A stretch of 64,000 bases of DNA, from the IMG/VR virus record IMGVR_UViG_3300025413_001393, positions 61,103 through 125,102 of that record. One strand, written 5' to 3'. A program made the translations under genes and the position numbers. This document shows, in pieces, positions 1 to 64,000 of this stretch; position 1 is the first letter of the stretch; each line of letters opens with the position of its first letter. Below the pieces are notes generated by a model, which had not been told where the DNA came from, ran no database searches, and saw nothing but the letters and a program-made list of their open reading frames with translations. This DNA comes from a virus.

Positions 1-126
1 CTCAATAACTACTGTCCAAGCACGTGGATCCCCTATAGCATAATCCGTAAAAACTTTATGAGATACGTAACCCGAATCACGAAGTCTCTTTAGAAAGTAA
101 CCAAGAGTTGTAAGTTTGTTTGCCAT
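1..126 (-). CDS. hypothetical protein, partial (runs off window)
   Basis: ATG at 126 gives MANKLTTLGYFLKRLRDSGY... open to position 1; not in ORF track. Confidence 0.6.
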   Translation of the reverse strand, partial: MANKLTTLGYFLKRLRDSGYVSHKVFTDYAIGDPRAWTVVIE

Positions 127-145
127 ATAGAAGTAATTAGTAAAA

Positions 146-862
146 CTACTTTACAAGTCCAGAAATAATATATTTTGTATGAGGAGTTTCAAACTTAAAG
201 ATTTTAAGCTGATGATTAATGCTAACACAAATTCTATCATCAACAAAACTCATAAGCAAAATGTTTTGTATGTTCAATGGAATTGCCTCCTTTAGAGGTT
301 CCAGAGTATGAGAAGCTGCAACTTCTATTTTAATCTCGTTTGTATTGCATTTTTGATCGTCTCCAATCTTAGCAAAAACTTTTCCTGCTTCTGTATAAAA
401 ATACAACTTTTCAGCATCAGGAATAATAGAATTGTATTTTAAAATTTCCGACAATTTAGCTTTTGTAATCTCAAAACTCGTGTCGTAAGTTATTTTGTTT
501 AACTTGTCTTCACTAAAAGCTCTATTATTACTAATATAGTTGTCATCAAGAAGATGATATTTGAATGACAAAGTAGAGCTTTTATATTCAACTATATTAG
601 AATTAAATTCCAAAAAAACTTCATCTTCTTCAATACCTGAAATTAAACGAAGGAATGTTTTTGTTTCAGGAATGATAATTTTTGCATTTTCACTCACATG
701 GGAGCACACAAGAGAAGCAAAAAGAATAATAGAATTATCTGTCGAAGGGACTAAAACTTTTAACTCATCAGTATTAATATCTAAACAAACGTTATCGGAT
801 AACTTGCTAGAAGGAACTAAAATATTTTCGACAAATATTCTTTTATTAAATTTGATATTCAT
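146..862 (-). CDS. probable sliding clamp (T4 gp45-like)
   Basis: 238 aa, beta-rich pattern and size match gp45; lies at end of replication module; no diagnostic motif. Confidence 0.5.
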   Translation of the reverse strand: MNIKFNKRIFVENILVPSSKLSDNVCLDINTDELKVLVPSTDNSIILFASLVCSHVSENAKIIIPETKTFLRLISGIEEDEVFLEFNSNIVEYKSSTLSFKYHLLDDNYISNNRAFSEDKLNKITYDTSFEITKAKLSEILKYNSIIPDAEKLYFYTEAGKVFAKIGDDQKCNTNEIKIEVAASHTLEPLKEAIPLNIQNILLMSFVDDRICVSINHQLKIFKFETPHTKYIISGLVK

Positions 863-1374
863 TCTGCTACAGTCGACTTGGATTTCTTAGAAGGTACGTT
901 TGCATTTTCTAAAGCATTTGCAATTCTCTCTAAGCTCTTGCTAATCATTTCAATATGCTTAATGACAGAACTAGCTTCGACGTTATTACTATTACCAAAG
1001 AAATCTGCAAACGTAAGTTGATCAGACTCTTCGCGTGTAATAGCAGGAGTTACAGGTTGGTTTAACTGATGTGTAATAACTTGAGGAGTTCTTTGCTGAA
1101 CAGGTTGAGGAGGAACAACATATTGAGGCTCAGGCTCTTCTTTTGGATAAGACATTTCTGCTTCTCTCTGAACTGCTTCGAGAATCCTTCTCTCGTCATC
1201 TCTCAAATTAGCTGATGATCTTTGTCCGTTCGACGACAAAAATTGTTTAGGATTAAGTCTAGTAGCTGGCCCAGACATAGAAGCTTGTTGAGTAGTATTT
1301 TGATCTACTCTCAACAATTCACTACCAAATATTTGAGCTACCTTTGCTGCTGCTAATTTATCTTCTGTTATCAT
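859..1374 (-). CDS. hypothetical protein (Q/P-rich linker)
   Basis: 171-aa ORF, 4-nt overlap with next gene. Confidence 0.6.
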   Translation of the reverse strand: MITEDKLAAAKVAQIFGSELLRVDQNTTQQASMSGPATRLNPKQFLSSNGQRSSANLRDDERRILEAVQREAEMSYPKEEPEPQYVVPPQPVQQRTPQVITHQLNQPVTPAITREESDQLTFADFFGNSNNVEASSVIKHIEMISKSLERIANALENANVPSKKSKSTVAE

Positions 1375-1375
1375 A

Positions 1376-2377
1376 TTATTTTAAACCGTTTTGTATACCT
1401 TTGCAAATTACTGCAGTAGCTGACCACGGATGCAAACTCTCCAAATGGTCTGTTACGATACTAAAATCTAAAACTTTACCGTTGCTATACAACTCATCCA
1501 ACCCTTCGTATAGAAGGCGAATCGCATCCTCAGTAAAAAGCAAATTAGAACCATTCAATTCAGCAAATGCTTGCTCATCTCTACGCTTGCAAATAATCAC
1601 AACCTCAGTAGGAACTTTTGTTCGAGCCATTTCAATAATGTCTTCAATGTATACAACATTCTTAGGATCAAATTGAATTGTGATCTTAGCAATAGAACGT
1701 TGACTGTGACCATTTGCTGCCTGTCCTCGCTTGTTAGTTGCATCTTGTGCTAGCTCAAAAGAACAAGGGCATGTTGAACTATAAACATAATCAACAGTCA
1801 AGTAAAACTTGTATTCTGTTCCATGCTTTTGACCTTCAAGAATGCAATTATAATAAATGTAACCTTCAGCCTTTTCGTGACTTAGTTTTACTCCATCAAC
1901 AATTTTAAATACATCGCTATCTGGGGCATTGTCAGGCAACTCCTTACGAGTACGAAGAGCCCTTTGCGTCCACGGATATTTAAACTTCATCTTGCAGTAT
2001 ACATCCTTCGACCCTTGCTTGCTTTGAAGCACATCAAGAATATGAGTAATACCTTCAATAGAAACGTGATTAGCAATCTGCTCGTGCATTACAATAGGAA
2101 ACCTGCTAAGGTTCAATCCTTTTGCATTTGGATTATCTAAAGATCCATACAGCGAAACGGTAGCAGTTAACTTTTCAATCGAACCATCTCGACGAATAAA
2201 ATTAACAGGAAGATCTACACCTGATACACCTACTTTATTGATAGGCACACGAGCTCCAGGAAGAACCGGATCCACTTGAGGATCCGGTAAATCTGCATCT
2301 TCGGGATAATATGTCTCGTCGTACTTAAAATTCAGACGAGGCATATGAGCTGTATAATCGTTATAATGATAAGACAT
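1376..2377 (-). CDS. folE2: GTP cyclohydrolase IB (FolE2/MptA family)
   Basis: INKVGV, KGLNLSRF, SSTCPCS, HSQRS, DEQAFAE..NLLFTEDAIR, HLESLH motifs. Confidence 0.92.
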   Translation of the reverse strand: MSYHYNDYTAHMPRLNFKYDETYYPEDADLPDPQVDPVLPGARVPINKVGVSGVDLPVNFIRRDGSIEKLTATVSLYGSLDNPNAKGLNLSRFPIVMHEQIANHVSIEGITHILDVLQSKQGSKDVYCKMKFKYPWTQRALRTRKELPDNAPDSDVFKIVDGVKLSHEKAEGYIYYNCILEGQKHGTEYKFYLTVDYVYSSTCPCSFELAQDATNKRGQAANGHSQRSIAKITIQFDPKNVVYIEDIIEMARTKVPTEVVIICKRRDEQAFAELNGSNLLFTEDAIRLLYEGLDELYSNGKVLDFSIVTDHLESLHPWSATAVICKGIQNGLK

Positions 2378-2383
2378 AAAAAT

Positions 2384-2412
2384 AATATACTACACTTTAG
2401 AGTCTATGTCAA
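2384..2412 (-). promoter_or_regulatory. sigma70-type early promoter of folE2
   Basis: TTGACA-N17-TATATT, ATG 6 nt downstream of the -10 box. Confidence 0.65.
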
Positions 2413-2418
2413 TAACTA

Positions 2419-3312
2419 TTACAGATCAGCAAGAAGTTTCTTTAGTTTTTCGTCAGTAGATTCGTTAAGATCAACTTCGTTAGTAGAAGGTTGATAATCA
2501 GTTTCTGTTTCCGAAGGAACAGATGTTGTGTTGTAAGTAGTTTCCTCTTCGTCCTCTTCTTGAGGAGCAGACGAACCAGTCGTAAGATTAAAGTAATGCT
2601 CGTCGAGCAAACGCTGCATATCAGCAGGCGTAGTACTCTTATCTACAGCAGTTAGATCATGTACGGAGTCATATACTTTTGCAATATCGACATCGATCTT
2701 AGATGGAGACAAGAACTTAGAAGAAGCATACGTAACCATCATCTTAGAACTCTTTGCTCCACCTGCTCGTACCTCACACTTAATGCGAAGAGTGCAACCA
2801 CCCTCGACATCAAACACCTTCTCGACACCAAACTCAGCAGCATCATCTCCCTCAAGAGCACTGTCAATAATCTTGGCAAGCTCCTTACCATAACGAAGAA
2901 TCTTAACCTGACCTTCGTTTGCCCGATTAGTAGGATCCTCAATGACGTACACATTAGTCATCCAGGATGTCTTACGAGATAGATCAGCTGATGCCTTCTT
3001 CTCGGACTCAGTACCGGTACGATAAGTCTTCAGATAGTAAGTATCGATCGGGCAAGACTCACCAAATGTACCAGGGCAACGGTGAGATACAAACTTGCCA
3101 GTGGAGTTCGAGGTCCAAGCATGGTTAAAGTACTTGAAGATAGACTCAGTAGGAGCCTTAGGATTAGGAACAATACGAAGAAGGTATGTATTACCTGCAG
3201 TGAACTTAAGGATCTCTTTATAGAGACCGTTACCTCCAGCACTCTTCTCAGAGTTGCTAAGAGATTGCTTGATGGCTTCGAACATGGACTTTGTGTTTAC
3301 GGATGTACTCAT
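2419..3312 (-). CDS. single-stranded DNA-binding protein (T4 gp32-like)
   Basis: YLLRIVP, H..W, C-x8-C, RKTSWMTNVYVIEDP.N..NEGQVKI.RYGK, acidic tail ending KLLADL. Confidence 0.88.
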   Translation of the reverse strand: MSTSVNTKSMFEAIKQSLSNSEKSAGGNGLYKEILKFTAGNTYLLRIVPNPKAPTESIFKYFNHAWTSNSTGKFVSHRCPGTFGESCPIDTYYLKTYRTGTESEKKASADLSRKTSWMTNVYVIEDPTNRANEGQVKILRYGKELAKIIDSALEGDDAAEFGVEKVFDVEGGCTLRIKCEVRAGGAKSSKMMVTYASSKFLSPSKIDVDIAKVYDSVHDLTAVDKSTTPADMQRLLDEHYFNLTTGSSAPQEEDEEETTYNTTSVPSETETDYQPSTNEVDLNESTDEKLKKLLADL

Positions 3313-3317
3313 ATGTT

Positions 3318-4001
3318 TTATATTACGTTGGGTTGTTGTTTTGTCAACTGTGAATATACAAAATTACTCACAGTTGGTAAAGCTTTTTTAAGAAAAATTT
3401 TTAATTCAGATGAATTATTGTATTGAAGTTTTAGTTTGTTAAACTGTTCAGCAAAATCACTTACATAAAAGCGACGAACATCTTCAGTAAGACTTTGCAT
3501 AGCAGAAAAGACATCAGGAAATTCCATCATAGCATAAACATTAATTTTGTTTTGCTTGTAGTGAGTCATCCATGTAAACACATCAGATGTTCTGTGTGTA
3601 GAATATTTGTGAAAAGGAATGTTTTGCTCAATACAAAACTTAGCAATAAACTTTAATGATTCTTCTACATGTTTGAGTTGAGAATCTGGATTTTGTATAA
3701 AAATAAGTTTTTTGTACGTAGTGTATGCTTTAACAGCTCTCATGGAAGAAAAGTATTCCAGGTCAAAATATTCAACATCAGGATACAATTTGTATGGAGC
3801 TTCAAAATAAGAATCCAGATCAATCTCTGGATGCTTCTTTAAGAAGATAGACAAACGTTTTAGAAATTTGTGTTTGTCTGTATTAGCTATAGCGTCAAAC
3901 GATTTTCTAAATTTGAAAGGTTTGTTTTTAACAGAACGAGATACAGCATAATGCTTATTATAAAGCAACTTTTCTAGTTCTGTCAGATGATTTTTTTCCA
4001 T
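3318..4001 (-). CDS. hypothetical protein, possible gp59-like helicase loader
   Basis: ~227 aa immediately upstream of gp32 as gp59 is in T4; positional inference only. Confidence 0.35.
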   Translation of the reverse strand: MEKNHLTELEKLLYNKHYAVSRSVKNKPFKFRKSFDAIANTDKHKFLKRLSIFLKKHPEIDLDSYFEAPYKLYPDVEYFDLEYFSSMRAVKAYTTYKKLIFIQNPDSQLKHVEESLKFIAKFCIEQNIPFHKYSTHRTSDVFTWMTHYKQNKINVYAMMEFPDVFSAMQSLTEDVRRFYVSDFAEQFNKLKLQYNNSSELKIFLKKALPTVSNFVYSQLTKQQPNVI

Positions 4002-4296
4002 TTGCCTTTCTAACAATAGATTTGGTGAACTTTGATTTTACTAGATTTGGATGAAGATACAACAAAGATAATATAGATTCTTTGAATGAATCTGAAGACG
4101 TAATTTCGGTAAAAAAATCTTGATAGGTGGTGTCTTCTAAGAGCAACACAAACAAAGTTGTAACATTAATTTTTTTGTTTTCTAAAATTGATATTAGAGA
4201 TCCTGCTTTTAATACTCCGTCTATAAATTCTCTCGATTTAATTCTATCAAGAGGATTTGCTGTTGAGTTGTCTAGCTCCAGACCTGGAAAAATCAT
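3958..4296 (-). CDS. hypothetical protein, possible gp33-like late co-activator
   Basis: 112 aa, position matches T4 order 33-59-32; TAAATA upstream; positional inference only. Confidence 0.3.
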   Translation of the reverse strand: MIFPGLELDNSTANPLDRIKSREFIDGVLKAGSLISILENKKINVTTLFVLLLEDTTYQDFFTEITSSDSFKESILSLLYLHPNLVKSKFTKSIVRKANGKKSSDRTRKVAL

Positions 4297-4314
4297 GTTA
4301 GGAATATTTAATTC

Positions 4315-5187
4315 CTATTCCAAAGGTTTCAACATTTTTGTAAATTCAATAAATTCGTCAGTAAGATTACCTCCAGCTGCTGCTGCATGTCCTCCACCAT
4401 TTGCAATTCGTTGAACAAACTTAGACACATCGACAGTATGGTTTTTAGAATTTCTTCTTACAGCAATACGTTTTTGTTCAACCAATACAGCAATAACAAC
4501 ATCAACGTCGTATTTTTTGAAAATGTAGTCACAACATTCAGCAACATAGTTATCACAAAATACAGCACTTACAGTTACAGGTTCTTCTTCAAATACAAAT
4601 TTACCAAAGAAAGGCTTTAGTGTTTTTAAATATTGATCTCTATTTTTCTTGTATATAGAAATAATATTAGTTTTAAACTTATCAAAAGGTTTAAACCCGT
4701 CGTAATAATCTTCAATAAATGATTGTATTTTGTTGTTTGTGTTATGATATACAATATTAAGTTCTTCTGACAAAGGTGTCGCGTTTGTATTAGAATCGTA
4801 ATCGTCAGCTAATGTAATAAGAGTTTTTTTGGCTATCGATATATCTTTGTCTTTCAAGTAATTTAAGTAAATTAACTTTGCACACGACGTAAAGTTTACA
4901 ACAGTATTTTTTGCATGTTTGTACGGATAGATATTTGTTTTGTGGTGATCAATAATTGTAACATTTTCTCTATCAATCAACGATCCAACTTTGGATACAT
5001 CTAAATCTAAAAAGTACATAGGTACATTTTTATCATGAGTTTCCATAATTTTTGCTACATCAGCTTCAAGTTTTTTTGGTGTCGTACCGTATAGTCTAAC
5101 CTTTTTATTCAAAGCCCAGCACATAGCTAGGTAAGAAACTATGCCGTCAAGATCAATATGAGATATAATAATTGGTTCAGGATTCAT
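4315..5187 (-). CDS. DHH/DHHA1 family phosphoesterase
   Basis: SHIDLDG, FLDL, IIDHH and GGGHAAAAG motifs. Confidence 0.88.
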   Translation of the reverse strand: MNPEPIIISHIDLDGIVSYLAMCWALNKKVRLYGTTPKKLEADVAKIMETHDKNVPMYFLDLDVSKVGSLIDRENVTIIDHHKTNIYPYKHAKNTVVNFTSCAKLIYLNYLKDKDISIAKKTLITLADDYDSNTNATPLSEELNIVYHNTNNKIQSFIEDYYDGFKPFDKFKTNIISIYKKNRDQYLKTLKPFFGKFVFEEEPVTVSAVFCDNYVAECCDYIFKKYDVDVVIAVLVEQKRIAVRRNSKNHTVDVSKFVQRIANGGGHAAAAGGNLTDEFIEFTKMLKPLE

Positions 5188-6538
5188 TGGAAATTGTGTT
5201 TAAAGCGTCTTCAACTCCTCTAACAACGTTGTCGGTAGATGGAGAGTCTTCTTCAAAATAGTCTGGATTAGTTTCTTTTAAAGTCAACGTATGATAGTTA
5301 CAACGGAAGGCTCCTGAACCGTAATTCGGACCAAAACGATTCTTTTGCATACCCATATTAATAATACCAAGTTCTCTATCTTCTGGCTCTTGCCATAGTG
5401 AACAAATAACATCACAAGTAGCAGCAAGACCAATACTTTCAGAAATACCTTCCATGCCAGGACTTGCAGTATTAAATGATCCTCGATTGAGTTGAGTTGC
5501 ACTTACAACAGGTAATCCATGCTTAAACGATAAAGCTCTTAAATGTTCGCAAATTTCTTTTACTGATTCATACGAATTAAGATTTTTTGCAATCGGATGA
5601 ATAAGATTAACATAATCTATTACAATAATATCTGGAACAAATCCTTTATGTTTGAGCTTAGTTATAAAAGCATCGATCTGTCTTACTGTAACCGTTTTTG
5701 GAGGATACTCTTTAATAATCAACCGACTGTTCAAATTCTTTTTTATGCCTTCCAAACTTTCTTTAAGTTCGTTAGTATACGATTTCAGATCGTTATGAGG
5801 AATTTGAGTAAGCTGAGTGCTAATACGTTTTGCATACATAAACTCAGACATTTCGAGTGTAACAAGCAAGACGTTTTTATTAGCAAGTACCATATTAGCT
5901 GCAACGTTTCCGAGAACAATTGATTTACCAACATTTACTTGTCCAGCAAACACCACAAGAGTTTTAGGAAACAAACCACCTTCGCATTTGTCATCAAAGA
6001 ATTTCCAGCCAGTTGGTATAGGCTTATACGTTGCAACTAATTCTTTAACATGTTTCTCAATATCTTCAAAGTACCAATGACCAAGATTTTCAGATAATGT
6101 AATGTTATAAGCTTGCTCAAATTCTTGAAGAGCATCTTCGATTCTAAAAGAATCTTCAGAAAATTTATCAGCTACATTAAGAATAGTTTTGTAAATAAAC
6201 CGCTCCTTAAGAAACCTTTCTGTATTAATAACTAATTCATCTTTGTTGAATGATGTCTCAAGTTGAGATAATTTGCTCTTAACATCTGCTAAGGCTTTTC
6301 TGTCCTCATCAGAGGTCATACGAGCTTTAATTTCTGTTAGTGTAGGAACTGACCCTCGCTGAGTAAAAAACTGATTTATGCCCGTTATAACGCGTGCAAT
6401 GCTCTTGTCTACAAACAGCGCAGGATCTAGATAATTAACAATAGATGCAAGATATTCTTGATCCGAAAGAGCATTCAGTAGAATAATGTTCTCAAAATAA
6501 TCCAAGTCAAGCTTGGGAAGCGGTGCAGGTTTAGTCAT
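5177..6538 (-). CDS. replicative DnaB-like helicase (T4 gp41)
   Basis: Walker A AGQVNVGKS, VTLEMSE, IVIDYVNL, SATQLNR, KNRFG; ATG at 6538 overlaps uvsX stop (ATGACTAA). Confidence 0.93.
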   Translation of the reverse strand: MTKPAPLPKLDLDYFENIILLNALSDQEYLASIVNYLDPALFVDKSIARVITGINQFFTQRGSVPTLTEIKARMTSDEDRKALADVKSKLSQLETSFNKDELVINTERFLKERFIYKTILNVADKFSEDSFRIEDALQEFEQAYNITLSENLGHWYFEDIEKHVKELVATYKPIPTGWKFFDDKCEGGLFPKTLVVFAGQVNVGKSIVLGNVAANMVLANKNVLLVTLEMSEFMYAKRISTQLTQIPHNDLKSYTNELKESLEGIKKNLNSRLIIKEYPPKTVTVRQIDAFITKLKHKGFVPDIIVIDYVNLIHPIAKNLNSYESVKEICEHLRALSFKHGLPVVSATQLNRGSFNTASPGMEGISESIGLAATCDVICSLWQEPEDRELGIINMGMQKNRFGPNYGSGAFRCNYHTLTLKETNPDYFEEDSPSTDNVVRGVEDALNTISNES

Positions 6539-7670
6539 CCGCTTCAGTATCATCTAACTCCGCATCAACGTCAATGTTAATTTCGTTCTTAAACGAGAGC
6601 TCCGTCTTAAGCTTTTCTTCAAGAGTAGGAAGAATCTTAGCCCAGACTGACTCATCGTCTTTCCAGTCCTTAAAGAAACCAAGTGTCTCTCCATTGAGAA
6701 CATAACGATGACCAGCCTTTTCGAGGACTCCGTAACCTTCAGCCATCTCCAGTAGTCCTGAATACTTGTTCAAGCCAGTCTTAAAGTTGAGATACAACTC
6801 GGTCTCAAGGAAAGGAGCTACAAAACGATTCTTTGTAGTAAGAGTGCGAAGAGTCATTCCATTAATACCTTTTGACAAAAAGGTGGTTTCGGTGTTTGAA
6901 TCTTTATTCTTACTATCCTCAGTCTTTTCAGTCTTCTTAGCCATCTGCACAATGACCGAAGCCATGTAAAGAGGACCAGAACCACCTGCTTGCTTCTTGA
7001 TAGCCGAAGGATGAAGCTGTGAAGGATCATCGTAAATATGGTTTGTAAAAATTACAGGACAATTAGCTTTTGCTGCAGAATGTGTAATTGCTCTCATCAA
7101 ACTCTTAAGAGCTTTAGCTCTGTTACCCATATCAAGAGTATCAGTACCTTCTTCAATCTTCTTCTTTTCTTGTGTAGTAATAAGATTACCAAGCGAATCA
7201 ATTACGATGAGAACCTGACCTTGCAAATTGTTTGCAATGATGGAATTTAAAAATTGAACAATTTCATTCCTGCATTGTTCTGTAATCTCAGATGGAACGT
7301 GTTTAATCTTTGAAGTGTCACAACCAAGTCGCTTGGCTGTAGCTTCATCTAGTGCACCTTCAGTATCAAAGTATGCAATATACATTCCTTTCTTCTGAGC
7401 GTTGGCCATAATCTTATTAGCCATAAGTGTCTTGCCACACGACTCCGGTCCTACAAAACCAGTCAAACGTCCCATAGGAACACCGCCAAAAAGTGATCCT
7501 GAAATAATTGCATTAAGAGCATACGAGCCCGTATCAATCCAACTTACAACTGATGAAAGACTGTTATCGTTAAGAGATGCTGCTGATGGATTAAGATTTT
7601 CCAAAACCTTAAAAGCATCTGCAATAGAACCTTTAATACCATTTGTCTCGTCGTTTTTTTGTTTAGCCAT
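6531..7670 (-). CDS. uvsX: UvsX/RecA-like recombinase
   Basis: DTGSYALN, GPESCGKT, FDTE, IVIDSLGNL, NHIY, GGSG..Y.AS, KNRF. Confidence 0.92.
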   Translation of the reverse strand: MAKQKNDETNGIKGSIADAFKVLENLNPSAASLNDNSLSSVVSWIDTGSYALNAIISGSLFGGVPMGRLTGFVGPESCGKTLMANKIMANAQKKGMYIAYFDTEGALDEATAKRLGCDTSKIKHVPSEITEQCRNEIVQFLNSIIANNLQGQVLIVIDSLGNLITTQEKKKIEEGTDTLDMGNRAKALKSLMRAITHSAAKANCPVIFTNHIYDDPSQLHPSAIKKQAGGSGPLYMASVIVQMAKKTEKTEDSKNKDSNTETTFLSKGINGMTLRTLTTKNRFVAPFLETELYLNFKTGLNKYSGLLEMAEGYGVLEKAGHRYVLNGETLGFFKDWKDDESVWAKILPTLEEKLKTELSFKNEINIDVDAELDDTEADD

Positions 7671-7708
7671 ATAGAGTATTATGAGTCAAATATACTTTTT
7701 TACAACAC

Positions 7709-7750
7709 AAAAAAAGCTCCTTGGAAGGTTTAATTCCCAAGGAGCTTTTA
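7709..7750 (-). terminator. intrinsic terminator
   Basis: AGCTCCTTGG/CCAAGGAGCT 10-bp stem followed by T run on minus strand. Confidence 0.85.
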
Positions 7751-7762
7751 GAGTTGTTTATC

Positions 7763-8134
7763 TTAGCTTTCGGAATCGAACAGCTTGACGACTGGAGCCT
7801 CCTCTGCCGTTTCTGCTGGAGCTACGACGGGAGCAAACAACTGGTTGTATTGATTGACAAACTGATCAACAAAAACAATCGAGTCAGCAAATGTAATGCT
7901 GTCCTTCTTGTAATGCCAAACAGTTGCAACATTCCGATCAGCCTGAAACTCTCTGAAAAACAGAGGAAGGATCTGAAGCTGGATCTGACCAGTCTGAACG
8001 TTTGGTTGTACTGCTACAAGAGCAGGGTTTTCTACAGATACGGTTGTGTCGTCTTGGGTGACGGCCTTTCCGATGATTGTTCTTCCGATTGTGTCAAGAA
8101 AAACTACTAGGTTGGTATTTGTGTTTTCACTCAT
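7763..8134 (-). CDS. hypothetical protein
   Basis: 123 aa from ATG 8134 (MSENTNTNLVVFLD...), acidic tail. Confidence 0.65.
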   Translation of the reverse strand: MSENTNTNLVVFLDTIGRTIIGKAVTQDDTTVSVENPALVAVQPNVQTGQIQLQILPLFFREFQADRNVATVWHYKKDSITFADSIVFVDQFVNQYNQLFAPVVAPAETAEEAPVVKLFDSES

Positions 8135-8141
8135 ATTACAT

Positions 8142-8378
8142 TTATAACTTACGACCTTTTTTTTCGTTTTCAACAGAAAAAAGATAATCAAATAAATATT
8201 TTTCTCCTTCAGGAGTTAATAACACTCTATCGTTAGATGTGATCCAGGCAACATCGTTCATACACAACGCTATAAGAATATCTCTGTGCAAGTCATTGTT
8301 TGTGAAGTCTTCAACGGTATAATCATCGGACAACAAGGACTTAAGAACTTTAAAGACATCTTTCTTGTATGCTGCCAT
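8142..8378 (-). CDS. hypothetical protein
   Basis: 78-aa ORF tightly packed after polymerase. Confidence 0.55.
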   Translation of the reverse strand: MAAYKKDVFKVLKSLLSDDYTVEDFTNNDLHRDILIALCMNDVAWITSNDRVLLTPEGEKYLFDYLFSVENEKKGRKL

Positions 8379-8380
8379 TA

Positions 8381-10930
8381 TTATGCTCCTAGCAACTCAA
8401 ACAAATCAGTCTGAACTTCTTTATTGAGATTAGGTGTAATCCAATCAATCGCTTCGTACAGACGTTCAACAGGCTGAGTAACAAGCTTTGCAAACATTTT
8501 ATCCCAATCAACTTGTAGATTGAATTCTTCTGGAAAAGCCACAGGATATGAAATTGCATCAAGGCCATAACTATTCTTTTTGCAATACAACTTTTTAACC
8601 TTTTGACCTGTACGAATTAATTCTAATTTTAAATCTAAGTTGTTTTTCTTAACTAAGATATTATACGCAATTGCTCCCTTAACATGAGATGGTGTTGCAT
8701 TTTGAAACTTAAACAACGAAGCTCCTTCAGCATACTTCTCTAAGTTATTAATAGACGAACGCAAGGCTACATCATCGGGACTGAGTTTACAAAATTCTTC
8801 ATAACTGTTACGATAAACTTCATTTGTAGTTTTTGGATTTTTTGTCAGCAAAGCTGTTTTTGTAATATTTTCAATAAACTTTTTTACTTTCTTAGGAGTT
8901 GTCGAACGGACAAGCTCTACACCGACAAATTTGAACTTATCCATCGGAATACCTTTATTGTCAAGAACTCGCAAAATATAACGCTTCTTCTGCAAAAAGA
9001 CACCAACATCTGCAATCGCTTCACGCTTGAAAACGTAACGAGGATCAATTGAAAATAATTCATTCTTAGCCCAGTTAAGAATTTCAGTATTAACTTCTTT
9101 GTCTATATCAGAAACGAGACTATAAACAACCGGATTAATCTTATCGCCTTCTAGAAGCTGAATACCTAGTTTGTCGAGCAAAGGCTGAATAGTAATGTAT
9201 ACAGAATCGGTGTCTTGATAAATTGTGCAAGACTTACCAGTAATGTCATACTTGGTTTTCAAATATTCGTCGATAATAGACGAACCAGCTTTTGCTACGT
9301 TTTGACCAGTAATAGTAATTGACATTGCATTGTCGATATCCATCAATGAAGAATGTTTATTAGCAAATGTTCCGTAGATTGAATTCAAATAAATTTTGAA
9401 TGTATATTGAAGAGTATCAAGATAAATCATTTTATCTTTTGTTTCCTTCGTAGGTGTTTTTTCTAATTCAAGTACGTGAAGTTGCTTTTGTATCTCAACA
9501 CGCTCTTTGTAAATTTCATTAATAAGATTTGGTATAACTCCCTTTGCTTTTTGAGAATACAAAACACCAGCTTTTGAAAGAGCAATCTTCTCTTGCTTCA
9601 TCATTTTCTTAAAATCTTCTACTTGTGTCGTGTGTGATTTACCGTTCACAAGTTTGATCGTAATCTCTTTATCTGTATCAATATCTCCTGTGACAATCTT
9701 ACCAATCTTAGTTTCAGGTGAGATGTTCAAAGTAATAATAGTATTAGGATACAGTGAATTTACGTCAAAGCTTGTAATAGCCGTTTGCAACCCACGTACA
9801 GGCTCTTTAACATAGCCTCCTTCATAAGACTCTCTATCTGCAGACGTACCGAATGTAGGAATAATATAACCTTGTTTGTGAGCTTGAATTGCAACAGCTC
9901 CTGTAACAATAGATACTTTTCCTAGTGCAGCTTCAAAGTTTGTGCAACCACGATACGCTAGCAATCTTACAATCTGCAAATACTTTAATTTGTGTTCTAG
10001 CTTTACGAGTAGATGAACGTCCTGAATGTTATAATCCACAAAGGTCTTCCAATCGGTTGACGCAAGTTCTCCAAGACTCGTTGCATTGTACGCAATCTTT
10101 CCTTCGTTTAATTCAATTTCCGAAATGTAATTCAGCGAATACGACTCACGCTCACCTACGGAAAACGTCTTGTAAATTTCAAGATAATCGATATGATTCA
10201 AACCGCACATAACCCACTTTGTAACTTCTTTACCAAATGTGCTCGTAAAGATTTTTCTGCTTGTTACTCTACCAACAGGCGAAAACTGCTGAATAAATTC
10301 TTCTCCAAACAACCGAATACAACGATTCATAATATATGGAATATCGAAACCTTCTGTATTCCAACCACTAACAATATCAGGATAGTCTGCTTTCCAAAAA
10401 TCTGCAAAGCGAATGAGTAAATCTTCTTCGTCTTTGCAACGATAATATATGCACTTGTCTAATGTGGGTGTGTACTGTTCAGTCAAACCCCAAGTATGAG
10501 TAGTTTGAGTGATAGTATCAAAAATTGTGATCAAATTAATTTGATCCTTTGCTTTTTCGGGAACTGGAAACTCTCCTACAGAGTAGGTTTCAATATCAAT
10601 AAAATATGTCTTGAGAGCAAATTTAGAAAATTCAGAATTGGTGTTGTGATCTTTATAGAGATCAATGAGAAACTGTTGCTCCGGTGATAGGTTATGAAAT
10701 AAGCGCTTGTTAGCAGTATTCTCAGTAAACCTTCTGCGATCAATACTATTCTTAAACGACTTTTTTACAAGCGAGGTTTTAAAAATAGAAGTACCATCCT
10801 TTGCACCTTCTTGCTCAATGTACAAGTATGGCCTAAAAGGAATTTCAGACGAAATTCTATCGCCATCTTCAGTCCACGTACTTAAAAAGATGCTTTCGTT
10901 AAAGGGATTATAATATACACTTCTATACAT
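8381..10930 (-). CDS. family B DNA polymerase (T4 gp43-like)
   Basis: ExoI DIETYS, ExoII GWNTEGFD, ExoIII YNIQD, motif A SFDVNSLYP, B KIYLNSIYG, C YQDTDS. Confidence 0.96.
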   Translation of the reverse strand: MYRSVYYNPFNESIFLSTWTEDGDRISSEIPFRPYLYIEQEGAKDGTSIFKTSLVKKSFKNSIDRRRFTENTANKRLFHNLSPEQQFLIDLYKDHNTNSEFSKFALKTYFIDIETYSVGEFPVPEKAKDQINLITIFDTITQTTHTWGLTEQYTPTLDKCIYYRCKDEEDLLIRFADFWKADYPDIVSGWNTEGFDIPYIMNRCIRLFGEEFIQQFSPVGRVTSRKIFTSTFGKEVTKWVMCGLNHIDYLEIYKTFSVGERESYSLNYISEIELNEGKIAYNATSLGELASTDWKTFVDYNIQDVHLLVKLEHKLKYLQIVRLLAYRGCTNFEAALGKVSIVTGAVAIQAHKQGYIIPTFGTSADRESYEGGYVKEPVRGLQTAITSFDVNSLYPNTIITLNISPETKIGKIVTGDIDTDKEITIKLVNGKSHTTQVEDFKKMMKQEKIALSKAGVLYSQKAKGVIPNLINEIYKERVEIQKQLHVLELEKTPTKETKDKMIYLDTLQYTFKIYLNSIYGTFANKHSSLMDIDNAMSITITGQNVAKAGSSIIDEYLKTKYDITGKSCTIYQDTDSVYITIQPLLDKLGIQLLEGDKINPVVYSLVSDIDKEVNTEILNWAKNELFSIDPRYVFKREAIADVGVFLQKKRYILRVLDNKGIPMDKFKFVGVELVRSTTPKKVKKFIENITKTALLTKNPKTTNEVYRNSYEEFCKLSPDDVALRSSINNLEKYAEGASLFKFQNATPSHVKGAIAYNILVKKNNLDLKLELIRTGQKVKKLYCKKNSYGLDAISYPVAFPEEFNLQVDWDKMFAKLVTQPVERLYEAIDWITPNLNKEVQTDLFELLGA

Positions 10931-10961
10931 AGAGAAGAGTATAAACCACTCTAGTGGACAA

Positions 10962-12182
10962 TCAAACTAAATATTTTCTGTTCGGATCTCCGTATTTTGT
11001 AAAATACGATTCGTGATGCTTCATTAAATTGGCATCATCATCTAGCCAAAACTTTTCAGCATGAGCACGAGCTTTTTTACAATGTTCCACGTAGTTATTT
11101 TGATTTTTTGTTACCAACTTTAAACAATCAATAAATTCTGCACCTGTAGAGTATTTTAGGAAAGCATCTTTGTACGTGGGCATATCTGGACACACACAAG
11201 GAAGACCAAGTGCCCCTGCTTCAATAAGTTTAATGTTGGACTTACAACGATTAAAATGGTTGTCCTGAAGAGCTGCAAAAGTTACCTGAGCTCCAGAATT
11301 AGCCATAGCTTCAGGAAAGTCAGGAAGAGGAGCCCAATTGAAGAATTTCATTTCCCCTCTATCAATAAATGATTTAAGAGGCAAAGGATGAGAGCCATAA
11401 AAATGCCAATTAAAATCAGTACGGGTTTTAATAATTTCGGGAACAACCTTTTCAAAGTCATCTTGCTGATTTACACGGTTGAGAACGTCGACGTGTGTAC
11501 CAGATGCAAAAATTGCAATGATAGGCTTCTTCTTATTCTTTTCAAACTTCTTTGTGAGATCTCCAAGATTATAGTAACGATCAAACCACCACTTCATTAG
11601 ATAGTTAGGCAATGTTGATACGTTTTTGTTACCAGTCTTATCAATCAAATAATCTCTAAAGTAGTCACACGTAACAGTAACTTCATCCATCATAGAAATA
11701 ATATCCATAATGTTTTGTCTAATTTCGGGCGACGTAAATGCTTCTCTGTTTCTGTTATAAAGAGGAATATCTTCACCAAAGACTACGTCATCAATTTCAT
11801 AAATTAATTTAAGCCTTTTATTTTGTTTTGATATCTCTTTGAGGACTTGAACAAATTGCTTTTGCTGAAGTGTTGCTTGTCTTTGGAATTTTACTGCCTC
11901 AACAGTCTCGTAAAAACGAGGATCTAAAATCATAGTCGTTGAGTCCATTACAACAGCTTTATTGTGCAAATTCAAAAGCAAATTAGGTCCAATACCTCTG
12001 TAAAAACCACAACCACCATAGTCGGCCAAATAGCATATTGCTCTCTTAAGATCCTGGCCAGGAATTTCAATTGGTGGAATTACAGGACCTGGTTTAGCAA
12101 AATTATGCGAAGCTAAGCCGTGCGGAAGACCATGTGGAGCTCCGATGATATTTTGTAAGCCAAAATTAGATACCGTATACAT
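10962..12182 (-). CDS. GT-B fold glycosyltransferase (GT4-like)
   Basis: GGCGFYR N-terminus, YEIDD, FN..KSNIKLIEAGALGLP donor-binding motif. Confidence 0.7.
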   Translation of the reverse strand: MYTVSNFGLQNIIGAPHGLPHGLASHNFAKPGPVIPPIEIPGQDLKRAICYLADYGGCGFYRGIGPNLLLNLHNKAVVMDSTTMILDPRFYETVEAVKFQRQATLQQKQFVQVLKEISKQNKRLKLIYEIDDVVFGEDIPLYNRNREAFTSPEIRQNIMDIISMMDEVTVTCDYFRDYLIDKTGNKNVSTLPNYLMKWWFDRYYNLGDLTKKFEKNKKKPIIAIFASGTHVDVLNRVNQQDDFEKVVPEIIKTRTDFNWHFYGSHPLPLKSFIDRGEMKFFNWAPLPDFPEAMANSGAQVTFAALQDNHFNRCKSNIKLIEAGALGLPCVCPDMPTYKDAFLKYSTGAEFIDCLKLVTKNQNNYVEHCKKARAHAEKFWLDDDANLMKHHESYFTKYGDPNRKYLV

Positions 12183-12216
12183 ATTATTACCTATTGTGCT
12201 ATGTTGTTGTAGTCTA

Positions 12217-14010
12217 CTACTTGATTAATGAAATACCGTTTTGTTTTACTACATGAATAGTATGTTCAGCCTTAGCAGTCACTTCTACACCTCTATGCGT
12301 AATAATATAACACGATTCATTATTTTCGTTATACCTTTCACGCAATGCTTTTAACGTCAAGTATACTCCCTTGTCGTCCAATGAAGAATCGAGCAATTCA
12401 TCATAAAACACCGTACTGAAGATAACATCTCCTTGTAAGCGACGAATATCTGCAAATGCAAACAGACAAGCTAAGTCAATACGCTTACGTTCTCCACCAG
12501 AAAAATTAAAATACGACTTAGGCTGAGAACTCTCATCTATAATCTCTTCATCAAAGAATTCATTAAATTGACAAAGACAATTGGCTTCAAGTTTTTTAAG
12601 ATAGTATGCAAGTCTAGAATTCAAGACCTTAAGAATCTTTTTTACAATAAACGATTTAATACCTTCTTCGGAAATTACAAATTTTACCGTTTCTAAAATA
12701 TTAAGATCATTATTGAGTTTGTTAACTTTTTCTGTAGATTCTTGAACGCTTGTAGTAAGTGTTGTAATCTTACCTTTCAAATCGTTATTTTGCTCTCTAC
12801 TAATATTTGTAATTTCGGTTTCAGTGTCGACCAAATTAGTCTCTAAATGTGAAATACTCAATTTAGTACTATCGTTTTCAACTTGCTGTTTTGTTAATGT
12901 TGTTTTCTCCGATCTAAGCAAAACCGTTTTAGCTTTTAGATCGTTGATTGCAATTATTTCAAGTTCTATAAGACCATTAATTTTGTCTATAGCTTTTTTG
13001 TACGCAGCAATATTATTTTCGTGTTGTGATATTAATTCTTTAATATGCTGCACATGCTCTTCGGAATAATCTCTTTTGCAAGTTGGACAGGCATCTTTTG
13101 TAGTTTGAAGTTGTTTAATTTGTTTAGTTTCTAAAGTAACTTCGGCCTCTACTTTATGCAATTTAGACGCAAGACCACTTTTTGTCTGTTCACGTATAGA
13201 TATTTCATTTTCAATTTCAACTATTTGATCATCCAAAACTGACACGCTAACAGAATTTAAATCAACTAACTTTAGTTTAAGTGTATTGATATCAATTACC
13301 AGCTTATCTCTCTTTTCAGTTTGTCTAGCAATACGTTCTTGCTTTGATGATTCATAGTTTTCAAGCTGTTGAGTATTAAATTGCAACTCCTTTTCGAGAC
13401 TTTCAAATTTAACATATTCTACATCGTAATCCTTTTTAAGAATATTATAATCATCTCTCGCTTTTAAGACCATTGCAGTAAAAACCTCGAGTCCGAGAAC
13501 ACTTTCGATAAATTTTCTTTTATCGGTCTTAGGCAATGCCATAAAAGGTGTTGCACTATTGACAGACATAATTACAGAATTTTGAAATACAGTAGCAGGA
13601 GTATGTATTAATTCTTGTATATAAGCATTAGTTTTAGCTAAAGTTGACCTCGTTACATTCTCTCCGTTTTTTGTTAAAATGCACTTTGTTGGATTTAACT
13701 TTCTTGTAATAACGTATGTATCTGTAGCATTGTTGGACGTAATATCCAATGACAACGAAACCTCACACGTTTTTTTAGTTAAAGTATTGCCAATAAAATC
13801 TTTACCAAGTTCTCTAAGAGTAGTGCCATACAAAGCATAGTACAAAGCATCGCATATAGTACTCTTGCCACAACCGTTTTTTGAGTCTTCTTTGTCTAGA
13901 TTAGTTCCAATAATGGCATTTACACCATTTTTAAAATTTACATTAATTGGAGTGTCTCCAAACGACAAAAAGTTTTTTAGTTCAATAGATTTAAAAGTAA
14001 TAAACCGCAT
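12217..14010 (-). CDS. recombination nuclease ATPase subunit (T4 gp46, Rad50/SbcC-like)
   Basis: NFLSFG, NGCGKST, coiled coil with CPTC hook, FSGGE, FYDE..D, IITH. Confidence 0.93.
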   Translation of the reverse strand: MRFITFKSIELKNFLSFGDTPINVNFKNGVNAIIGTNLDKEDSKNGCGKSTICDALYYALYGTTLRELGKDFIGNTLTKKTCEVSLSLDITSNNATDTYVITRKLNPTKCILTKNGENVTRSTLAKTNAYIQELIHTPATVFQNSVIMSVNSATPFMALPKTDKRKFIESVLGLEVFTAMVLKARDDYNILKKDYDVEYVKFESLEKELQFNTQQLENYESSKQERIARQTEKRDKLVIDINTLKLKLVDLNSVSVSVLDDQIVEIENEISIREQTKSGLASKLHKVEAEVTLETKQIKQLQTTKDACPTCKRDYSEEHVQHIKELISQHENNIAAYKKAIDKINGLIELEIIAINDLKAKTVLLRSEKTTLTKQQVENDSTKLSISHLETNLVDTETEITNISREQNNDLKGKITTLTTSVQESTEKVNKLNNDLNILETVKFVISEEGIKSFIVKKILKVLNSRLAYYLKKLEANCLCQFNEFFDEEIIDESSQPKSYFNFSGGERKRIDLACLFAFADIRRLQGDVIFSTVFYDELLDSSLDDKGVYLTLKALRERYNENNESCYIITHRGVEVTAKAEHTIHVVKQNGISLIK

Positions 14011-14042
14011 TACTATAAAGATAGCTCAAACAAAATTAAAAT

Positions 14043-14666
14043 CTACGCTCGATTTAACCATATACTGTCAGACTGTATAGTCTCATTACAAATATACTCA
14101 AAATACACCATTTCGAAGTTGAAAGATTTTAATAAGTGCTCCACATCCAAAAACAATTTTTGGTTTTTCCATATTTCTTTGTGCTCACACTCAATATGCA
14201 TTGATCTAATGCTTTTAATTTTATTCTCAAAACTCTCAATAACTTCATATGTTAACCCTTCTACATCAATTTTACACAAATCGATATAATCTAAATTAAT
14301 TTGTTTGAGAAGTTGTTTACCTGTTATTGTATTTACAGTTATTTTTTCGGTTGTTATATTATTATAAAAGCCGTCAACTCTATCCAAAATAGAACTCACC
14401 CCAATATACTCTTCATCTTTGACGCAGTTAAAACTAAATGAGGAGTTTGTATTAGAAATTGCTGACTCAACTAAATTAAAATGCGGATAAATTTCTTTAA
14501 TTTTTTTAATTTGAGACGGATTTGGTTCAACTAACCAAACATTCTCATCAGATATGTTGAAATATTTTTTTAGTGTATTGCTGTCATGTCCATCTCTAGA
14601 ACCTATTTCTAATATAGATTTTGGTTTAAGGTTAGCACTTAAAATGGCGTTTATATATTCATTCAT
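14043..14666 (-). CDS. FkbM-family SAM-dependent methyltransferase
   Basis: ILEIGSRDG, VEPNP, AIS, LCKIDVEG motifs. Confidence 0.85.
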   Translation of the reverse strand: MNEYINAILSANLKPKSILEIGSRDGHDSNTLKKYFNISDENVWLVEPNPSQIKKIKEIYPHFNLVESAISNTNSSFSFNCVKDEEYIGVSSILDRVDGFYNNITTEKITVNTITGKQLLKQINLDYIDLCKIDVEGLTYEVIESFENKIKSIRSMHIECEHKEIWKNQKLFLDVEHLLKSFNFEMVYFEYICNETIQSDSIWLNRA

Positions 14667-15355
14667 TGTTCAAAAAGTTCTTTTAGTTTTTTGACATCTT
14701 TGTCTCGATGCGTTGATCTACATCTTATGTGATATAAATGTTCAGGGGATATATAGTCTACTTCTTCATTACCAATTTGATACAAAGGTTCAACGTCCGT
14801 AAAACTAAGTCTTGTTGCTGTTTCGTTAATAGGAATATCAAAATTTTTCATAAACAGACCAAGAGCTACATCATCAATAAGATTGTGTTCCCACATTGTT
14901 TTATTTTTTACAATTAATTCTACTAAATCTTTTGACAAAAAATATCCACTACCGGAAGCAAATTTTATTAAATTACAAAACGTTCCAATTATTCCACAAT
15001 AAAATTTTGTGGAAGGTTTTGTACTGACAAAGTTTATTAATTTATTTGTATCAACAAAAGAACCCATATTACATCTAAAAATATAATTAAAATTGTACAT
15101 TTGAAGAGCCCATTCAAATGCCATAATCGTTTTTACACCAATATTATGCATACCATCGTTACACGGAAGTATTAGTTCTTCGTCACTTAAAATAGGGTAG
15201 TTAGATTTGTTGATTTGTTTTTCGTTATCAGTATAAAACAATATTTCTACATCTTTATGCTTTCGAGTGTACCACGTTTGTTTAATTGTGTTGTGCAGTT
15301 CCCTATATTCGGAATTAGATGAACCTAATATAAAAACTAATATTTTTTTAGTCAT
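14663..15355 (-). CDS. glycosyltransferase, GT31/galactosyltransferase-like
   Basis: KT..AFEW, FASGSGYFLSKDLV, IDDVALG motifs. Confidence 0.7.
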   Translation of the reverse strand: MTKKILVFILGSSNSEYRELHNTIKQTWYTRKHKDVEILFYTDNEKQINKSNYPILSDEELILPCNDGMHNIGVKTIMAFEWALQMYNFNYIFRCNMGSFVDTNKLINFVSTKPSTKFYCGIIGTFCNLIKFASGSGYFLSKDLVELIVKNKTMWEHNLIDDVALGLFMKNFDIPINETATRLSFTDVEPLYQIGNEEVDYISPEHLYHIRCRSTHRDKDVKKLKELFEQ

Positions 15356-15357
15356 AG

Positions 15358-16098
15358 TTAGTATAGATACGATACGAGTGTATCAAGTTCATTTTTGTAC
15401 GTGGCATACGGTCTCAACATATGGCAGTCAATGTAGTGCTGAGACTTAATAAGGTGCGGATTGTAATTCCAACAAATTCTATCAATTCTGCAATTAGCAG
15501 GTCCAGTAGGCAACCAACCACGTCCCAGTAACTCAATTGTGTTTGGATTCGTTTGTTTAAATTCGTTTATTTTTTGAAAAAGTATTTTTTGATCCGAACT
15601 CCAACCAAAATTTAACGAATTTACATACTCTACAAATTCTTTCCAAGTAATATTAATGTTTAATATTTTTCTAAACAAATCAGAATGACCAAAGTTGTAG
15701 CATATTGGATATTCGGAATTTGATAAACATTCTTTATGATCTGAACTAAAAACATAAAATTTATCCATAGACAATTGTTTTATATTTTCAATAAAATAAT
15801 TTTTAGACATTGGAAGCATATCAATATCAGTTAAAAGAATATTACCTTCAAGATGATTCGGTAAAAATAATCTAACAATTTGTGATTGTAATCCGGTATT
15901 GATACCATCTACACGTTTAAATTTTTTTATTAAACCGTATTCGTCTTCAAAAAAATCAGAGTCTTCATCTCCTATTAAACCAAGCACAGGAGTTATGTTA
16001 AAAACTGTTTTCCAAACTTTTGATACTAAAGGCCAAAAATCAATATACATCGGATTAGTATCAGAACCCATTATTGCATATTCAATTTTAGTGTTCAT
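15358..16098 (-). CDS. putative GT-A glycosyltransferase
   Basis: QSQIVRL, LLTDIDMLP (DxD), within GT cluster. Confidence 0.55.
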   Translation of the reverse strand: MNTKIEYAIMGSDTNPMYIDFWPLVSKVWKTVFNITPVLGLIGDEDSDFFEDEYGLIKKFKRVDGINTGLQSQIVRLFLPNHLEGNILLTDIDMLPMSKNYFIENIKQLSMDKFYVFSSDHKECLSNSEYPICYNFGHSDLFRKILNINITWKEFVEYVNSLNFGWSSDQKILFQKINEFKQTNPNTIELLGRGWLPTGPANCRIDRICWNYNPHLIKSQHYIDCHMLRPYATYKNELDTLVSYLY

Positions 16099-16730
16099 TG
16101 TTCCGGTTGATTGTCAAAATATACTTGGCCCACAAAAGTTGCTCCCTTTTCCAAAGGTTTGTGAGGTGGAAACGGTTTTTTTTCCATAAAAGGATCATGA
16201 ACAACGCTATTATGTCGAATTATAGGATATACAGCGTTTGCAAGAAAATACTGATCACAGCAGTAACTATCGTAATCGTTCCAATGAGATAACAAAGAGT
16301 TCATACTAAACACATTTGCTGTACCACCCCACATTCCTGCTTGTATAGGAAAATTATGATTAGGATGATCTCTCATAATATGAAATTGTTTATCTGATGA
16401 TAACCATTCATCTACAGCAGCACGCTCTCTCCAATTTATTCTTGAATCTAAATCTCTAACTATATACTTGTCAACATTTGAGTCATCGTTAACAAAAAAT
16501 CTCCAATATGCCCCATAGCACTTGCCTCTTTTGTCTAATACTTTTCTGATATCGACGTCGTAAGTTTCATGTATGCTTTTTAAAAACTCTAGTGAAACAG
16601 TTTCATCTACGTATAAACGAACTTTCCATTCCGGATATATCGTTAATGCAGCTTTTAAATTACCAGCAACGCCGTCTGTATATTTAGGATTGTTACCCCA
16701 AAGACTAAAAGATATTACGTTATTTTTCAT
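16095..16730 (-). CDS. putative GT-A glycosyltransferase (SFSLWG/RDxD family)
   Basis: ISFSLWG..PKY, YWRF, IVRDLDSR, IMRDHP.H, AGMWG. Confidence 0.55.
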   Translation of the reverse strand: MKNNVISFSLWGNNPKYTDGVAGNLKAALTIYPEWKVRLYVDETVSLEFLKSIHETYDVDIRKVLDKRGKCYGAYWRFFVNDDSNVDKYIVRDLDSRINWRERAAVDEWLSSDKQFHIMRDHPNHNFPIQAGMWGGTANVFSMNSLLSHWNDYDSYCCDQYFLANAVYPIIRHNSVVHDPFMEKKPFPPHKPLEKGATFVGQVYFDNQPEQ

Positions 16731-17570
16731 TTACATTAATTTTATTAATTTTGTTGCCAAAAAATCATCTGATGATGTATATTGTTTAGCCAAATTAAAA
16801 TTTTCTTCAACTGCTTTTAATTTTTGTTCGTAAACGCTTCTGGATAATTTTATCTTTAACAAATCTTCATACGAATTAAAGAGTATAAAACCATCAGTAT
16901 TAAAATACTCTTTAATATTCGGAGGCCCCCAGTAAATTGGGATACAACCAGACAACAAACAATCTATTAATTTTTCAGTAAAATAATGAGTCATTTGTAT
17001 ATTTTCAATAACAATACTAAACATATAAGTTTTAAAAGCTTCAATTTTGTTTTGTAGAAACCCATTTTGTGTTCCCCACCCATACCCATCAATACCTACG
17101 CAATTATTGTATATCTGATGTCTTAAAATATGTCCTTTATATTGTTGTTTACCAGATAAAATTATGGAACAATTTTTATTTTTTTCACCCTTGTATAAGT
17201 TGTATTCATCATCTTTAATATATGTGCCACCTGGACTGTTTGGAATAAATTTTTTTGGATTTAATGCAATTAGGTCGTTTCTATATGTTAAAATATAATC
17301 AAATTTGTGAGCAACCTTATCAATATTATTATGTACCAAAGGCTGTACTGCTGGAGATTCGAGACACCATGCAATTTTTAATTTACTTTTAACTTTATCT
17401 ACTTCTTCTCCAAGAATAAATTCATCTGTAAATAAAGTTATGCCTTCATAGTCATTTTGTCTTTGTACAAACTGAATGTTTTTTGGTTTTTTGTTTGCTG
17501 TTGATGTCCAATAACCATCTTCTCTGAGATGATGTTGACAAGTGTTATCAAATATGTTTACCGTTACCAT
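16731..17570 (-). CDS. GT10 (alpha-1,3-fucosyltransferase-like) glycosyltransferase
   Basis: YMFSIVIEN..HYFTEKLIDCLLSGCIPIYWG = GT10 signature. Confidence 0.85.
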   Translation of the reverse strand: MVTVNIFDNTCQHHLREDGYWTSTANKKPKNIQFVQRQNDYEGITLFTDEFILGEEVDKVKSKLKIAWCLESPAVQPLVHNNIDKVAHKFDYILTYRNDLIALNPKKFIPNSPGGTYIKDDEYNLYKGEKNKNCSIILSGKQQYKGHILRHQIYNNCVGIDGYGWGTQNGFLQNKIEAFKTYMFSIVIENIQMTHYFTEKLIDCLLSGCIPIYWGPPNIKEYFNTDGFILFNSYEDLLKIKLSRSVYEQKLKAVEENFNLAKQYTSSDDFLATKLIKLM

Positions 17571-18307
17571 GTTTTAATATAGGATTGAAGTTGATCAATT
17601 GGCATTAAGTCAATTTTTTGCAATTCGTTTATATTATGACCATTATAGATATTGTGATCATATGTAGTTTCTCCTCTAAAGTGAGTCAAATGAAGTATAG
17701 GAGAATTAGTTCTATATTTTTTATAACCTAGCTTTGTATATCTAACATTAATTTCATCATCGTCATACCCAACATTTTTTATATGAGGGTTGAACCCACC
17801 TGCTTCAATAAAACAATCCCTATTAAACATAACACATCCTCCAACTGATCTTTGTGATAATAAATTACAATCCTTTAAATTGATTTCCTTAATTGTGTTA
17901 TTTTGTATCTGTTCAACTAGGTTTAGCGGTATATCATAAAAATAACCGTTATAGGGATAAGCAAATCCGTATCCTGTTAATAATTTTTCGGATGCTTCAA
18001 GCAAATTACTCTTAGTTACTAAAACATCTACATCATACAAACAGACAATTTTATTTTTAGAAAAACGTTTAAACAATTCGTTACCAGATAACATTTTATT
18101 ATAAAAATGCTCATCAGTTATATCTTTGCAAATGTATTGGGAATTTAAAAAGGTTACCTTTTGAGTATGTTTGTAATGTTCATTTACAAACACATTTTTG
18201 GCTCCATTACGTTTTAAATAATCAATAGTTATAGTAAGATTTCTTACTCTGTCAGAATGATCTGCGTAGATAGGAATTAAGAAATCTATATCGTCGAGTG
18301 TTATCAT
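17564..18307 (-). CDS. GT2/GT7-type glycosyltransferase
   Basis: YDVD (DxD), GGCVMFNR..F.EAGGFN...GYDDDE (GT7 C-terminal motif). Confidence 0.8.
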   Translation of the reverse strand: MITLDDIDFLIPIYADHSDRVRNLTITIDYLKRNGAKNVFVNEHYKHTQKVTFLNSQYICKDITDEHFYNKMLSGNELFKRFSKNKIVCLYDVDVLVTKSNLLEASEKLLTGYGFAYPYNGYFYDIPLNLVEQIQNNTIKEINLKDCNLLSQRSVGGCVMFNRDCFIEAGGFNPHIKNVGYDDDEINVRYTKLGYKKYRTNSPILHLTHFRGETTYDHNIYNGHNINELQKIDLMPIDQLQSYIKTW

Positions 18308-18308
18308 A

Positions 18309-19145
18309 TTATGGTTTAATAGTTTTAAGAAATTTTATTACTTGCTCTTGAGGTACGTTTATCGTATTGCTTGGATAACAACCATTTTTACGTTTATACA
18401 ATTCTGCATTAGTTTGCACGTTTTGTAACCATTCAGTTGTATTTTTTGATGTTGTACTATTTTGAATGGCATCTTTCTGCGATGAAATATAATTTATACT
18501 ATTATCAATGTCAGCAAACCACCAAAACGGAGGATGATAACCAGCTTTAATAATTCTGTTAGTATGATCTACGTGTTCCCAAGCATTTTTATAATCCTCG
18601 TCGATAAATCCAACCTTATCCAACACTTCTTTAGTAAAAAACGAAAACATACCTGTTATATGCGTATATAAAGCTATTTTGCAATCGTTGTAATCAAAAA
18701 TTATTCTTGGATTAGGTTTTGAATTTTCTTTTAATTCGTGTCTGTTATGCAAATCAAAATTTTGAATTGTTTGCTTTCGGTTAAAAGGAGAACCAGGTCC
18801 AAAGTTAAAATGTTGAATACCAGTCTTTTTGCTTACATTGATATACTGTTTAAAAACCGTTTGGTCGAGAATGATCATATCATCTTCAATCAAAAATATA
18901 TAATCACAATCTTGTTCTAACAAATATTTTAATGCTTCATTCTTTGCTTTACCAACTCCAATTTTTCCTGTTGTATGCTTAATAAAATCTACATTAGGAT
19001 GAGTGTGAATTGTTTTTTTAAAACCGTCATCCACTACAACAATTTTATCAATAACTGCAATATTTTTGTCAATGGAGTCTAATAAAGTATTAAGATAATC
19101 TTCTCGTTCGCACGTAATAATGCCTATACCAATTTTATTATTCAT
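18309..19145 (-). CDS. GT2 family glycosyltransferase
   Basis: IGIITCER, VVVDDG, GVGKAKN, IFLIEDD, VGFIDE...WEHVD. Confidence 0.85.
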   Translation of the reverse strand: MNNKIGIGIITCEREDYLNTLLDSIDKNIAVIDKIVVVDDGFKKTIHTHPNVDFIKHTTGKIGVGKAKNEALKYLLEQDCDYIFLIEDDMIILDQTVFKQYINVSKKTGIQHFNFGPGSPFNRKQTIQNFDLHNRHELKENSKPNPRIIFDYNDCKIALYTHITGMFSFFTKEVLDKVGFIDEDYKNAWEHVDHTNRIIKAGYHPPFWWFADIDNSINYISSQKDAIQNSTTSKNTTEWLQNVQTNAELYKRKNGCYPSNTINVPQEQVIKFLKTIKP

Positions 19146-20202
19146 GAGACGTAATGCTTACTTTATATAATTCTAGACACTTATCAAGAACTTCCTTTTT
19201 AGTAGCTCTGGTTTCAACGTGTTCTACAAATTCGTGAAAAGCTGTTTCAATATCAATAGAAAGCTTTTTAACTTCTTTTGTATCAGCTTGTGCATCATCT
19301 AAAATATTAAATTCAGTTCTAAACTGTAAAGGATTATATTGCGCTAGTTTAGTTGCTAACAAATCTAATGTAAGCGTATCAATTTTTGTATCTACATACA
19401 AACTAACAATGTTGTTATTAACAATAGATGGAAGATCAGAATATTTCTTAGCTAACAATTCTGATATTTTAATTCTAAAATGTTTTGGAGTTACATTGTT
19501 TTCAATAAACTCTATAGAAAGATCGTCAAAATTAATGATTGATACTCCTTTTTGCTGACCTCTGTCTCCAAAATCCATTTCATAAGGAGAACCAAGATAA
19601 AGAATATAACTTTTGTTTTCGTATTCTCTAAAATCTCTCATATGAAAATGACCTGTAACAACAGCTTTTGCTTTTTCAAGTAAATCTTCAGATGTTTCAC
19701 CATGATCACAAATTTTGTTAGCAGTCATATGAAAGTTAGCAATTTCAAAATGACCAATTAACATATCTACTGGATCTAATTCTTTTATACTAGTTTTCCA
19801 AGGACAAAATACAATTTTCTTATCGTTTATTTCGAGTGTTGTCTGCTCAACAAACACATGAACATTTTTATTAGCTAATATCTCTACAGAATTAACTTCA
19901 ACAGTAGAAGAAAGAAATGCATCGTGATTGCCGGGTATCAGATAAACATTGTATTCAGAAAGCTTGTTAAAAAATTGCTTTGCAATGTGTAATGTGTTGA
20001 CACCAATTTCGTGTCTGTTATGAAACACATCCCCAGCAAAAAAGATCGTATCTAGTTTTTGCTCAACCATTACTCCTTTAATCCAATCAGCTAAATTAAG
20101 AGCAATATTATGCCACGTTTGAGAGTCTTGATGAACTCCCAAATGCAAATCAGAAAAAAATAAAACTTTATTCTGTTTAGGATTAATCTTCAAAGTGTCC
20201 AT
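19138..20202 (-). CDS. recombination nuclease subunit (T4 gp47, Mre11/SbcD-like)
   Basis: FSDLHLG, AGDVFH, PGNHD, GHF, GHFH, YLGSP; start moved to ATG 20202. Confidence 0.92.
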   Translation of the reverse strand: MDTLKINPKQNKVLFFSDLHLGVHQDSQTWHNIALNLADWIKGVMVEQKLDTIFFAGDVFHNRHEIGVNTLHIAKQFFNKLSEYNVYLIPGNHDAFLSSTVEVNSVEILANKNVHVFVEQTTLEINDKKIVFCPWKTSIKELDPVDMLIGHFEIANFHMTANKICDHGETSEDLLEKAKAVVTGHFHMRDFREYENKSYILYLGSPYEMDFGDRGQQKGVSIINFDDLSIEFIENNVTPKHFRIKISELLAKKYSDLPSIVNNNIVSLYVDTKIDTLTLDLLATKLAQYNPLQFRTEFNILDDAQADTKEVKKLSIDIETAFHEFVEHVETRATKKEVLDKCLELYKVSITSHE

Positions 20203-20671
20203 TAGCTGTATAATCGTCAGATGATTCGTGATGAGTATTTTTTCTTGAAGGGAGTTCACCACTGCATATATGATTCTCGTATACTTCGTCTTGATATCTC
20301 TTTAAAGTTTCGAAATCTTTCTTGTGCTTCTTAATACAATTTTGAAATGCGTGATATGCAACTTTAGTAAAATACGAAAAAGGATTATAACCAACACCAC
20401 ACTTGTATCTCTTTCTTCTTAGAGCTGTCATCATCTTAACAATTGCATCTCCTTGCATTTCAGTTTTGAAACTATAGCTATAAAAATTTCGAGCTAATCC
20501 TAATCTAGTTGCAATCATTTGAATCATTGCAGCAAGCTTTTCTGAAATCTCTTCTCCATCATAATAAGTTACAATTAACGCCTCCATTTCAATAGGATCG
20601 ATATAGACGTCCTTTAATTCTTCCTTTGTACGTCTAACTCTTTTTTGAGTTACTGGCTTAGTTGTTGTCAT
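20183..20671 (-). CDS. late transcription sigma factor (T4 gp55-like)
   Basis: IATRL...NFYSYSF..EM.GDAI, NPFSYFT..AYHAF..CIKK. Confidence 0.88.
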   Translation of the reverse strand: MTTTKPVTQKRVRRTKEELKDVYIDPIEMEALIVTYYDGEEISEKLAAMIQMIATRLGLARNFYSYSFKTEMQGDAIVKMMTALRRKRYKCGVGYNPFSYFTKVAYHAFQNCIKKHKKDFETLKRYQDEVYENHICSGELPSRKNTHHESSDDYTANGHFED

Positions 20672-20702
20672 ATAAAATTAGTGTTATTATAATGCATGTT
20701 AG

Positions 20703-22151
20703 TTAACATTCAACAAGAGAACTAACTATAATAGGAATGTTTTCGGTTTCGTACAAGCGTTTTCTTTCTTCGTAATGTTTGAACCCGTAATTTAAACTTG
20801 TATCTGCAATATCAAAAATTGTAGCCATTTCTTTTGTATGATGAAGACGAAGACTTCTACCAATTGATTGAATGATCTTAATTCTAGCTTTGCCAATAGC
20901 AGCAAAAACTATATTGTGAAGATTTTTAATTGAAATACCAGTCGAAAATATTTTTGAAATTGCAACACACACAATACCTGAAGTTTGTTCCATAAGTTGT
21001 CTAATTTTTTCTCGTTCTTCGACTTCAACAGAACCTTGAATAAAGTATATTTGTTTGTTAGTGTGTTGTTTTAAAAACTCTGTCAGCACTTCTCCGTGAT
21101 TTATTCTATCTACGAGCACAAGAGTGTTAGTATCCATCTTATTAACTAACTTAGCTATAACACCGTTTCTATATTCGTTAGTTTGAAGCCATGTAGTTTC
21201 TTCTTCATAACCAATTGTAGGAGCAGCCATTGAAGGAGCAGAAAATATAGGAGGATTTTTATATTCTATCTGTAAAGAAACTACTCTAACTTTTGAAATA
21301 TAGTTTTCGTTTCTCAAGTCAATTGATTTAAGTTGATATAAAACATCTCCAAAAATTCTATTAAGCGACCATACATCAAACTGAGCTTCAGGTAAAGAAC
21401 CAGTCAAACCAAAGATATGTTTACATTTAAATTTTTTAACAAGCTTTGAAATTTTTTCAGCTGATGCAAGTTTGTGACACTCATCAACAATGACAACATT
21501 AAAGCCTTGCAGAACGCTCGTATCAGTTTTCTCTGATAACAATATTTGACTGTTAGCTACAACAATCTTTGTATTTTGATATTCGTGATTACCAGTCCAT
21601 TTTGATATAAGTGAAGGTTCAATACCGTATTCAAGTAGATCACCTGTAGATTGTTGAACGAGTTGTATGTCAGGAACAAGAATTAAGATTCTGTAATTTG
21701 TTCTTTTAAGAACAGTATTAGCCATCATGCCCATTACAAGCGTCTTTCCAGCAGAAGTAGGAAGAACTATAATGCCTCGTCCCTTTTTTAAAGCAATTTG
21801 TACTGCTTCTAACTGATAGTCTCTAGGTGTTAATGAAAGTTGATCAACTTCTTCTGATAGATGAGTCAATTTCTCACTCATGACATTCAGCATTGATTGA
21901 GTGTAGTTAAACTCTAGAGGAGAAACTATAGTACTAATGTACTTATGTAGTGTAGAAAAAAACGGAAAATCATAACAGCCAGCTTGTGTTATAGCGTATT
22001 TTCTAACTGGAATGTTTCTGCCTGTACGCCTTCTAATAAAAGCTTGAGCCTTATCTTCTGCTGAAAAATGTTCACGAATGACATCAAAGCAATCACCAGA
22101 AAGTTTTGGCTTTCTAGCAACAGTATCAAAATCAAACGTAATTTTACTCAT
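20703..22151 (-). CDS. uvsW: UvsW-like SF2 helicase
   Basis: PRDYQ, PTSAGKT, VDECH, GLTGS, STGISI, QSIGRSLR. Confidence 0.92.
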   Translation of the reverse strand: MSKITFDFDTVARKPKLSGDCFDVIREHFSAEDKAQAFIRRRTGRNIPVRKYAITQAGCYDFPFFSTLHKYISTIVSPLEFNYTQSMLNVMSEKLTHLSEEVDQLSLTPRDYQLEAVQIALKKGRGIIVLPTSAGKTLVMGMMANTVLKRTNYRILILVPDIQLVQQSTGDLLEYGIEPSLISKWTGNHEYQNTKIVVANSQILLSEKTDTSVLQGFNVVIVDECHKLASAEKISKLVKKFKCKHIFGLTGSLPEAQFDVWSLNRIFGDVLYQLKSIDLRNENYISKVRVVSLQIEYKNPPIFSAPSMAAPTIGYEEETTWLQTNEYRNGVIAKLVNKMDTNTLVLVDRINHGEVLTEFLKQHTNKQIYFIQGSVEVEEREKIRQLMEQTSGIVCVAISKIFSTGISIKNLHNIVFAAIGKARIKIIQSIGRSLRLHHTKEMATIFDIADTSLNYGFKHYEERKRLYETENIPIIVSSLVEC

Positions 22152-22564
22152 TAAGTTGTTTCGAGTGTTATAATCTTTGTAAGATTGTTCATACCATACT
22201 GAGCATCTCTAAGATTGCTTTCTACTTTTGTTAGATACTCTACAAGAAGTTCGTTATTAACAATTTCTTCTTCAATTTTTTGAATAACTTCATGAGAAGA
22301 AACTGAGTCTGCAATTGTTTTAGCTGTTAAGCCTACAGGAGATTCATTCTGAATACGTGTTCTGAGTTTTCGCGACGCTTCATCTTTGAGCTTTTTAAAC
22401 TTGTTAATTTCTTGCTTATGAAACATCAAACGGCCTACCCAGTAATGTCTCACGGACGCCAGGGACAGCTGAGAATCTTTAATATTCATCTCATCAAACT
22501 TTAAAAACTCTTCAATCTTTTGATGGTATTCTGCAAACAAATCTACCGTAGTTTTCTCACTCAT
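22151..22564 (-). CDS. uvsY: UvsY-like recombination mediator
   Basis: 137-aa helical protein directly upstream of uvsW, size and position as in T4-like phages. Confidence 0.6.
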   Translation of the reverse strand: MSEKTTVDLFAEYHQKIEEFLKFDEMNIKDSQLSLASVRHYWVGRLMFHKQEINKFKKLKDEASRKLRTRIQNESPVGLTAKTIADSVSSHEVIQKIEEEIVNNELLVEYLTKVESNLRDAQYGMNNLTKIITLETT

Positions 22565-22599
22565 CTACAACAATATACAGCAAACACAAAAATTTTCTA

Positions 22600-22990
22600 C
22601 AGATAATATTATCTGAAGCCTCTTAAGAGCCCTTTAAAAGCCCCTTAAAGATTGTATTAATTCCGGAAATGTAGATCTTTGGGAGGGAGGTCCCCCATTG
22701 CTGGGGAAACCTCCTTCCTTATTGTAATAACTCCGTTTAAAGCGAGTCTCGGTCGGGTTTAACAAACTTCAGATATCTTCTATCAAGCTCTCTCGGTTGT
22801 CCTATAAAAGCAATTTGTTTGAGTGGTCCTGGCATAAGCCAGACAACGGTCGCGCACATGCGCACATCGAGATGTGTTTTTAATTTCTTGATCGCTGACT
22901 CCTGTTTGTCTATTCCACTACTGGAACCCGCTATAAAGCATTGGCTGGAACTAACAGCGATAAAAACTATTAAACTTTCATTCCTAGAAT
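22600..22990. other. structured non-coding divergence region (candidate origin or ncRNA)
   Basis: 16-bp palindrome at 22600-22615, three TTAA-centred boxes, GC hairpin 22681-22719, several further hairpins; no credible ORF. Confidence 0.5.
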
Positions 22991-23017
22991 TGTCAACAAA
23001 CTTTATTAAATAACAAT

Positions 23018-23254
23018 ATGGATTTTTGTAAGCTCGTTGAACAAGTTTTAAATGAAGAGATGACGTCTGGAGGGGCTGGTTCAGTGTACGGATCTGGAGT
23101 TACAAGTACTGAAACGCCATTTAGTCCAAAAGCAAAGTATGCTGGAGACGACGCTAGAAATGTTCTTGGAGGGGCTTTTCCTGGAGTTTTAACAAGAAAC
23201 GGTTTAACGGGAAAGAAAAGACGTTCCAAAAAGAAGCCTAAGAAGAAAAAGTAA
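23018..23254 (+). CDS. small protein with Gly-rich core and basic tail
   Basis: 78 aa, TAAATA late promoter upstream, MDFCKLVEQVLNEE N-terminus, poly-K tail. Confidence 0.65.
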   Translation: MDFCKLVEQVLNEEMTSGGAGSVYGSGVTSTETPFSPKAKYAGDDARNVLGGAFPGVLTRNGLTGKKRRSKKKPKKKK

Positions 23255-23256
23255 GT

Positions 23257-23691
23257 ATGGACCTTGGTCACTGGCAACTTTCTGAAGGTTTAGATCCTAA
23301 AGAAGACGCATTTGGTTTCATCTATCTTATTACTTGTACGATCAACGATAGAAAATACATCGGAAAGAAACAATGTGTTTCTAAGGTCAAACGTCCTCCA
23401 TTAAAAGGAAAGAAGAAATGTCGCAGGTCGACTAAAGAAAGCGATTGGAAGACATATACCGGCTCTTCAAACGAGCTTAACGCTGACATTGCTAGATACG
23501 GTAAAGATAAATTTAATTTTACAATTTTAGAGTGGTGTGATTCTAAATTTGCATTAGGATATAGGGAGATTAAAAGACAACTTGCCGAAGACGTCATTTT
23601 AAAAGAAGAATACTACAACGGTATCGTGAATTGTCGTCTTGGCAAAAGTCCAAAAAACTTTTTAATAAATGAGCACCAAAACCTTTCCTAA
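23257..23691 (+). CDS. GIY-YIG family nuclease
   Basis: FGFIYLIT...RKYIGKK, ESDWKTYTGSS, YYNG. Confidence 0.85.
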   Translation: MDLGHWQLSEGLDPKEDAFGFIYLITCTINDRKYIGKKQCVSKVKRPPLKGKKKCRRSTKESDWKTYTGSSNELNADIARYGKDKFNFTILEWCDSKFALGYREIKRQLAEDVILKEEYYNGIVNCRLGKSPKNFLINEHQNLS

Positions 23692-24109
23692 ATCTCGTGT
23701 TTGTGTTATAGACATATACCCTTTTTTTGAACAAGGGCTTAAGAAGGCTATTGAGTTTTCAAACAAAAATGGTATTCATATGAATACGAGTGATGGTAAA
23801 AAAGTTATAATGGGGTTTTGTCTTGAGTATATTGAAAAAGCTTATAACGAAACACAAAGCCAATATCCTAAAGTATTGTGTATGGGTTCAAAAGCTAAAA
23901 ATTCAATACTTCAAGCATTTATTGATAAACATTTTAACACTATAATGAAACACGTACCGTATTCATACTGTGGTAATGTATCTATTCAATCGCCAGATCT
24001 AGAAGCAGCAGCTCAAAATAGTCTTAAGCAAACAAAGCCTGAACGCAATTATACGGCTTTGAAATTAAAAATGGGAATGAAGAAGCTTATAAAAAAGCCT
24101 ACTCAGTAG
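23669..24109 (+). CDS. hypothetical protein
   Basis: 146-aa ORF overlapping previous gene end. Confidence 0.55.
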   Translation: MSTKTFPKSRVCVIDIYPFFEQGLKKAIEFSNKNGIHMNTSDGKKVIMGFCLEYIEKAYNETQSQYPKVLCMGSKAKNSILQAFIDKHFNTIMKHVPYSYCGNVSIQSPDLEAAAQNSLKQTKPERNYTALKLKMGMKKLIKKPTQ

Positions 24110-24782
24110 TTCTGCTCTGTTGTACAGCAACAAACTCGTCCGTATTAATATCAGAAATTAAACTTCCATCTTGTTCTCCGTAAGCCTTGCCACTTTCCTT
24201 TATGTACAGTTTTAGTTGTGGAAGTCTCAAATCCGGAGGACCTAACAATTCGATAACTGCTGGACAATCATCTACTGGGAAAAAAGCTCCAGATTGTTTT
24301 TCGTAAGAAGATACTAACGCTTTAAAGATGTTATCAATTTCTTCTCTAAAGACTGCATCCGTTTCTCTGTTCTCTCTTTCAGTCAAAGGAATTTCGTCTC
24401 TTGCTGGAACATAAAAAATGATATCATAATAATGAAGAGCTGCTCTTGCAATATCTTTTGATTCTTTGAGAAAGTCTGCATCAAATCCTTCTGTGCCATA
24501 TCCTGCATGCCACAAAGAGTATACGATATTATCAACTACGCATCTATCAAACACGATAAACTCATCGTTTGACGCTGAAGCAAGTTGAGCTTCTTCAACA
24601 AGAGCACTAAGAATGTTCTTTTGAACGTCTGTTGTGCTCTCTTTGTTTACAAGCAAACCCTGTTCATTAATAATATCTCTATATGTTCTCGACGGCCTTT
24701 TATACATAGGCCATTGCTGAATCATTCCCTCAATGAGGGTACTTTTCCCGACAGCTCCTGCTCCACAAAAGGCCACTCTCAT
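24099..24782 (-). CDS. P-loop nucleotide kinase-like protein (AAA_28/dNMP kinase-like)
   Basis: AFCGAGAVGKST, VFDRCVVDN, YDIIFY. Confidence 0.75.
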   Translation of the reverse strand: MRVAFCGAGAVGKSTLIEGMIQQWPMYKRPSRTYRDIINEQGLLVNKESTTDVQKNILSALVEEAQLASASNDEFIVFDRCVVDNIVYSLWHAGYGTEGFDADFLKESKDIARAALHYYDIIFYVPARDEIPLTERENRETDAVFREEIDNIFKALVSSYEKQSGAFFPVDDCPAVIELLGPPDLRLPQLKLYIKESGKAYGEQDGSLISDINTDEFVAVQQSRTTE

Positions 24783-25858
24783 ATTTTTTCTCCTTTTGAA
24801 ATAAATTTTAATAATCCTTGTTGTTCAAGTTTATATATGTCTGTTTTTGTTAACATTTTAAAATTTTTTTCTGTGTACATTTTATATGTTTTATTAAGTT
24901 GTTTGGCTTTTTCTGTCCCAGCCTTTGCTTTATTTATATTGTTTCCAAAATCAATCAACCGCGATGGTTTAATTTCTATTATTTCTGTTTCGGTAATAAA
25001 ATCAGGAAAATAGTTTCTTAATTTGCCTTCAGATGTCATATAGGGAATCATATGTATATCTAATTCTCCTGATTCCCATTCAATGTTATTTTGTTCTAAA
25101 TAATTTACTATAAAAGATAATTCCATTAAAGATCTAAAAAAACTTCTCTTATAATATCCTTTATATCCTCTGCCAGAAAATTCGGCAGCAGGTTTTCCAA
25201 ATTGTGGATTATCTTTTCCAAATCTTTTTTTTCTTATGACGGTTTTATTAGTTTCTTGCCATTTTTTTTGTATTTTTTGAGCTTTTTCTAATCCAAACAC
25301 TTCAATATTTGACTTACCAGTTCTATTTTTACTCCACTCGTTTAGTTTGGAGTATCTTGAAGGACAGGACATAATTTCTGCTAGTCTGGATTTAATTTGT
25401 TTAGTTTTTTCTACACCATATATTTCCTCGTATGTTTTTCCTTTATTATACAAATTTCTTTTTCGTAAAATATCACTTTTTATGCACGTTAAACATTCGA
25501 ATAAATAATTACTATTGTCTTTTAATTTTTTAAGCATATTACGTTTATGACCATAATAATCTACGTCTGTAATACTTGAACACTTTGAGCATTTTGTCAA
25601 TACCCGCTGTGTAGTTATTAATCTACCTTGCTTATTTCTTTTTAGTTCAGACTCTATTTCTGGTCCAAAATATTCAACACGAGAAGGTATTTTGCTTTTA
25701 CAATCCCTACAAACCCATTTTAAATTTGAATCAATTCTATTACAAATATTATTATAGAGATGTCGTTGAATTGTCAAACACTTATGACATTGTATTTCAA
25801 CTTTTTGCCATTTTAATATATTTCCTGAATTATCTTTTTGTAGTTCGGTCAGTATCAT
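24779..25858 (-). mobile_element. free-standing homing-endonuclease-like gene (Zn ribbons + PD-(D/E)XK C-terminus)
   Basis: four CxxC pairs, GKTYEEIYG/GKSNIEVFG repeats, FRSLMELSF...YFPDF...IIEIKP nuclease motif; inserted into kinase 5' end. Confidence 0.75.
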
Positions 25859-25867
25859 TAATACTAC

Positions 25868-25900
25868 TTATGCTCCTGCTCCCATAAATGCAATCTTCAT
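25868..25900 (-). pseudogene. stranded 5' fragment of the kinase gene (MKIAFMGAGA-stop)
   Basis: matches MRVAFCGAGA start of 24099-24782; has own TAAATA upstream. Confidence 0.8.
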
Positions 25901-25934
25901 GAGAGGTATTTACTGGAGATCGAAATTATATCTA

Positions 25935-26693
25935 CTAAACCTTGAGGGCGCGGTCCCAAACCAAGAGATGTAATCTTGGACTAAAGTTGACATGCATAGC
26001 CTTTGCATATTCAGCAACAGCTGGTGCATTAGCAATATGTTCCTGTCTCGATCCACTACAAGGCATGAACCAAATTCTTTGAAGAGGAACATTAATGCCG
26101 TTATAATCATCAACATATTTTCTCCAAATCTCTTCAATGTCTCTGTCAGAAGTAATAACAAACTTAAATCCAGAATTATGTTCAACGTGCCATTTGAGAA
26201 CTTCTGGCTTGTATGTCTTTTCTTCAGGATCTCCGTTTGTCGTAAGCTTTGGAGAAGTCGTAAACGTAGCACAAAACTCTGTTACCCAACGCTCGTCTGG
26301 AATAAGAGTTGCATTAGATTCAAAATCAATACGAGGAGTAAATCCATACTTCTGCACAAATGACTCCATAAACTTCAATAAGGCTTTTTGCTGAAGAAGT
26401 GGTTCACCACCAGTAATTTTCAAAATAGCTCTATTACGAAGATGCTCAACGTAATTGTTGTCTTCCATCAATTTGAAAATCTCATCAAATGTCATCTTGT
26501 TCTTAATAGACCATGAAATAAACGAATCACAACCATTTGGAGAATCCTCTGAAGCAAAGCCTATGCAAGTTAAATTGCACATCGAAAGTCTTAGAAATAC
26601 AGAAGGCTGACCAACATACTCTCCTTCTCCTTCTAACGTATAAAAACAATAATCGTCGCTAATAAACAGCGTTTCTTTAGAGGTATCAATCAT
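25935..26693 (-). CDS. queE: 7-carboxy-7-deazaguanine synthase (radical SAM)
   Basis: FYTLEGEG, VFLRL..CNLTC...CDS, ITGGEPLL, SPKL, SPRLH. Confidence 0.9.
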   Translation of the reverse strand: MIDTSKETLFISDDYCFYTLEGEGEYVGQPSVFLRLSMCNLTCIGFASEDSPNGCDSFISWSIKNKMTFDEIFKLMEDNNYVEHLRNRAILKITGGEPLLQQKALLKFMESFVQKYGFTPRIDFESNATLIPDERWVTEFCATFTTSPKLTTNGDPEEKTYKPEVLKWHVEHNSGFKFVITSDRDIEEIWRKYVDDYNGINVPLQRIWFMPCSGSRQEHIANAPAVAEYAKAMHVNFSPRLHLLVWDRALKV

Positions 26694-26727
26694 GGAAATA
26701 CCTTAAACCTTTTTAACATTATGTCAA

Positions 26728-27462
26728 CTATCTGCCTTCGTATTCTTTAAGCTGCGTATAAATTTTTGCTACGTCTTTAAAAAACTTTTGATATTTTTCG
26801 TGAACATCTTTATCGTTTTTATGTTGAACTAAAAAGTTGATAAAGCGTTCATGACTTGAAAAGAAACTAGGAATGTTGATAGCATTTGAACTTCCAGACT
26901 TTAAGAAAGATTCTAAAAAAGCTAAAAATCTATCTTTAGCAAGTTTCCAAACTTTAGCTGATCTTTCATCAGAAGCTTGGTCTCGTTTATTGCAAACATT
27001 TACATAATAACGTTCGATTGCATCAAGAAAATTTGATACATAAACAGGATATTCCGTAGGATGTGTATAATGCTCTTTTTGTTTTTCGTCGGAATACGGT
27101 TCGTAGTTTGCTTCGTCTTTATACTGTTGTTTAGCGTGATACACTTCATGTGAAATCATATTAACAATAGTTTCGAGATTGTATAACCCAGTATTATTAT
27201 AAAAAAGAGTTATTGTCTGTTTCTTTTCGTCATACCATCCACTAGTTTTACTTTTCTTAGGAGATAAAATAACTTTAGCTGTCTTTTTGTTGTTATCAGC
27301 CAAGTCTATAAAACTTATATTGCCAATCACTACATCTTTTGATGGAGCTTTATCTCCGTACTTGGCTATATAATGTTCAGCCAAAGCATTAATCTGATTC
27401 CTTTCGGAATCAGTTAATACATAACGACCTTCTGTAAAAAACTGCTTAAACGATATCATCAA
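26728..27462 (-). CDS. HExxH metallopeptidase-like protein with capsid-targeting-like N-terminus
   Basis: MISFKQFFTE start; ISHEVYHAKQ and downstream PTE. Confidence 0.55.
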   Translation of the reverse strand: MMISFKQFFTEGRYVLTDSERNQINALAEHYIAKYGDKAPSKDVVIGNISFIDLADNNKKTAKVILSPKKSKTSGWYDEKKQTITLFYNNTGLYNLETIVNMISHEVYHAKQQYKDEANYEPYSDEKQKEHYTHPTEYPVYVSNFLDAIERYYVNVCNKRDQASDERSAKVWKLAKDRFLAFLESFLKSGSSNAINIPSFFSSHERFINFLVQHKNDKDVHEKYQKFFKDVAKIYTQLKEYEGR

Positions 27463-27467
27463 CCTAC

Positions 27468-27908
27468 TTAAGGTTTTTGATATATTGCAGAGTTGTTTTC
27501 ATGTTCAAATACTTCTACTTTTTCTACCCAGCAGCGGTCTCCGTACTTTTCACTAATAAGCTTTTGAGCAGCATTGAAGCACCACTCAGCAGTCTTCTCA
27601 ATTCCGACTGACTCCATAATACGAAGCTGGCAGCCACGCTGATTATTAAGTTCTTGCCAAAAAGGAAGAAGAGGATCGTCTTGTGCTACACAAAGCTTAT
27701 GATCAAACTGATCGTTAAGAATTGCTTTGAGCTCTTTAAGCCCAGCAAAATCTACTACCCAGTTCTTTTCATCAAGACTTGAAGCTCCAAAATAGAACTT
27801 AGCAAGAAGTTGATATCCGTGAATATATTGACAATGACTATGTGTAGCTTTCCATTGACGGAATGCACACGACCCTAGTTCTAATACTTTAGTTGATTGA
27901 TAGCTCAT
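27468..27908 (-). CDS. queD: 6-carboxy-5,6,7,8-tetrahydropterin synthase
   Basis: HSHC..IHGY, VVDF..LK, FDH, EKTAEW, VEVFE. Confidence 0.9.
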   Translation of the reverse strand: MSYQSTKVLELGSCAFRQWKATHSHCQYIHGYQLLAKFYFGASSLDEKNWVVDFAGLKELKAILNDQFDHKLCVAQDDPLLPFWQELNNQRGCQLRIMESVGIEKTAEWCFNAAQKLISEKYGDRCWVEKVEVFEHENNSAIYQKP

Positions 27909-28177
27909 ACGTTTTCAAATGTTGTTACGTTAATATTATCCTTGAAAGACTCTAGTATGTCAACAGACCACACGTCTTCGTAATTTTCTTCTTTAATAAA
28001 TTCAATATTTTCAAGCTTAATATCTGGCTTGTGCTGTTTTAGAGTCTTAGCTAAGTTTTTCAAACTTTCTGAAAATACTGGATCGGAATTTCGATATACT
28101 ACGTTAACCGAGCTAGCAAATAAAAGAGCAGAAATAATTTTTCCTAACTCATCTTCTGTTAAATGTATTGGATTCAT
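27905..28177 (-). CDS. hypothetical protein
   Basis: 90-aa ORF, 4-nt overlap with queD. Confidence 0.55.
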   Translation of the reverse strand: MNPIHLTEDELGKIISALLFASSVNVVYRNSDPVFSESLKNLAKTLKQHKPDIKLENIEFIKEENYEDVWSVDILESFKDNINVTTFENV

Positions 28178-28207
28178 GCAGGAATCTTCCTACACATCTG
28201 GACAAGG

Positions 28208-28825
28208 TCAAGCTTTTATTAACTTCTTTACATCGTCAAACGACAGACCATCATTTGCAGCCTCATCAAATACATTGTACATTTCATTTACAAGTTCGTT
28301 CATACGCTCTTTATACTGTAAAAGCTTTTTGTATTTGTTAATGTCTTCGAGATGCAAAGTTTCGTTTTCTAACAACGAATTTGCTTCCATTAAGTCTATT
28401 TTTGAACCGAGATACTTCTTCAGACGAATGATAGTTTTAATCATTGGAGAATAAGCGGCTAATTCAGCTTCAGACAGAGGAGCTTTTAATTTGTTTCCGT
28501 TCTCATCTATAATGCCTAGTTTGTAAGCTTGTAGATCTTTGAACTCCTTTTTAAGTTCATTGATAAAAATTTCGTTTTCGAGAAAGCCTTGCACCGATTC
28601 TTTAAACATACTATTGTAATTTATACCGTGAATGTGCAAATCGCTTGTTGGATTGACATGACAGCCTTTTCCATAATTTGTTGATCCACAATAAGCACAT
28701 TTTTTAGGATCATCAGGAAAATAGTGAACCCCATAAGGTGCATATCTGCATCCTTTTCCGCGTGTCGTTGAACCACAATAAATACAACGACTCTGCTGAG
28801 GTTTTGGCTGATTAGTGGGTTGCAT
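28208..28825 (-). CDS. conserved T4-like hypothetical with N-terminal CxxC repeats
   Basis: two C.YCGST..GKGC repeats; AYKLGIIDENG motif. Confidence 0.6.
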   Translation of the reverse strand: MQPTNQPKPQQSRCIYCGSTTRGKGCRYAPYGVHYFPDDPKKCAYCGSTNYGKGCHVNPTSDLHIHGINYNSMFKESVQGFLENEIFINELKKEFKDLQAYKLGIIDENGNKLKAPLSEAELAAYSPMIKTIIRLKKYLGSKIDLMEANSLLENETLHLEDINKYKKLLQYKERMNELVNEMYNVFDEAANDGLSFDDVKKLIKA

Positions 28826-29162
28826 TTTCTGCTGCGTTATTATAATTTTGCTGCTGCGTTTGTTGACTGTTATGAGTATCAATCTTCTTCAGTACGTCAG
28901 CAAGACCTTGAGGGTTTTTATCAGCAAGATCGTGTAAAGTTTGTAAAACGTCTTCAGGTTTTAGCTGAGCAGTTTGTTGATTAGCCTGAGTTGGTGTAGG
29001 AGTAGGCTGCGGTTGACCACTCGCTGAAGGAGTTGGTTTTTGAGGTGAGGCTGAACTTGTTTGAATTTGATTGCTACCTGTTCCGGTTGTCGCGTTAGTT
29101 GGATTGGAAGGTGTATTTTCGGCTAAGTATTCGTCGCAAAGTTCATCAAAGGTTTTCTTCAT
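28812..29162 (-). CDS. Q/T/P-rich low-complexity protein
   Basis: MKKTFDELCDEYLAE start, TAAATA upstream. Confidence 0.6.
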   Translation of the reverse strand: MKKTFDELCDEYLAENTPSNPTNATTGTGSNQIQTSSASPQKPTPSASGQPQPTPTPTQANQQTAQLKPEDVLQTLHDLADKNPQGLADVLKKIDTHNSQQTQQQNYNNAAENATH

Positions 29163-29215
29163 GCGTATATTTAAGGATTTTACTGAAAAATCTCCACAAA
29201 ACGATAATTACTCTA

Positions 29216-30733
29216 ATGATAGATTTAACAAAGATTGTTTCCGAAGAACTTATTAGTGAATTTGGACATATTGGAAACGACTCTAATGATATGGGCGGAA
29301 GTGTGCATGCTTTGTCGTTTGCAGCCAATTCTCCGCATGTTAAAACTACAGCTAGTGTTGCTGGAATGGTTCATAAAGCAGGTCGCAAAGCTTCGAAACT
29401 TAAAAAGAAGAAGCTCAAGCAAAGACATCTTAAAGAATCTAATTATTTTAACGATTTGGTATCAGAAGAAATAACAGGCACCGGATCTACTGCAAAAGGA
29501 AGCTTTATTGACTTTTATACTGATCCAAATCAACTTAAACTCATAAAAAACAAGTTTAAAACGGTCTTTGGTATAAATTCGTGGCCAAATCCTAATCCTC
29601 TTTTAGCTGAAGTCGACGATCTCAAAGTAAGACAAAACCAAAAAAAGTTTAATGAACATAAAAACGAATTACCTGTAATCGATTTTTGCTTTTATGTAAT
29701 TGAAAATTTATTTTCAAATAGTGCTTCTGAAATTTATAAAACATCAACGCTTGTTACTAAACAAGATATAGATAATATTGAAAAAAAATATTTAGATTTG
29801 TTTGATGCGGAAAATACAAATTTGACATCGGTTTCCGATCCTTCAAATTTTATTGCGGTTAGTATAAAAGGAAGATTTTATCAAGGTCAAGGTACAGGCG
29901 ATATAAATTTGGGCAAAAAATTTATTGACGAATCTAAAGCTCTATCAATTATTCAAGTAATCAAAGAATGTCTAAAAAAGCACGTTAGACCAGATAAAAA
30001 TGCAAGCGAAAAAAACTATAATAACGTTTTAGGATTAGTTTATAATGCCAATAAAAACAGTAACATACCCGCTGACGTAGAAGCCTATTTTCAAGCTCTT
30101 GATGGAAAAAGTTTACTGCAAATTGGTATTGCTGCAAAACAATATTACGATTACGAAGTTGGCCGTTTAGGTTATAAGATTAAAGACCCAAATGCAGCAT
30201 TTATAGCATTTTTAAATAATAATCCGATAGCAACAATACCCAACACAGACACAAAAACATTTCAATGGAGTAAATTTGTTGTTCTACCTAAAGCTGCTAC
30301 ACCACCACCAGCAGCTCCTGAAGTAGTTACTAGCTCGTATCGATTTGACGATGTTTATCAAAGAGCTTTGTTAGGCGAAAGTCCTGATAACAGAACACCT
30401 GAAGATGTCAATGCAAGAAAAGTACAAACACGAGTAGCAACTTCAAACGCTGCTAGCAAAAGTAGTGGTTTCAATGCGTTTTCGAAAACAGCTACCCCCA
30501 CTAACGAAACGAGTATGCCACCAGAAAACGGCTATACCATTGGCAATTTAATAACAGATGCTACAGAAAATAAAGTTCCTTCAGCAAAAACGTTGTACGA
30601 TATGCTTATAAGACTTGCTGGTTACGTTAAAACTAATCAAAAAGGAGATTGGAAAGAAGTAGCAGGAGGACTAGGTCAGGTTGCACAAGGTATATCTTCT
30701 ATGGGACCTAAATCTAGCGGACCTTTAATTTAA
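29216..30733 (+). CDS. large hypothetical (candidate virion internal protein)
   Basis: 505 aa from ATG 29216; IVSEE/LISE and LKE/LVSEE putative processing sites. Confidence 0.65.
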   Translation: MIDLTKIVSEELISEFGHIGNDSNDMGGSVHALSFAANSPHVKTTASVAGMVHKAGRKASKLKKKKLKQRHLKESNYFNDLVSEEITGTGSTAKGSFIDFYTDPNQLKLIKNKFKTVFGINSWPNPNPLLAEVDDLKVRQNQKKFNEHKNELPVIDFCFYVIENLFSNSASEIYKTSTLVTKQDIDNIEKKYLDLFDAENTNLTSVSDPSNFIAVSIKGRFYQGQGTGDINLGKKFIDESKALSIIQVIKECLKKHVRPDKNASEKNYNNVLGLVYNANKNSNIPADVEAYFQALDGKSLLQIGIAAKQYYDYEVGRLGYKIKDPNAAFIAFLNNNPIATIPNTDTKTFQWSKFVVLPKAATPPPAAPEVVTSSYRFDDVYQRALLGESPDNRTPEDVNARKVQTRVATSNAASKSSGFNAFSKTATPTNETSMPPENGYTIGNLITDATENKVPSAKTLYDMLIRLAGYVKTNQKGDWKEVAGGLGQVAQGISSMGPKSSGPLI

Positions 30734-31718
30734 GAAGCTTTTGCTTTAATAAAGCCTCTTGACCCACAGCAGAATTCTTTACTACGAACTGCCAAGGTAT
30801 TTCGTCAATTTCTAAACTGCAGCAGATTTCGTTGAAGTCTTTAAACTTGCTGAATTCTTTAGGCCAGATAAATATACGTTTGTTCTGCTTGATGTGTTTC
30901 TCAATACGTTTAGCAGTCTGCTCATTATTCTTATCGTTGTCAAAGACATAAATCTTTTCATAACCAATAAGATTATTAAGAGTAGTTTCTTGCTTTTCAG
31001 TAGGAGACAAAGAAGCAACAGCAACTCCGTTTTTAACAAACATCGAATCAATAGGCCCTTCAAATATAAACACATGAGGAATCTCAGACGTCACGTTTGC
31101 AATATTAAAAATTTCTTTCTCACCAAACTTTGTGAGATACCTTGGCATTTCTTTTTCTGATAATGATCTCGTTTGATAACATACTACCTTTTTGTTAGTA
31201 TCAAAAAACGGAATAATAAGCCTGTTCTTATGAACTTTATCTTCTAAAGATATATAGAACTTTTTACAACTATTAACTGCAGTAAGAAGCCTTCTACTTC
31301 TAATGCATTTTTGAGCTAGCATTACATAGTCGTCATCAAAGAAGTATTTGACTTGGTTATCATCTGTTAGATCAATTGAATTCTCAGGAAGATCTGGAAG
31401 CTCTAAAGGCTTTACTGGTTCCTGAGGAAGTTTAAAAGGTGTTCCTTCTCCCTTTTCATTATTTCTTTTAATGATCTCTGGCATTGTGAGACCAGTAACT
31501 TCTTTAACCCATTCAAGCAATCTCCAAGACTTACAACAATTGTGGCAATAGAAGTATTCCTTGTTTGGAAAGTAGAATAAACGCCTCGAACGACCTGCTG
31601 ACTTGCCTTCCTTGCAAACAGGGCACTCAGCGTTAAAAGTATTCTGATACTTTTTGTGTATAGGTCTCTTGCAGTGAGTATAAAAGAGCTCTATTAAAAA
31701 TTCTTGATTTAATTCCAC
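30714..31718 (-). CDS. DNA primase (T4 gp61-like)
   Basis: CPVC..CHNC Zn finger, RLIIPF, FEGPIDS, FDND TOPRIM motifs. Confidence 0.92.
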   Translation of the reverse strand: MELNQEFLIELFYTHCKRPIHKKYQNTFNAECPVCKEGKSAGRSRRLFYFPNKEYFYCHNCCKSWRLLEWVKEVTGLTMPEIIKRNNEKGEGTPFKLPQEPVKPLELPDLPENSIDLTDDNQVKYFFDDDYVMLAQKCIRSRRLLTAVNSCKKFYISLEDKVHKNRLIIPFFDTNKKVVCYQTRSLSEKEMPRYLTKFGEKEIFNIANVTSEIPHVFIFEGPIDSMFVKNGVAVASLSPTEKQETTLNNLIGYEKIYVFDNDKNNEQTAKRIEKHIKQNKRIFIWPKEFSKFKDFNEICCSLEIDEIPWQFVVKNSAVGQEALLKQKLLKLKVR

Positions 31719-31754
31719 AGTATAATTTTACTGCAGGTATTAATAAAATCAATA

Positions 31755-32180
31755 CTAGACTTTCGGAGCCCCACCAGCAGCTGACTTCAAGTTATAATCA
31801 ATAAGAACTTGAACAAGATCTCCAAGACCACCAGTTACACGAACGATTGTTGTGGCTGTCTTGCCAGAAATATCAGCATAAGGAGTTCCTGGAACGTCGA
31901 GCTTTTTACAAAGACTGTTTAAACACTCTCCAGAATCGTTGTTAAGACTTTCAGAAAACTCTACAATCTTATTAATGTACTCACTAAGTGTACCAGCGGA
32001 ATTACCACCAGTAGGAGTTGGAGCAACGTCTGTGTTTTCACCCTCTGCAGGAACTGAAGGAGGTGTAGGAAGTGGAAGAGGCTCTACATCATCCATATCT
32101 TCTGGAGATGCAATATTGTTGCGTACTTCTTCGTCCTTTTCAATAACGAATACCTGATTGTAAAAATCTTCAAACTTCAT
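31755..32180 (-). CDS. hypothetical protein
   Basis: MKFEDFYNQVFVIE start; TAAATA upstream. Confidence 0.6.
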   Translation of the reverse strand: MKFEDFYNQVFVIEKDEEVRNNIASPEDMDDVEPLPLPTPPSVPAEGENTDVAPTPTGGNSAGTLSEYINKIVEFSESLNNDSGECLNSLCKKLDVPGTPYADISGKTATTIVRVTGGLGDLVQVLIDYNLKSAAGGAPKV

Positions 32181-32209
32181 ATCTATTATTTATGCTATTA
32201 CGTTAACTT

Positions 32210-33007
32210 TTACAGGTCTATGTCCTTCAAAGCAGTCATAATTTTATACTTTTCAAACATTAGCTTAATTTTTGGCTGTATATCTTCGAGTTCAAACAGT
32301 TGATAGTTATTGTTAATAACATTAAACCAAATAATTTTTGTTTTGCTAATCTTTATATTAGTATATTTCTCAATAAAATATTTGTATGTGTTAAGCTGAA
32401 TCGTATACTCGTTAATAGAACCTTCAGACATATCCTCAAACGGTTCAAGTAAGTTTCCCCAGCGACTATGTTCAATCTTTTTGTTGGTCTTGAAATCCCA
32501 AATTTCAATTGTTTGGTCTTCTTCTTTTTGAACAAGCATGTCTAGCATTCCACATACTTTAGTGTCTTCTATATCTCCAACAATAAATTCGTTTCTTAGA
32601 GGAGTATAGTGTGAATGATCGCTGTAAAAATTTTGAAAAAACTCAACTAGTTTTGGTAAATTTTCTCTGATCTTTTGCTTTTCTGCAAAGCCTAACTCGT
32701 CAGTACTACCTTCAAAAGGAGCATCGTTTTTGCAATAATAATTTTCAATATATTTGTGAAGCATTGTTCCAAGAGTTGTGGAATACAAATTATTCATTTT
32801 CCATTCAGCTTTTACAGTTTCAACTGTAACACCTCTACGCTTTGCAACTCTTGCTGCAGCATCTTCGACCTGAAACTGCTTTTTAAATAGCTTTAGAAGT
32901 CGAGTAACAGACGGACTTTTAGAATGTTCTCCGTCGATTTGATAACTATGATTTTTTTCTGTAAATTTGATTTTATCAAAGACAGAAAGTTCTTTATCTA
33001 AATTCAT
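32210..33007 (-). CDS. PD-(D/E)XK exonuclease (Cas4-like phage exonuclease)
   Basis: SVT, GT.LHKYIE, CGMLDM, IWDFKT, QLNTY. Confidence 0.85.
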   Translation of the reverse strand: MNLDKELSVFDKIKFTEKNHSYQIDGEHSKSPSVTRLLKLFKKQFQVEDAAARVAKRRGVTVETVKAEWKMNNLYSTTLGTMLHKYIENYYCKNDAPFEGSTDELGFAEKQKIRENLPKLVEFFQNFYSDHSHYTPLRNEFIVGDIEDTKVCGMLDMLVQKEEDQTIEIWDFKTNKKIEHSRWGNLLEPFEDMSEGSINEYTIQLNTYKYFIEKYTNIKISKTKIIWFNVINNNYQLFELEDIQPKIKLMFEKYKIMTALKDIDL

Positions 33008-33219
33008 TTTAACGTCGTAACTCTTTCTATTGCAAACAAGCCGTTATTTGTACCCATTTCTCTGAGAACACCAGAATGTTTTACTCCATCAATTTTCCAC
33101 ATTATCCTATCTCCATCTTCATAGTCTATTGACAACTTTATAGAGTTTTCATCTGTGTAATTCTCTGTATCGAAATAATAACGATCCCCTTCCTTGTAAA
33201 TATAATCTGCTAGATTCAT
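33004..33219 (-). CDS. hypothetical protein
   Basis: 71-aa ORF in tight operon. Confidence 0.5.
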   Translation of the reverse strand: MNLADYIYKEGDRYYFDTENYTDENSIKLSIDYEDGDRIMWKIDGVKHSGVLREMGTNNGLFAIERVTTLK

Positions 33220-33221
33220 TG

Positions 33222-33665
33222 TTAAAACTTACTAAAATATTTAAAAAAATTGTTCACTAAATACTGCTTTTGTGTTTTTGGATACCCATACTTATATTTT
33301 CCCCATACTTTTGTGTCTACATATTTATACCAGAGTGTACGTGCTATTTTATCTATTCCGTTTTCAATGTTAAATTTTCTCAAAGCTGTAAGATTAGGTG
33401 TTGAAGGATTTGTATGATATGGTAACCATTTTCTATTTTTTACAGCTGTATGATGAGCAAGTTCGTGAAAAAACGTACAAAGCAAATCTTTTTTATCTTG
33501 TTTGGTGTCTATAAAAATATTTTTATTCTTACTATTATATGAGCCGCATACAAATTTTGCTTTGTTGTTAAACGCAACTCTATTTACTCCTAAACTTTTA
33601 GCAACAATACACACTTCTCTTCTTAATTGTTTTCTTGTCAATTTATTATTATTGAACAATTTCAT
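33222..33665 (-). CDS. HExxH (ImmA/IrrE-like) metallopeptidase-domain protein
   Basis: TFFHELAHH with downstream E. Confidence 0.55.
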   Translation of the reverse strand: MKLFNNNKLTRKQLRREVCIVAKSLGVNRVAFNNKAKFVCGSYNSKNKNIFIDTKQDKKDLLCTFFHELAHHTAVKNRKWLPYHTNPSTPNLTALRKFNIENGIDKIARTLWYKYVDTKVWGKYKYGYPKTQKQYLVNNFFKYFSKF

Positions 33666-33712
33666 TAGACGTCATTTATTAAAGTATACACAGTATTAAA
33701 CTACAAACAACA

Positions 33713-34285
33713 TTAATGTACTAGATATATGTTTTCGTCTCCGTCTTTTTGGACAGAAACATTCTTATTAGTAGATCTTGCATACCTTTTAGCAAGTAGC
33801 AAATACAACGAATTTCTAGATTCATCATTTGCATCAGCAGAAAAACAAATATTATCTGAAGGTTTCAGTTTTTGATCCAAAGCAGAAATTACGGTTTGAA
33901 TAATAAGTCTAGCATTTCTCGCAACTTTAGAAGCAATAGAAGCGGTTCTGCTTCCCCATTCATATGATTCGAAGCTAATCCAATAATATGGTTCCTTTTT
34001 GATAGCTTTTGGATATTTCTGCAAAAATCCCTCAAGTGGATTATCTCCCTTTGTAATATCTTGAAGAGTAATAGAATATAAATCGTGGGTTATAAAATAT
34101 TCGTCCGGAGTACTAGATAAATCTGGATAGTTTTCTATAGCTTTATTTTCAAAGTTATACGAGAAGCCACCAACGAATGTTCCCGGAACGTTAGGAGAAC
34201 TTTGCCAATCAAAATCTATACCTTTTGCTAATGACTTACTTCCTGTAAAGGAAAACCTTTCTTCGAAATATTGTTTGAAACTCAC
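33713..34285 (-). CDS. hypothetical protein, paralog of 42152-42682
   Basis: GTG start, MSFKQYFEE; C-terminal F.A...ESR..LY..L motif. Confidence 0.6.
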   Translation of the reverse strand: MSFKQYFEERFSFTGSKSLAKGIDFDWQSSPNVPGTFVGGFSYNFENKAIENYPDLSSTPDEYFITHDLYSITLQDITKGDNPLEGFLQKYPKAIKKEPYYWISFESYEWGSRTASIASKVARNARLIIQTVISALDQKLKPSDNICFSADANDESRNSLYLLLAKRYARSTNKNVSVQKDGDENIYLVH

Positions 34286-34290
34286 TAGCT

Positions 34291-34298
34291 TATTTATA
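34291..34298 (-). promoter_or_regulatory. T4-type late promoter
   Basis: perfect TATAAATA 5 nt before start codon. Confidence 0.7.
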
Positions 34299-34339
34299 CA
34301 AATGAGAGGGCCCCAATGGCCCTCCCTGTATATGTACTC

Positions 34340-35200
34340 TTAGACTGAAATCTTACCCTTAGTTCCGTCCTTAATCAGAAGCTGCTTGAGAGCAGTATCC
34401 AGATGATTGCCCTCATGGACCAGAGCTGTCTCTGCTCCCTTCCAGAGCAACTGGTTGACTCGAACGTTGTCTCCATAGCTGCGGATCGGACGATTGAATC
34501 CCTCAATTCCTTGGATTAGGTTCTCCTGGACTCGGTTATACACCTGCCAAGCTGTATTACCAGCATCAGCATCTCGACGAACTCCAAGAAGCTTCTCGGT
34601 TGTACGACCAAGATCCTTGAAACGCTTAGGCATTTCTGGACGATAATTGAAGCGACCCTTAATTGCGTATTGAGCATAAGCAATCATTTCCTGCTCGTTC
34701 ATCTCACGATTCTTGAACTCCTCGATCGTGTTCATAATCTTAGGGAATCGGCCAGAAATCTGTCCAACTTGGTCCATGATCTCCGTAAGACGATCGTTAG
34801 TGAAACGATGCTTAGTACGAATCGTCTCTGCAGGACCAGATGCAATGATCAGTCCATTAGAGCAGACAAAGCGGAAGAAACCAATTGCAAACATAAGACG
34901 CTTAGAGCGGTCATGTGAATTGAACATTTCAATGCGAGGAATACCATCACCGCTACGGGTGTTGACATCGTTTTCGTGGACCAACGTCACACGATGCTGA
35001 GCAGTAGGGCTCTGATTCTGTGAAGTTGCATTAGTAATCCTCCAGCCATAGTCCTGGACCGTGCTGAGGATGTCTTTAGTGGAGACGAACTGATAGCGGT
35101 CGGAAACGTGTCCGGCTGGCTGAGTTGCTCCAATTGCGGGGACGCGCTGAATAGCTTCGTCGATTGTCAGTGTATTGATGTTGTTTGTGTCGTTTTGCAT
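34340..35200 (-). CDS. DUF932-family protein
   Basis: SDRYQFVST, MFNSHD.S, G.FRFVCSNG; GC-richer codon usage; hairpin terminator 34305-34327. Confidence 0.8.
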   Translation of the reverse strand: MQNDTNNINTLTIDEAIQRVPAIGATQPAGHVSDRYQFVSTKDILSTVQDYGWRITNATSQNQSPTAQHRVTLVHENDVNTRSGDGIPRIEMFNSHDRSKRLMFAIGFFRFVCSNGLIIASGPAETIRTKHRFTNDRLTEIMDQVGQISGRFPKIMNTIEEFKNREMNEQEMIAYAQYAIKGRFNYRPEMPKRFKDLGRTTEKLLGVRRDADAGNTAWQVYNRVQENLIQGIEGFNRPIRSYGDNVRVNQLLWKGAETALVHEGNHLDTALKQLLIKDGTKGKISV

Positions 35201-35282
35201 TTTGTTGTGTGTTGATTGTTTATTTACTACCCCTTTAATATCCTATACGAACAAGGACAAGGCAACACATTTTTTACACAAA

Positions 35283-35465
35283 CTAGGATTTTTTTAAAGC
35301 AACAAGCTCTTTTAGAGCATCTTCAAAAGAAACAAAACGTATTTCTTCTTGTGGTTTTACTGATTCTGGCTCCAATTCCTTTAAAATATCGGACATTCTC
35401 TGTTGTACGGTTTGTCGCAAACGCTGAACTTCCGGATCTCTTTCAACTTTTGCTCCGAAGAACAT
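35283..35465 (-). CDS. small hypothetical protein
   Basis: 60-aa ORF. Confidence 0.45.
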   Translation of the reverse strand: MFFGAKVERDPEVQRLRQTVQQRMSDILKELEPESVKPQEEIRFVSFEDALKELVALKKS

Positions 35466-35473
35466 AATTTCAA

Positions 35474-35902
35474 TTACTGCTTATTGACGTCTGGAGATGC
35501 TAAACTTGAACCATATCTTCTCTCAATATATATGAGTCTGTTGTCCAGATTGTCCATTCTTTTATCTAAACCTGCTTCAGTCTGATTAATATGCTTTAAA
35601 TCTTCTGTAAAAATACTTTGATTGTTTATAATTGTTTCTAACTTTTGCTGAGTTACTTCAAATCGTTTTTGAGATTCTGCTGCTGTTATTTTTTCGCTTT
35701 CTATTTGCTTTTCTACGAAAACCGCAAATTTATCTTGAGTTACGTAATGTTGTCCCATCCACAATGTTGCATATGAAAACATCATAAATGCTACTACCAT
35801 TACAGCTGGCTTAATAAACATTGTGTACCATTTGTTATTGTTACCTACCGAAGAAGGACTATCCAAATGTGTGAACGGATCTAACGGATTACCAAGGGAC
35901 AT
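35474..35902 (-). CDS. single-TM coiled-coil protein of lysis cassette (holin/antiholin candidate)
   Basis: one TM segment then heptad coiled coil; next to endolysin. Confidence 0.5.
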   Translation of the reverse strand: MSLGNPLDPFTHLDSPSSVGNNNKWYTMFIKPAVMVVAFMMFSYATLWMGQHYVTQDKFAVFVEKQIESEKITAAESQKRFEVTQQKLETIINNQSIFTEDLKHINQTEAGLDKRMDNLDNRLIYIERRYGSSLASPDVNKQ

Positions 35903-35938
35903 ATACGGTTATTTATCAATTTTGTGTAAGTTTTTACC

Positions 35939-36550
35939 CTATATACAGGTTTCCACTAACTTAGCTTCGGCCTCTCTACGTGCAATTAACCCGTCTAAAC
36001 CCTTACCTTCCCAAATTCTCTTCATTTTTCTGAGTTCATTAGCTATACCTGCATAATTTTTTATTGATACTAAATCTCTTATATTTCTCATTTCTATGCG
36101 GCTATCTCCGGACAACGAACTTCCACGATTAAACACTAAAGAAACAAGAGCACCATATGCATTATCGCATAACTGATCAATACCAGGAAAAGCTCTTTCT
36201 GTCAATCTAGCAAATTTAGGCCATGTTGTCTGCTCAAAAATTTTAACAGCTTGATCCCATGAAACAACAATGTCTATGTTTTTTATTTGTTTGACGTATG
36301 CTCTTCCTGTTTCACCAGTTTTACCAGATGCTTTTTGCACAGCAGATAATTGTTCATTAGATAAGAAGTGAAACATATTGGCCAACTCTGCAGCCGAATA
36401 ATAACCACAATCAATACCTATACCAAGTGTTAAACCGCTATGTCCTCCTGGCCAGGTAGGATGAGACAGATATTTGTCGTAGTAATCCTTACCACCACCT
36501 ACTTCATACTCTAAAATTAAATTTAACGCGTCTTGCGAAGGTTGTTTCAT
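35939..36550 (-). CDS. endolysin, lysozyme fold (GH24/pesticin-like)
   Basis: ILEYEVG, WPGG.SG.T.GIG.D.G, ALVSLVFNRG, GL..RR.AE. Confidence 0.85.
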   Translation of the reverse strand: MKQPSQDALNLILEYEVGGGKDYYDKYLSHPTWPGGHSGLTLGIGIDCGYYSAAELANMFHFLSNEQLSAVQKASGKTGETGRAYVKQIKNIDIVVSWDQAVKIFEQTTWPKFARLTERAFPGIDQLCDNAYGALVSLVFNRGSSLSGDSRIEMRNIRDLVSIKNYAGIANELRKMKRIWEGKGLDGLIARREAEAKLVETCI

Positions 36551-37005
36551 TGTATAAAATTGTTTTCTTGAATGTTATAGTCTGGCTCTTTAGCATTCTT
36601 TGTTAGATACTCGACAACATTTTCTAGTATGTTAGCATTTTGAGTAGCAACTTGTGTAGTCATACTAGCATTAGAAGAACTACTATATCTGAGATCAACA
36701 GCAGCCTGTACACCGAGATACGTAGCAATAATAATACTAAACACTTCCATTACTTTAGAGAAAATAGTTACAAAACCTCCTGCAATAACAGGATCTCTAG
36801 GCAATAAAAACAAAATACCGACACTCAAAAAATAAAATGTTCCAAGAATTACAAACGACGAAGCAATAACAAAGAATTTTTTAGAAGCCAAATGGTTTTG
36901 ATTTTCCATTGCTTCTTTCAAGCTTTCTGGAGTACCTGGAGGAGCCTTTCCGTATTCAAGAAAGGCCGTAGCAGAACGCATTACGGTTTCAAGGGCACCC
37001 CACAT
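36547..37005 (-). CDS. holin candidate (2 TM)
   Basis: two hydrophobic segments, overlaps endolysin start. Confidence 0.55.
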   Translation of the reverse strand: MWGALETVMRSATAFLEYGKAPPGTPESLKEAMENQNHLASKKFFVIASSFVILGTFYFLSVGILFLLPRDPVIAGGFVTIFSKVMEVFSIIIATYLGVQAAVDLRYSSSSNASMTTQVATQNANILENVVEYLTKNAKEPDYNIQENNFIQ

Positions 37006-37020
37006 ATATGTATATATTTA

Positions 37021-37224
37021 TTATAATATAGTACCAAGAATAAAACCAACTATAAAAGATACGATTGCTGCAGCCTTTGTAGGATTAGCGTGACACCATT
37101 GATACGTATGAGTAATAAGGTTGAACGTCTTTTGTTTTATTATGGGAGCTTCTACTTTTGCAGCAGATAGTTCTTTAGCTAAAGTAGATTCAATGGATGT
37201 TGTTATTTCATGTAGGTTGTGCAT
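37021..37224 (-). CDS. small C-terminally anchored membrane protein
   Basis: 67 aa, C-terminal TM. Confidence 0.5.
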   Translation of the reverse strand: MHNLHEITTSIESTLAKELSAAKVEAPIIKQKTFNLITHTYQWCHANPTKAAAIVSFIVGFILGTIL

Positions 37225-37229
37225 AAAAT

Positions 37230-37835
37230 TTAGAGAAAGAATAGTCCGTTAGCTTTTGCGTAAAAATACACACCGATTAGAGCAAGAAGACCTATAATGA
37301 TAATATTTCTCCACATTAATTCTAGATCCTTTTTATAGATTTGTTGCTGAAGATGATTGAGGTCAATGACCATTTTGTCCTTCATATCTTTTTGATGTAC
37401 AAGCTCTTTGTTGTCGATAACTAATTGATCAGCCATACGTTTGTTGTCTTGTGCAAATTGAGCTTTATCATCTCTATCTTTTAATAGTTCTGTATATTCC
37501 GTAGTTCCAATTACTACAACCTTGTCGTTCTTGTATTGAGGAGGAACAATAATAACTCTTGTTTTTTCTGCGTTTTTAGATTTTTGAACTACTGTTCCAG
37601 CTTCATAAACAGCACTAATTTTAACAGGATGTTTAGGAGGCTTAATAAATTTTGTAACTTCATTTGAATAAAAATAAGCGAGATCTACTCTTTCCTTTGC
37701 GAGAGCATCAGTAGTAGCATAAACATTTTGACTCACAGCTTCTGATTGTTTTTCGGTGTAATTTGTACAACTTGATGCAAGAAATCCAACCAAAAACAAT
37801 AAAATATAAAATATGTTTGTTTTGTTCTTCATCAA
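37230..37835 (-). CDS. unimolecular spanin candidate
   Basis: lipobox LASS-C after hydrophobic signal, plus C-terminal TM; heads lysis cassette. Confidence 0.6.
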   Translation of the reverse strand: MMKNKTNIFYILLFLVGFLASSCTNYTEKQSEAVSQNVYATTDALAKERVDLAYFYSNEVTKFIKPPKHPVKISAVYEAGTVVQKSKNAEKTRVIIVPPQYKNDKVVVIGTTEYTELLKDRDDKAQFAQDNKRMADQLVIDNKELVHQKDMKDKMVIDLNHLQQQIYKKDLELMWRNIIIIGLLALIGVYFYAKANGLFFL

Positions 37836-37886
37836 ACTATTTAGCTAAACAAAATACTTTGTAAACAGTTTATATTAAATAAACAT

Positions 37887-38063
37887 ATGGCATTATTTGA
37901 CTCTTTCTTTAAGCAAACTCCAACTCCGACCCTAGCGCCGGAATCTAAAACCATTCCAACTCCGACAGAAACGCCAACAACTACTCCAACTGTTGTTTCT
38001 GTAGTAACTAATACTTCAGAACACGACGAAAACGCTCGTCTAAGACACTTAGGCTACATTTAA
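37887..38063 (+). CDS. 58-aa Thr/Pro-rich protein (missed by ORF track)
   Basis: TAAATA then ATG; MALFDSFFKQTPTPTLAPESKTIPTPTETPTTTPT... Confidence 0.55.
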   Translation: MALFDSFFKQTPTPTLAPESKTIPTPTETPTTTPTVVSVVTNTSEHDENARLRHLGYI

Positions 38064-38335
38064 TTTTTTGCTAAAGATTCTTTTAACAAATTATTAACAA
38101 CTTGATTGACTGGTATATCTTGTTCCAAAGATTGTAGAACAAATAATTCCAATACCTCTCGAGGAAACTCACTGATATCTCCTAGATCAACTGTTGTCCA
38201 AGGTTTGAGTTCTATGCTTCCATCTTCATGAGGAACAAAATCAAACTTTTGATTTAATTTAAAATTTAATTGAGCAGCTTCTTCGTCTGAAAAACTAATA
38301 AAATACTCTTCTCGTTTTTCAATTTTTTTAAACAT
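38060..38335 (-). CDS. AbrB/MazE-like small DNA-binding protein
   Basis: YFISF....L.FK.N..F.F...DGSIELKP swapped-hairpin pattern. Confidence 0.5.
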   Translation of the reverse strand: MFKKIEKREEYFISFSDEEAAQLNFKLNQKFDFVPHEDGSIELKPWTTVDLGDISEFPREVLELFVLQSLEQDIPVNQVVNNLLKESLAKN

Positions 38336-38336
38336 A

Positions 38337-38639
38337 TTATTTGATACTTTTTTTTGCTTCTTTGTAGGATGATTTGATATCTTTAATTGCTTCTTTTTCG
38401 TAAGGAACTAATTTTGTCTTTAATGCAGTCCAATGTAAAACATCTTGAGCTTTTAATGGAGGGAGTTTGTTTTTCTTATTTTGTTCGTAATGATAATTGT
38501 ATACAATAAGAGCAACAAACAAAATCAAAGCAAAAATAAAAGTCTTAAAAGCTTTTGCTATAAGTCTTTCAAACAAATAAACCGACAAACAACCCAAAAA
38601 AATTAAAATACCAATTTCAAGAGGATTGCTTTCGTTCAT
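38337..38639 (-). CDS. membrane protein (2 TM)
   Basis: start MNESNPL; two hydrophobic helices. Confidence 0.55.
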   Translation of the reverse strand: MNESNPLEIGILIFLGCLSVYLFERLIAKAFKTFIFALILFVALIVYNYHYEQNKKNKLPPLKAQDVLHWTALKTKLVPYEKEAIKDIKSSYKEAKKSIK

Positions 38640-38640
38640 G

Positions 38641-38874
38641 TTACTTTCCGCAAGTACAAAGTTTATCGTTACAATTAATATCTGTCGTTGTATCAGCTCC
38701 TCCTGAAAGGCCAATATCGTTGTTTGTAAAATTTGGATCTACGTCAGCTGAATACGTAGAAATATGTTCAAGCAGCAAATCTTTAGAAGATTTAGGTGTC
38801 TGTAGTTCAATAATGCGATCAAGTTTGTTTATAATTGTGTTCAAACTTTGTGTTAAGTGCAAGTTGTAATCCAT
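38641..38874 (-). CDS. hypothetical protein
   Basis: 77 aa, TTGACT promoter-like element upstream. Confidence 0.5.
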   Translation of the reverse strand: MDYNLHLTQSLNTIINKLDRIIELQTPKSSKDLLLEHISTYSADVDPNFTNNDIGLSGGADTTTDINCNDKLCTCGK

Positions 38875-38909
38875 ATATCATATATTCGTATATTCTTAGT
38901 GAGAGTCAA

Positions 38910-39167
38910 CTAGTATAATAATTTTATTGCTGTATAAGGTGCTACAGAAATTCCTGTAGTTGGTAAAATATTATTTAAAATTAATCGACCAGATAATTTT
39001 ATTTCGTACCGCTCTGAACGATATAAAGAAAGTTCAAAATTGTTTTCTAGTTTATCACATATTTCTTGCTTTTCGTCTGACAAGAAAAATAGATTATTTG
39101 TGTTATCGGCTTCGCTTGCCTTAAGAATACAAGCAAAAACACACAAAATTAAAAACGCTTTTATCAC
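38910..39167 (-). CDS. hypothetical exported protein
   Basis: signal-peptide-like N-terminus. Confidence 0.45.
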   Translation of the reverse strand: MIKAFLILCVFACILKASEADNTNNLFFLSDEKQEICDKLENNFELSLYRSERYEIKLSGRLILNNILPTTGISVAPYTAIKLLY

Positions 39168-39421
39168 TGACTTGTTAAGGCAACATATTCTTGTTTAGCG
39201 TTTCTAATAGCTTCGTGATCCATTGTAGGACCACTAATAGCTTTAATAAGCATCTCAGCAATTTTTAAACCTGCTGCAGATTTTTCGTTGGTTGTTTCTG
39301 GAGCGTATTTCAATTTGGTATATATATTTTTAGAAGAATCCCAAGTATGAAAATACGGACCAGACTCCAAATCTGTTGGAACTAATGTATCGTTATGTGT
39401 TTGTAAGTAATGTGGATTCAT
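39164..39421 (-). CDS. hypothetical protein
   Basis: 85-aa ORF. Confidence 0.45.
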   Translation of the reverse strand: MNPHYLQTHNDTLVPTDLESGPYFHTWDSSKNIYTKLKYAPETTNEKSAAGLKIAEMLIKAISGPTMDHEAIRNAKQEYVALTSQ

Positions 39422-39959
39422 GTATTTGATTATAGATTATATCTACAGCTCGTTCAACTGTCATTTTACCATAAGCTGTAGATCTTGGATGTATTCTTAT
39501 ATCAGGCCATTCTGGTACTTCATAAGGAGAGTCAATTCCAGACATATCCTTAATAAGGCCTGCTCTAAATTTTTTATATAAACCTTTAAGGTCTCTCTCT
39601 TCACATATCTCAAGAGGTGTATCCATATAGACTTCAATAAATCTAGCATTACAATACTTCGTTAAAATATCTCGTGCTAATGCTCTCATTTGTTTAAGAG
39701 GAGAAATACTTGCAACAATAACAACCTCAGCTCTTTGAAATTCAATCATATTTCTTACAGCATAGATCATTGTATTAACAGCTTTCCATCTACCTTCAAT
39801 ATCAAATCCAATAGGAGTTTTTGAATTGTATCTTAAAGTATCAGCATCAGCTACAGCAGACCTATAACCTTCAGCTTTAAGCTTTTCATTTAAAGCATTA
39901 GCGGTAGTAGTCTTACCAGCACCTGACAAACCTGTAATCCAAACAACAGTCTTATTCAT
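39393..39959 (-). CDS. cysC: adenylylsulfate (APS) kinase
   Basis: WITGLSGAGKTT, D.D.LR, ISP, EVY..TPLEICEERD.KGLYKK.RAG, GIDSPYE.P..PD. Confidence 0.92.
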   Translation of the reverse strand: MNKTVVWITGLSGAGKTTTANALNEKLKAEGYRSAVADADTLRYNSKTPIGFDIEGRWKAVNTMIYAVRNMIEFQRAEVVIVASISPLKQMRALARDILTKYCNARFIEVYMDTPLEICEERDLKGLYKKFRAGLIKDMSGIDSPYEVPEWPDIRIHPRSTAYGKMTVERAVDIIYNQIHESTLLTNT

Positions 39960-40186
39960 TAGTCAAGTGTTATGTTATGTTCTTCCATGAGTTTGTGAAG
40001 TTCTTCACGAAGAGCATAATAAGGAGTAAGTTGATCCCCTTTCATATCATCAGAAGGATATTTTGTTATGTTTCTAAGAAACTGATCCAAGTCCCAAAGA
40101 ACAGAGCGATACTTACTAGCATTAACAGCTTGTTCAAATTCATACTGATCTTCGTTAAGATTAAATTCTAGGATTGCTTTAGGCAT
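39959..40186 (-). CDS. hypothetical protein
   Basis: 75-aa ORF, overlaps cysC start. Confidence 0.6.
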   Translation of the reverse strand: MPKAILEFNLNEDQYEFEQAVNASKYRSVLWDLDQFLRNITKYPSDDMKGDQLTPYYALREELHKLMEEHNITLD

Positions 40187-40187
40187 A

Positions 40188-41426
40188 TTATTCTTTAGCT
40201 TTGTTGTTGTAAGGCCACCTTCCGTGCTTCAGGAAGTACTTGTAGTTTGGATCACTAGTATGTTTGATGATTATAAGCTCTTCTACTTTCTTTTCAAGCT
40301 TTACTACTCTTAAAGCTAAATCAGATGCTGTCTGTTCCCAAGACTTTTCTGTATTCTCTTCCCTTGCATGTTTACACATATTACATGGACAGATCCACTC
40401 TTTATCTTCCTGAAGCTCATTAGGAAGTGACACAGGCAGAGATTCTGCACATTCTGTAACTCTCTTCAGAAGCTCTTTAGCATTAAACTCCACTTCCTCT
40501 CCCTTCCAATCAATAGGCTCTTCAACCCAAGGCTTAAAAGTCTTCTTCTCTTCAATACCATATACCTCCCTCAACTTTGCTTGAACAGCATCATCTACAG
40601 CAACCTTTGTTGTACTCCACTTTTCAGGCTCATAACCACCCCAATGAATAGGGTACATAGGATGTTTTTGTTCATCCTTTTCAAAGACATAATCAACAAT
40701 ATCTTTCTTTAGCTTTTCGATTTCAGCTTTTTGATCTTCAATGATCTTGCAAAACTTTTTATTTTCTCTAGTAACATCTACAAGACCATTGTTAAGTTCT
40801 TTCAACCTAACTTCATATTCCTTCTCCAGTTCAAGTCTCTTCTCTAGTTCCTTATTAGCACTCTTTGCTTCTTGTTCATAGGCCTTCCGCATATTCTCAA
40901 ATGATGTTTTACATTCATCTACTTCAAAGTTCTTTCTATCAATAGCTAAAGACAAGCCATCAATTCTTTTCTTAAGCTCTTCATTCTCTTTATTAGCTGC
41001 ATTGAGCTGATGCTTAAATTCATCTCTTTCTTGAGAACACTTCTTATAATTGTTCTGAACAATCTGAAGCTTTGCTTCCATATACTTCAAACCACCCATT
41101 GTAACAAAACCATTATACTTTTCAAGAAGTTCAGTGTTTCTATTCTTCAACACAGCATAGTCATTCTTAAGAGTAAAGAGCTGATCCTGTAGATCTCTAT
41201 TTACATCACTATCAATCTCATTAACTCTTTCTATCAATTGAACATTCTCCTCCTTAAGCTGGTTGAGATTTTTAATTTCCTTCATAGCCTCATTGTATTT
41301 GCTAATAAGATTAGCAACTGATACATCCTTACCATCAGCATCTTTAATAGATGTTGTCCAAGACCAGGTTGGATATAGATTATTTATTTCTTTAGCAGAT
41401 TTAGGCTGAGACCAAATGTTGAACAT
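40188..41426 (-). CDS. long coiled-coil hypothetical protein
   Basis: 412 aa, heptad-rich; early promoter upstream. Confidence 0.65.
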   Translation of the reverse strand: MFNIWSQPKSAKEINNLYPTWSWTTSIKDADGKDVSVANLISKYNEAMKEIKNLNQLKEENVQLIERVNEIDSDVNRDLQDQLFTLKNDYAVLKNRNTELLEKYNGFVTMGGLKYMEAKLQIVQNNYKKCSQERDEFKHQLNAANKENEELKKRIDGLSLAIDRKNFEVDECKTSFENMRKAYEQEAKSANKELEKRLELEKEYEVRLKELNNGLVDVTRENKKFCKIIEDQKAEIEKLKKDIVDYVFEKDEQKHPMYPIHWGGYEPEKWSTTKVAVDDAVQAKLREVYGIEEKKTFKPWVEEPIDWKGEEVEFNAKELLKRVTECAESLPVSLPNELQEDKEWICPCNMCKHAREENTEKSWEQTASDLALRVVKLEKKVEELIIIKHTSDPNYKYFLKHGRWPYNNKAKE

Positions 41427-41433
41427 ATATAAA

Positions 41434-41461
41434 ATTATAAAGCAAAGGATAGGAAAGTCAA
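41434..41461 (-). promoter_or_regulatory. sigma70-type early promoter
   Basis: TTGACT-N16-TATAAT, ATG 7 nt downstream. Confidence 0.65.
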
Positions 41462-41474
41462 ATAAATAGTATAG

Positions 41475-42149
41475 ATGTCCAATAATATTCTTGTCATTTC
41501 AGATATTCATCTAGGAAGTCCTGTTTCAAAGGTTAAACCTCTTGCTAAGGTATTAAAAAATGAAAAATATGAACATCTTGTTGTATTGGGTGACCTATTC
41601 GATTCTAAGTATATAGAAAGATACAAAAAGAGACATTGGAATATTCTAAGTCTATTAAGAAAAATATCAAAGAAGAAGAAAGTTACTTTTATTCTTGGTA
41701 ATCATGATCTAAAGTCAAAGAACATTATTAAGATCCTAGGACTAGAGTTTGTTGAGAAGTTAGAACTTGAAGTAAATGGAAAGAAGATGTTGTTTATTCA
41801 TTTTCACCAGTTTGATCCTTTTATTTTTAAGCACCCTTGGATAACAGATATTGCTGAAAGGATTTATTATTTTTTCCAGAGCATAGACAGATCAAAGAAA
41901 TTTAGTAGATGGTTAAAGAGAACATCTAAAAGGTTCTTAAAGATCAAAACCAATATAAGAGACAAAGCTCTAAACTATATCAAAGACAAAAACTATGATG
42001 CCATTTTTGGAGGACATATTCATTTTGCTGAAAGCTTTGTATGTCCAGAATCAGGAAAAGAGTACCACAACTCAGGCTCTTTTTGTGATGAGCCTTGTCA
42101 CTATCTAATAATAGACAAGGAAGGTAAGGTTACTTTGAAAGAGATTTAA
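41475..42149 (+). CDS. metallophosphoesterase (LpxH/UDP-2,3-diacylglucosamine hydrolase-like)
   Basis: ISDIHLG, LGDLFD, GNHD, HFHQFD, GGHIH, NSGSF. Confidence 0.85.
   Translation: MSNNILVISDIHLGSPVSKVKPLAKVLKNEKYEHLVVLGDLFDSKYIERYKKRHWNILSLLRKISKKKKVTFILGNHDLKSKNIIKILGLEFVEKLELEVNGKKMLFIHFHQFDPFIFKHPWITDIAERIYYFFQSIDRSKKFSRWLKRTSKRFLKIKTNIRDKALNYIKDKNYDAIFGGHIHFAESFVCPESGKEYHNSGSFCDEPCHYLIIDKEGKVTLKEI
42066..42148 (+). repeat. 83-bp direct repeat, copy 1 (3' end of phosphoesterase)
   Basis: 77/83 identical to 42695-42777. Confidence 0.92.
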
Positions 42150-42151
42150 AG

Positions 42152-42682
42152 TTATTTATAACAAATAAAAATTGTTTCGTTTTTATTTCCTTTGGTTATA
42201 AAGGTTTTAAACCTACCTTCAGGAGCAAGTGTTTTTGTCAATCTTTCGTACAATTTAATTCGTGAAGGCTCTTTAGCTGCAAAGTATAATAATTTAACTT
42301 TATTTTTTTTTAAAAATGCTCTGATAAGATTAATCACTTTTCCAAAAACTTCAGCAGCTCCACCTACATTAGTAATACCTATTTTTTCAGACTTCTTTTT
42401 AATTCCTTTATCTTCAAAAGTTATTTCATAATTTTCAATAAAAACAGAGCCCATTAAATACTGGATCCCATCTGGTAATGCATCAATTTCCTCCTCATTT
42501 AAAATCTCCTCTAGAGGATAATGAGCAGCATACAACACATATGTTCTTCCATTAGATGCTTCGAATGTTGTCGAATGCTTTAAAGCAAAAATGTCATCAT
42601 TTGATTTCCATTTTGTTTCTGTTGAAGCTTGTGAATCGAAAAGCTCTAATAATAAAGATTCATAAAGACTATCAAATTTCAT
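42152..42682 (-). CDS. hypothetical protein between the 83-bp repeats
   Basis: TAAATA then MKFDSLYESLLLE; YFAAKEPSRIKLY motif shared with 33713-34285. Confidence 0.65.
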   Translation of the reverse strand: MKFDSLYESLLLELFDSQASTETKWKSNDDIFALKHSTTFEASNGRTYVLYAAHYPLEEILNEEEIDALPDGIQYLMGSVFIENYEITFEDKGIKKKSEKIGITNVGGAAEVFGKVINLIRAFLKKNKVKLLYFAAKEPSRIKLYERLTKTLAPEGRFKTFITKGNKNETIFICYK

Positions 42683-42694
42683 AAAATTATTTAT

Positions 42695-42777
42695 CACAAC
42701 TCAGGCTCTTTCTGTGACGAACCTTGTCACTATCTAATAATTGACAAGGAAGGTAGAGTTACTTTGAAAGAGATTTA
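42695..42777 (+). repeat. 83-bp direct repeat, copy 2
   Basis: orphan copy of phosphoesterase C-terminal coding sequence. Confidence 0.92.
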
Positions 42778-43071
42778 GTGTTTAATAGGATTTCTACGAA
42801 TTTCGTAAACCTCTTTATCAATCTCAGAAAAGAAATCCTGAACCTCTTTTAATGACATACCAGCATCCATAAGTTTTCTCTTATAATAATCTAAAGCATC
42901 TTCTTCGGATGTAAATTCAGGACTATTTCTATCAGCTCTTAAAAGACCTTTAGCATGTCTCTTATATTCGCTCTTAAGATCTTCTAGTTTCTTATTAGGA
43001 AACATTTTTGACTTTGCATTCTTAATAACATCAAAATAGGCTTCTTCTAATAATCTGGCATCTTTATTCAT
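42775..43071 (-). CDS. hypothetical protein (KDARL.EEAY family)
   Basis: TAAATA then MNKDARLLEEAY. Confidence 0.6.
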   Translation of the reverse strand: MNKDARLLEEAYFDVIKNAKSKMFPNKKLEDLKSEYKRHAKGLLRADRNSPEFTSEEDALDYYKRKLMDAGMSLKEVQDFFSEIDKEVYEIRRNPIKH

Positions 43072-43105
43072 ATTATTATTTATGCTATATTGCTTTTTTT
43101 TTGAC

Positions 43106-43303
43106 TCAAATCTCATAGAACCAGCTCTTCTTAAACTTCTCAAACTCTCTTAACCAGACATTAAACTTTCTAAGTCTTCTATCAGCTTTTCTACCTCTCT
43201 TCTTTACTTTCTTAACTCCCTTAAAGATCATTAAGAAGAATAATATCATTCCTAGAGCAAACAAACCCATTGTAATATGGCCAATGAGTTCAAAAGGTGT
43301 CAT
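43106..43303 (-). CDS. small membrane protein
   Basis: N-terminal TM, basic tail. Confidence 0.5.
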   Translation of the reverse strand: MTPFELIGHITMGLFALGMILFFLMIFKGVKKVKKRGRKADRRLRKFNVWLREFEKFKKSWFYEI

Positions 43304-43468
43304 ATTATTATTTAATCTTCTAGTTTATATCTTAATTCAGTTAATACTAAATCCAGATCATAGGCAATTTGTTTAAGATCATAATTCTCAGCTAATGTTA
43401 ATGATGCTATAACATCAGCCGAAAAGTCTGATAAATGTTCTAGAGCTTTTTGTACAGGCTGGTTCATA

Positions 43469-43831
43469 TTACTCTGGTGCTATATCAAGAACAGCTTTTC
43501 TAAGACTCTCAAGATCCTGCTTATTGTATCTATCATGCTGATCCCATTCAGGATCCCCATAATGCTCAATATACCAATCAAGTTCCTGAAGAATACCAAA
43601 TCTTAGAACATTATGAATAAGATGAACTTCAGCTTCATATAATGTCTTAAATTCTTCATCTCTTATATCATGTAAAATATAGCCATGATGCTCGACTTCA
43701 TATTCGCACAACCCATCGTAGTAATAATGAGTATTAATTCTGAAATGAAAATCCCTATCTTTGCAATGATGACAAGAGATAAGATTATGCCAAATCTTAA
43801 TCAATTCTATAATCTTCTCATGATTGGTCAT
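43469..43831 (-). CDS. hypothetical protein
   Basis: 120 aa; TTGACA-N16-TATATT at 43838-43865. Confidence 0.6.
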   Translation of the reverse strand: MTNHEKIIELIKIWHNLISCHHCKDRDFHFRINTHYYYDGLCEYEVEHHGYILHDIRDEEFKTLYEAEVHLIHNVLRFGILQELDWYIEHYGDPEWDQHDRYNKQDLESLRKAVLDIAPE

Positions 43832-43950
43832 TTCTAAAATATAGCTCGAATAACTAGGATGTCAAGAATAAATAATATTGGTACTAATAAAAAATACCTG
43901 TCACAGGGGTGCAACCCTCACAGGCTCTAGTCACCATATCCTTAAACACT

Positions 43951-44976
43951 ATGACCAGCACAAATACTTATACTCACTCCAATCACTATCTTACTCTTGT
44001 TTGTAATATAGCATTAAAAAACAAATATACAAGATGGTATTTTAATATTATTTCTAGAGCATTAGAAAGATCTAGAAACAGAACAGATGCCAAAGCCTTA
44101 TTAGGTTATGTCGAAGGCCATCATATCTTACCAACATCCTTTAAAAGAGGTGGTAATAAAGATCCTGAAAACATTGCATTCTTAACATCCAGAGAACATT
44201 TTATTATTCATGCCATTTTGGTTAAAATGTTTATTGATGTCTATAGAATGAAAATGATCAATGCTTTTCTTAGAATGAAGACAATAGGTAATAAAGATTT
44301 GCCAGACAGATACTATAATTCCCATTTGTTTAGTTATTATAGAAAATATTTTTCTGAGAGAGCAGCATATAATGCCAAAAGACAAAAAAGAACAAATAAT
44401 CTCAAGCACTGCTACAATCCTGTGACACTCGAAAGAACAAGAATATCATCTGTTGAATTGTTACCTAAAGGCTGGGTTATGGGCTGCCCTTTGAATACAA
44501 AAGGAATGATTAGTATCTGCAACTTTGAAACAAAGGAAACAAGAAGAATAAGACCTAATGAACAAATACCTGATGGATGGGTTAGAGGAAATTATAGAAA
44601 CAAAGGTAATAAAGCTGCTAAAGGAATGATAAGGATTCATAATCCAAAAACAAAAGAAGCAAAGAGAATTAAACCTGATATACCTATTCCTGTAGGATTT
44701 GTTATTAAAATACCAAAACAGAGAATACCTAAACCTAGGACCAAATCTTCTCCAGAAGTCATAAAAAGAAAATCAGATCTGCTTAAACAAGCTCACAAAA
44801 GAGGAGCTTTTTTGTCTCTACAAAAAAAGATAAAACAATACACTCTAGAGGGCGAATTTCTAAAAGAATGGAATTCTGCTCAAGAAGCTGTACTTTTTTA
44901 TAAATGTAAAGGAATACCTCATTGTGCTAAAGGTAGGACAAAATCTTCAGCTGGATTTTTGTGGAAATTTTCCTAA
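43951..44976 (+). mobile_element. HNH homing endonuclease with NUMOD1/IENR1-type C-terminus
   Basis: KYTRWY..II, EGHHILP, N.A.LT.REHFIIH; repeated GW..G units; IKQYTLEGEFLKEWNSA...AGFLWKF; opposite strand to neighbours. Confidence 0.85.
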
Positions 44977-45006
44977 TACCAAAATTTATTGAGCTCAATT
45001 ATCTTA

Positions 45007-45240
45007 TCATGATTTGTCATAATCTTCATAAGGGTATTCTGTTTCTAATACTGAGTTTACATCAATGTCCATATCAATCTTAATAGGCTCTCCTACTATA
45101 TGATTATTTTCATCAACTGCTCTAATAATAATGAATCTAGGATTAGTCATAGACTTTTGAACCATACCAGCACCAACAATGTGTATTACATCATTACCTA
45201 TACCACCATCTGAATCATACTCAACTCTTACTGCTTTCAT
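45007..45240 (-). CDS. hypothetical protein
   Basis: start MKAVRVEY. Confidence 0.5.
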   Translation of the reverse strand: MKAVRVEYDSDGGIGNDVIHIVGAGMVQKSMTNPRFIIIRAVDENNHIVGEPIKIDMDIDVNSVLETEYPYEDYDKS

Positions 45241-45241
45241 A

Positions 45242-45514
45242 TTAGTATCCCATATCAAGTTCTTGAGCCTGTTTTGTTAATTCATTTAATGACTCATCTC
45301 TTTCTTCTTTCCATATAAGGTTTAATATATGATCCTGAAAAGTTGTATAGTCATATGCATAGATCTCCCATTCATCAAAACCTGCATCCTGAACTGTCTT
45401 ACCTCTCATATAATTCTCCCACAAAGGGATTAACTCTTCAGGTAAAGCCTTTAAAATATCTTTTTCAAAGATACATCCATTTTCATTAGCTCTGAGATTA
45501 GGTGCTTGTTTCAT
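45242..45514 (-). CDS. hypothetical protein
   Basis: 90-aa ORF in tight operon. Confidence 0.55.
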   Translation of the reverse strand: MKQAPNLRANENGCIFEKDILKALPEELIPLWENYMRGKTVQDAGFDEWEIYAYDYTTFQDHILNLIWKEERDESLNELTKQAQELDMGY

Positions 45515-45831
45515 ATTAATCCCTCCTCTCTCAAAACTTTATTAATGATCTCAGGATCACTGTTTTCAGCTCTCCTTTTTCTTCGCTCTTCTCTAGTCTT
45601 ATCAGCTTTGGGTGTGTATAGAAGATTCCAGAACTTAGCATTAATGAGCTCTTGTTGTCTTTTATCAGACAACTCTCCATTCCCAGATCTGTGTGAATAA
45701 GACCAAGCATCAGCATTCTGCACAAGCTCTTGAATAGCTAGATTGTCCATACAACAAACAGCCATATTGATCTTGTGCAGAAATGCCTCATACTGGGCAA
45801 CTTTTTGTTTTAGTGTTGGTTTCTTACTCAT
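45511..45831 (-). CDS. hypothetical protein
   Basis: 106-aa ORF in tight operon. Confidence 0.55.
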   Translation of the reverse strand: MSKKPTLKQKVAQYEAFLHKINMAVCCMDNLAIQELVQNADAWSYSHRSGNGELSDKRQQELINAKFWNLLYTPKADKTREERRKRRAENSDPEIINKVLREEGLI

Positions 45832-46483
45832 GATGATCTGGTACTGTTTGCTTCTTAGATCTCATTATAGCTCTAATCTCACCAAAGGTCAAAGGAAAAG
45901 GATTAACCTCTACAGAAACCTCATAGTTCAATCCAGTGCTTAGGTACAGTTTTCCAAGCTCTGATTTTCCAAGATTACCATGTACATGGGCAAAAAGATG
46001 ATAGGATCCCTTAGCCTGTGCATTCCATGATAGAATTGGAAAATGAGAACATACAATAGCCTGCCCATTCACTACAACCTCAAGATAGTTTGGAACAAAA
46101 TGAATTTCCTTATGCTCTGATCCAAGAGGAAGAAATACATTACCTCCTACTGACTCTAGTAGTTGTTTGTATCCTGCCTGATGATTTCCTGGAAGAATAT
46201 AGAGCTCTTTAAAGTTAAGTCTATTGAAAAGAGCTATAAGCCTCTCATCAGCTTTATATCCAAAGATAGTATCACCTAGAAGGAAACCAATAGTGTTCTT
46301 ATTAGCTTTTGAGTTCCAGTTTTTAATCAGACCCTCATCATGCTCCTCAGAACTATTATACCCTCTGGTCTTCCAGATAGGTATATCCCATTTTGGATCA
46401 TGCCCATAGTGCATACAGCCCCAGAACAGAACATTATGATCTGTTGAGCTAACCTTTACAGGTTTATAAAATACATCCTTCAT
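45824..46483 (-). CDS. calcineurin-like metallophosphoesterase
   Basis: GCMHYGH (Cys replaces usual Asp), LGDT, PGNH, SHFP..SW, HVHG. Confidence 0.82.
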   Translation of the reverse strand: MKDVFYKPVKVSSTDHNVLFWGCMHYGHDPKWDIPIWKTRGYNSSEEHDEGLIKNWNSKANKNTIGFLLGDTIFGYKADERLIALFNRLNFKELYILPGNHQAGYKQLLESVGGNVFLPLGSEHKEIHFVPNYLEVVVNGQAIVCSHFPILSWNAQAKGSYHLFAHVHGNLGKSELGKLYLSTGLNYEVSVEVNPFPLTFGEIRAIMRSKKQTVPDHHE

Positions 46484-46523
46484 AATAAGAATATACTACA
46501 GTCAAATTCAGGACACTTCAAGC

Positions 46524-46793
46524 CTATTCTTCTTCTATCTTGTATTTGTTTGTGTTTTCAAACCTATTGGCAACAAAGATCTCAAATGCCTCTAGGATCT
46601 GTTCTTCAAATTCTGTTTGATCTTGTTCATCAACCATATCAACTACACAATCTAAGATTGCTGTCATGAAGCCTGCAATTTGTGTACTTCTCAATGTATC
46701 ATCATAATCTAATGTTCTTACAGCAGGGTTTCCTTTATACATCCCTATAATGAATACAGGGATAAAATCTTCGTCTTTTGCTTTATCGCTCAT
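46524..46793 (-). CDS. hypothetical acidic protein
   Basis: 89-aa ORF. Confidence 0.55.
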   Translation of the reverse strand: MSDKAKDEDFIPVFIIGMYKGNPAVRTLDYDDTLRSTQIAGFMTAILDCVVDMVDEQDQTEFEEQILEAFEIFVANRFENTNKYKIEEE

Positions 46794-47139
46794 GTCCTAA
46801 AAGCTTTTTGTATAGATTATTACAAGAGATCCTATGCTCACACTCCATAGGATCTCTTGCCTCAATGGCATTGAAATACTCTTCATCATTTTCTTCAAAT
46901 GCAACTTTTAAGATTTTTTGAACATCTGGATTAAGTTTTGAACTGATCAACTCAAGAATTGGTTGAACATCTCTATCTGACAAATGTAGAGTAATTTCAG
47001 ATCCATCATACTCTGATCCATAGCTAAACTCAAGCTTTAGTATAACAGGAGGTTCGTAACCATCTCCAAGAGGCTGACCTGAAAAGTCAGAATAATAATT
47101 TGCTTCTTCTCTTTGTTCTGGGACAATTACTTTTTTCAT
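46783..47139 (-). CDS. hypothetical protein
   Basis: 118-aa ORF. Confidence 0.55.
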   Translation of the reverse strand: MKKVIVPEQREEANYYSDFSGQPLGDGYEPPVILKLEFSYGSEYDGSEITLHLSDRDVQPILELISSKLNPDVQKILKVAFEENDEEYFNAIEARDPMECEHRISCNNLYKKLLGHER

Positions 47140-48008
47140 GATTTGTTTAAAGAGTTATATATACCATCATAAGCTCCAAGAGAAGCATACTGTTTCTTTT
47201 TTAATGCTTTTTGCTCCTCTTGGAACTTTCTTTCTGATTCTTGGTAAAAGTTCTCTACTCCTGTATCGATGATATTATATCTACCATCTTCAAGGATTTC
47301 AAGAACTTGTTGAAGTCCACAATCAATATCAATACAGAGTCCCTTATTTCGAGTCTCCTCTACATCAATACCCTTGCGCATTGGAGTATGACCATAGACT
47401 TGCTTAATACCAGATTGATCATTCCAGTATGAACCTGTATAGGGTTCTTGATAATGATCTCTCCAGAGAAGTCCACCTACTCGGTTTATTCCTCCTCGGC
47501 ACTTTCCAGCAGCACATAGCTCATTGCTATACTCTCTGCTTTCAATAGCATTAAGAATCTTTTTGAGCTTAATGTTAATAATCTCGTTATCCATTCCGTA
47601 AGGAGGACTTGCAAACCAGAAGGGATGGAATCCAGCGTGCGAAAACCAAAAGCCATTTTCGAAATGAGCTATCTTTATCTTGTCCCAATCTTCATTGGTC
47701 AGAATCCTATTAATAGCATCATCCTTAGCAGGAGAATATCCAGAGCAATGATAGATCTGCCCGCTTGCGCGAACGTTTTTATAATCATAATTGATATCAT
47801 GATTACCCATTAGATGAATTCGATTGGGCTTTGACAAAGACTCCTTCAGCCAACGAGCTGTTTGGTCAGCGTCAATAGCTGTATCGTGAAAGTTATCGAA
47901 GTAGTCGCCAACAAATACAATAGTATGAGTATCATCATACTTTGATGCAATAGCCTCAGCAGCTACCCATCTATTGTGAATATCACCTATGCAAAGAATC
48001 TTGCTCAT
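47136..48008 (-). CDS. calcineurin-like metallophosphoesterase
   Basis: IGDIHN, VGDYFD, GNHD, FSHAG, YGHTP. Confidence 0.88.
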   Translation of the reverse strand: MSKILCIGDIHNRWVAAEAIASKYDDTHTIVFVGDYFDNFHDTAIDADQTARWLKESLSKPNRIHLMGNHDINYDYKNVRASGQIYHCSGYSPAKDDAINRILTNEDWDKIKIAHFENGFWFSHAGFHPFWFASPPYGMDNEIINIKLKKILNAIESREYSNELCAAGKCRGGINRVGGLLWRDHYQEPYTGSYWNDQSGIKQVYGHTPMRKGIDVEETRNKGLCIDIDCGLQQVLEILEDGRYNIIDTGVENFYQESERKFQEEQKALKKKQYASLGAYDGIYNSLNKS

Positions 48009-48145
48009 GTTCTAATTGTATATACAGGCTTAGGACAGGTCAATGGAAAAAGTAAAGAATAGCTCTAATCAAACCATACCACATTAGTCCACCAAGAACC
48101 ATTGCACTAAGCCAAGCTGCTAAAGGTATAAAATCTCTGTTCATA

Positions 48146-48778
48146 TTAGTACATGTTTTTGAGTACCCACAATTGAGCACTATTCAAAGCTCGAGACCAT
48201 TTTCCTAAGATTCTTGAAACATTTTGCCAAACTGTAGACCAGTATCTAAAAGTAATTTTATTAAGAATCTTCTTAGTCTTAGTCCAGGGATGATTTTCGT
48301 AAGCTTGAGCTCGCTCTAACCACTTCTTTTCATTAGCTGCATTTTCTTCGGCTGTAGTTGTAATCTCACCCTTTACAAGCTCTAATGAGATAAGCTTACC
48401 TTTTACAAATACAGCATCAAATTCGATGTCCCAGGTATTACCCTCTTCATCTTCACTATAATCATAGAAGTTAATAGTATCAGTAATCTCTTCTTTAACT
48501 GAGGTACGACTCGACTCTACAAACTTATAAGGCCAGCAAAATTTACCCTGCTTCTTAATCTTCTTTTCTTCAGCTTCAGACATTGTACGAACATGCTCTC
48601 CTTCTACTTTTTCAGTATAAAGATAACCATTCTTCTTAATATAATAAGCAGACATTGTATTATCTAAAGACTTTGTTTGAAAGTCTGTTGTTGTCCAATC
48701 CTTGTTAGGAAAGGCTTTTTTAATTTGTTTAGTTAACGGGAGCTTACGCTCACAGAATATAGTATCGAACATTCCCAA
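48146..48778 (-). CDS. conserved phage hypothetical (GMFDTI family)
   Basis: TTG start with AAGGAGGT SD; GMFDTI, DFQTKSL motifs. Confidence 0.65.
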   Translation of the reverse strand: MGMFDTIFCERKLPLTKQIKKAFPNKDWTTTDFQTKSLDNTMSAYYIKKNGYLYTEKVEGEHVRTMSEAEEKKIKKQGKFCWPYKFVESSRTSVKEEITDTINFYDYSEDEEGNTWDIEFDAVFVKGKLISLELVKGEITTTAEENAANEKKWLERAQAYENHPWTKTKKILNKITFRYWSTVWQNVSRILGKWSRALNSAQLWVLKNMY

Positions 48779-48812
48779 AATTACCTCCTTATCCCTTTTT
48801 GGGATTGTTTGA

Positions 48813-48820
48813 TATAAATA
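48813..48820 (+). promoter_or_regulatory. T4-type late promoter of GIY-YIG gene
   Basis: TATAAATA 5 nt before ATG 48826. Confidence 0.7.
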
Positions 48821-48825
48821 ATATT

Positions 48826-49458
48826 ATGTCTCATTTCTACATATTATACAAGATTATTAATAATATCAACAACAAATTTTATATTGGAGTACACAAAACA
48901 GACAATATACATGATGATTATTATGGTTCAGGACATTCTATTAAAGCGGCTATTGAAAAATACGATAAAGAAAACTTTACGAAAGAAATCCTTCACGTTT
49001 TTACAAACGCAAAAAAAGCATTTAAAAAGGAAAAAGAAATTGTTAACAGTATATTACTTGAGGATAAAAATTGCTATAATATCAAGGAAGGCGGTCATGG
49101 AGGTTTTGATCATATAAGAAAAGCAGGCTTGCACAAATCTTCAAAGGGCAGAAAAATAATCTATAACCCAGCAACAAACGAACAAACAAAGGTCAAACCC
49201 GAAGAAATAGACAATTATTTAAGTCGAGGTTGGTTGACGGGGTTCAGACCAAGCGCTCTTAAAAAGATGTCTACTTCTGGTAAAAGAAAAATTCAAACAG
49301 AGGAACAAAAAAGAAAAAATTCAGAATCTAAAAAGAATGCTCGGTTAATGCTTAATGTGGTTACTGGAATAAAAAAATTTATTAAATGCGTTGATATTGA
49401 ATATTACGAAACGAATGGATGGCGTTTGTACACTGAACAATTTTTAAAAAGAAAATAA
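48826..49458 (+). mobile_element. GIY-YIG homing endonuclease (Seg-like)
   Basis: YILYKI.N..NNKFYIGVH, YYGSG, E...YN...GG; opposite strand to neighbours. Confidence 0.88.
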
Positions 49459-49461
49459 CTA

Positions 49462-49878
49462 CTAAATTTTTTCTAAAAGAGCAGCTGTATTATTTACAGC
49501 TTCTTGTCCCCAGTCAACAAGCAAAACTTCTATGCCTGCTTGTTGAGCAAGAACACAAACTTGAACATTATCATCAATGTGGAGAATACTATTAAGCTTT
49601 TGTAGAAAAGGAGTCTTATTCTTTCCAGCAGTAGCTACTACAGATTTGATTGGAAGGTTGTATAGTTTAATTAAATCCCAACACTCTGATACATGTCTCT
49701 CCTCTCGAGCAGTTACAACATGAATTTCAAATCCTTCATTATGTTTCTTACGAAGAAGGTCATGTACTCTTTTAATAGGTTCAGCACTTGAACCAGAAGC
49801 AGCCCACAGATTCCCAATCTTGTAAGCTGGGTCTTCAAATAGACAGTCATCAAAATCAAATGTAACAGTTTGTTTCAT
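49462..49878 (-). CDS. HAD-superfamily phosphatase
   Basis: VTFDFDDCL, VTAR, HIDD. Confidence 0.75.
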   Translation of the reverse strand: MKQTVTFDFDDCLFEDPAYKIGNLWAASGSSAEPIKRVHDLLRKKHNEGFEIHVVTAREERHVSECWDLIKLYNLPIKSVVATAGKNKTPFLQKLNSILHIDDNVQVCVLAQQAGIEVLLVDWGQEAVNNTAALLEKI

Positions 49879-49890
49879 ATTTTTTAAAAT

Positions 49891-49964
49891 TGGCAGATCG
49901 GCAAGGATTTGCACCCTGACAAAGACTTTTGGAGAGTCTCGTGCTACTATTACACTACCGACCT
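49891..49964 (-). tRNA. tRNA-Trp(CCA), copy 1
   Basis: cloverleaf, loop CTCCAAA, encoded CCA. Confidence 0.9.
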
Positions 49965-50004
49965 AATACAAAATATAATACTACAATGTCATAGGACATA
50001 CAAC

Positions 50005-50041
50005 AAAAAACCCCTACTACCTTGATCAGAGGCAGTAGGGG
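50005..50041 (-). terminator. intrinsic terminator after large ncRNA
   Basis: CCCCTACT/AGTAGGGG stem plus T6. Confidence 0.85.
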
Positions 50042-50483
50042 CGAGATGATCAGACTCTTTCTTTATCTCTCTGCATTTTAGGGATAGCGATTCCTTTCTG
50101 GACTTGAGACCAGCAACTGGTAGCATTACTAAAGAGGTATTTGAGAAGATTTTATTCCGGATTTTGTTCTTTCCTCAACAGAGATCAGGCGTGGAGCCTC
50201 TACTTCCGTCCAGCTTGTGTTTAATCAATACGCTAGGATCAAAGCTTACCATAGGTTTTTGGCTCCCCTAACTTGAATAAGGACTACTAATATACCAACA
50301 AGCAACTCGTCCTTACTCCTCTCTAGGATAATTCCTACAACTAGAGAGTATTAATTTGTATGACTAGAAAATCTCATTCGCTTTCACGGAGATTTATCTT
50401 ACAAGCTACACGTTCACTCGGCCGAATGCTTCGCTATCACTTGTCGCGGGAGTCCTTTTGCATATCAGACTTGCGCCTAGTCA
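50042..50483 (-). ncRNA. large structured ncRNA candidate (~440 nt; class unknown, GOLLD/ROOL-like context)
   Basis: no ORF; stems TGACTAG/CTAGTCA, AAATCTC/GAGATTT, CTCTAG/CTAGAG, TAAGGAC/GTCCTTA, GGAGCC/GGCTCC; boxA upstream, terminator downstream. Confidence 0.72.
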
Positions 50484-50498
50484 AATTTTAAAATGTAC

Positions 50499-50510
50499 TA
50501 TCAAAGATCA
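50499..50510 (-). promoter_or_regulatory. boxA-like antitermination element
   Basis: TGATCTTTGATA; same motif precedes tmRNA and tRNA cluster. Confidence 0.55.
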
Positions 50511-50538
50511 ATTCTTATCTATTTATAGTCCTATAAAG

Positions 50539-50820
50539 CTACAAGACAGTCAACGATTTTAAGCTTTTAAATTCGGTTTTAAAAAACATTTGACCAACAA
50601 CAGTTAGACGATTTTTAATTGTGTAGAGGCTAGGAACGTTTTCTCCTTGCTCGAGCCCAACAATAACGTCAGAAATATAAGATTTGTCCGCTTGATAGTT
50701 CTGTCGGATTTTGTCGTTGTTGTCCATACGACTAAGCATTTCTTGTAAACAAGCTTTTTTGTAAGCTACTAATTTTTGTCCAAAGCTTATTGAAAGTTCA
50801 ATCTCTTCTAAAAAGTCCAT
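50539..50820 (-). CDS. hypothetical protein
   Basis: 93-aa ORF. Confidence 0.5.
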   Translation of the reverse strand: MDFLEEIELSISFGQKLVAYKKACLQEMLSRMDNNDKIRQNYQADKSYISDVIVGLEQGENVPSLYTIKNRLTVVGQMFFKTEFKSLKSLTVL

Positions 50821-51073
50821 TCATACAATATACAAATAAAGAATGGACAAGACTACAAATAAATTTAACAAAAAGTACTGAAAAGTACAATCCTAAACAT
50901 AATACGAAAAGGACACCCACCATAGCTAATTCTAGTGGTTCAAGCACTAGATTACTTATTATTTTAAGTAAATTATTTTCTTTTCTTTCCAGCGTCAGAC
51001 CTTTTAACTCTTGCTCTGATCCCACCTTTTCGTAGGTTTTTAGCTGCTTTCTTATTTGCAGCTGGAGATCCAA
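50798..51073 (-). CDS. membrane protein
   Basis: C-terminal hydrophobic segment. Confidence 0.45.
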   Translation of the reverse strand: MDLQLQIRKQLKTYEKVGSEQELKGLTLERKENNLLKIISNLVLEPLELAMVGVLFVLCLGLYFSVLFVKFICSLVHSLFVYCMNGLFRRD

Positions 51074-51148
51074 AGTTTTCTACTAATGTTGTTCTTGTTT
51101 TTGATATTGCCATTAAAGCAATTATTACAACATTGACAATTTATCTAC

Positions 51149-51377
51149 AAAAAAACCGGGCGTGAGATAGCTTGTATGTACAGAGGCCCGCCCGGTCTAC
51201 TAAATTAATTGTAAGTTCTTTTGTCCCGACAACTTGAAGCGTCCTTCATTATGTGTTGGCTTTGTATGAACTTACGATGAGCCGGTTTCATCACACAATC
51301 TTTCGCGATCAATTGTGGAGAGGAATTTGCCGACTTCTATCAAATTGGTAAAATTAATTATAGCGGTTTCCCACTTT
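51149..51377 (-). ncRNA. ~230-nt structured small RNA candidate including terminator
   Basis: TATAAATA at 51383-51390; stems GTAAGTTC/GAACTTAC, GATGA/TCATC, TGAAG/CTTCA, CACAAT/ATTGTG; terminator ACCGGGCG/CGCCCGGT+T7. Confidence 0.6.
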
Positions 51378-51482
51378 TAATATATTTATACTATCATGTC
51401 TGTTATATATTAAGTCAACAACAATTTGCGAGAGTCGAAATATTCTTTGTTATTATTTCGACTTATCAACATAAGTAAATAT

Positions 51483-52019
51483 ATGAAAGAATTATACAAA
51501 ACTCAAATATTAAAACTTAGAAAGGAAGGAAAGACTTATACTGAAATAGTAAAAGAGGTTGGTTGTGCCTACTCCACTGTGAGCTACTATCTTTCTGGAA
51601 TTGTGAGAGAGAACGCTAAAAAACGTGCTATCAAAAATAAAAAACAAAACCCAGTGGATGATTTTACACTCATATTGCAACAAAAACTACACAATTATAA
51701 TTGTGATAATAAGAGCGGATCCGCAAAAAAATATTATCCAACACAAATAAGCATTAATGAGTTACGTAAAAAGTTAACGGCTTCTCCTATATGTTATTTG
51801 ACAGGAAAACGTCTCAATTTACTTAATAAATCAACGTGGTCTTTGGATCACAAAATTCCTAGATCTAAAGGAGGAAAAAACACTATTGAAAATATGGGAT
51901 TGGTGTGCTCAACAGCAAATCGCTGCAAACACGATTTATTGCTAAAAGATTTTTTAACTTTTTGTAAATGTATTTTAGAAAATTTTGGATACAAAGTAAC
52001 TGGACCAGAGGAGAGTTGA
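51483..52019 (+). mobile_element. HNH endonuclease with N-terminal HTH
   Basis: ILKLRKEGKTY.EI...GCA.STVSY HTH; CYLTG, SLDHKIP..KGG.N...N...C...N..K. Confidence 0.85.
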
Positions 52020-52463
52020 ACTCCTGTCTTTAATAATATTATTATACAATCTTCACACGTTTTAGCATATTGTAACATTTCAAAATGCCATATGGCACCG
52101 CAGAGAGAGGTTGTTAATGGTTGCTAGCCTATGTTTTTTCTCTACCTGTAGTAAGAAACGGCTTTACTACGACCGCTTACTCTTTGTTTTCTAAGAATCG
52201 TAAGAACTTCTATAACCTATTATTATTTCCAAAAGCTTAATAGGATCTACTTCTGGTTCCTTAGGCTGCGATAGCGAGAGGAGCCATTTCATCGCAGAGA
52301 CAGAACTCTGTGATTGTATTGACTGCCTTCTTTACCTTAGCAAGGATTGCTTTGACGTTAGTCTTTGCGTTTATGTTTTGATTAGCTTTTAAGGTAGCCA
52401 ACTAATCAACTACCACGTGCATGTATAACTTTTATCAATTAAATCGAATACCGGTACTGGCCC
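52001..52463 (-). ncRNA. ssrA: tmRNA
   Basis: 5' GGGCCAG pairs 3' CTGGTCC with G3:U70, disc. A; T arm GGAGTTCAACTCTCC; tag frame 52368-52261 ending LAIAA-stop. Confidence 0.93.
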
Positions 52464-52472
52464 GTAAATTAC

Positions 52473-52484
52473 TTTCAAAGATCG
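52473..52484 (-). promoter_or_regulatory. boxA-like element before tmRNA
   Basis: CGATCTTTGAAA. Confidence 0.55.
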
Positions 52485-52516
52485 ATGAGCTTGTTGCTCT
52501 TTTGTAATTATACAGT

Positions 52517-53200
52517 CTATAAAGTAAATTTCAATAATAAACTTTCGTATATATTATCAAAAGACTCTTTTTGCATAAGTTTTTTTTCGATTCGTTCTTT
52601 AGCTAAATTTAGCTCCTTTGTAAGAAAAGCTTCTAATTCGCTAGCAGAATGAAACTCATCAGTTCTCATTTGTATCGGTTCACCTCCAGCAGCTCTCCAA
52701 GCTTCGATGTAAGGAGGATAATCATCGATAAGAATATTTGGAACTCCGTTTGTTGTAGCGATGTTTGCTTTTACGCTTGTAAATATTCTTTGCTGTGGCT
52801 TGGGATTGAGATGTTTATCAATCCATTCATTTTTGCCTTGTTCACAACCTTGAGGATCTACACCTGCTGGACACGAACAGATATTATAAGGCCCAACGAT
52901 TTTTTGCACTGTTTGTACGATTGCTGTTGTAAGTTCACCATTCTTGCCAAAAGGAGGAAGATTTGCAAAAATAGCTCTCACACTATCTTCTTCTGTAATA
53001 CTCGGATCATATTTTTTAGCAAGTTGCGTATAAAATTCTTTTTTAGAAGCCCAGATCTTTCTTTTGTCTCTTTTTTGTTCTGCAGTTACTTGTTTGTAAT
53101 CTTCTACACCATAATAATAATGCGCAACAAAATCGAAGAGATTGGCTAACAAGCCATCCATGTCGAGATACACTGTTACGCCAAGTTCTTTAAAAGTCAT
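52517..53200 (-). CDS. 5'(3')-deoxyribonucleotidase-like HAD enzyme
   Basis: VYLDMDGLLA, K..W...HL, ILIDD...I.AW.AAGG. Confidence 0.82.
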   Translation of the reverse strand: MTFKELGVTVYLDMDGLLANLFDFVAHYYYGVEDYKQVTAEQKRDKRKIWASKKEFYTQLAKKYDPSITEEDSVRAIFANLPPFGKNGELTTAIVQTVQKIVGPYNICSCPAGVDPQGCEQGKNEWIDKHLNPKPQQRIFTSVKANIATTNGVPNILIDDYPPYIEAWRAAGGEPIQMRTDEFHSASELEAFLTKELNLAKERIEKKLMQKESFDNIYESLLLKFTL

Positions 53201-53208
53201 TAAACTAT

Positions 53209-54306
53209 TTATTCATAATTGCGTACAGCAATCACATACGGAAACCTAGGAAGCTTGTTATCAGGAGTAAGATTAAAATACTTTACGGTTGCTTCTTTAC
53301 CAATGTAGTCATTCTTGTTGTCCCAAATTTCTTTCAAATACGCTCTATCTCCTTTAATGTTTGAATTAAACTCAATGCCAAGCTCGTTCTTAAAAAGCAT
53401 TGCTCCAGCTACTCCAGTCTTATTTCCTTCTCCTTCGATAACATCAAGAATTGTATATTCACTATCTTGAAACTCTTTACGCTTAAGAAGACTCTTGGAT
53501 CTTTTGTTTTCGTAAAACCCATTGAGTCGTACCATCTGGCCTTCAAAGCCACGATCCATACAAGCACCGTAATGTTCATCGAGCTCTTCAACGTTCTTTA
53601 GCTTTCCAGTAGGGACCTTTCGGATCATCAAGCTAGTATCAATTATCTTTTCAATCGTGCTGATACGATCTTCAAAAAGAAGTTCAGGATTAACAATATC
53701 ATAGATCCAATACTGAATTGCACTAGCAGCTTCCTTGAGATCTTCATCTGTAGGTTTTGTCTTCTTTACAAGAGAACAGATCTTATTGAAGTCATTGTTG
53801 AGTTTATCGCAGTAGAGCTCTCCATCGAGAATCATATGCGGAGCTTGATTAAAGATGTATTGAAGCTCTTCTCGAATGTGAGGACAGCTGTTAATGATTT
53901 TGCCATTACGACTGTACATTCCATCCTTTGTTACAATACAGCGAATACCATCGAGTTTTGGCTGAGCGAAGACGGGGAACAAAATCTTACTAGCGTAGTC
54001 GTCATAGTTCTTTGCAAGCATTGGCTCAACAAACGTGAACGAATCGATATCGGATACGCTTGTAAAATACCCTGAATCTTTTTTCTTTTTCCAGATTGCT
54101 TCAGCTTCAAAACGAGCTTGTTCGAATTCATTACGAGCGTTGGCACGACCTTCATTAGTTGATTTAGCGTATGTCCAAATAGTAGTTTGTAACTTACCAT
54201 TCACTTGTCCAAACTCTGTGCGATATTTGTTGTCCTCTACTTGTATAGTCCATTGCTGAACCGCTCCTGTGTTTGTTCTTGCGTATAGAGTTGGGAGTTG
54301 TACCAT
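53209..54306 (-). CDS. ATP-dependent DNA ligase
   Basis: QPKLDGIRC, LDGELY, EGQMVR, LLKRK, OB-fold tail with RFP. Confidence 0.93.
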   Translation of the reverse strand: MVQLPTLYARTNTGAVQQWTIQVEDNKYRTEFGQVNGKLQTTIWTYAKSTNEGRANARNEFEQARFEAEAIWKKKKDSGYFTSVSDIDSFTFVEPMLAKNYDDYASKILFPVFAQPKLDGIRCIVTKDGMYSRNGKIINSCPHIREELQYIFNQAPHMILDGELYCDKLNNDFNKICSLVKKTKPTDEDLKEAASAIQYWIYDIVNPELLFEDRISTIEKIIDTSLMIRKVPTGKLKNVEELDEHYGACMDRGFEGQMVRLNGFYENKRSKSLLKRKEFQDSEYTILDVIEGEGNKTGVAGAMLFKNELGIEFNSNIKGDRAYLKEIWDNKNDYIGKEATVKYFNLTPDNKLPRFPYVIAVRNYE

Positions 54307-54349
54307 GTTTATATAATCTTAAAATTTAACTGGACAGTCAAGAAAAAAA

Positions 54350-54395
54350 TGGTACATCGGGCAGGGATCGAACCTGCGACCTATAACGTACAGTT
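54350..54395 (-). pseudogene. orphan tRNA 3' half
   Basis: AGGTC-GCAGGTTCGATCCCTGC-CCGATGT-ACCA; no 5' half found. Confidence 0.75.
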
Positions 54396-54427
54396 GTTTA
54401 TGTGTTCGAATATAATAAATATATTAA

Positions 54428-54925
54428 ATGAATTGCGTAAATTGTCAACAGCATACAAATAATCCTAAATTTTGTTCTCGATCGTGTGCAGCTAGTTACA
54501 CAAATAGAATTTCTCCAAAAAGAAAATTAACGAAAAAGTGTACTCAGTGTGATAGTATTGTAAGAAATTACAGGTCGAGACTGTGCGAACTTCATTTTCA
54601 GCAAGAAAAAGAACTCAGTAATGAAGCATATAAGAATAGAACTATGGGCTACTATCGTTCAAAAGATTGTCTTAAAAAATTGCATAAATCTTCTATACAT
54701 GCTCACGTAAGAGGTTTGTGTAGATTGTGGCTAAAACATCTTACTACTAAACCTTGCAAATTGTGCGGATACGACAAACACGTTGAGTTGTGTCACATAA
54801 AACCTCTGTCCAGCTTTTCTGACGAATCCCTCATAAGTGAAGTTAATTCGGAAACAAATGTTGTTCAGTTGTGTCGAAATTGTCATTGGGAATTGGATCA
54901 CAACATGATTCAATTAAAAGAGTGA
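54428..54925 (+). mobile_element. HNH endonuclease with N-terminal Zn fingers
   Basis: C..C...TNNPKFCSRSCA, C..CG...HVELCHIK, N...LC.NCHWE.D; TAAATA upstream. Confidence 0.85.
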
Positions 54926-55001
54926 GGACGGTTGGGATCGAACCAACATACTCCAGTTACACATTTAATGACCGCTTAGAAGGCGGGTGTGATACGTCCC
55001 C
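54923..55001 (-). tRNA. D-arm-less tRNA-Arg(UCU)-like RNA with long variable region
   Basis: acceptor GGGGACG/CGTCCTC, loop CTTCTAA, T arm GTTGG-TTCGATC-CCAAC; only ~8 nt where the D arm should be. Confidence 0.65.
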
Positions 55002-55041
55002 GTACTTTTAACACTATACTAAATTCAAAAATCTTTGCAAC

Positions 55042-55632
55042 TTAATTTTTAAATTCTTTGAGAAATATTTCCCATTCAGTAATGTTATGTTTATTACGAA
55101 TATAAAACGTAGAAGGTAGATCTCTTGGAATAGTTGGCTTTCTGATAAGTTTTAGACCAGCTTCCTCTGGAGTCCGAGGACCTTTTCTAGAATTTACTTC
55201 TTTGTGACAAACTACACAATTTGTCCAGTTTGTTTTTCCTCCTTTTGTCCGAGGAATAATATGATCAATATTTGCTTCGGATTTAGAAAGTTTCTTGTTA
55301 GTATATTGACAAGTGCCATTATCTCTTTCCCAAATATTTGCATGAGTAAATTTTGGTCTCTTCATTGGAACTTTATCATATTCACACAAGACGATTACTT
55401 TAGGAATTTTAATATCTCCACGAACTGTTTTAATGTAGCTAGCATTATTATCATGTGGCAGCTCAATCCAATCATTCCATTTGAGAGGAAGCATATAATC
55501 TTCTCCACGAATGTCTAAAGCTGTAGCAGTATTTTGATACATCATCACAAAAGCATCGGATGGTGATTTAGCATTAATTGCTTGCCAGTTTCTGTTCAAG
55601 ACTAATACAGTTTCTTGTTTGAGATGTGACAT
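55042..55632 (-). CDS. HNH endonuclease (McrA-like)
   Basis: VLVLN..WQAI, NIWERD...CQY, IDHIIPR.KGG...W.N.V.C...N. Confidence 0.88.
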   Translation of the reverse strand: MSHLKQETVLVLNRNWQAINAKSPSDAFVMMYQNTATALDIRGEDYMLPLKWNDWIELPHDNNASYIKTVRGDIKIPKVIVLCEYDKVPMKRPKFTHANIWERDNGTCQYTNKKLSKSEANIDHIIPRTKGGKTNWTNCVVCHKEVNSRKGPRTPEEAGLKLIRKPTIPRDLPSTFYIRNKHNITEWEIFLKEFKN

Positions 55633-55651
55633 ATGTATACTTAGAATAAAA

Positions 55652-55726
55652 TGGTACACGAGGAGGGGATCGAACCCCCGACCAACGCAGTGTAAGTGCG
55701 CCGCTCTACCGCTGAGCTACCCGTGC
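55652..55726 (-). tRNA. tRNA-Val(UAC)
   Basis: cloverleaf, loop CTTACAC, CCA. Confidence 0.93.
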
Positions 55727-55776
55727 ATTAATATAAAAATAATAGCTGGTTAAAAACATTTTTCAACAACAAAAAG

Positions 55777-55850
55777 TGGAGGGGGTGAAGGGAATCGAAC
55801 CCTCTCATAAACCTTGGCAAGGTCTCAAGCTACCGTTACATCACACCCCC
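55777..55850 (-). tRNA. tRNA-Gly(GCC)
   Basis: cloverleaf, loop TTGCCAA, U73, CCA. Confidence 0.92.
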
Positions 55851-55855
55851 AAATA

Positions 55856-55937
55856 TGCTCATGGAGGGACTCGAACCCCCACTCCTTTCGAAATTAGATC
55901 CTAAGTCTAACGCGGCTGCCAATTACGCCACATGAGC
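55856..55937 (-). tRNA. tRNA-Leu(UAG)
   Basis: class II cloverleaf, loop CTTAGGA. Confidence 0.92.
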
Positions 55938-55944
55938 TAAAACA

Positions 55945-56017
55945 TGGAGGATATCGGACTCGAACCGATCACCTATAGCTTGCAAAGCTACCGCTCTACC
56001 AGATGAGCTAATCCCCC
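55945..56017 (-). tRNA. tRNA-Ala(UGC)
   Basis: loop TTTGCAA, G3:U70. Confidence 0.93.
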
Positions 56018-56039
56018 CAATAATTAGGTTAATAAAATG

Positions 56040-56124
56040 AGCCTAGGATCGGAATCGAACCGATCAACGGGTATTACCCCTAAAGGTTTTGCAGACCTCC
56101 GCTTAGCCAATTAGCTTCCTAGGC
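56040..56124 (-). tRNA. tRNA-Cys(GCA) with long variable arm
   Basis: loop CTGCAAA, U73, extra arm GGG-TAATA-CCC. Confidence 0.85.
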
Positions 56125-56130
56125 ATTAAA

Positions 56131-56220
56131 TGGAAGAGGGAGTGGGATTCGAACCCACGAAGGCTTTTAAACCTTTCAAGTTTTCAAGACTAGCTCGTTA
56201 AACCGCTCCGACATCCCTCC
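56131..56220 (-). tRNA. tRNA-Ser(UGA)
   Basis: class II, loop CTTGAAA, CCA. Confidence 0.9.
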
Positions 56221-56233
56221 GTAAATTGTAAAA

Positions 56234-56320
56234 AGGAAGCTGAGGGATTCGAACCCTCGGAGGCGATAAAGCCTCGGCAGTTTAGTAAACTGCAGCCTTA
56301 AACCGCTCGGCCAAACTTCC
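56234..56320 (-). tRNA. tRNA-Ser(ACU), A34 anticodon
   Basis: class II, stem GCAGT/ACTGC, loop TTACTAA. Confidence 0.88.
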
Positions 56321-56326
56321 GTAAAA

Positions 56327-56398
56327 TGGTGTCTCTTGAAGGTAACGCTCCTTCTCATCATCGTTCGTAGCGACGAGTCTAAATCTTTTAGAAGAGAC
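56327..56398 (-). tRNA. tRNA-Arg(ACG), atypical D and T loops
   Basis: acceptor GTCTCTT/AAGAGAC, loop CTACGAA, T loop AGCGTTA, CCA. Confidence 0.75.
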
Positions 56399-56408
56399 AA
56401 AAAAAAAA

Positions 56409-56483
56409 TGGTGCGGTATGAGAGAATCGAACTCTCGTCTCAGCTTTGGAAGAGCCACGTAATGGCCATTATACCAATACCGC
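56409..56483 (-). tRNA. tRNA-Gly(UCC)
   Basis: loop CTTCCAA, CCA. Confidence 0.9.
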
Positions 56484-56487
56484 AAAA

Positions 56488-56562
56488 TGGTCAGGAGGCT
56501 GGGATTTGCACCCAAACCGATTCTTTCACAGAGAATAATGCTACTATTACACCACAACCTGA
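56488..56562 (-). tRNA. tRNA-His(GUG)
   Basis: loop CTGTGAA; U-1:A73 instead of G-1:C73; two acceptor mismatches. Confidence 0.82.
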
Positions 56563-56569
56563 TAAAAAA

Positions 56570-56646
56570 TGGCGGAACCGAAGGGACTTGAACCCTCGAC
56601 CCCCGCAGTGACAGTGCGGTGCTCTAACCAGCTGAGCTACGATTCC
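56570..56646 (-). tRNA. tRNA-Asp(GUC)
   Basis: canonical, loop CTGTCAC, CCA. Confidence 0.95.
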
Positions 56647-56652
56647 GTTTAA

Positions 56653-56725
56653 TAGGACTAGTAGGATTCGAACCTACGACAAACACGTTATCAACATGCC
56701 ACTCTACCAACTGAGTTATAGTCCT
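56653..56725 (-). tRNA. tRNA-Ile(GAU)
   Basis: loop TTGATAA. Confidence 0.92.
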
Positions 56726-56732
56726 GAAAAAA

Positions 56733-56805
56733 TGGCAGGAGAGGGAATCGAACCCTCAATCTTTGCGTTATGAGCGCAACGACTTAACCGTTTGTCCATC
56801 CTGCG
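56733..56805 (-). tRNA. tRNA-Met(CAU) (elongator/initiator/Ile2 unresolved)
   Basis: loop CTCATAA; C1xC72 mismatch but no triple G-C anticodon stem. Confidence 0.85.
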
Positions 56806-56833
56806 TTAAAAATTAATAGCTCTAGTAGTCTAT

Positions 56834-56904
56834 TGGGTTATGGGAGAATTGAACTCCCCTCTAGCGGTTAAAAGCCGCTTGCTTCACCTCAAAGCTTATA
56901 ACCC
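56834..56904 (-). tRNA. tRNA-Lys(UUU)
   Basis: loop CTTTTAA. Confidence 0.9.
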
Positions 56905-56911
56905 TAGAATA

Positions 56912-56993
56912 TGGGCAGAGAAGGACTCGAACCTTCGAACTCCAAGGAGAGGAGATTTACAGTCTCCGGCAATTGCCGCTATGCGATCTACCC
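56912..56993 (-). tRNA. tRNA-Tyr(GUA)
   Basis: class II, loop CTGTAAA. Confidence 0.92.
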
Positions 56994-56997
56994 TAAA

Positions 56998-57072
56998 TGG
57001 CACGCCGGGTAGGAGTCGAACCTACGTAAGGCAGTTTTGGAGACTGCTGCACAGCCACTGTACCACCGACGT
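56998..57072 (-). tRNA. tRNA-Trp(CCA), copy 2
   Basis: loop CTCCAAA, G73, CCA; unrelated in sequence to copy 1. Confidence 0.9.
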
Positions 57073-57081
57073 ATAAAAAAA

Positions 57082-57155
57082 TGGAGCCCAGTAAGAGAAT
57101 CGAACTCTTGTTTGATGATTACAAATCAACCGTTTTACCATTAAACTAACCGGGC
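57082..57155 (-). tRNA. tRNA-Thr(UGU)
   Basis: loop TTTGTAA, CCA. Confidence 0.9.
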
Positions 57156-57222
57156 ATAATATTTGACAATTGTTTTGCGTACTGCGGTCGGTCAAATACA
57201 ACCGCAGTTACAACCAGCTAAA

Positions 57223-57235
57223 ATTTTCAAAGATC
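57223..57235 (-). promoter_or_regulatory. boxA-like element before tRNA cluster
   Basis: TGATCTTTGAAAA, followed by hairpin ACTGCGGT/ACCGCAGT (57180-57207). Confidence 0.65.
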
Positions 57236-57312
57236 AAACATTGACTCTTGGACAATGTCGTTAATATATTTAAGACTATAAAGGCACTTCGTCGACACGA
57301 CAACGATATATT

Positions 57313-57855
57313 TTAAGAATAAACTCTTTCGTGCAAAACACCAATATACGGAAGATCTCTATATTTGCCTTCGTAGTCCAATCCATATCCGACGACAAAC
57401 TTGTCAGGTATGTCCAAACAGACAAAATCAGCTTGAAAATTGTTTATTCTTTTGTCTGTCTGTTTGTCAAGAAGTACGCATGTAGCAACAGACAAAGCTT
57501 CAGAAGATTCAATAATCTCTTTGACTGTACTCAAAGTCAAGCCTGTGTCCAAAATATCATCAACAATTAAAACGTGTTTGTTCTTAAAAATTGAAGGATC
57601 AAAATGTTCATCGAGAGAAACTACTCCTGTTGATTGAGTTCCTTTGTAACTTTTTGCTCTAACAAACTCAACATAAACTCCATGTTGCAATGCTCTAACA
57701 AGATCAGCTACAAAAACAAAACTACCATCCAGTAATGCTAATATATGTAAATTTTGTTTATCGTTATATTCTTGATCAATACGAGCAGCCAATTCTTCAA
57801 TTTTAGCATTGATATCTTTTGAAATGCATAAAACTTCTTTGATGTCATTAAACAT
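57313..57855 (-). CDS. hpt: hypoxanthine-guanine phosphoribosyltransferase
   Basis: LDGSFVFVADL, VLIVDDILDTGLTL, FVVGYGLDY..KYRDLP. Confidence 0.92.
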   Translation of the reverse strand: MFNDIKEVLCISKDINAKIEELAARIDQEYNDKQNLHILALLDGSFVFVADLVRALQHGVYVEFVRAKSYKGTQSTGVVSLDEHFDPSIFKNKHVLIVDDILDTGLTLSTVKEIIESSEALSVATCVLLDKQTDKRINNFQADFVCLDIPDKFVVGYGLDYEGKYRDLPYIGVLHERVYS

Positions 57856-57890
57856 GGCTGTTAATCTTATTGAAACAATTTACAAATGTT

Positions 57891-58709
57891 TTATTTAGTA
57901 TAACCGAAACCTTGTTGATACCAAGCAAAGTTACTATCAATCCAATCGCAAACTTGCTTACCAAGAATTTGATTATAATCAGGTGTAAGAGGCTGAACGG
58001 ACTTACGAATTGTGTGAAGATCGGATGTTAGACCGTAAACAGAATCATCTTCCTTAATAGTTTGCTCGACGTTTTGAAAGTCATGCTTGTATGGATTAAG
58101 ATTTAGATACTCGTATACTTTATTCATCTCTCTGTCTGGATATGATGTAAGATCTTCAGCTCTAATATAAAGAACTTCTTTATTAATACCTTCGAGAAAA
58201 GTCTGCTGCAACCTTTCAAGAGCTAACCCTACCGGAGGCCCTGCAACCCAGGCATCAATTCTCTTAGCTGTACTTGTACCTTTCATCTCAGCATGATTTT
58301 GAATATCTTGATGATGTTCTTGATTCTTTCTATAAATCTTTTCCATAGATGAAAAGACGCTCTTTAAATTTCTCACCACACAAATCATCTTAGGTTTTTC
58401 ACCCATAAACGTTTCAAACCATTTATAGTGGATAGTACCACCTCGAGTCTTGATGCAAAGATTTGACTTATCAGTATACTCTGCAGCATAACCTAGTAAG
58501 CCACCCTTACAGAATCCACGCCAGGTCTTTAGAGCTAGGTTAGAATCCATTGCTTTTACTTCAGGTGTGTTTGTAAAGTTCATTCGAGCACCATAAAGAT
58601 ACTCAAGAACTGGGTCAGTAGGTGTAGCGCAAATTTCAGGATTCTGATTGAGAATGCACTGCATAAGAGTGCTCATACTACGAGGCATTGAGGAGTTAAA
58701 GAATATCAT
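57891..58709 (-). CDS. sulfotransferase (PAPS-dependent, P-loop-like fold)
   Basis: SSMPRSMST 5'-PSB loop, VVRN..S.FSS 3'-PB motif, IRAEDL...P...M..VYEYL. Confidence 0.82.
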   Translation of the reverse strand: MIFFNSSMPRSMSTLMQCILNQNPEICATPTDPVLEYLYGARMNFTNTPEVKAMDSNLALKTWRGFCKGGLLGYAAEYTDKSNLCIKTRGGTIHYKWFETFMGEKPKMICVVRNLKSVFSSMEKIYRKNQEHHQDIQNHAEMKGTSTAKRIDAWVAGPPVGLALERLQQTFLEGINKEVLYIRAEDLTSYPDREMNKVYEYLNLNPYKHDFQNVEQTIKEDDSVYGLTSDLHTIRKSVQPLTPDYNQILGKQVCDWIDSNFAWYQQGFGYTK

Positions 58710-58712
58710 AAT

Positions 58713-59651
58713 TTAAAAATTAATAACTGGTTGAGGTGCAATTTCAAAAAGGTTTTCTCCACCCTTTGTTCCTAGAATAGATTCAATAAATTGCTCTTTG
58801 TTAAACATAGTGCCGATATTATCATACGGACATTCATGAAATCTACCACCAGTCCAATCGTCTTCTTCGAGATATGAGTCTATTCTATGCCTAAATGATT
58901 CAACGCCAGTTGCTACAATGTTGTCGTGTATTGTATGGCCGAATACAATAGGAGAGTTAGAAATCCAGCCAACTGTTGCTTTCTTGTTAAAAGCTGCAGC
59001 TGCATGCTGAGCAAACGAATCGATAGCAAGAATTTTATCAGACAGAGATATATAACAGAACAAGTTTCTAAAGCTGTCGGATATGTGAATTGTTCCTTCA
59101 ATTGCTGGTTGGTTTTCTCTACGAATATGAAGTACTTTTGAAAACTTATCTTTAACAGAATTAACAACATCTTGAGCAAAAGCTGGAGGAAGATCTCGAG
59201 ACCACGAATAAGGATGTCCTTGTTGTTCAGCTCCACCAGATGATTGTACTATCAAAATTGGACCATCCTTTTGCAATTTGTTTTGAGCAAACAAAAGCTC
59301 TCGCTCTGTTAAGAAGATTTCAGGCTTTGTATCAACACAAGGAATGTTTAGTACATCGCACCAAATTTCTGTGAGAGACTTCTTCTTATAGAGAAGATCT
59401 CCACTGTGATAAGGCTCCATACGAAGAATTACAGAATCCTTCTTGTCAATATAATCATCGTAAAAATAAGGAATGTTACCAAACTTATAAACCCTATGAA
59501 TGTTTGGATTATGAATGAAAACTTCAGGCCATGCACAAACTACTATAAGTTTGTGTTCAGGATAATGAGCTTTGATTGATTTTACAACAGCTGTAGCAGC
59601 AATGTTCTTACCACAGCCACCATCAATATGAAAGATAACAAATTTGTCCAT
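58713..59651 (-). CDS. GT9-like glycosyltransferase
   Basis: GGCGKNIAATAVVKSIK..YP, AIDSF.QH.AAAF.K.A. Confidence 0.7.
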   Translation of the reverse strand: MDKFVIFHIDGGCGKNIAATAVVKSIKAHYPEHKLIVVCAWPEVFIHNPNIHRVYKFGNIPYFYDDYIDKKDSVILRMEPYHSGDLLYKKKSLTEIWCDVLNIPCVDTKPEIFLTERELLFAQNKLQKDGPILIVQSSGGAEQQGHPYSWSRDLPPAFAQDVVNSVKDKFSKVLHIRRENQPAIEGTIHISDSFRNLFCYISLSDKILAIDSFAQHAAAAFNKKATVGWISNSPIVFGHTIHDNIVATGVESFRHRIDSYLEEDDWTGGRFHECPYDNIGTMFNKEQFIESILGTKGGENLFEIAPQPVINF

Positions 59652-59685
59652 TTAGTTATTTTATTATAACAATACAGTTAATCTA

Positions 59686-60033
59686 CTACTTTTTAAATTT
59701 TAAAACGTATTTGATGTCTTCTTCAATCGTTATGTCAGCAGCAGTATAGATTGTCAAAATACCTGTTCCATCATCTTTAATGTTTGTTACACCATAAACG
59801 TAGAAGTCTGGATTAATTTGCAGTTGATTGTGACCAGCTTTTTCAAGCCATCGTCCTGTTAGCTTTTTAGAACGAGTTGTTTTAATTTCAATATAACGAG
59901 TCTCTTTGTCGTTACCAAAACAAACGTCCCAACCACATCCTTTAAACTTTGGTCTAAAGCTACTTCGACCTTGAGAATTTTCGTAAGCTATGACGATGTC
60001 TGTTCCAATTTTTTCTATGTCTAGGTTTGTCAT
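59686..60033 (-). CDS. DUF3883/NOV-C-like PD-(D/E)XK nuclease domain protein
   Basis: E..G..IV.AYE..QG, GWDV, RYIEIKT; start at ATG 60033. Confidence 0.7.
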   Translation of the reverse strand: MTNLDIEKIGTDIVIAYENSQGRSSFRPKFKGCGWDVCFGNDKETRYIEIKTTRSKKLTGRWLEKAGHNQLQINPDFYVYGVTNIKDDGTGILTIYTAADITIEEDIKYVLKFKK

Positions 60034-60310
60034 TTTTATCGTTTTTGTGTTTGTACCAAAAGTGAAGAAGAACGAGAGAAGTAAAGATGCCAGTAGTGTA
60101 GTTAAGGAACCACCAAATTCCAAAAGCCGTGCATGCCATATATATCAAACCGAATGTATATCCCGCTAACCCTAAAAAGATCATAACAGGAGAAATATCT
60201 GTCGATCTTTTAAATTTAATAATTCTTATGATTTGAGGAACGTAACACATCATAAACGATATGGTCATTCCTGCTCCTGCTATTTGTTTGATTATTTCTT
60301 TTGTTATCAT
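59960..60310 (-). CDS. SemiSWEET/PQ-loop membrane transporter
   Basis: three TM helices, YVPQIIRI...RSTDIS PQ-loop. Confidence 0.75.
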   Translation of the reverse strand: MITKEIIKQIAGAGMTISFMMCYVPQIIRIIKFKRSTDISPVMIFLGLAGYTFGLIYMACTAFGIWWFLNYTTGIFTSLVLLHFWYKHKNDKNDKPRHRKNWNRHRHSLRKFSRSK

Positions 60311-60393
60311 ACTTCTGTTTAAAATACGGTTTGTATGGTTTCTCTATCTTTAAAACTTGTCTACGGTAATCTTGATACCATTTCAAATCTTCT

Positions 60394-60687
60394 TTACTTT
60401 CCATAACTTATTACCATCTCATCATCCGAGTTCCAATTTTTAAGAGACTTTATAGAGCGCTGTACAGCAGCTTTTTTAGGTTTATAGTCTTGAATTCTAT
60501 AAGGATTGTTATCAGTATAATGCCACCAGTATTCCTTAAGATGCTCATTAACTTCGCTCATAGAGCTATAGGGGGAACACATAGTATCATACCAAGCTTC
60601 ACCAGACCAGCGTTGCAAAACATACTTTGGAGCAGGCTTTGATTTTGTAGCAACTGGTTTAAATTTATGCATCATGTATGTCCTCAT
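60394..60687 (-). CDS. hypothetical protein
   Basis: 97-aa ORF with early-promoter-like upstream. Confidence 0.5.
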   Translation of the reverse strand: MRTYMMHKFKPVATKSKPAPKYVLQRWSGEAWYDTMCSPYSSMSEVNEHLKEYWWHYTDNNPYRIQDYKPKKAAVQRSIKSLKNWNSDDEMVISYGK

Positions 60688-60725
60688 TGTTTATATCCTA
60701 CAATGGATATGAGGACAGCACAACA

Positions 60726-61100
60726 TTAAACTAACTTAATGCTGTTTGGCTTTGTAGCTCTAATATAGACTTCGCCCCAAACTTCGAGTTCACCCATAAG
60801 AGCTTGGAACTGCTTTTGAGAAAGAGAATCTAAATCTTTAAGCTTCTCGTAAACTTCTTTTGCTTTAGACTTATAGTGCTCTTCTTTGTTTTCTTTGTCT
60901 GACCACTTTTCAGACTCAGCATAAGGCTTTAGTTTAGCTTTATAGTGAATAGCAGTAAGAGTACTATAGCCACCCTTCTTTTCAGTCATTGCTTGAATCT
61001 TTTCAGCTCCAGCTAGACGCTTTGTTAAAAACTCTTCGAACGCTTGTTCAGCTTCTGTTTCGTTACTAATAACTTTTTCAAAAAGACGATCAAAATCCAT
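60726..61100 (-). CDS. hypothetical protein
   Basis: MDFDRLFEKVISNE start. Confidence 0.6.
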   Translation of the reverse strand: MDFDRLFEKVISNETEAEQAFEEFLTKRLAGAEKIQAMTEKKGGYSTLTAIHYKAKLKPYAESEKWSDKENKEEHYKSKAKEVYEKLKDLDSLSQKQFQALMGELEVWGEVYIRATKPNSIKLV

Positions 61101-61130
61101 ATGTGCTAATTATCAAAAATAAGTAGTTAT

Positions 61131-61577
61131 ATGAACAAACCACTCAAAGTTTTTAGTATAAAATTGGCTGACAAAATTGCTGAGTTTATTGGTTCATGGA
61201 CATTCATTATTATACAATCAACTATTCTGACGTTTTGGATAATCTTTAATGTTAATCACCTTTTTAATTTTGATCCATATCCTTTTATTTTGCTAAATCT
61301 GTTTCTGTCGTTTGAAGCAGCTTATGCTACTCCTCTCATTCTTATGTCAGCAAATAGATCTGACGAGAGAGATAGAAAGCACGCTCTTAAAGATCTAAAA
61401 ATTGATCAAGAAGCTCACGACATTATTATCGATGTTAAACGAATTCTGAAAGAGCTACGCAGAGAAATTAAGCTGGATAAAAAGATGTTATCCGAACATC
61501 ACATTCTTAAAACCGACCACGAAGAACTAAAGCAAGAGCTAGCTGAGATTAAAGAGATTTTGAAGACCTTAAGATAA
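61131..61577 (+). CDS. DUF1003-family membrane protein
   Basis: ADKIAEFIGSW.FI, FDPYPFILLNL.LS..AA..TPLILMS.NR...RDR. Confidence 0.88.
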   Translation: MNKPLKVFSIKLADKIAEFIGSWTFIIIQSTILTFWIIFNVNHLFNFDPYPFILLNLFLSFEAAYATPLILMSANRSDERDRKHALKDLKIDQEAHDIIIDVKRILKELRREIKLDKKMLSEHHILKTDHEELKQELAEIKEILKTLR

Positions 61578-62195
61578 AGGTTCAATAATAAATCTATCGA
61601 ATCCGTTTTTCTGTGCTAACTCAAAAGCTGTATTTTTAGCAGCTCCTCCGTAACTACTAAGGCCGCCCCATCTAAACCAAAGAATACCCGTTTCAGGATC
61701 TTCTGCATTTACAATATGTGGCTTTCTCGAAATACCATAGTCTTCGGAGTATTCTACATCAGCAAGTAAGCAATGAGCTATATAAGCTTCAACGGCATTC
61801 GTTGTCTCATCAGAAAAATAGTTAAAACCCATTTCTCGTAACTTATCGTATATTAGTCCAGCATTTACCCCAACAATGTTTGGATAATGATGAGATTGCA
61901 TTAGTTGGTTCTTATTTTGAAAAAGATCTTGAACAACTCGATTAACATCGTTAGATGTAATAGTTTTTTCGTTTTCTGTGGAACCGGATGCCTCACCGTC
62001 AACAACGTTATCCTCATCATTATCATCTACGTCAAGTCCTTCAGTCCAACCTGGAATTCTTTCTGCCGCAAGAGCTTTCTTAAGATCTCCTCCGTGTCTT
62101 TTTAAATTTGCTTCAGAGTATTTGCTGTACAATGAAGACTCTTGAACTTTGTTGTAAGCTTCTGCAATAAGTCTTGCGTCTTTATCAATTTTCAT
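61569..62195 (-). CDS. hypothetical protein (KD..LIAEAY family)
   Basis: TAAATA then MKIDKDARLIAEAY. Confidence 0.65.
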   Translation of the reverse strand: MKIDKDARLIAEAYNKVQESSLYSKYSEANLKRHGGDLKKALAAERIPGWTEGLDVDDNDEDNVVDGEASGSTENEKTITSNDVNRVVQDLFQNKNQLMQSHHYPNIVGVNAGLIYDKLREMGFNYFSDETTNAVEAYIAHCLLADVEYSEDYGISRKPHIVNAEDPETGILWFRWGGLSSYGGAAKNTAFELAQKNGFDRFIIEPLS

Positions 62196-62200
62196 ATAAT

Positions 62201-62503
62201 TTATTTAGCTACTTGTACTGTTGCAATAAAATCTCTTTCACCACATGTAAATTTAACTTTACATTCATCTGGATTGACATTATCTAGATCTACAATATTT
62301 GCTCCACACGTAGGATTGTTGCTAAGCAGTCCTTGCATAACCTTGTCTGCTGCGTCTTTGCATAGTTTGTTGTAATCAGATGTAATCTTTACGAGCTCTT
62401 GTTCATCTCTCTGATCTTTCGCATTAGCTTCTTCATCGTTTTCAATAACAAAAACCTTCTTGTAGGCTTCTGCGATTAATTTAGAATCTTTATCAATCTT
62501 CAT
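62201..62503 (-). CDS. hypothetical protein (KD..LIAEAY family)
   Basis: TAAATA then MKIDKDSKLIAEAY. Confidence 0.65.
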   Translation of the reverse strand: MKIDKDSKLIAEAYKKVFVIENDEEANAKDQRDEQELVKITSDYNKLCKDAADKVMQGLLSNNPTCGANIVDLDNVNPDECKVKFTCGERDFIATVQVAK

Positions 62504-62504
62504 G

Positions 62505-63332
62505 TTATTTACATTTACACTTACTCTTGAGCATGTGGCACTTGCTGCAGACTTTTTTGTTATCTTTTTCTTCTTTGCTAGGAGTGCAGCCTTTGCAACC
62601 ACCACATCTGCAGCCCTTTGTACACCACTTACACTTCTTCTCAGAAGCTTCGGAAATTACTTTGAAGTAAGCTTCGGAAAGAAGACTATTGTCTTTCTTA
62701 TTCTGAGAGAGATAACTTTCCTTAACTTCCGAGCCATCCTTTGTAGGAACATCTCCGCTTTCAACAGCTTTCTTGTTTAGCTCGTCGTTGTCATTAACAA
62801 CTTTATCAAATTCTTTTTGCCATTCAATAGCAGCTTCGGATTTTTTGTCGTAAGGGTTTGGATGAATTAAACCTTGCTTTTTACTTTTTACATAATTGGC
62901 AGCAGCAAGTCCACCAAGAGCAGCATGATCAAGCTTTCCAGCTACTTGTGCATTAGCAACTCTGCCACCATATTCTCTGATTAGTCCATCCGGATCAAAC
63001 GTTGCATGTGAAGCGATAGAATCCTTAGACTCTTTATGTACTTCTTGATGAACATGAACGTTTTCTTCTCCGTCTTTGTCAACAATAATATCACGCTCAG
63101 CTTCGTTATCAGAACCTTTGATCTTGTGTTTGATAACTACTTTATCTCCTTGCATTTCCATGTGATAGTCGTTATTCTTTTCGTGACCCTCTGTTCCAAC
63201 AATATCCTCAACTTTCTTTAATTGTTTAGGATTTTTGCGGATTTCATCCCAGCACTCGTTAAGAGTACTCTTTTTGTTTAAGACTGCATCATAAGCTTCA
63301 GCAATCAGTTCATAGTCTTTCTTTTTGATCAT
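62505..63332 (-). CDS. hypothetical protein (KD..LIAEAY family) with Cys-rich tail
   Basis: TAAATA then MIKKKDYELIAEAY; second LLSEAY; 10 Cys in last 42 aa. Confidence 0.65.
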   Translation of the reverse strand: MIKKKDYELIAEAYDAVLNKKSTLNECWDEIRKNPKQLKKVEDIVGTEGHEKNNDYHMEMQGDKVVIKHKIKGSDNEAERDIIVDKDGEENVHVHQEVHKESKDSIASHATFDPDGLIREYGGRVANAQVAGKLDHAALGGLAAANYVKSKKQGLIHPNPYDKKSEAAIEWQKEFDKVVNDNDELNKKAVESGDVPTKDGSEVKESYLSQNKKDNSLLSEAYFKVISEASEKKCKWCTKGCRCGGCKGCTPSKEEKDNKKVCSKCHMLKSKCKCK

Positions 63333-63340
63333 ATTCTTAT

Positions 63341-63553
63341 TTATCTTATCTCGTTCCAAAAGGTGACCCAAGCATCGTGTTCAGCGTTTGGATCAAAGAT
63401 CATATAAAAGAGATACTCAAGCTTTTCTTCTTTGCTAGAATTAGGTGGAAGTTCATCATCTAAGGCTTCAAAGATGTCTTTCTTTATCTCATAAGAGAGC
63501 TCTGAAAACTCTCCAACAAACTTAACAAAAGGAGTCTTCTCTAGGAGATACAT
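63341..63553 (-). CDS. hypothetical protein
   Basis: ORF, probable start MYLLEK. Confidence 0.5.
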   Translation of the reverse strand: MYLLEKTPFVKFVGEFSELSYEIKKDIFEALDDELPPNSSKEEKLEYLFYMIFDPNAEHDAWVTFWNEIR

Positions 63554-63789
63554 TTCTTTGCTGGTACTAAATGAGCCCAAGAATTATCATCTCTCCAGTC
63601 AGCGAGTATGATCTTTGAAGTAATATGAATATGCTCATGCTTAAGAGTCTTCATAACTCTGTAATCTACGAGAATAGCTTTGTTCTTATTCTTTTGATTG
63701 AAACCTTTCGCATCCCAGTAAAGCTTACTTTCGCTATGCTGCACTAGGTATAATTCAAAGTTTTTAGGATCGTCATCGAACGAAGCCAT
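63541..63789 (-). CDS. hypothetical protein
   Basis: 82 aa; TATAAATA at 63795-63802. Confidence 0.55.
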   Translation of the reverse strand: MASFDDDPKNFELYLVQHSESKLYWDAKGFNQKNKNKAILVDYRVMKTLKHEHIHITSKIILADWRDDNSWAHLVPAKKCIS

Positions 63790-63811
63790 AAGAGTATTTA
63801 TAGTATACTCT

Positions 63812-63994
63812 TTAATTCTTTACAGGCGACAAGTTTTGTTTATGAACTGACACTGGAGTCATGTCGCCAAGTCTTACAACAAAATGATCGTTACGAGTCT
63901 CGTCGGGCTTTTCTAAAGTACCCATCATTCCTCCTGCTATATCACTTGATGCGAAATCTCCTAAGTGCGTATCAAAATACCGAGAAAATCTCAC
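63812..63994 (-). CDS. hypothetical protein (may extend beyond window)
   Basis: ORF at window edge. Confidence 0.4.
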   Translation of the reverse strand: MRFSRYFDTHLGDFASSDIAGGMMGTLEKPDETRNDHFVVRLGDMTPVSVHKQNLSPVKN

Positions 63995-64000
63995 AACACT

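Follow-up and report, generated by a model that had tools for sequence, protein, structure and literature searches.

The locus examined here raises two questions: what does a T4-like phage build with a set of glycosyltransferases placed between its genes 47 and 46, and onto which acceptor is the product transferred? The window, by which we mean the whole 64,000-nucleotide stretch of viral DNA that was analysed, carries seven tightly packed minus-strand genes at the gp47/gp46 junction. The upstream conserved flank is gp47 (19138..20262, minus strand), the SbcD/Mre11-like nuclease subunit (Pfam Metallophos; phrog_100 SbcD-like, E 5e-62), whose stop overlaps the start of the first island gene by 8 nt. 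The downstream flank is gp46 (12217..14010, minus strand), the SbcC/Rad50-like ATPase subunit (SMC_N/AAA_23; phrog_77 SbcC-like, E 7e-91). It is followed by an enzyme of the GT-B fold (10962..12182, minus strand) and by the family-B DNA polymerase gp43 (8381..10930, minus strand; tblastn), the next co-directional gene. An intrinsic terminator at 7712..7749 (minus strand; 15-bp stem, then a T run) closes the orf137-dda-55-47-island-46-GT-B-43 unit; between 22,600 and 7,700 the minus strand has no other strong terminator. The first-pass annotation had described an eight-gene glycan toolkit at these positions, with a GT-B enzyme between gp46 and the polymerase, and both claims were confirmed: all ten noted ORFs are present on the minus strand at their coordinates, separated by gaps of 0-34 nt or overlapping by 4-8 nt, and the family assignments hold. 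They are real genes: tens to thousands of homologues, in which residues are conserved, were retrieved for each.

The first island gene encodes a GT2-family GT-A glycosyltransferase (18309..19145, minus strand), which matches PF00535 (25.0 bits against a cut-off of 23.3) and phrog_2456 (E 5.5e-31) and has its DxD at residues 79-81. Next is a GT7-like (beta-4-galactosyltransferase-like) GT-A enzyme (17564..18307, minus strand; PF02709, 32 bits against 23; phrog_15655, E 3e-24) with a DVD motif at residues 92-94. The GT10 fucosyltransferase-like enzyme (16731..17570, minus strand; PF00852, 39.3 bits against 23.9) carries the signature ENxxxxxYxTEK...IPIYWG. Two GT-A enzymes of unnamed families follow, orf211 (16095..16730, minus strand) and orf246 (15358..16098, minus strand), neither of which has a Pfam or PHROG match. 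The profile of orf211, for which 1588 homologues were retrieved, matches the GT-A domain of PBCV-1 A64R (PDB 2p6w) with a borderline E of 8e-4; its invariant residues are RDxD at 92-95 (DxD = D93/D95) and H117/D121/H125. The AF2 model of orf246 (pLDDT 94) matches GT-A retaining enzymes of the GT8/GT6 type in Foldseek (best E 3e-6, TM about 0.45-0.5), namely the GT8 entry 3tzt, ABO GTA/GTB and BoGT6a (E 3e-6 to 5e-5), and its DxD is invariant at D91/D93. The GT31-like enzyme (14663..15355, minus strand; PF01762, 48.6 bits against 23) belongs to a non-canonical subfamily. In an alignment of 30 homologues, N96 is invariant at the expected DxD site, GSGY..S.D and DDV are conserved, and no canonical DxD was found in the protein or in the whole subfamily, which has the consensus RTNxSSY there. 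The last island gene encodes an FkbM-family SAM-dependent methyltransferase (14043..14666, minus strand; PF05050, 44.5 bits against 22.7; also phrog_8156) with the SAM-binding motif LEIGSRDG at its N-terminus. The expectation of intact glycosyltransferase genes with DxD or catalytic residues stands for the motifs conserved in each family and fails for the canonical DxD of the GT31-like protein. The toolkit is intact and co-directional, and the multi-sugar glycan proposed earlier is its expected product, probably fucosylated and O-methylated.

A large group of uncultured T4-like phages, with genomes of about 210-240 kb, has a hypervariable island for glycan synthesis at this fixed locus, and the seven genes of the window represent one of its alleles. 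Wherever a relative shows both flanks, the gp47/gp46 junction holds 1.5-9 kb of additional genes, so the suggestion that homologous cassettes recur there in related phages was borne out among the relatives examined; in the nearest isolate, C48C1, gp47 and gp46 abut. Thirteen islands of 5-13 genes each, with aminotransferase, C-methyltransferase and TPP enzymes among them, contained 115 proteins that fell into 60 clusters, 43 of them singletons, and cluster sharing did not track core-gene identity. The Pfam families found among 108 island proteins included GT2, Methyltransf_24, FkbM, epimerase, GDP-mannose dehydratase, GT25, GT11, GT10, DegT and C-methyltransferase. The sole widely recurring island gene is the GT2 gene adjoining gp47, with homologues of 28-75% identity in that place in most relatives; together with the GT-B gene beside gp46, it makes up the conserved part of the system. 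The pair formed by orf211 and orf246 recurs in L028. The GT10 enzyme is 59-61% identical in the distant relatives L027 and L147 despite only 31-55% identity of the core genes, and the island, at 29.5% GC, is poorer in GC than the window (34.5%). Divergent phages draw on a common, horizontally shared pool of cassette genes.

The claim that no characterised phage system is comparable was overstated at the annotation level, because annotated islands with several glycosyltransferases are already on record for T4-like cyanomyophages, with up to 13 glycosyltransferases including GT10, GT11, GT2 and GT25 (PMC12801897), and in pelagimyophages, with glycosyltransferase-rich hypervariable islands (PMC7029224). 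The closest are the pelagimyophage "host recognition cluster" and the LPS/cell-wall clusters of the cyanomyophages P-SSM2, S-SM2, S-SCSM1 and S-SCSM2R. These aquatic phages likewise combine, in large genomes, a conserved core with variable islands of soluble glycosyltransferases (GT2, GT8, GT10, GT11, GT25) with sugar-nucleotide enzymes, all of predicted function, and the S-SM2 and S-SCSM2R clusters contain homologues about 34% identical to the GT10 of the window. In contrast, their islands lie in the structural/tail-fibre region or downstream of nrdAB, whereas here the nuclease pair gp47/gp46 is split inside the replication module, with GT2 and GT-B as conserved anchor genes. The lineage is also distinct, with a polymerase only 31-33% identical to those of pelagi- and cyanomyophages (tblastn).

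A further difference from the aquatic islands is a documented cassette swap, with sharp breakpoints, between near-identical strains. In strain L150, dda, gp55, gp47 (99%) and GT-B match the window at 97-100% identity, yet the cassette is wholly different. The sliding nucleotide identity to L150 drops from 97-100% above about 19,200 to 64-83% within GT2; no alignment was obtained across 18,315-14,010, and values of 59-85% hold through gp46 as far as its 3' end, followed by 94-99% below about 12,300. The exchanged segment thus spans approximately 12300..19200. Homologous recombination within the flanking genes replaces the cassette as a whole, and part of gp46 was carried along in this exchange. 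This swap, together with hypervariability, is the most informative property of the locus and had been missed in the first-pass annotation. Bacterial O-antigen and capsule loci, which switch serotype, resemble the island in their fixed position, GC below that of the flanks, mosaic content of glycosyltransferase, methyltransferase and sugar-nucleotide genes, and whole-cassette replacement through flank recombination, with divergence that extends into a flanking gene (here gp46). Unlike these loci, the island lacks a priming transferase, Wzx/Wzy and an ABC exporter, and its carrier is a lytic-type phage genome.

The junction could also be a hyperplastic region that gathers unrelated accessory genes, with glycosyltransferases acting on unrelated acceptors or partly persisting as non-functional passengers. 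T4-like genomes do have hyperplastic regions between core modules (PMC7029224), the T4 small ORFs 46.1 and 46.2 sit at this same junction, and the GT31-like gene lacks the canonical DxD. However, named families in the 13 islands are overwhelmingly glycan-related, 4-8 nt overlaps indicate translational coupling, catalytic motifs are kept across each family, and whole cassettes move as units. We regard the lack of a common product as very improbable.

The GT-B enzyme behaves differently from the cassette. Its AF2 model (pLDDT 85) gave GT4 retaining enzymes (BshA, MshA, PimB) as top Foldseek matches (E 3e-11), 952 metagenome homologues were retrieved, and the gene lies between gp46 and gp43 in every relative showing both, with 55-99% identity. 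It is a strict core gene of the lineage, about as conserved as the polymerase. Genes acting on host structures are usually accessory, so this core status favours a phage-intrinsic acceptor.

One candidate acceptor is phage DNA, where GT-B and/or GT2 would place the first sugar on a modified base and the cassette would extend it to an oligosaccharide; modification-dependent restriction systems would then select for cassette variation. This is unlikely in our judgement. The genes do occupy a place amid recombination and replication functions, next to the polymerase, and in T4 a-gt adjoins gene 47, as the first-pass annotation had stated and the T4 gene order bears out. Precedents for multi-sugar adducts on DNA, which likewise tell against the earlier claim that no comparable phage system is known, are poly-arabinosyl-5-hydroxycytosine in RB69 and DLP3 (PMC13326640) and the roughly 1-kDa thymidine adduct of YerA41 (PMC9023294). 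The lineage carries the 7-deazaguanine genes FolE2, QueD and QueE, a DpdA-like gene lies directly downstream of the polymerase in the complete relative G001 and adjoins a GT-A gene in the source genome (only about 59% complete), and switching among strains would be in keeping with an arms race against type IV restriction. T-even-type systems (T4 alpha/beta-glucosyltransferases, RB69/DLP3 and 5mYOX-linked) also have glycosyltransferases among replication and recombination genes, a repertoire that varies between related phages and an approximately 400-aa GT-B near genes 46 and 47. However, the GT-B of the window has no detectable relationship to a-gt (hhalign probability 0.8%), contrary to the link drawn earlier, and structurally it is closest to generic GT4 enzymes, DNA alpha-glucosyltransferases ranking only 38th or lower in BFVD. 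PF00303 (ThyA, the family of the hydroxymethylases/hydroxylases), PF12851 (Tet_JBP) and PF00145 (C5-methyltransferase) gave no match, whether in this contig or in a relative whose 218-kb genome is complete. The lead towards a DNA acceptor was not sustained, since no hydroxylated-base pathway was found in either of the two. All characterised routes need a hydroxyl from a ThyA homologue or a TET/5mYOX enzyme, and no 7-deazaguanine DNA base is known to carry a hydroxyl that could accept a sugar. Characterised pathways usually cluster with their own base-modifying enzyme, and the islands exceed any known DNA pathway in the number and kinds of their enzymes.

We tentatively favour phage-made proteins as acceptors, and rank the host envelope second and DNA third, an order that is itself tentative. 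The eight soluble enzymes would be produced together with the replication genes and act in the cytoplasm of the infected cell. A sugar primer would be extended to a short oligosaccharide of the fucose/galactose/hexosamine type, judging from the enzyme families, and capped by O-methylation through FkbM. The acceptor would most likely be a virion surface protein, and the island would then confer a strain-specific glycan coat, or "serotype". Virion glycosylation in PBCV-1 (A64R and others), Megavirinae fibrils and mycobacteriophage capsids and tail tubes likewise involves soluble cytoplasmic glycosyltransferases and methyltransferases of viral origin, methylated oligosaccharides and clade- or strain-specific gene sets, and orf246-like domains occur fused to FkbM in giant viruses. 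The likeness of orf211 to A64R, an enzyme of chlorovirus capsid glycans, was counted for a phage-protein acceptor, as was the finding that its bacterial homologues are TPR fusions located outside polysaccharide loci; the A64R likeness is, however, also reported for DNA-modifying GT-A enzymes (bioRxiv 10.1101/2023.12.21.572611). Elsewhere in the genome, a PF11397 gene (GT60 polypeptide GlcNAc-transferase family, E 1.7e-71) is paired with a GT7 fusion, and three genes downstream is a late-promoter 1242-aa NHL-repeat protein with a (Thr-x)n repeat of about 68 residues. This was counted for protein glycosylation in this genome, but pair and repeat are absent from G001 and cannot be the general primer or acceptor. 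Unlike the virion systems, the island lies away from structural genes, where mycobacteriophage virion glycosyltransferases sit. With one mismatch allowed, no TATAAATA late promoter was found within 60 nt of any island gene start, which, with the replication-gene unit, counts against a virion-protein acceptor.

Such a place in an early/middle-type unit, with no late promoter, would suit the host envelope, a possible but less probable acceptor. Early-made enzymes would add sugars to the LPS/LOS core or another lipid-linked precursor at the cytoplasmic face of the inner membrane, and the host's own machinery would export the product. The altered surface, and later debris, would block superinfection by competitors or wasteful progeny adsorption, and cassette diversity would follow that of host core structures and competitor receptors. 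In T4, too, a superinfection gene (imm) has replication genes as neighbours, and envelope remodelling is the standing hypothesis for the pelagimyophage and cyanomyophage islands (PMC7029224, PMC12801897). Among the island families, GT10, GT11, GT25, GT31-like, GDP-mannose dehydratase and DegT are classically associated with LPS and O-chains, and sets of GT10, GT11, GT25 and GT31 are equally typical of LPS/LOS outer-core synthesis. The strict conservation of GT-B speaks against this acceptor, as does the finding that none of the 116 island proteins is a priming phosphoglycosyl transferase, flippase, polymerase or ligase. A membrane-like segment was found in none of the eight enzymes and in one of the 116 island proteins; LOS-type synthesis requires peripheral glycosyltransferases only, so missing membrane proteins do not exclude the envelope. 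Most reports of the orf246 and orf211 families come from viruses, among them giant viruses without an LPS-bearing host, which also counts against the envelope. This viral bias is qualified by relatives of orf211 in at least 210 bacterial species.

The window is the right-hand 64 kb of a 125,102-bp contig (35% GC, CheckV completeness ~59%) from a distant T4-like phage. With the polymerases of Pelagibacter and Synechococcus myophages, its family-B polymerase shares only 31–33% identity, and when the region was compared by megablast with 50,697 phage records, no nucleotide match resulted. The glycan genes are surrounded by a T4-type replication and recombination module, entirely on the minus strand, in the order orf137, dda helicase, gp55 late sigma factor, gp47 (19138–20262), seven island genes (14043–19145), gp46 (12217–14010), a GT-B glycosyltransferase gene (10962–12182), gp43 polymerase and two small ORFs. 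The unit ends in a strong terminator at 7712–7749, beyond which lie uvsX, a gp41-like helicase and gp32. According to Pfam and PHROGs, gp47 is SbcD-like and gp46 is SbcC-like. The ORF positions of the first-pass annotation proved exact, with spacings of 0–34 nt or overlaps of 4–8 nt.

Recurrence of such cassettes between gp47 and gp46 in related phages, a point raised by the first-pass annotation, is borne out. Wherever both flanking genes are visible, the gap holds 1.5–9 kb of dense co-directional genes. The relatives comprised 23 viral contigs with gp46 and 34 metagenome contigs with the GT-B gene. The GT2 gene adjoining gp47 is the sole gene widely common to the window and the relatives (28–75% identity). 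The 115 island proteins from 13 islands fell into 60 clusters, 43 of them singletons, and the number of shared clusters did not parallel core-gene identity. For instance, L001 and L005, two loci with 78% identical gp46, have one cluster in common, and L001 and L003, at 70%, have six. A Pfam tally of 108 island proteins of the relatives is dominated by glycan chemistry, with GT2, Methyltransf_24, FkbM, NAD-epimerases, GDP-mannose 4,6-dehydratase, GT25, GT11, GT10, DegT aminotransferase, a C-methyltransferase and a TPP enzyme. The GC content of the island is 29.5%, compared with 34.5% in its surroundings. The two flanking genes abut in phage C48C1, the nearest sequenced isolate, and in T4 only two small ORFs lie at their junction. 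The locus is thus a hypervariable glycan island, with a fixed position between core genes, variable content and a predominance of glycan genes.

Exchange of the cassette is visible in a near-identical strain (metagenome contig L150). Its nucleotide identity to the window is 97–100% over dda, gp55 and gp47 to about position 19,200, drops to 64–83% inside the GT2 gene, and vanishes across 18,315–14,010, where no similarity was found. Identity is 59–85% over gp46 and returns to 94–99% from the gp46 3′ end into the GT-B gene. The L150 cassette encodes another GT2-domain protein, a 450-amino acid protein with a domain like that of the island protein orf211, a Methyltransf_23 enzyme and several unknowns. 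Judging from protein identities, island genes also pass between distant phages. The GT10 protein is 59–61% identical in L027 and L147, loci whose core proteins are merely 31–55% identical to those of the window, and homologues of orf211 and its neighbor orf246 are adjacent in L028 as well. In all these respects, the population genetics of the island is like that of O-antigen and capsule loci in bacteria.

The GT-B gene lies between gp46 and the polymerase in all relatives showing both, at 55–99% identity, and is conserved about as well as the polymerase and better than gp46. Searching metagenomes recovered 952 homologues, the longest of their contigs reaching 243 kb. Its fixed position, its identity and the number of homologues make it a core gene in a large lineage of uncultured phages. 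The AlphaFold model (pLDDT 85) has a two-Rossmann GT-B fold, and Foldseek places it closest to the GT4 retaining enzymes BshA, MshA and PimB (E 3e-11). Its sequence scored below the cut-off against the Glycos_transf_1 families (PF13692, 19.9 bits; cut-off 27), and its profile gave nothing significant against PDB sequences. The N-terminal ~45 residues are predicted to be disordered (pLDDT 53–58) and still hold residues invariant in 18 relatives (G14, A15, P16, G18, P20, P36 and P41). This stretch may serve in docking or as an acceptor peptide.

The family calls made previously for the GT2, GT7-like, GT10, GT31-like and FkbM genes are supported by Pfam or PHROG matches above cut-off. The GT2 match is marginal (PF00535, 25.0 bits; cut-off 23.3) and is accompanied by a phrog_2456 match (E 5.5e-31) and a DCD motif at 79–81. 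The GT10 protein matches PF00852 at residues 132–240 (39.3 bits; cut-off 23.9), in accordance with the CAZy GT10 profile, and its translation contains VIENIQMTHYFTEKL followed by IPIYWG. This corresponds to EN...Y.TEK...IPIYWG, the α-1,3-fucosyltransferase signature of H. pylori FucT. The GT7-like protein matches PF02709 (32 bits; cut-off 23) and has a DVD motif at 92–94. It is called GT7-like because PF13733, the GT7 N region, gave no match in it. The GT31-like protein is above threshold for PF01762 (48.6 bits; cut-off 23). At the position of the canonical DxD (DDD), it reads RCNMGS; the consensus of a 30-sequence alignment there is RTNxSSY with N96 invariant, and the GSGY..S.D and DDV motifs are kept in the subfamily. 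The gene has not decayed but belongs to a non-canonical subfamily that is itself conserved, and the protein is filed as GT31-like only. The FkbM protein matches PF05050 (44.5 bits; cut-off 22.7) and has an N-terminal LEIGSRDG as its SAM-binding glycine motif; its substrate is presumably a sugar O-methyl position. NoeI, a member of the FkbM family, methylates the fucose of Nod factors.

The two remaining island proteins, orf246 (15358–16098) and orf211 (16095–16730), matched neither Pfam nor PHROGs. The first-pass annotation had read both as GT-A enzymes, which holds for orf246. Among its 205 homologues, a 26-sequence alignment has an invariant D91-x-D93, and Foldseek of the AlphaFold model (pLDDT 94) gave a GT8 protein and GT6 blood-group transferases as the best PDB matches (E 3e-6 to 5e-5, TM ~0.45–0.5, probability up to 1.00). 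orf246 is therefore predicted to have a GT-A fold with a conserved DxD, nearest to retaining enzymes. Membership of GT8 or GT6 by sequence was ruled out, as neither Pfam family matched, and the orf246 profile gave nothing significant against PDB sequences. For orf211, with 1588 homologues, the call is less firm: R92-D93-x-D95 is invariant, and the profile match to PDB 2p6w, the GT-A domain of A64R from PBCV-1, is borderline (E 8e-4 over ~90 residues). Its ESM Atlas structure neighbors serve as leads only. The two proteins are not detectably related to each other (hhalign probability 1.2%). All eight enzymes, that is, the seven island proteins and the GT-B enzyme, carry those conserved family residues that were checked. 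The missing DxD of the GT31-like protein is a trait of its whole subfamily. Counted as database homologues or cluster representatives, the unnamed orf211, orf246 and non-DxD GT31-like families range in size from ~200 to 1900; abundant and uncharacterised, they merit biochemistry.

The island genes are translationally coupled within the replication-gene unit, and it is very improbable that they have no common product. The late promoter motif TATAAATA, exact or with one mismatch, is absent from the 60 nt upstream of each gene from dda to pol43; in other parts of the genome, it stands before presumed late genes, the portal gene among them. A scan for sigma-70 promoters and terminators equaled its shuffles, the terminator at 7712–7749 being the only usable output. 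A membrane-like segment occurs in none of the eight enzymes (maximum 19-residue hydropathy ≤1.24) and in just 1 of the 116 island proteins. The enzymes would thus be early or middle products with a cytoplasmic site of action. The combination of GT-A enzymes, both inverting and retaining, with a fucosyltransferase and the FkbM methyltransferase points to a short branched O-methylated oligosaccharide of the fucose/galactose/hexosamine type. Its invariant inner part may be built by the conserved GT-B and GT2 enzymes, and the variable outer part would come from the cassette.

Remodelling of the host envelope, by which the glycosyltransferase islands of pelagimyophages and cyanomyophages are usually explained (PMC7029224, PMC12801897), is a rather unlikely role for these enzymes. 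Early-type expression and the LPS-like families agree with it, and phage exporters would be unneeded if the acceptor were core oligosaccharide on the inner leaflet. However, the GT-B gene is a strict core gene, and no priming or export gene was found in any island, nor does any such Pfam occur among the top 25 families of the relatives' islands. A Wzx/Wzy- or ABC-type surface polysaccharide locus was ruled against, as no membrane priming transferase, flippase or exporter, or polymerase appeared among those families.

A phage protein is tentatively favored as the acceptor, with somewhat less than an even chance. Such virion glycosylation fits because the GT-B gene has core-gene status. The island lacks a late promoter, and a separate GT60/GT7 pair, in another part of the genome, precedes late genes. 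Several observations support a protein acceptor as leads and not as proof: the likeness of orf211 to A64R, a chlorovirus capsid-glycan enzyme; the fusion of the orf211 domain to TPR repeats in bacteria, at loci other than polysaccharide loci; the fusions of an orf246-like domain to FkbM in giant viruses; and the GT60/Thr-repeat module. This module lies outside the window (L024:1254–12265), where a PF11397 gene of the GT60 polypeptide GlcNAc-transferase family (E 1.7e-71) adjoins its partner, a 525-amino acid GT7N+GT7C fusion. Three genes downstream is a 1242-amino acid NHL-repeat protein with TATAAATA 14 nt upstream and an alternating-Thr repeat (TQTQTQ...) of ~68 residues at 1148–1215. Together, these genes look to be a candidate module for protein O-glycosylation that brings its own acceptor. 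Both the pair and the (Thr-x)n repeat protein are absent from G001, a complete relative. GT60 as a general primer was rejected, being absent from the four relatives searched, and a Skp1-type pathway was likewise set aside, as the prolyl-4-hydroxylase sought (PF13640) is absent.

Genomes of at least 210 bacterial or archaeal species encode members of the orf211 family. In Aeromonas bivalvium (L115:5449–6690), its homologue is a 413-amino acid TPR fusion directly after secA and near lpxC and zapD. No glycan locus surrounds the bacterial homologues in Aeromonas and Bibersteinia, which is a weak hint only. Sulfation genes also lie in the window, at 39393–39959 and 57891–59651: they are those of an APS kinase (PF01583, E 1e-43) and of a sulfotransferase (PF13469/PF00685), the latter adjoined by a 312-amino acid gene. 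All three have G001 homologues of 56–71% identity, so the lineage appears to conserve a sulfation module, whose target may be the glycan of the island too.

DNA as the acceptor, the lead of the first-pass annotation, did not hold up well and is considered distinctly unlikely. All characterised sugar-bearing DNA bases start from a hydroxyl, whose source is a thymidylate-synthase homologue or a TET/5mYOX dioxygenase (PMC13326640; bioRxiv 10.1101/2023.12.21.572611). No match to PF00303 (ThyA), PF12851 (Tet_JBP) or PF00145 (C5-methyltransferase) was found in the genome of the window (59% complete) or in G001 (218 kb, CheckV 100%), the Tet_JBP negative being the weakest since its control gave no match anywhere. 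The GT-B enzyme is not detectably related in sequence to T4 α-glucosyltransferase (GT72; hhalign with an 18-sequence family profile, probability 0.8%), and its structure search revealed no preference for DNA glucosyltransferases. In favor of DNA, the lineage has the 7-deazaguanine genes FolE2, QueD and QueE, as well as a DpdA-like gene. None of the deazaguanine bases is known to present an evident attachment point for a sugar, and the probability of a DNA acceptor is therefore kept low. The TGT/DpdA Pfam model gave no match, so the label DpdA-like derives only from PHROGs of unknown function and gene neighbors; against PDB sequences, the protein gave nothing significant. In G001 (L016:15854–18727), this gene (phrog_19058) comes directly after pol43 and is followed by formyltransferase-like, thymidylate-kinase-like and GTP cyclohydrolase genes. 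In the genome of the window, it (L025:15317–16108) is flanked by a P-loop kinase on one side and a Glyco_tranf_2_5 GT-A gene on the other. It is a long shot that the GT-B and GT2 enzymes start, and the cassette extends, a strain-variable fucosylated, methylated and perhaps sulfated oligosaccharide on a DNA 7-deazaguanine derivative installed by the DpdA-like enzyme. If true, a base other than a hydroxylated pyrimidine would carry a new DNA hypermodification chemistry with serotype-like variation.

Multi-glycosyltransferase clusters are already known in large T4-like phages, and the island is not categorically new. The cyanomyophage S-SCSM2R has 13 glycosyltransferases of at least seven families (PMC12801897), the large sugar cluster of cyanomyophage S-SM2 includes a homologue of the window GT10, and pelagimyophages carry a hypervariable glycosyltransferase-rich "host recognition cluster" (PMC7029224). 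The "moraphage" (PMC12619734) is of another lineage than that of the window. Like the island, the cyanomyophage and pelagimyophage clusters are known at the level of annotation. The earlier statement that no characterised phage system has this combination goes too far where annotation is concerned. What is new is the lineage, the locus that splits an Mre11/Rad50-like pair within the replication module, the presence of conserved anchor enzymes, and a cassette replacement whose breakpoints could be mapped between near-identical strains.

Of all known viruses, the large T4-like phages of aquatic habitats rank with the most abundant, and they are repeatedly rich in glycosyltransferases. This lineage provides a clean handle on the targets of such enzymes, with a single fixed locus, GT-B and GT2 as anchors, and a natural strain pair differing in the cassette only. 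If the glycan coats the virion, phage surfaces would vary like serotypes, kept up by cassette exchange, with a bearing on adsorption, grazing, immune recognition and phage engineering. If it is placed on the host envelope or DNA, the island would be a fast-evolving weapon in phage–phage or phage–defence conflict.

The window also carries 17 tRNA genes (ARAGORN) between 49891 and 57155, 16 of which form a single minus-strand cluster at 55652–57155, with tRNA-Trp apart at 49891–49964. A plus-strand ORF pair at 23257–24109 breaks the otherwise minus-strand module, and its first ORF resembles homing-endonuclease PHROGs (phrog_7363 and phrog_314). The window polymerase is intact; in several relatives, the polymerase match is broken near residue 577–593 by inserts of 0.5–1.6 kb (L002:9701–10191, L003:14359–15871, L007:14830–16391 and L139:12020–15021). 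The L139 polymerase has a second break near residue 160–190, and uvsX is split in L002. These interruptions of the polymerase and uvsX look like intein, intron or homing-endonuclease insertions.

What the first reader, a model, noticed from the sequence alone, without database searches (positions are those of the whole stretch)
24099..25900. Endonuclease inserted into a kinase P-loop and supplying a replacement N-terminus
Seen: upstream of the 359-aa endonuclease gene lies ATG AAG ATT GCA TTT ATG GGA GCA GGA GCA TAA (MKIAFMGAGA-stop, 25868-25900) with its own TAAATA. Downstream, the working kinase starts ATG AGA GTG GCC TTT TGT GGA GCA GGA GCT GTC GGG AAA AGT (MRVAFCGAGAVGKS) behind a new GGAGA SD. 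The two share GGAGCAGGAGC, and the truncating TAA is part of the element's own TAAGTA late-promoter-like box. Inference: the element cuts the conserved Walker A coding sequence and avoids killing the gene, without splicing, by carrying a recoded 5' end that is probably immune to its nuclease. The nuclease is a PD-(D/E)XK type with Zn ribbons, not the usual HNH/GIY-YIG.
Basis: partly seen in the sequence, partly recalled or inferred. Interest (0 to 1): 0.72.

Follow-up and report, generated by a model that had tools for sequence, protein, structure and literature searches.

The report
Homing endonuclease carrying spare kinase start
A selfish DNA-cutting-enzyme gene sits inside the ATP-binding-loop codons of a phage kinase gene and keeps the kinase whole by bringing a differently spelled copy of its first 19 codons, leaving the original start as a 10-codon stub; relatives of this enzyme sit in the same way at ATP-binding loops of several other kinds of phage genes.

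Summary
A relative that is about 99% identical (L003) lacks the 359-aa gene, and its kinase reads MKIAFMGAGAVGKS without a break, 38 nt after queE. The window has an extra 1118 nt (25871-24754) placed after the Walker A codons G-A-G-A.

The native 29-nt gene start survives as the stub MKIAFMGAGA-stop. The working kinase starts again at an ATGA overlap with the endonuclease stop. Its first 57 nt differ from L003 at 15 positions (8 synonymous codon changes, 3 replacements); the other 627 nt are identical.

The same MRVAFC start occurs on four kinase backbones that are 84-100% identical to one another, so it moves as a module.

The endonuclease has a TnsA-like PD-(D/E)XK domain (Z 8.4 to TnsA; E246, D286, E295 and K297 invariant), two CxxC...CxxC ribbons and NUMOD3-like repeats.

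Across IMG/VR, 32 of 57 clusters of its homologs sit just upstream of a gene that starts with a Walker A motif (background 14 of 308). At least 10 loci keep a stub that breaks 0-5 codons before GK[S/T].

Cleavage and immunity are untested.

The scan has noted similar start-replacement cassettes in other genomes. In print, the closest case I found is the fungal mitochondrial mORF gene hybrids.

The parts
25935..26693 (-). queE-like radical-SAM gene, the conserved upstream neighbour of the kinase
   Evidence: PHROG 2076 E 1.7e-40. It adjoins the kinase with a gap of 5-67 nt in most of 80 related loci.
25868..25900 (-). Stranded native kinase start: the mini-ORF MKIAFMGAGA-stop. Bases 25900-25872 (29 nt) are native; the TAA comes from the insert.
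   Evidence: 29 of 29 nt identical to the first 29 nt of the intact kinase in L003; the upstream flank as far as 25941 is also identical.
24754..25871 (-). The 1118-nt insert relative to L003. It consists of a 13-nt leader with TAAGTA, the endonuclease ORF, and a second diverged copy of the kinase's first 29 nt.
   Evidence: The two BLAST segments against L003 overlap by 29 nt in L003 and leave 1089 nt of the window unmatched.
25865..25870 (-). TAAGTA box, 6 nt before the endonuclease ATG. Its TAA ends the stub.
   Evidence: Read. TAAGTA also lies 5 nt before the ATG of the homolog in L005. Function untested.
24779..25858 (-). Free-standing homing endonuclease gene, 359 aa
   Evidence: Absent from L003 and L004. 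35 protein homologs and 161 IMG/VR relatives. A decayed remnant lies at the same site in L119.
25700..25789 (-). Zinc ribbon 1 (C24, C27, C50, C53)
   Evidence: These cysteines are invariant among the eight closest homologs. The model shows a beta hairpin at residues 19-34.
25484..25591 (-). Zinc ribbon 2 (C90, C93, C122, C125)
   Evidence: Invariant in all 13 aligned homologs.
25190..25441 (-). Helical repeats GKTYEEIYG / GKSNIEVFG / GKDNPQFGKP, NUMOD3-like and likely DNA-binding
   Evidence: G140, K141, T142, G214, N217, G221, K222 and P223 are invariant. PF07460 is recorded on more distant homologs. hmmscan did not detect it in this protein.
24836..25180 (-). TnsA-like PD-(D/E)XK nuclease domain (residues 227-341)
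   Evidence: PF08722 E 2.8e-5. VIA Z 8.4 to TnsA 1t0f_B and 6.5 to I-Bth0305I. E246, D286, E295 and K297 invariant.
24789..24793 (-). GGAGA Shine-Dalgarno sequence for the rebuilt kinase, lying inside the endonuclease 3' end
   Evidence: Read. The native start in L003 has no such sequence.
24726..24782 (-). Imported kinase start (codons 1-19, MRVAFCGAGAVGKSTLIEG), the co-converted foreign allele
   Evidence: 15 of 57 nt differ from L003: 8 synonymous codon changes plus K2R, I3V and M6C. There are no differences in the following 627 nt.
24099..24782 (-). AAA_28 P-loop kinase-like gene, intact, 227 aa
   Evidence: Pfam AAA_28 E 7e-13; PHROG 2107 'thymidylate kinase' E 6.8e-16.
25872..25882 (-). 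Left copy of the 11-nt direct repeat GGAGCAGGAGC (Walker A codons G-A-G-A)
   Evidence: the alignment
24754..24764 (-). Right copy of the 11-nt direct repeat GGAGCAGGAGC
   Evidence: the alignment

Best explanation
The 359-aa ORF is a free-standing homing endonuclease. Its catalytic domain is TnsA-like PD-(D/E)XK, and its DNA-binding part consists of zinc ribbons and NUMOD3-like repeats.

**Inferred mechanism.** The enzyme cuts endonuclease-free copies of the AAA_28 kinase gene in or next to the Walker A codons. Double-strand-break repair then copies, from an endonuclease-carrying phage, the endonuclease gene together with the donor's own version of the kinase start. That start is contiguous with the endonuclease 3' end (ATGA overlap, SD inside the endonuclease ORF).

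**Shown.** In this genome the right-hand exchange ended after codon 19. To the left of the break, the resident start was not resected and survives as a 29-nt stub, closed by the TAA of the incoming leader. The kinase is therefore rebuilt as a hybrid of a foreign start and the native body, with no intron, intein or splicing.

**Inferred.** The target is destroyed in two ways: the native half-site is separated from the rest, and the new copy is spelled differently.

**Undecided.** The left junction may have been made at first entry by one-sided, microhomology-type repair, or it may have been inherited from a donor that already carried a stub.
For: - **Presence/absence between near-identical genomes.** The window and L003 are 98.4-98.9% identical over 8.2 kb, and the only large difference is the 1118-nt insert.
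- **The conserved state is queE directly followed by the kinase.** This holds in most of 80 loci.
- **Sharp conversion tract.** 15 of 57 nt differ, then 0 of 627 nt.
- **L003 cannot be a deletion derivative.** A deletion between the repeats would keep the recoded codons 11-19, and L003 does not have them.
- **The start moves as a module.** The MRVAFC start is found on four backbones that are 84-100% identical, while near-identical backbones carry MKIAFM or MRLAFM.
- **Homing life cycle at the same site.** L005 has a full homolog there and L119 a decayed remnant.
- **Nuclease fold and catalytic residues are intact**.
- **Family-wide link to Walker A.** 32 of 57 homolog clusters lie directly upstream of a gene that starts with a Walker A motif, against 14 of 308 background ORFs (Fisher p 9e-20). 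The target genes include thymidylate kinase, guanylate kinase, AAA_3/5, AAA_33 and AAA_28.
- **Stubs elsewhere.** Stubs that copy the downstream gene's start and break 0-5 codons before GK[S/T] occur in L054, L008, L082, L059, L043, L009, L019, L057, L023 and L006.
- **Not an assembly artefact.** The identical endonuclease protein is recorded on 6 contigs and this kinase on 4.
Against: - No cleavage assay exists. The cut site is inferred only from where the stubs end and where the conversion tract lies.
- The donor is unsampled. The nearest other homolog, P0002, is only 73% identical.
- L005 shows that the same endonuclease lineage can sit upstream of the kinase without a stub. The stub may therefore be an accident of entry and not part of the design.
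- 25 of 57 homolog clusters are not next to a recognisable Walker A gene.
- The window's own PF08722 score (25.0 bits) is just under Pfam's cut-off (26.5).
Confidence: 0.8

Rival explanations
1. The endonuclease homes into the intergenic spot upstream of the kinase and cuts somewhere other than the Walker A codons. On this view the stub and the recoded tract are a single accidental rearrangement that says nothing about the target.
For: L005 has the homolog between queE and the kinase without any stub. Free-standing T4 endonucleases often cut at a distance from their genes (PMC2988022).
Against: At least 10 other loci with diverged homologs and five different target families have stubs that all end within the Walker A codons. 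The window's conversion tract spans exactly those codons.
Confidence: 0.1
2. The window's arrangement is ancestral, and L003 and the other relatives lost the endonuclease by deletion between the direct repeats.
For: An 11-nt perfect repeat (29 nt imperfect) flanks the insert and could mediate a deletion.
Against: Such a deletion would leave codons 11-19 in the recoded spelling, whereas L003 has the other spelling. Roughly 60 diverged relatives lack the insert. The stub is identical to L003's live gene start.
Confidence: 0.03
3. The nuclease is not selfish but a working partner of P-loop kinases, for example in a nucleotide-modification, defence or counter-defence module. Its place next to them would then reflect function.
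For: There is a strong family-wide adjacency to P-loop genes. The locus lies in a 7-deazaguanine (queD/queE) gene block.
Against: The partners belong to at least five unrelated P-loop families. The gene is present or absent between 99%-identical genomes. Other loci show a decayed copy (L119), stubs and mosaic gene starts. The DNA-binding modules are those typical of homing endonucleases.
Confidence: 0.05
4. The stub is rejoined to the gene, at the RNA or protein level, by a group I intron, an intein or a ribosomal bypass that removes the 1118 nt.
For: Removing the insert exactly would restore an in-frame gene. The stub is in frame with the endonuclease ORF.
Against: There is no Rfam match at E up to 1 on either strand. 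Only 13 nt of the insert are non-coding. The downstream ORF has its own SD, ATG and complete Walker A. I ran no test for intein motifs.
Confidence: 0.02
5. The duplication is a metagenome assembly chimera of two strain variants.
For: The window comes from an assembled IMG/VR contig.
Against: The identical endonuclease protein is recorded on 6 contigs and this exact kinase on 4. The same layout recurs in many independent assemblies.
Confidence: 0.01

Closest known systems
Mobile endonuclease ORFs (mORFs) that make gene hybrids in fungal mitochondria: Allomyces macrogynus atp6; Glomus atp6, atp9, cox2 and nad3 (PMC3630166). Related case: N-terminal duplications in Tremella fuciformis mitochondria (PMC7315562).
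   Same: An endonuclease ORF travels with a foreign copy of one end of the host gene. The hybrid gene stays functional without splicing. The native end is left beside it as a remnant that matches the element-free relative, and the imported copy differs mostly at synonymous sites.
   Different: Those elements replace the 3' end and are often fused in phase with the host gene; they use LAGLIDADG or GIY-YIG enzymes and live in organelles. Here the 5' end is replaced, the three reading frames are separate (stub, endonuclease, gene), the enzyme is TnsA-like, and the host is a phage.
Intronless homing by free-standing T4 endonucleases (SegF, SegG, MobE) with co-conversion of flanking markers (PMC2988022, PMC2790892)
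   Same: A free-standing gene lies next to its target gene. The endonuclease-free allele is cut and repaired from the endonuclease-carrying genome, and adjacent donor sequence is co-converted, which yields a resistant allele.
   Different: The T4 cases use GIY-YIG or HNH enzymes and leave no stranded piece of the target gene. Here a piece of the target survives upstream, and the endonuclease's stop codon overlaps the new gene start (ATGA).
[quoted passage not shown]
   Same: Homology on one side only, with a microhomology junction on the other. This would produce exactly a retained native end joined to donor sequence.
   Different: That was a laboratory intron system. Whether the window's left junction arose this way or was inherited cannot be decided.
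PD-(D/E)XK-fold homing endonucleases I-Ssp6803I and I-Bth0305I (EDxHD/Vsr-like) (PMC3424549, PMC3239194)
   Same: Restriction-endonuclease-like catalytic fold in a homing enzyme. I-Bth0305I aligns to the model at Z 6.5.
   Different: Both of those are intron-encoded. This domain is closest to TnsA (Z 8.4, PF08722) and has the motif E...PD...ExK. I found no paper that holds both 'NUMOD3' and 'TnsA'.
TnsA of Tn7, and the T4 gp4-type head completion nuclease
   Same: Best structural and Pfam match for residues 227-341. PHROG 218 'head closure' matches at E 2.3e-7, and a cyanophage 'head completion protein' is 39% identical over 87 aa. That T4 gp4 is a nuclease is from my memory of Benler et al. 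2020.
   Different: No TnsB/TnsC partners and no transposon ends; TnsA's C-terminal domain was not looked for. The protein is far longer than gp4 and carries sequence-reading modules.
MobA plus the gene 60 50-nt bypass cassette of T4 (Bonocora et al. 2011, from memory)
   Same: A homing endonuclease travels with a sequence that interrupts its own target inside a coding region. This applies to the side observation in L043, L080-84, L176-178 and L069.
   Different: The window's own kinase has no interruption. The candidate hops are 5-7 nt, not 50, and are untested.

Membership tests
Free-standing homing endonuclease (intronless homing) | Gene present or absent at the same site in otherwise near-identical genomes | tested here: met
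   The window and L003 are 98.4-98.9% identical over 8.2 kb, and a single 1118-nt insert is the only large difference.
Free-standing homing endonuclease (intronless homing) | Co-conversion tract of donor sequence next to the gene | tested here: met
   15 of 57 nt differ, then 0 of 627 nt. The MRVAFC module is found on four backbones.
Free-standing homing endonuclease (intronless homing) | Site-specific cleavage of the endonuclease-free allele and resistance of the carrier allele | not testable with these tools
   Needs a cleavage assay. Only indirect support exists, from the stub ends.
Free-standing homing endonuclease (intronless homing) | Invasion-and-decay cycle: degenerate copies at the same site in other lineages | tested here: met
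   L119 keeps only residues 273-344 of a homolog between queE and the kinase.
PD-(D/E)XK nuclease, TnsA-like (PF08722) | Pfam model match above the curated cut-off | tested here: inconclusive
   The window protein scores 25.0 bits, E 2.8e-5, against a cut-off of 26.5. PF08722 is recorded on most homologs.
PD-(D/E)XK nuclease, TnsA-like (PF08722) | Restriction-endonuclease-like fold with conserved acidic and lysine catalytic residues | tested here: met
   Model mean pLDDT 80.6. TnsA Z 8.4 with rmsd 3.1 over 105 residues; Foldseek probability 0.97-1.0. E246, D286, E295 and K297 invariant in 13 sequences.
NUMOD3 DNA-binding motif (PF07460) | Pfam model match | tested here: not met
   No PF07460 hit at E up to 0.1 in the window protein. 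The family is recorded on homologs P0020-P0032. The repeats in this protein are NUMOD3-like by eye only.
Group I intron-encoded endonuclease | Ribozyme core flanking the ORF | tested here: not met
   No Rfam match at E up to 1 in 23900-26100. Only 13 nt of the insert are non-coding.
Fungal-type mORF gene hybrid | Endonuclease ORF contiguous with a foreign copy of a host-gene terminus, with the native terminus left as a remnant that matches the element-free relative | tested here: met
   compared with the description in PMC3630166.
Fungal-type mORF gene hybrid | Imported piece is the 3' end, and the ORF is commonly fused in phase with the host gene | tested here: not met
   Here the 5' end is replaced. 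The stub, endonuclease and kinase are separate ORFs; the stub is in frame with the endonuclease but a TAA separates them.
AAA_28 P-loop kinase-like NTPase (the target gene) | Pfam match above the cut-off and an intact Walker A motif | tested here: met
   AAA_28 49.6 bits against a cut-off of 27. GAGAVGKS is present. The substrate is unknown.

The most novel reading that the evidence does not exclude
The window shows one member of a large, undescribed family of TnsA-like homing endonucleases that specialise in DNA encoding the Walker A motif. On this reading they spread among unrelated P-loop genes of phages (Tmk, Gmk, AAA_28, AAA_33, AAA+) as 'start-replacement cassettes', so they exchange gene N-termini between diverged phages. 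In one branch (AAA_33 kinases) the resistant allele appears to carry a hairpin plus a 5-7-nt insert containing a stop codon. That insert would have to be skipped by a short ribosomal hop, for example CCG-TAA-CCA, which would restore the motif GVPGSGKS.
Probability: 0.5. Interest if true: 0.9.

Novelty: new variant of a known kind. Interest (0 to 1): 0.75.

Why it matters
- **A third way to invade a coding sequence harmlessly.** Besides introns and inteins, a selfish endonuclease can bring a spare copy of the gene end it cuts off. This is known for 3' ends in fungal mitochondria. I found no description of the 5'-end version in phages.
- **A natural before-and-after pair.** L003 and the window pin down the insertion point, the conversion tract and the likely cut site to a few bases.
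- **A possible new class of homing enzyme.** The nuclease architecture (TnsA-like domain, zinc ribbons, NUMOD3-like repeats) is not among the characterised homing endonuclease families, and it appears to target the most widespread protein motif known.
- **Consequences for annotation.** Such cassettes create mosaic gene starts that can mislead gene calling. The collection holds calls of this kinase that start at Met6 or Met20 (222 and 208 aa). They can also mislead phylogeny.

Tried and rejected
- **Public phage records.** Megablast of the locus and tblastn of the kinase found nothing. The endonuclease matched only a cyanophage 'head completion protein'.
I could not read the contigs that carry P0002/P0159, P0164, P0037 or P0161.
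- **Pattern scans of viral contigs** for the MRVAFC start, both exact and degenerate, found nothing.
- **Intron or other structured RNA:** no Rfam match.
- **RNA structure in the new gene start:** not above shuffles, z -0.39. The small CCCTC/GAGGG hairpin created by four synonymous changes is noted but not claimed.
- **Promoter and terminator scan:** not above chance. I make no claim that TAAATA or TAAGTA are promoters.
- **L003 as a deletion derivative:** rejected on the spelling of codons 11-19.
- **Frameshifting in the interrupted AAA_33 kinases:** I saw no slippery site for a simple -1 or +1 shift, and a shifted product would add residues inside the Walker A motif.
Full report
**What is in the sequence.**
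- On the minus strand a queE-like radical-SAM gene (26693-25935) is followed by a TAAATA box (25912-25907).
- Next comes a 10-codon ORF, MKIAFMGAGA-stop (25900-25868).
- A 359-aa ORF follows (25858-24779).
- A 227-aa AAA_28 kinase-like ORF comes last (24782-24099). Its ATG overlaps the stop of the 359-aa ORF (ATGA), and it is preceded by GGAGA (24793-24789).
- The string GGAGCAGGAGC occurs at the end of the mini-ORF (25882-25872) and again in the kinase (24764-24754).
- The window is part of a 125-kb IMG/VR contig of a T4-like phage, and both the kinase and the 359-aa gene are single-copy in it.

- A search of viral contigs with the kinase found L003 (99% protein identity) and L004 (82%).
- In both, queE is followed after 35-38 nt by an unbroken kinase, and neither has the 359-aa gene.
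- L003 reads TAAATACCTCTC, then ATG AAG ATT GCA TTT ATG GGA GCA GGA GC, and runs straight on with T GTA GGT AAG AGT. The window's mini-ORF is therefore the true start of this gene, cut off after the Walker A codons G-A-G-A.
- Over 8.2 kb the two genomes are 98.4-98.9% identical, and the only large difference is 1118 nt (25871-24754).
- Within the kinase, 15 of the first 57 nt differ. Eight codons change synonymously, and there are three replacements (K2R, I3V, M6C). None of the remaining 627 nt differ.
- The left flank, from 25941 to the end of the stub, is identical to L003.
- A deletion between the repeats in the window's arrangement would keep the recoded codons 11-19. L003 does not have them, so the event was a gain in the window's lineage.
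- Among 80 loci found with queE, most have the kinase 5-67 nt downstream.

**Where the new start came from.**
- The protein collection holds the MRVAFCGAGAVGKSTLIEGM start on four kinase backbones. Over residues 21-220 these are 84-100% identical to the window's kinase: P0165 (the window's own), P0164, P0037 and P0161.
- Backbones that are identical or 95% identical to those carry MKIAFM or MRLAFM starts instead: P0036, P0156, P0160 and P0157-9.
- The start therefore does not follow the gene's phylogeny. It behaves as a mobile module, as expected for sequence co-converted with a homing endonuclease gene.
- It looks like a natural allele, because L004 also has Cys at position 6. It does not look like a purpose-made recoding.
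- P0159 and the 73%-identical endonuclease homolog P0002 share the same sources, contig count and longest-contig length (5070 nt). This suggests one contig, but I could not read it.

**The endonuclease.**
- Pfam gives TnsA-like N (PF08722, E 2.8e-5, just under the cut-off), and most homologs carry that family.
- In 13 aligned homologs E246, D286, E295 and K297 are invariant, which gives the motif E...PD...ExK. So are the four cysteines of the second ribbon. The first ribbon is invariant among the eight closest homologs.
- An AlphaFold model (mean pLDDT 80.6) matches TnsA best (Foldseek probability 0.97-1.0; VIA Z 8.4, rmsd 3.1, 105 residues). Other restriction-fold nucleases follow, including the homing enzyme I-Bth0305I at Z 6.5.
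- NUMOD3 (PF07460) is recorded on more distant homologs but was not detected in this protein.
- At the same site, L005 has a 53%-identical full-length homolog between queE and the kinase. It also has TAAGTA before its ATG, but no stub. L119 has only a decayed C-terminal piece.

**The family pattern.**
- IMG/VR holds 161 relatives, and I analysed the best 80 (59 clusters at 80% identity).
- In 32 of the 57 clusters with downstream DNA, a Walker A motif is encoded within a few codons after the endonuclease stop. The background is 14 of 308 other ORFs (Fisher p 9e-20).
- The endonuclease 3' end often overlaps the start of that gene by 3 to 49 nt.
- The downstream genes belong to thymidylate kinase, guanylate kinase, AAA_3/5, AAA_33 and AAA_28.
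- Many loci also have, upstream of the endonuclease, a short ORF that is a diverged copy of the downstream gene's start and breaks off in the Walker A codons.

| Locus | Stub (upstream) | Downstream gene start |
|---|---|---|
| L008 | ...EGEDHCG then junk | ...EGQDHCGKTT |
| L059 | ...GSTFSG | ...GATCSGKT |
| L019 | ...EDGDRV | ...EGGDRLGKST |
| L054 | ...WSGPG | ...WGPPGCSKS |

- L082, L043, L009, L057, L023 and L006 show the same thing.
- The break lies 0-5 codons before the lysine codon. This is the main, though indirect, evidence that the enzymes cut Walker A DNA.

**Mechanism.**
- *Shown:* the insertion, its position, the foreign start, the mosaic distribution of that start, the nuclease fold, and the family-wide link to Walker A genes.
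- *Inferred:* cleavage of naive alleles at the Walker A codons; repair from a carrier genome that copies the endonuclease plus the adjoining gene start; resistance of the rebuilt site.
- The retained stub fits one-sided homing with illegitimate repair on the side that lacks homology, as described for T4 (PMC2988022). It could also have been inherited from a donor that already had a stub.
- No intron or other RNA family matches the region, there is no significant RNA structure, and promoter-like sites are not above chance.

**Comparison with what is known.**
- The closest parallel is the mobile endonuclease ORFs of fungal mitochondria. They carry a foreign 3' end of atp6, atp9, cox2 or nad3 and leave the native end as a remnant (PMC3630166). 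N-terminal duplications have been reported in Tremella mitochondria (PMC7315562).
- Intronless homing with co-conversion is well known in T4 (PMC2988022, PMC2790892).
- I found no paper that holds both 'NUMOD3' and 'TnsA', and my Walker A and P-loop searches turned up no paper describing a phage endonuclease that targets Walker A codons with a replacement gene start.
- Earlier notes of this scan report similar cassettes in other genomes. I reached the reading before seeing them, and I tested the family pattern independently here.

**Limits.**
- The donor, the other MRVAFC contigs and the P0002 locus therefore remain unread.

Noticed in passing
L176:2454-2530 (also L177, L178); L082:3517-3590 (also L080, L081, L083, L084); L043:3522-3595; L069:3540-3600: AAA_33 kinase genes are interrupted inside the Walker A codons. 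A perfect 9-10-bp hairpin (CCCCTCTCA...TGAGAGGGG, or GGAGCCCTCT...AGAGGGCTCC) is followed by a Pro codon, a stop codon and a few extra bases before GGT. The three forms are GTA CCG TAA CCA GGT (6 nt, in frame, no endonuclease nearby), CCG TGA CA GGT (5 nt, with an endonuclease and a stub) and CCA TAA ATCA GGT (7 nt). A hop from the Pro codon to the xCA codon would restore G-x4-GK[S/T]. Relatives L175, L179 and L180 are uninterrupted and have no hairpin. The 72-nt module is 96% identical between L082 and L043, while the next 450 nt are 60% identical. This could be a ribosomal stop-hop tied to endonuclease immunity, or these could be pseudogenes.
   Followed up: partly
window 42066-42777: A minus-strand gene (42152-42682, weak DUF6934 match) is flanked by two copies of an 83-bp stretch, which is the 3' end of the upstream plus-strand gene. 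The first copy ends that gene and the second is stranded. This is the 3'-end counterpart of the stub described here, but with no recognisable nuclease. I read it and ran Pfam.
   Followed up: partly
window 23257-23691 (+): A 144-aa SegE-type GIY-YIG domain protein (PF19835, E 9e-33) lies two genes from the kinase. It is also present in L003 and L005, so it is not polymorphic among these relatives.
   Followed up: no
L117:3756-4413; L121, L126, L129, L137, L143, L156, L158, L162, L164 between queE and the kinase: The queE-kinase junction is an insertion hotspot. One lineage has a 199-aa minus-strand ORF there. Many more distant lineages have a conserved 200-aa HNH-motif protein, sometimes with further genes.
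   Followed up: no
window 24727-24739: Four of the synonymous changes in the imported gene start create a 5-bp CCCTC/GAGGG hairpin that the L003 spelling lacks. It is not significant in folding tests. Its core resembles the hairpin of the interrupted AAA_33 alleles.
   Followed up: partly
window 24099-24782: The protein collection holds this kinase called from internal Met codons (222-aa and 208-aa versions). This shows how mosaic or duplicated gene starts disturb gene calling.
   Followed up: no

Follow-up and report, generated by a model that had tools for sequence, protein, structure and literature searches.

The virus record analyzed in this work, IMG/VR IMGVR_UViG_3300025413_001393, comes from an uncultured freshwater T4-like phage that probably runs a PAPS-dependent sulfation pathway, in which cysC would serve as a donor-supply helper rather than in cysteine assimilation. 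Comparison with other viral genomes suggests that cysC feeds the sulfation of a phage-made product and not host cysteine synthesis. The window that we analyzed covers 64,000 nt (positions 61,103-125,102 of the record), and all coordinates below refer to it. In the proposed pathway, the host ATP sulfurylase would make APS, the phage CysC would phosphorylate this host APS and so enlarge the PAPS pool during infection, a GT-B protein (P0003) would attach or recognize a sugar, and a sulfotransferase (P0002) would transfer the sulfate group of PAPS onto the resulting product. The genes for the last two proteins are referred to here as the cassette. Because the cassette lies beside fibre genes in relatives and has glycosyltransferase neighbours in other lineages, the most likely acceptor would be a glycan on the virion fibre or another phage-made glycoconjugate. 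In this scheme, cysC would be useful but dispensable.

The three genes are all located on the minus strand: cysC, which encodes an APS kinase (39393..39959, 188 aa, P0001); the gene for a PAPS-type, Sulfotransfer_3/TPST-like sulfotransferase (57891..58709, 272 aa, P0002); and the gene for a GT9-like GT-B protein (58713..59651, 312 aa, P0003). Their reading frames are intact at exactly the positions given in a preliminary description of this DNA, which had also placed the sulfotransferase directly downstream of the GT9-like gene; the junction reads TAA-att-ATG, that is, the GT9-like stop codon, a 3-nt spacer, and the sulfotransferase start codon. Since each of the three has hundreds of conserved homologues, they are real genes rather than chance ORFs. 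The distance between cysC and the cassette is 18 kb, with no shared operon, and the neighbourhood of cysC consists of small early-type ORFs.

P0001 matches the APS_kinase profile PF01583 over profile positions 3-151 of 152 (E=1.4e-43, 149 bits, cut-off 21.1), and its catalytic motifs are intact and, among 13 phage homologues, invariant: the P-loop GLSGAGKTT, the SISP serine loop, KGLYKK, and GIDSPYE are all present. The DGD motif of most relatives takes the form DAD (D38-x-D40) in P0001, and both aspartates are invariant in 13 phage CysC proteins. From family membership and these motifs, we infer that P0001 phosphorylates APS to PAPS. An assimilatory sulfate reduction gene set, with cysH or others beside cysC, is not found in this clade. 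Specifically, neither ATP sulfurylase (PF01747, Sat) nor CysD/CysH (PF01507) has a match in this record and its near-complete relatives (G000, G014, G024, G026, and G003), and the weak PF01507 matches in the clade are confined to the PP-loop (profile positions 2-45), with no true member among them. A phage-encoded ATP sulfurylase was rejected on these empty searches. When the HIGH-nucleotidyltransferase domain that is fused to CysC in L209 was used as a sulfurylase query, it gave a chance-level match here (E=0.0047), and the HxGH motif is absent from the ORFs of 75 and 85 aa flanking cysC. As the phage encodes neither an ATP sulfurylase nor CysD or CysH, APS must be supplied by the host.

P0002 is a predicted PAPS-dependent sulfotransferase by Pfam, binding motifs, and fold. 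It exceeds the cut-offs of both PF13469 (34.6 bits, cut-off 27) and PF00685 (30.4 bits, cut-off 22). The 5'-PSB loop, PRSMST at residues 9-14, has Met at the usual Gly position and is conserved in 35 homologues; in the 3'-PB motif R113...S121, R113 is invariant and S121 nearly so among the 35 sequences. The Foldseek matches listed for the AF2 model (pLDDT 88.7) are PAPS/PAP-binding proteins of the sulfotransferase fold, the best being TPST1/2 (E about 1e-7), with the CurM ST and 3-OST among the other top folds. The TM-score to TPST is about 0.5, no better than to heparan 3-O-sulfotransferases, and P0002 also has weak sequence similarity to tyrosylprotein sulfotransferases. The closest folds are protein-tyrosine sulfotransferases, which lend no support to the earlier proposal that the phage sulfates the sugar it has attached by means of the GT9-like enzyme.

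P0003 itself has no Pfam match, falling below the threshold of PF01075, a profile that 13 of 60 members of its family match weakly. The family profile matches RfaF (1psw), and hhalign against E. coli WaaF gives a probability of 92% for the C-terminal domain only. For the AF2 model (pLDDT 93.7), Foldseek ranks 1-13 are occupied by 3tov, 1psw, 2gt1, 6dfe, 2h1h, 2h1f, 4rb4, and 4rap; the top matches are GT9 structures, including 1psw (RfaF), 2gt1 (WaaC), and 4rb4 (TibC). The DSxxxH motif at residues 211-216 is nearly invariant in the family. The N-terminal catalytic Asp of GT9 (WaaC Asp13, in a G-D motif) appears not to be conserved: GGxGK, nearly invariant in the family, occupies the first strand-loop, D10 is not conserved, and the N-domain does not align to WaaC/WaaF. 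Because GGxGK appears to replace the catalytic Asp in this family, glycosyl transfer by P0003 is treated here as putative. The Atlas clusters nearest to the family are 96-100% viral. Some members are fused to FkbM or GT25 ('LPS biosynthesis') domains, and a glycan context is therefore plausible.

Among 28 related IMG/VR loci, the GT9-like and sulfotransferase genes are contiguous in 23 and about 0.7 kb apart in 3, and adjacency holds in every related IMG/VR locus that has enough upstream flank sequence. The GT9-like gene occurs only alongside this sulfotransferase type, always adjoining it. This tight linkage bears out the coupling of a sulfotransferase to a sugar transferase that had been proposed from the window, and the cassette looks laterally mobile. 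A GT/FkbM island, to which a tie had been drawn, is 40 kb away, and no link between it and the cassette emerged. In nine of ten loci from long relatives, the cassette converges on S/T/N/G-rich ORFs of 500-2000 aa; six such ORFs were scanned, and some of them have matches in PHROG families for tail-spike, tail-fibre, or virion-structural proteins. Unlike in these relatives, there is no fibre gene beside the cassette in this window, and a search of this record for homologues of the relatives' fibre genes found none. The only counterpart in this record is that of a 620-aa gene which precedes the cassette in relatives, and here it is located far from the cassette. A nucleotide search with the cassette gave no match in cultured phages, and the nearest cultured-phage polymerase is at most 33% identical. 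As a more tentative possibility, the pair may be a kit, passed on by horizontal exchange, for decorating tail fibres with sulfated glycans, and the abundant phage cysC genes and transcripts reported from freshwater lakes may reflect virion or surface sulfation rather than assimilation; if so, phages would have a type of virion modification, and form an ecological sulfur sink, that have not yet been described for them.

To which genes cysC is coupled was examined in a census of 48 cysC-selected viral records of at least 40 kb, many of which are fragments and mutually related, so that the counts are not independent. A sulfotransferase is present in 22 of the 48 (PF13469 in 18, PF03567 in 4 more) and genuine cysH in 3, never together with a sulfotransferase. 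Co-occurrence of cysC with cysH instead of sulfotransferases had been named beforehand as an outcome that would refute the sulfation view, and the result favours that view. All five in-clade cysC records that are at least 73% complete have a sulfotransferase. Among 15 control phages selected by their polymerase, one has a sulfotransferase and none has cysC (Fisher p=0.026 and p=0.0025, not corrected for relatedness). There are also records that depart from the pairing: two relatives, G001 (91% complete) and G004 (77%), lack cysC but carry the cassette, G006 (60%) has cysC with no sulfotransferase in its sequenced part, and in G048 and G049, which are small complete phages, the partner of cysC is cysH. 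The earlier view of cysC as a donor-supply gene is supported by the absence of assimilation genes here and in near-complete relatives; the 91%-complete relative that carries the cassette alone shows that cysC is not obligatory for cassette-bearing phages.

Outside this clade, at least five further viral lineages have a sulfotransferase gene no more than 2 kb away from cysC. The two genes are directly adjacent in G042/43/46, G038, G052, and G034, and 1.6 kb apart in G027/28. The sulfotransferases of G043 and G038 are 48% identical to P0002, and in G043 this member of the P0002 family adjoins both cysC and a GT8 gene.

As for regulatory signals, a weak candidate sigma-70-type promoter, TTGACT-16-TATAAT (41434..41461, minus strand, 11/12 consensus), is located ahead of the run of genes consisting of a 412-aa ORF, a 75-aa ORF, and cysC. 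The region has only slightly more promoter-like sites (41) than the expected 30.9 +/- 6.0, and near the cassette sigma-70-type sites are at background level. The T4 late promoter TATAAATA was rejected as a signal, with 8 sites against 8.05 expected and none near cysC, the sulfotransferase, or the GT9-like gene. A DHH protein gene (4315-5187), which overlaps a gp41-type helicase gene, had been put forward as a DHH/NrnA-type remover of pAp. This role was set aside as unsupported: the gene is not co-distributed, being absent from three of the four near-complete relatives examined (G014, G026, and G001), and only a 32%-identical homologue is present in G024.

Publications on viral cysC (PMC10914622; bioRxiv 10.1101/2021.01.05.425418) take it for an ordinary assimilatory AMG boosting host cysteine/methionine supply; on this view, the cassette would be functionally separate and use host PAPS. 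The 18-kb distance of cysC from the cassette, its position among small early-type ORFs, the two relatives with the cassette alone, and the pairing with cysH in G048 and G049 are all in keeping with such a role. We nevertheless consider it unlikely, in view of the lack of cysH, cysD, and sat in the clade, the 22 sulfotransferases versus 3 cysH among cysC-bearing records, the repeated adjacency of cysC to sulfotransferases, and the controls, in which phages without a sulfotransferase are also without cysC. Moreover, it is established that in APS-reductase hosts PAPS is not an intermediate of sulfate assimilation.

The acceptor may be questioned in two further ways. In one, P0003 would act on the fibre in the manner of TibC/AAH and P0002 would sulfate tyrosines, giving a fibre that is both sulfated and glycosylated, with the sugar itself not sulfated. 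Such direct protein modification would agree with tyrosylprotein sulfotransferases 1 and 2 as the top structural matches of P0002 and their weak similarity in sequence, with the presence of TibC in the leading GT9 matches to P0003, and with the fibre genes flanking the cassette in relatives. However, P0002 resembles the heparan enzymes equally well by TM-score, and glycan tailoring fits better both the GT8 gene beside the same sulfotransferase family in another lineage and the fusions to GT25 or FkbM domains in the GT9-like family; we find direct modification quite improbable. Very improbable, in our judgment, is that the cassette serves to alter the envelope of the host (LPS core/capsule) during infection, blocking superinfection or preventing progeny from sticking to debris, and leaves the virion unmodified. 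The cassette lies within the fibre gene cluster in most relatives, viral sequences make up nearly all of the Atlas clusters nearest to the GT9-like family, and the acceptor-side N-domain of P0003 fails to align to WaaC or WaaF. In favour of envelope remodelling, the solved structures most closely related to P0003 are those of LPS-core heptosyltransferases, GT25 'LPS biosynthesis' domains occur as fusions in its family, and in this window the cassette is away from structural genes.

Viral cysC has been described as an AMG of assimilatory sulfate reduction in freshwater phages, where it is expressed in situ (PMC10914622; bioRxiv 10.1101/2021.01.05.425418), for example in a cysC-expressing 210-kb phage of Lake Mendota (bioRxiv 10.1101/2021.01.05.425418), and in lakes its transcripts can exceed those of the hosts (PMC10914622). 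The present phage shares with them the gene family, and its relatives, at about 200-226 kb, are similarly large, but in our comparison the genes that accompany cysC are those for sulfotransferases rather than cysH; sulfotransferases are unmentioned in both papers (PMC10914622; bioRxiv 10.1101/2021.01.05.425418). The role of phage sulfotransferases has been stated to be unclear (PMC10580990). We found no published paper linking phage PAPS supply to sulfotransferases in the literature searched, and no sulfated glycoconjugate shown for any phage in the searchable literature. Ecosystem studies routinely score viral cysC as an auxiliary gene of sulfur assimilation; should its main role be to feed sulfotransferases of phages, biogeochemical readings of it need revision and phages would make sulfated glycoconjugates. 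The cassette, conserved and apparently mobile, is compact enough to lend itself to expression and assay.

Among characterized enzymes, P0003 resembles WaaC/WaaF (RfaF, 1psw) and TibC (4rb4) in its GT-B fold with GT9 best matches, and its C-terminal donor domain is homologous to that of WaaF, with which it shares the DSxxxH(A)AA motif. It differs from WaaC/WaaF in its subthreshold PF01075 score, its unalignable N-terminal acceptor domain, the nearly invariant GGxGK at the apparent position of the GD catalytic Asp, and the almost wholly viral nature of its nearest Atlas clusters. As for P0002, annotated Sulfotransfer_3 proteins of the cultured cyanophages S-SRM01, S-SKS1, and S-SCSM1 are 23-30% identical to it. 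The S-SRM01 gene is within a glycosyltransferase/epimerase cluster, and that of S-SCSM1 comes right after two 'endonuclease' genes, themselves preceded by the late sigma factor gene, in what seems to be the gp47/gp46 position. Unlike P0002, these sulfotransferases have no GT9-like partner, and the cyanophage records have no cysC match.

In rhizobia, NodP/NodQ, a dedicated ATP sulfurylase and APS kinase, feed the NodH sulfotransferase for Nod-factor sulfation. The phage differs from this system in that it has no ATP sulfurylase of its own (CysDN or Sat), in that its kinase and transferase genes are 18 kb apart with no operon here, being adjacent in other viral lineages, and in that the carrier is a lytic T4-like phage. 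What the phage would share with NodPQ-NodH is a mobile-element APS kinase supplying a co-encoded carbohydrate-directed sulfotransferase, apart from housekeeping sulfur assimilation, the acceptor of P0002 being putative; as in that system, the APS kinase and the sulfotransferase are encoded on the same element, both in this record and in all five near-complete in-clade cysC records.

The window forms the final 64 kb of a 125-kb IMG/VR record, the completeness of which is estimated at 59%, and carries a T4-like gene set (gp32, a DnaB-type helicase, UvsX/RecA, a family-B DNA polymerase, gp46/gp47-type nuclease subunits and UvsW). Among cultured phages, the polymerase search gave no match above 33% identity. 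The three genes named in the preliminary description are present exactly where it placed them, all on the minus strand: cysC (39393-39959), a sulfotransferase gene (57891-58709) and a GT9-like gene (58713-59651).

The cysC gene encodes a full-length APS kinase (PF01583, 149 bits, E=1.4e-43); its P-loop, D-x-D, ISP, KGLYKK and GIDSPYE motifs are all preserved and show no variation across 13 phage homologues. The gene lies 18 kb from the other two, amid small ORFs downstream of sigma-70-like promoters, and CysD, CysH and Sat are all missing from this record and from its near-complete relatives. The 272-aa sulfotransferase scores above the cut-offs of both Sulfotransfer_3 and Sulfotransfer_1, and retains the 5'-PSB loop (PRSMST) and the 3'-PB Arg/Ser pair. 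Its predicted structure is confident (pLDDT 88.7), and the fold matches listed for the model are PAPS/PAP-binding sulfotransferase-fold proteins, with TPST1/2 at the top, followed by the CurM sulfotransferase domain and heparan 3-O-sulfotransferases. Relatives of this enzyme in the cultured cyanophages S-SRM01, S-SKS1 and S-SCSM1 are annotated but unstudied, and the role of phage sulfotransferases has been called unclear (PMC10580990).

The 312-aa product of the third gene has no Pfam match with its own sequence, and belongs to a family of 748 clusters at 50% identity, the nearest Atlas clusters being 96-100% viral. It is fairly described as GT9-like, short of full GT9 membership, because 13 of the 60 family members score weakly against PF01075, a search with the family profile recovers RfaF, hhalign pairs the protein with E. 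coli WaaF at 92% probability in the C-terminal, donor-binding domain, where the alignment takes in a nearly invariant DSxxxH motif, and the best Foldseek matches of its AF2 model (pLDDT 93.7) are the GT9 structures 3tov, RfaF, WaaC and TibC. No alignment with WaaC or WaaF was obtained for the N-terminal acceptor domain, and a nearly invariant GGxGK occupies the place of the G-D catalytic aspartate of GT9. Fusions with GT25 or FkbM methyltransferase domains, seen in family members from other phages, put the family in a glycan-tailoring context.

The sulfotransferase reading frame opens 3 nt after the stop codon of the GT9-like gene. In 28 related loci gathered by a peptide-pattern scan of IMG/VR, the pair is found side by side in unchanged order wherever enough upstream sequence is available (23 contiguous, 3 about 0.7 kb apart), and in 48 further viral records the GT9-like family occurs only in the three that have this type of sulfotransferase, always adjoining it. 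This two-gene cassette is conserved far above the core genes: in viral record G001 the sulfotransferase is 86% and the GT9-like protein 79% identical to those of the window, as against 45% for the polymerase and 47% for UvsX, and across L004, L006, L023 and other loci the cassette (57891-59651) is 79-86% identical and polymerase/UvsX 44-47%. Conversely, the complete 217-kb genome G056, which is nearer by core genes (UvsX 78%, polymerase 66%), carries neither gene of the cassette, nor cysC. Because cassette identity outstrips that of the core genes and the cassette is absent from this closer relative, the simplest reading suggests an accessory unit exchanged laterally among co-occurring freshwater T4-like phages.

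According to the preliminary description, cysC supplies the donor for phage sulfation, and its co-occurrence with cysH or with sulfotransferases had been named beforehand as the refutation test. Searching with a phage CysC profile gave 79 viral loci with cysC, and the records at least 40 kb long, 48 in all, were examined for both kinds of gene. A Sulfotransfer_3 gene is found in 18 and a Sulfotransfer_2 gene in another four (22/48 altogether), against three with a genuine PAPS_reduct (cysH/cysD-type) gene, the remaining weak PAPS_reduct matches, which span the PP-loop alone, not being counted; no record contains both a sulfotransferase and cysH. Every in-clade cysC record that is at least 73% complete (5/5) has a sulfotransferase. 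Among 15 control T4-like records picked solely by polymerase similarity, including two complete genomes, a sulfotransferase occurs once and cysC not at all; Fisher tests against these controls give p=0.026 and p=0.0025, values that are indicative only since related records are treated as independent.

Gene order is a more persuasive argument than these counts. Several viral records with a CysC only 36-42% identical to that of the window have cysC and a sulfotransferase gene as neighbours: the order is GT8, sulfotransferase, cysC in G042, G043 and G046 and cysC, sulfotransferase in G038, the two genes are adjacent in G034, and they lie 1.6 kb apart in G027 and G028. The G043 and G038 sulfotransferases belong to the same family as the window's enzyme, to which they are 48% identical. 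On the other hand, two relatives (91% and 77% complete) carry the cassette without cysC, and some small complete phages pair cysC with cysH. Co-occurrence, adjacency and the lack of CysD, CysH and Sat nevertheless support the donor-supply role on comparative grounds, and the best interpretation of the clade's cysC is a dispensable gene that enlarges the PAPS pool on which the phage sulfotransferase would draw; the kinase relies on host APS.

Two of the records also show more elaborate arrangements. In G043, the APS kinase (L209:5597-6646, plus strand) adjoins the sulfotransferase and GT8 genes, is extended at its C terminus by a cytidylyltransferase-like (HIGH nucleotidyltransferase) domain, and may be a compact PAPS synthase; this extra domain has no convincing homologue in the present phage. 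In G052, a run on the plus strand (L211:4635-10838), preceded by genes of gp46-like and homing-endonuclease-like type, consists of sulfotransferase, cysC, an unknown gene and a second sulfotransferase, and continues with phosphonate-type genes (class-V aminotransferase, ornithine cyclodeaminase-like, cytidylyltransferase/PEP-mutase); it looks like an island joining sulfate and phosphonate decoration.

The surroundings of the cassette bear on the acceptor. Ten loci from relatives have long flanks, and in nine of them the cassette faces convergent ORFs of 500-2000 aa with a Ser/Thr/Asn/Gly content of 44-59%, some of them also Cys-rich (3.5-8% Cys). In L002-L023 these ORFs lie 0-1.5 kb downstream of the sulfotransferase (3.2 kb in L019), and three of the six scanned give matches to PHROG families of tail-spike, tail-fibre or virion-structural type. 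We therefore prefer, by association only, a glycan on virion fibres as the sulfate acceptor. The alternatives are remodelling of the host envelope, a small-molecule acceptor and direct tyrosine sulfation; the last agrees with TPST being the best fold match, but the TM score of about 0.5 is not above that of carbohydrate sulfotransferases. As for the preferred fibre glycan, no homologue of the relatives' fibre genes lies within the recovered part of this genome, and the window and G005 differ from the other loci in that the cassette stands beside a phosphoribosyltransferase gene, tRNA-like elements and small ORFs.

The phosphoribosyltransferase gene (57313-57855, minus strand; Pribosyltran family, PF00156, E=2.4e-27) is directly downstream of the sulfotransferase and is not kept beside the cassette in relatives. 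Immediately upstream of the GT9-like gene, a small NOV_C-domain protein (59686-60036, minus strand; PF13020, E=9.5e-9) is apparently of the restriction-endonuclease-like (PD-(D/E)xK) type, and shortly upstream of the cassette is a gene for a 116-aa PQ-loop-repeat membrane protein of the SemiSWEET/PQ-loop transporter type (59960-60310, minus strand; PF04193, E=8e-10), which among relatives is near the cassette only in the L003 locus. Farther away are an ATP-dependent DNA ligase gene (53209-54306, minus strand) and, on the opposite (plus) strand, a DUF1003 membrane protein gene (61131-61577, E=4e-29). Two wider elements of the proposed pathway are less well supported: the DHH protein (4315-5187), proposed to clear pAp, does not follow the distribution of cysC or of the cassette, and the GT/FkbM island (10962-19145) has no visible link to the cassette beyond the FkbM fusions elsewhere in the GT9-like family. 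The identity of the acceptor and the broader 'glycosyl-methyl-sulfate' pathway are conjecture.

Viral cysC has been treated as an assimilatory gene (PMC10914622), and is likewise read in a study describing a cysC-expressing 210-kb Lake Mendota phage that closely resembles the present clade (bioRxiv 10.1101/2021.01.05.425418); neither paper mentions sulfotransferases. A full-text literature search for phage-encoded sulfotransferase and variant wordings found nothing. In rhizobia, the NodPQ-NodH system dedicates a PAPS supply to a carbohydrate sulfotransferase. The phage differs from it in having no sulfurylase, no operon and only a conjectural acceptor; the arrangement is dispersed and host-dependent. 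Among known systems, NodPQ-NodH is the closest functional counterpart of the phage cysC and sulfotransferase.
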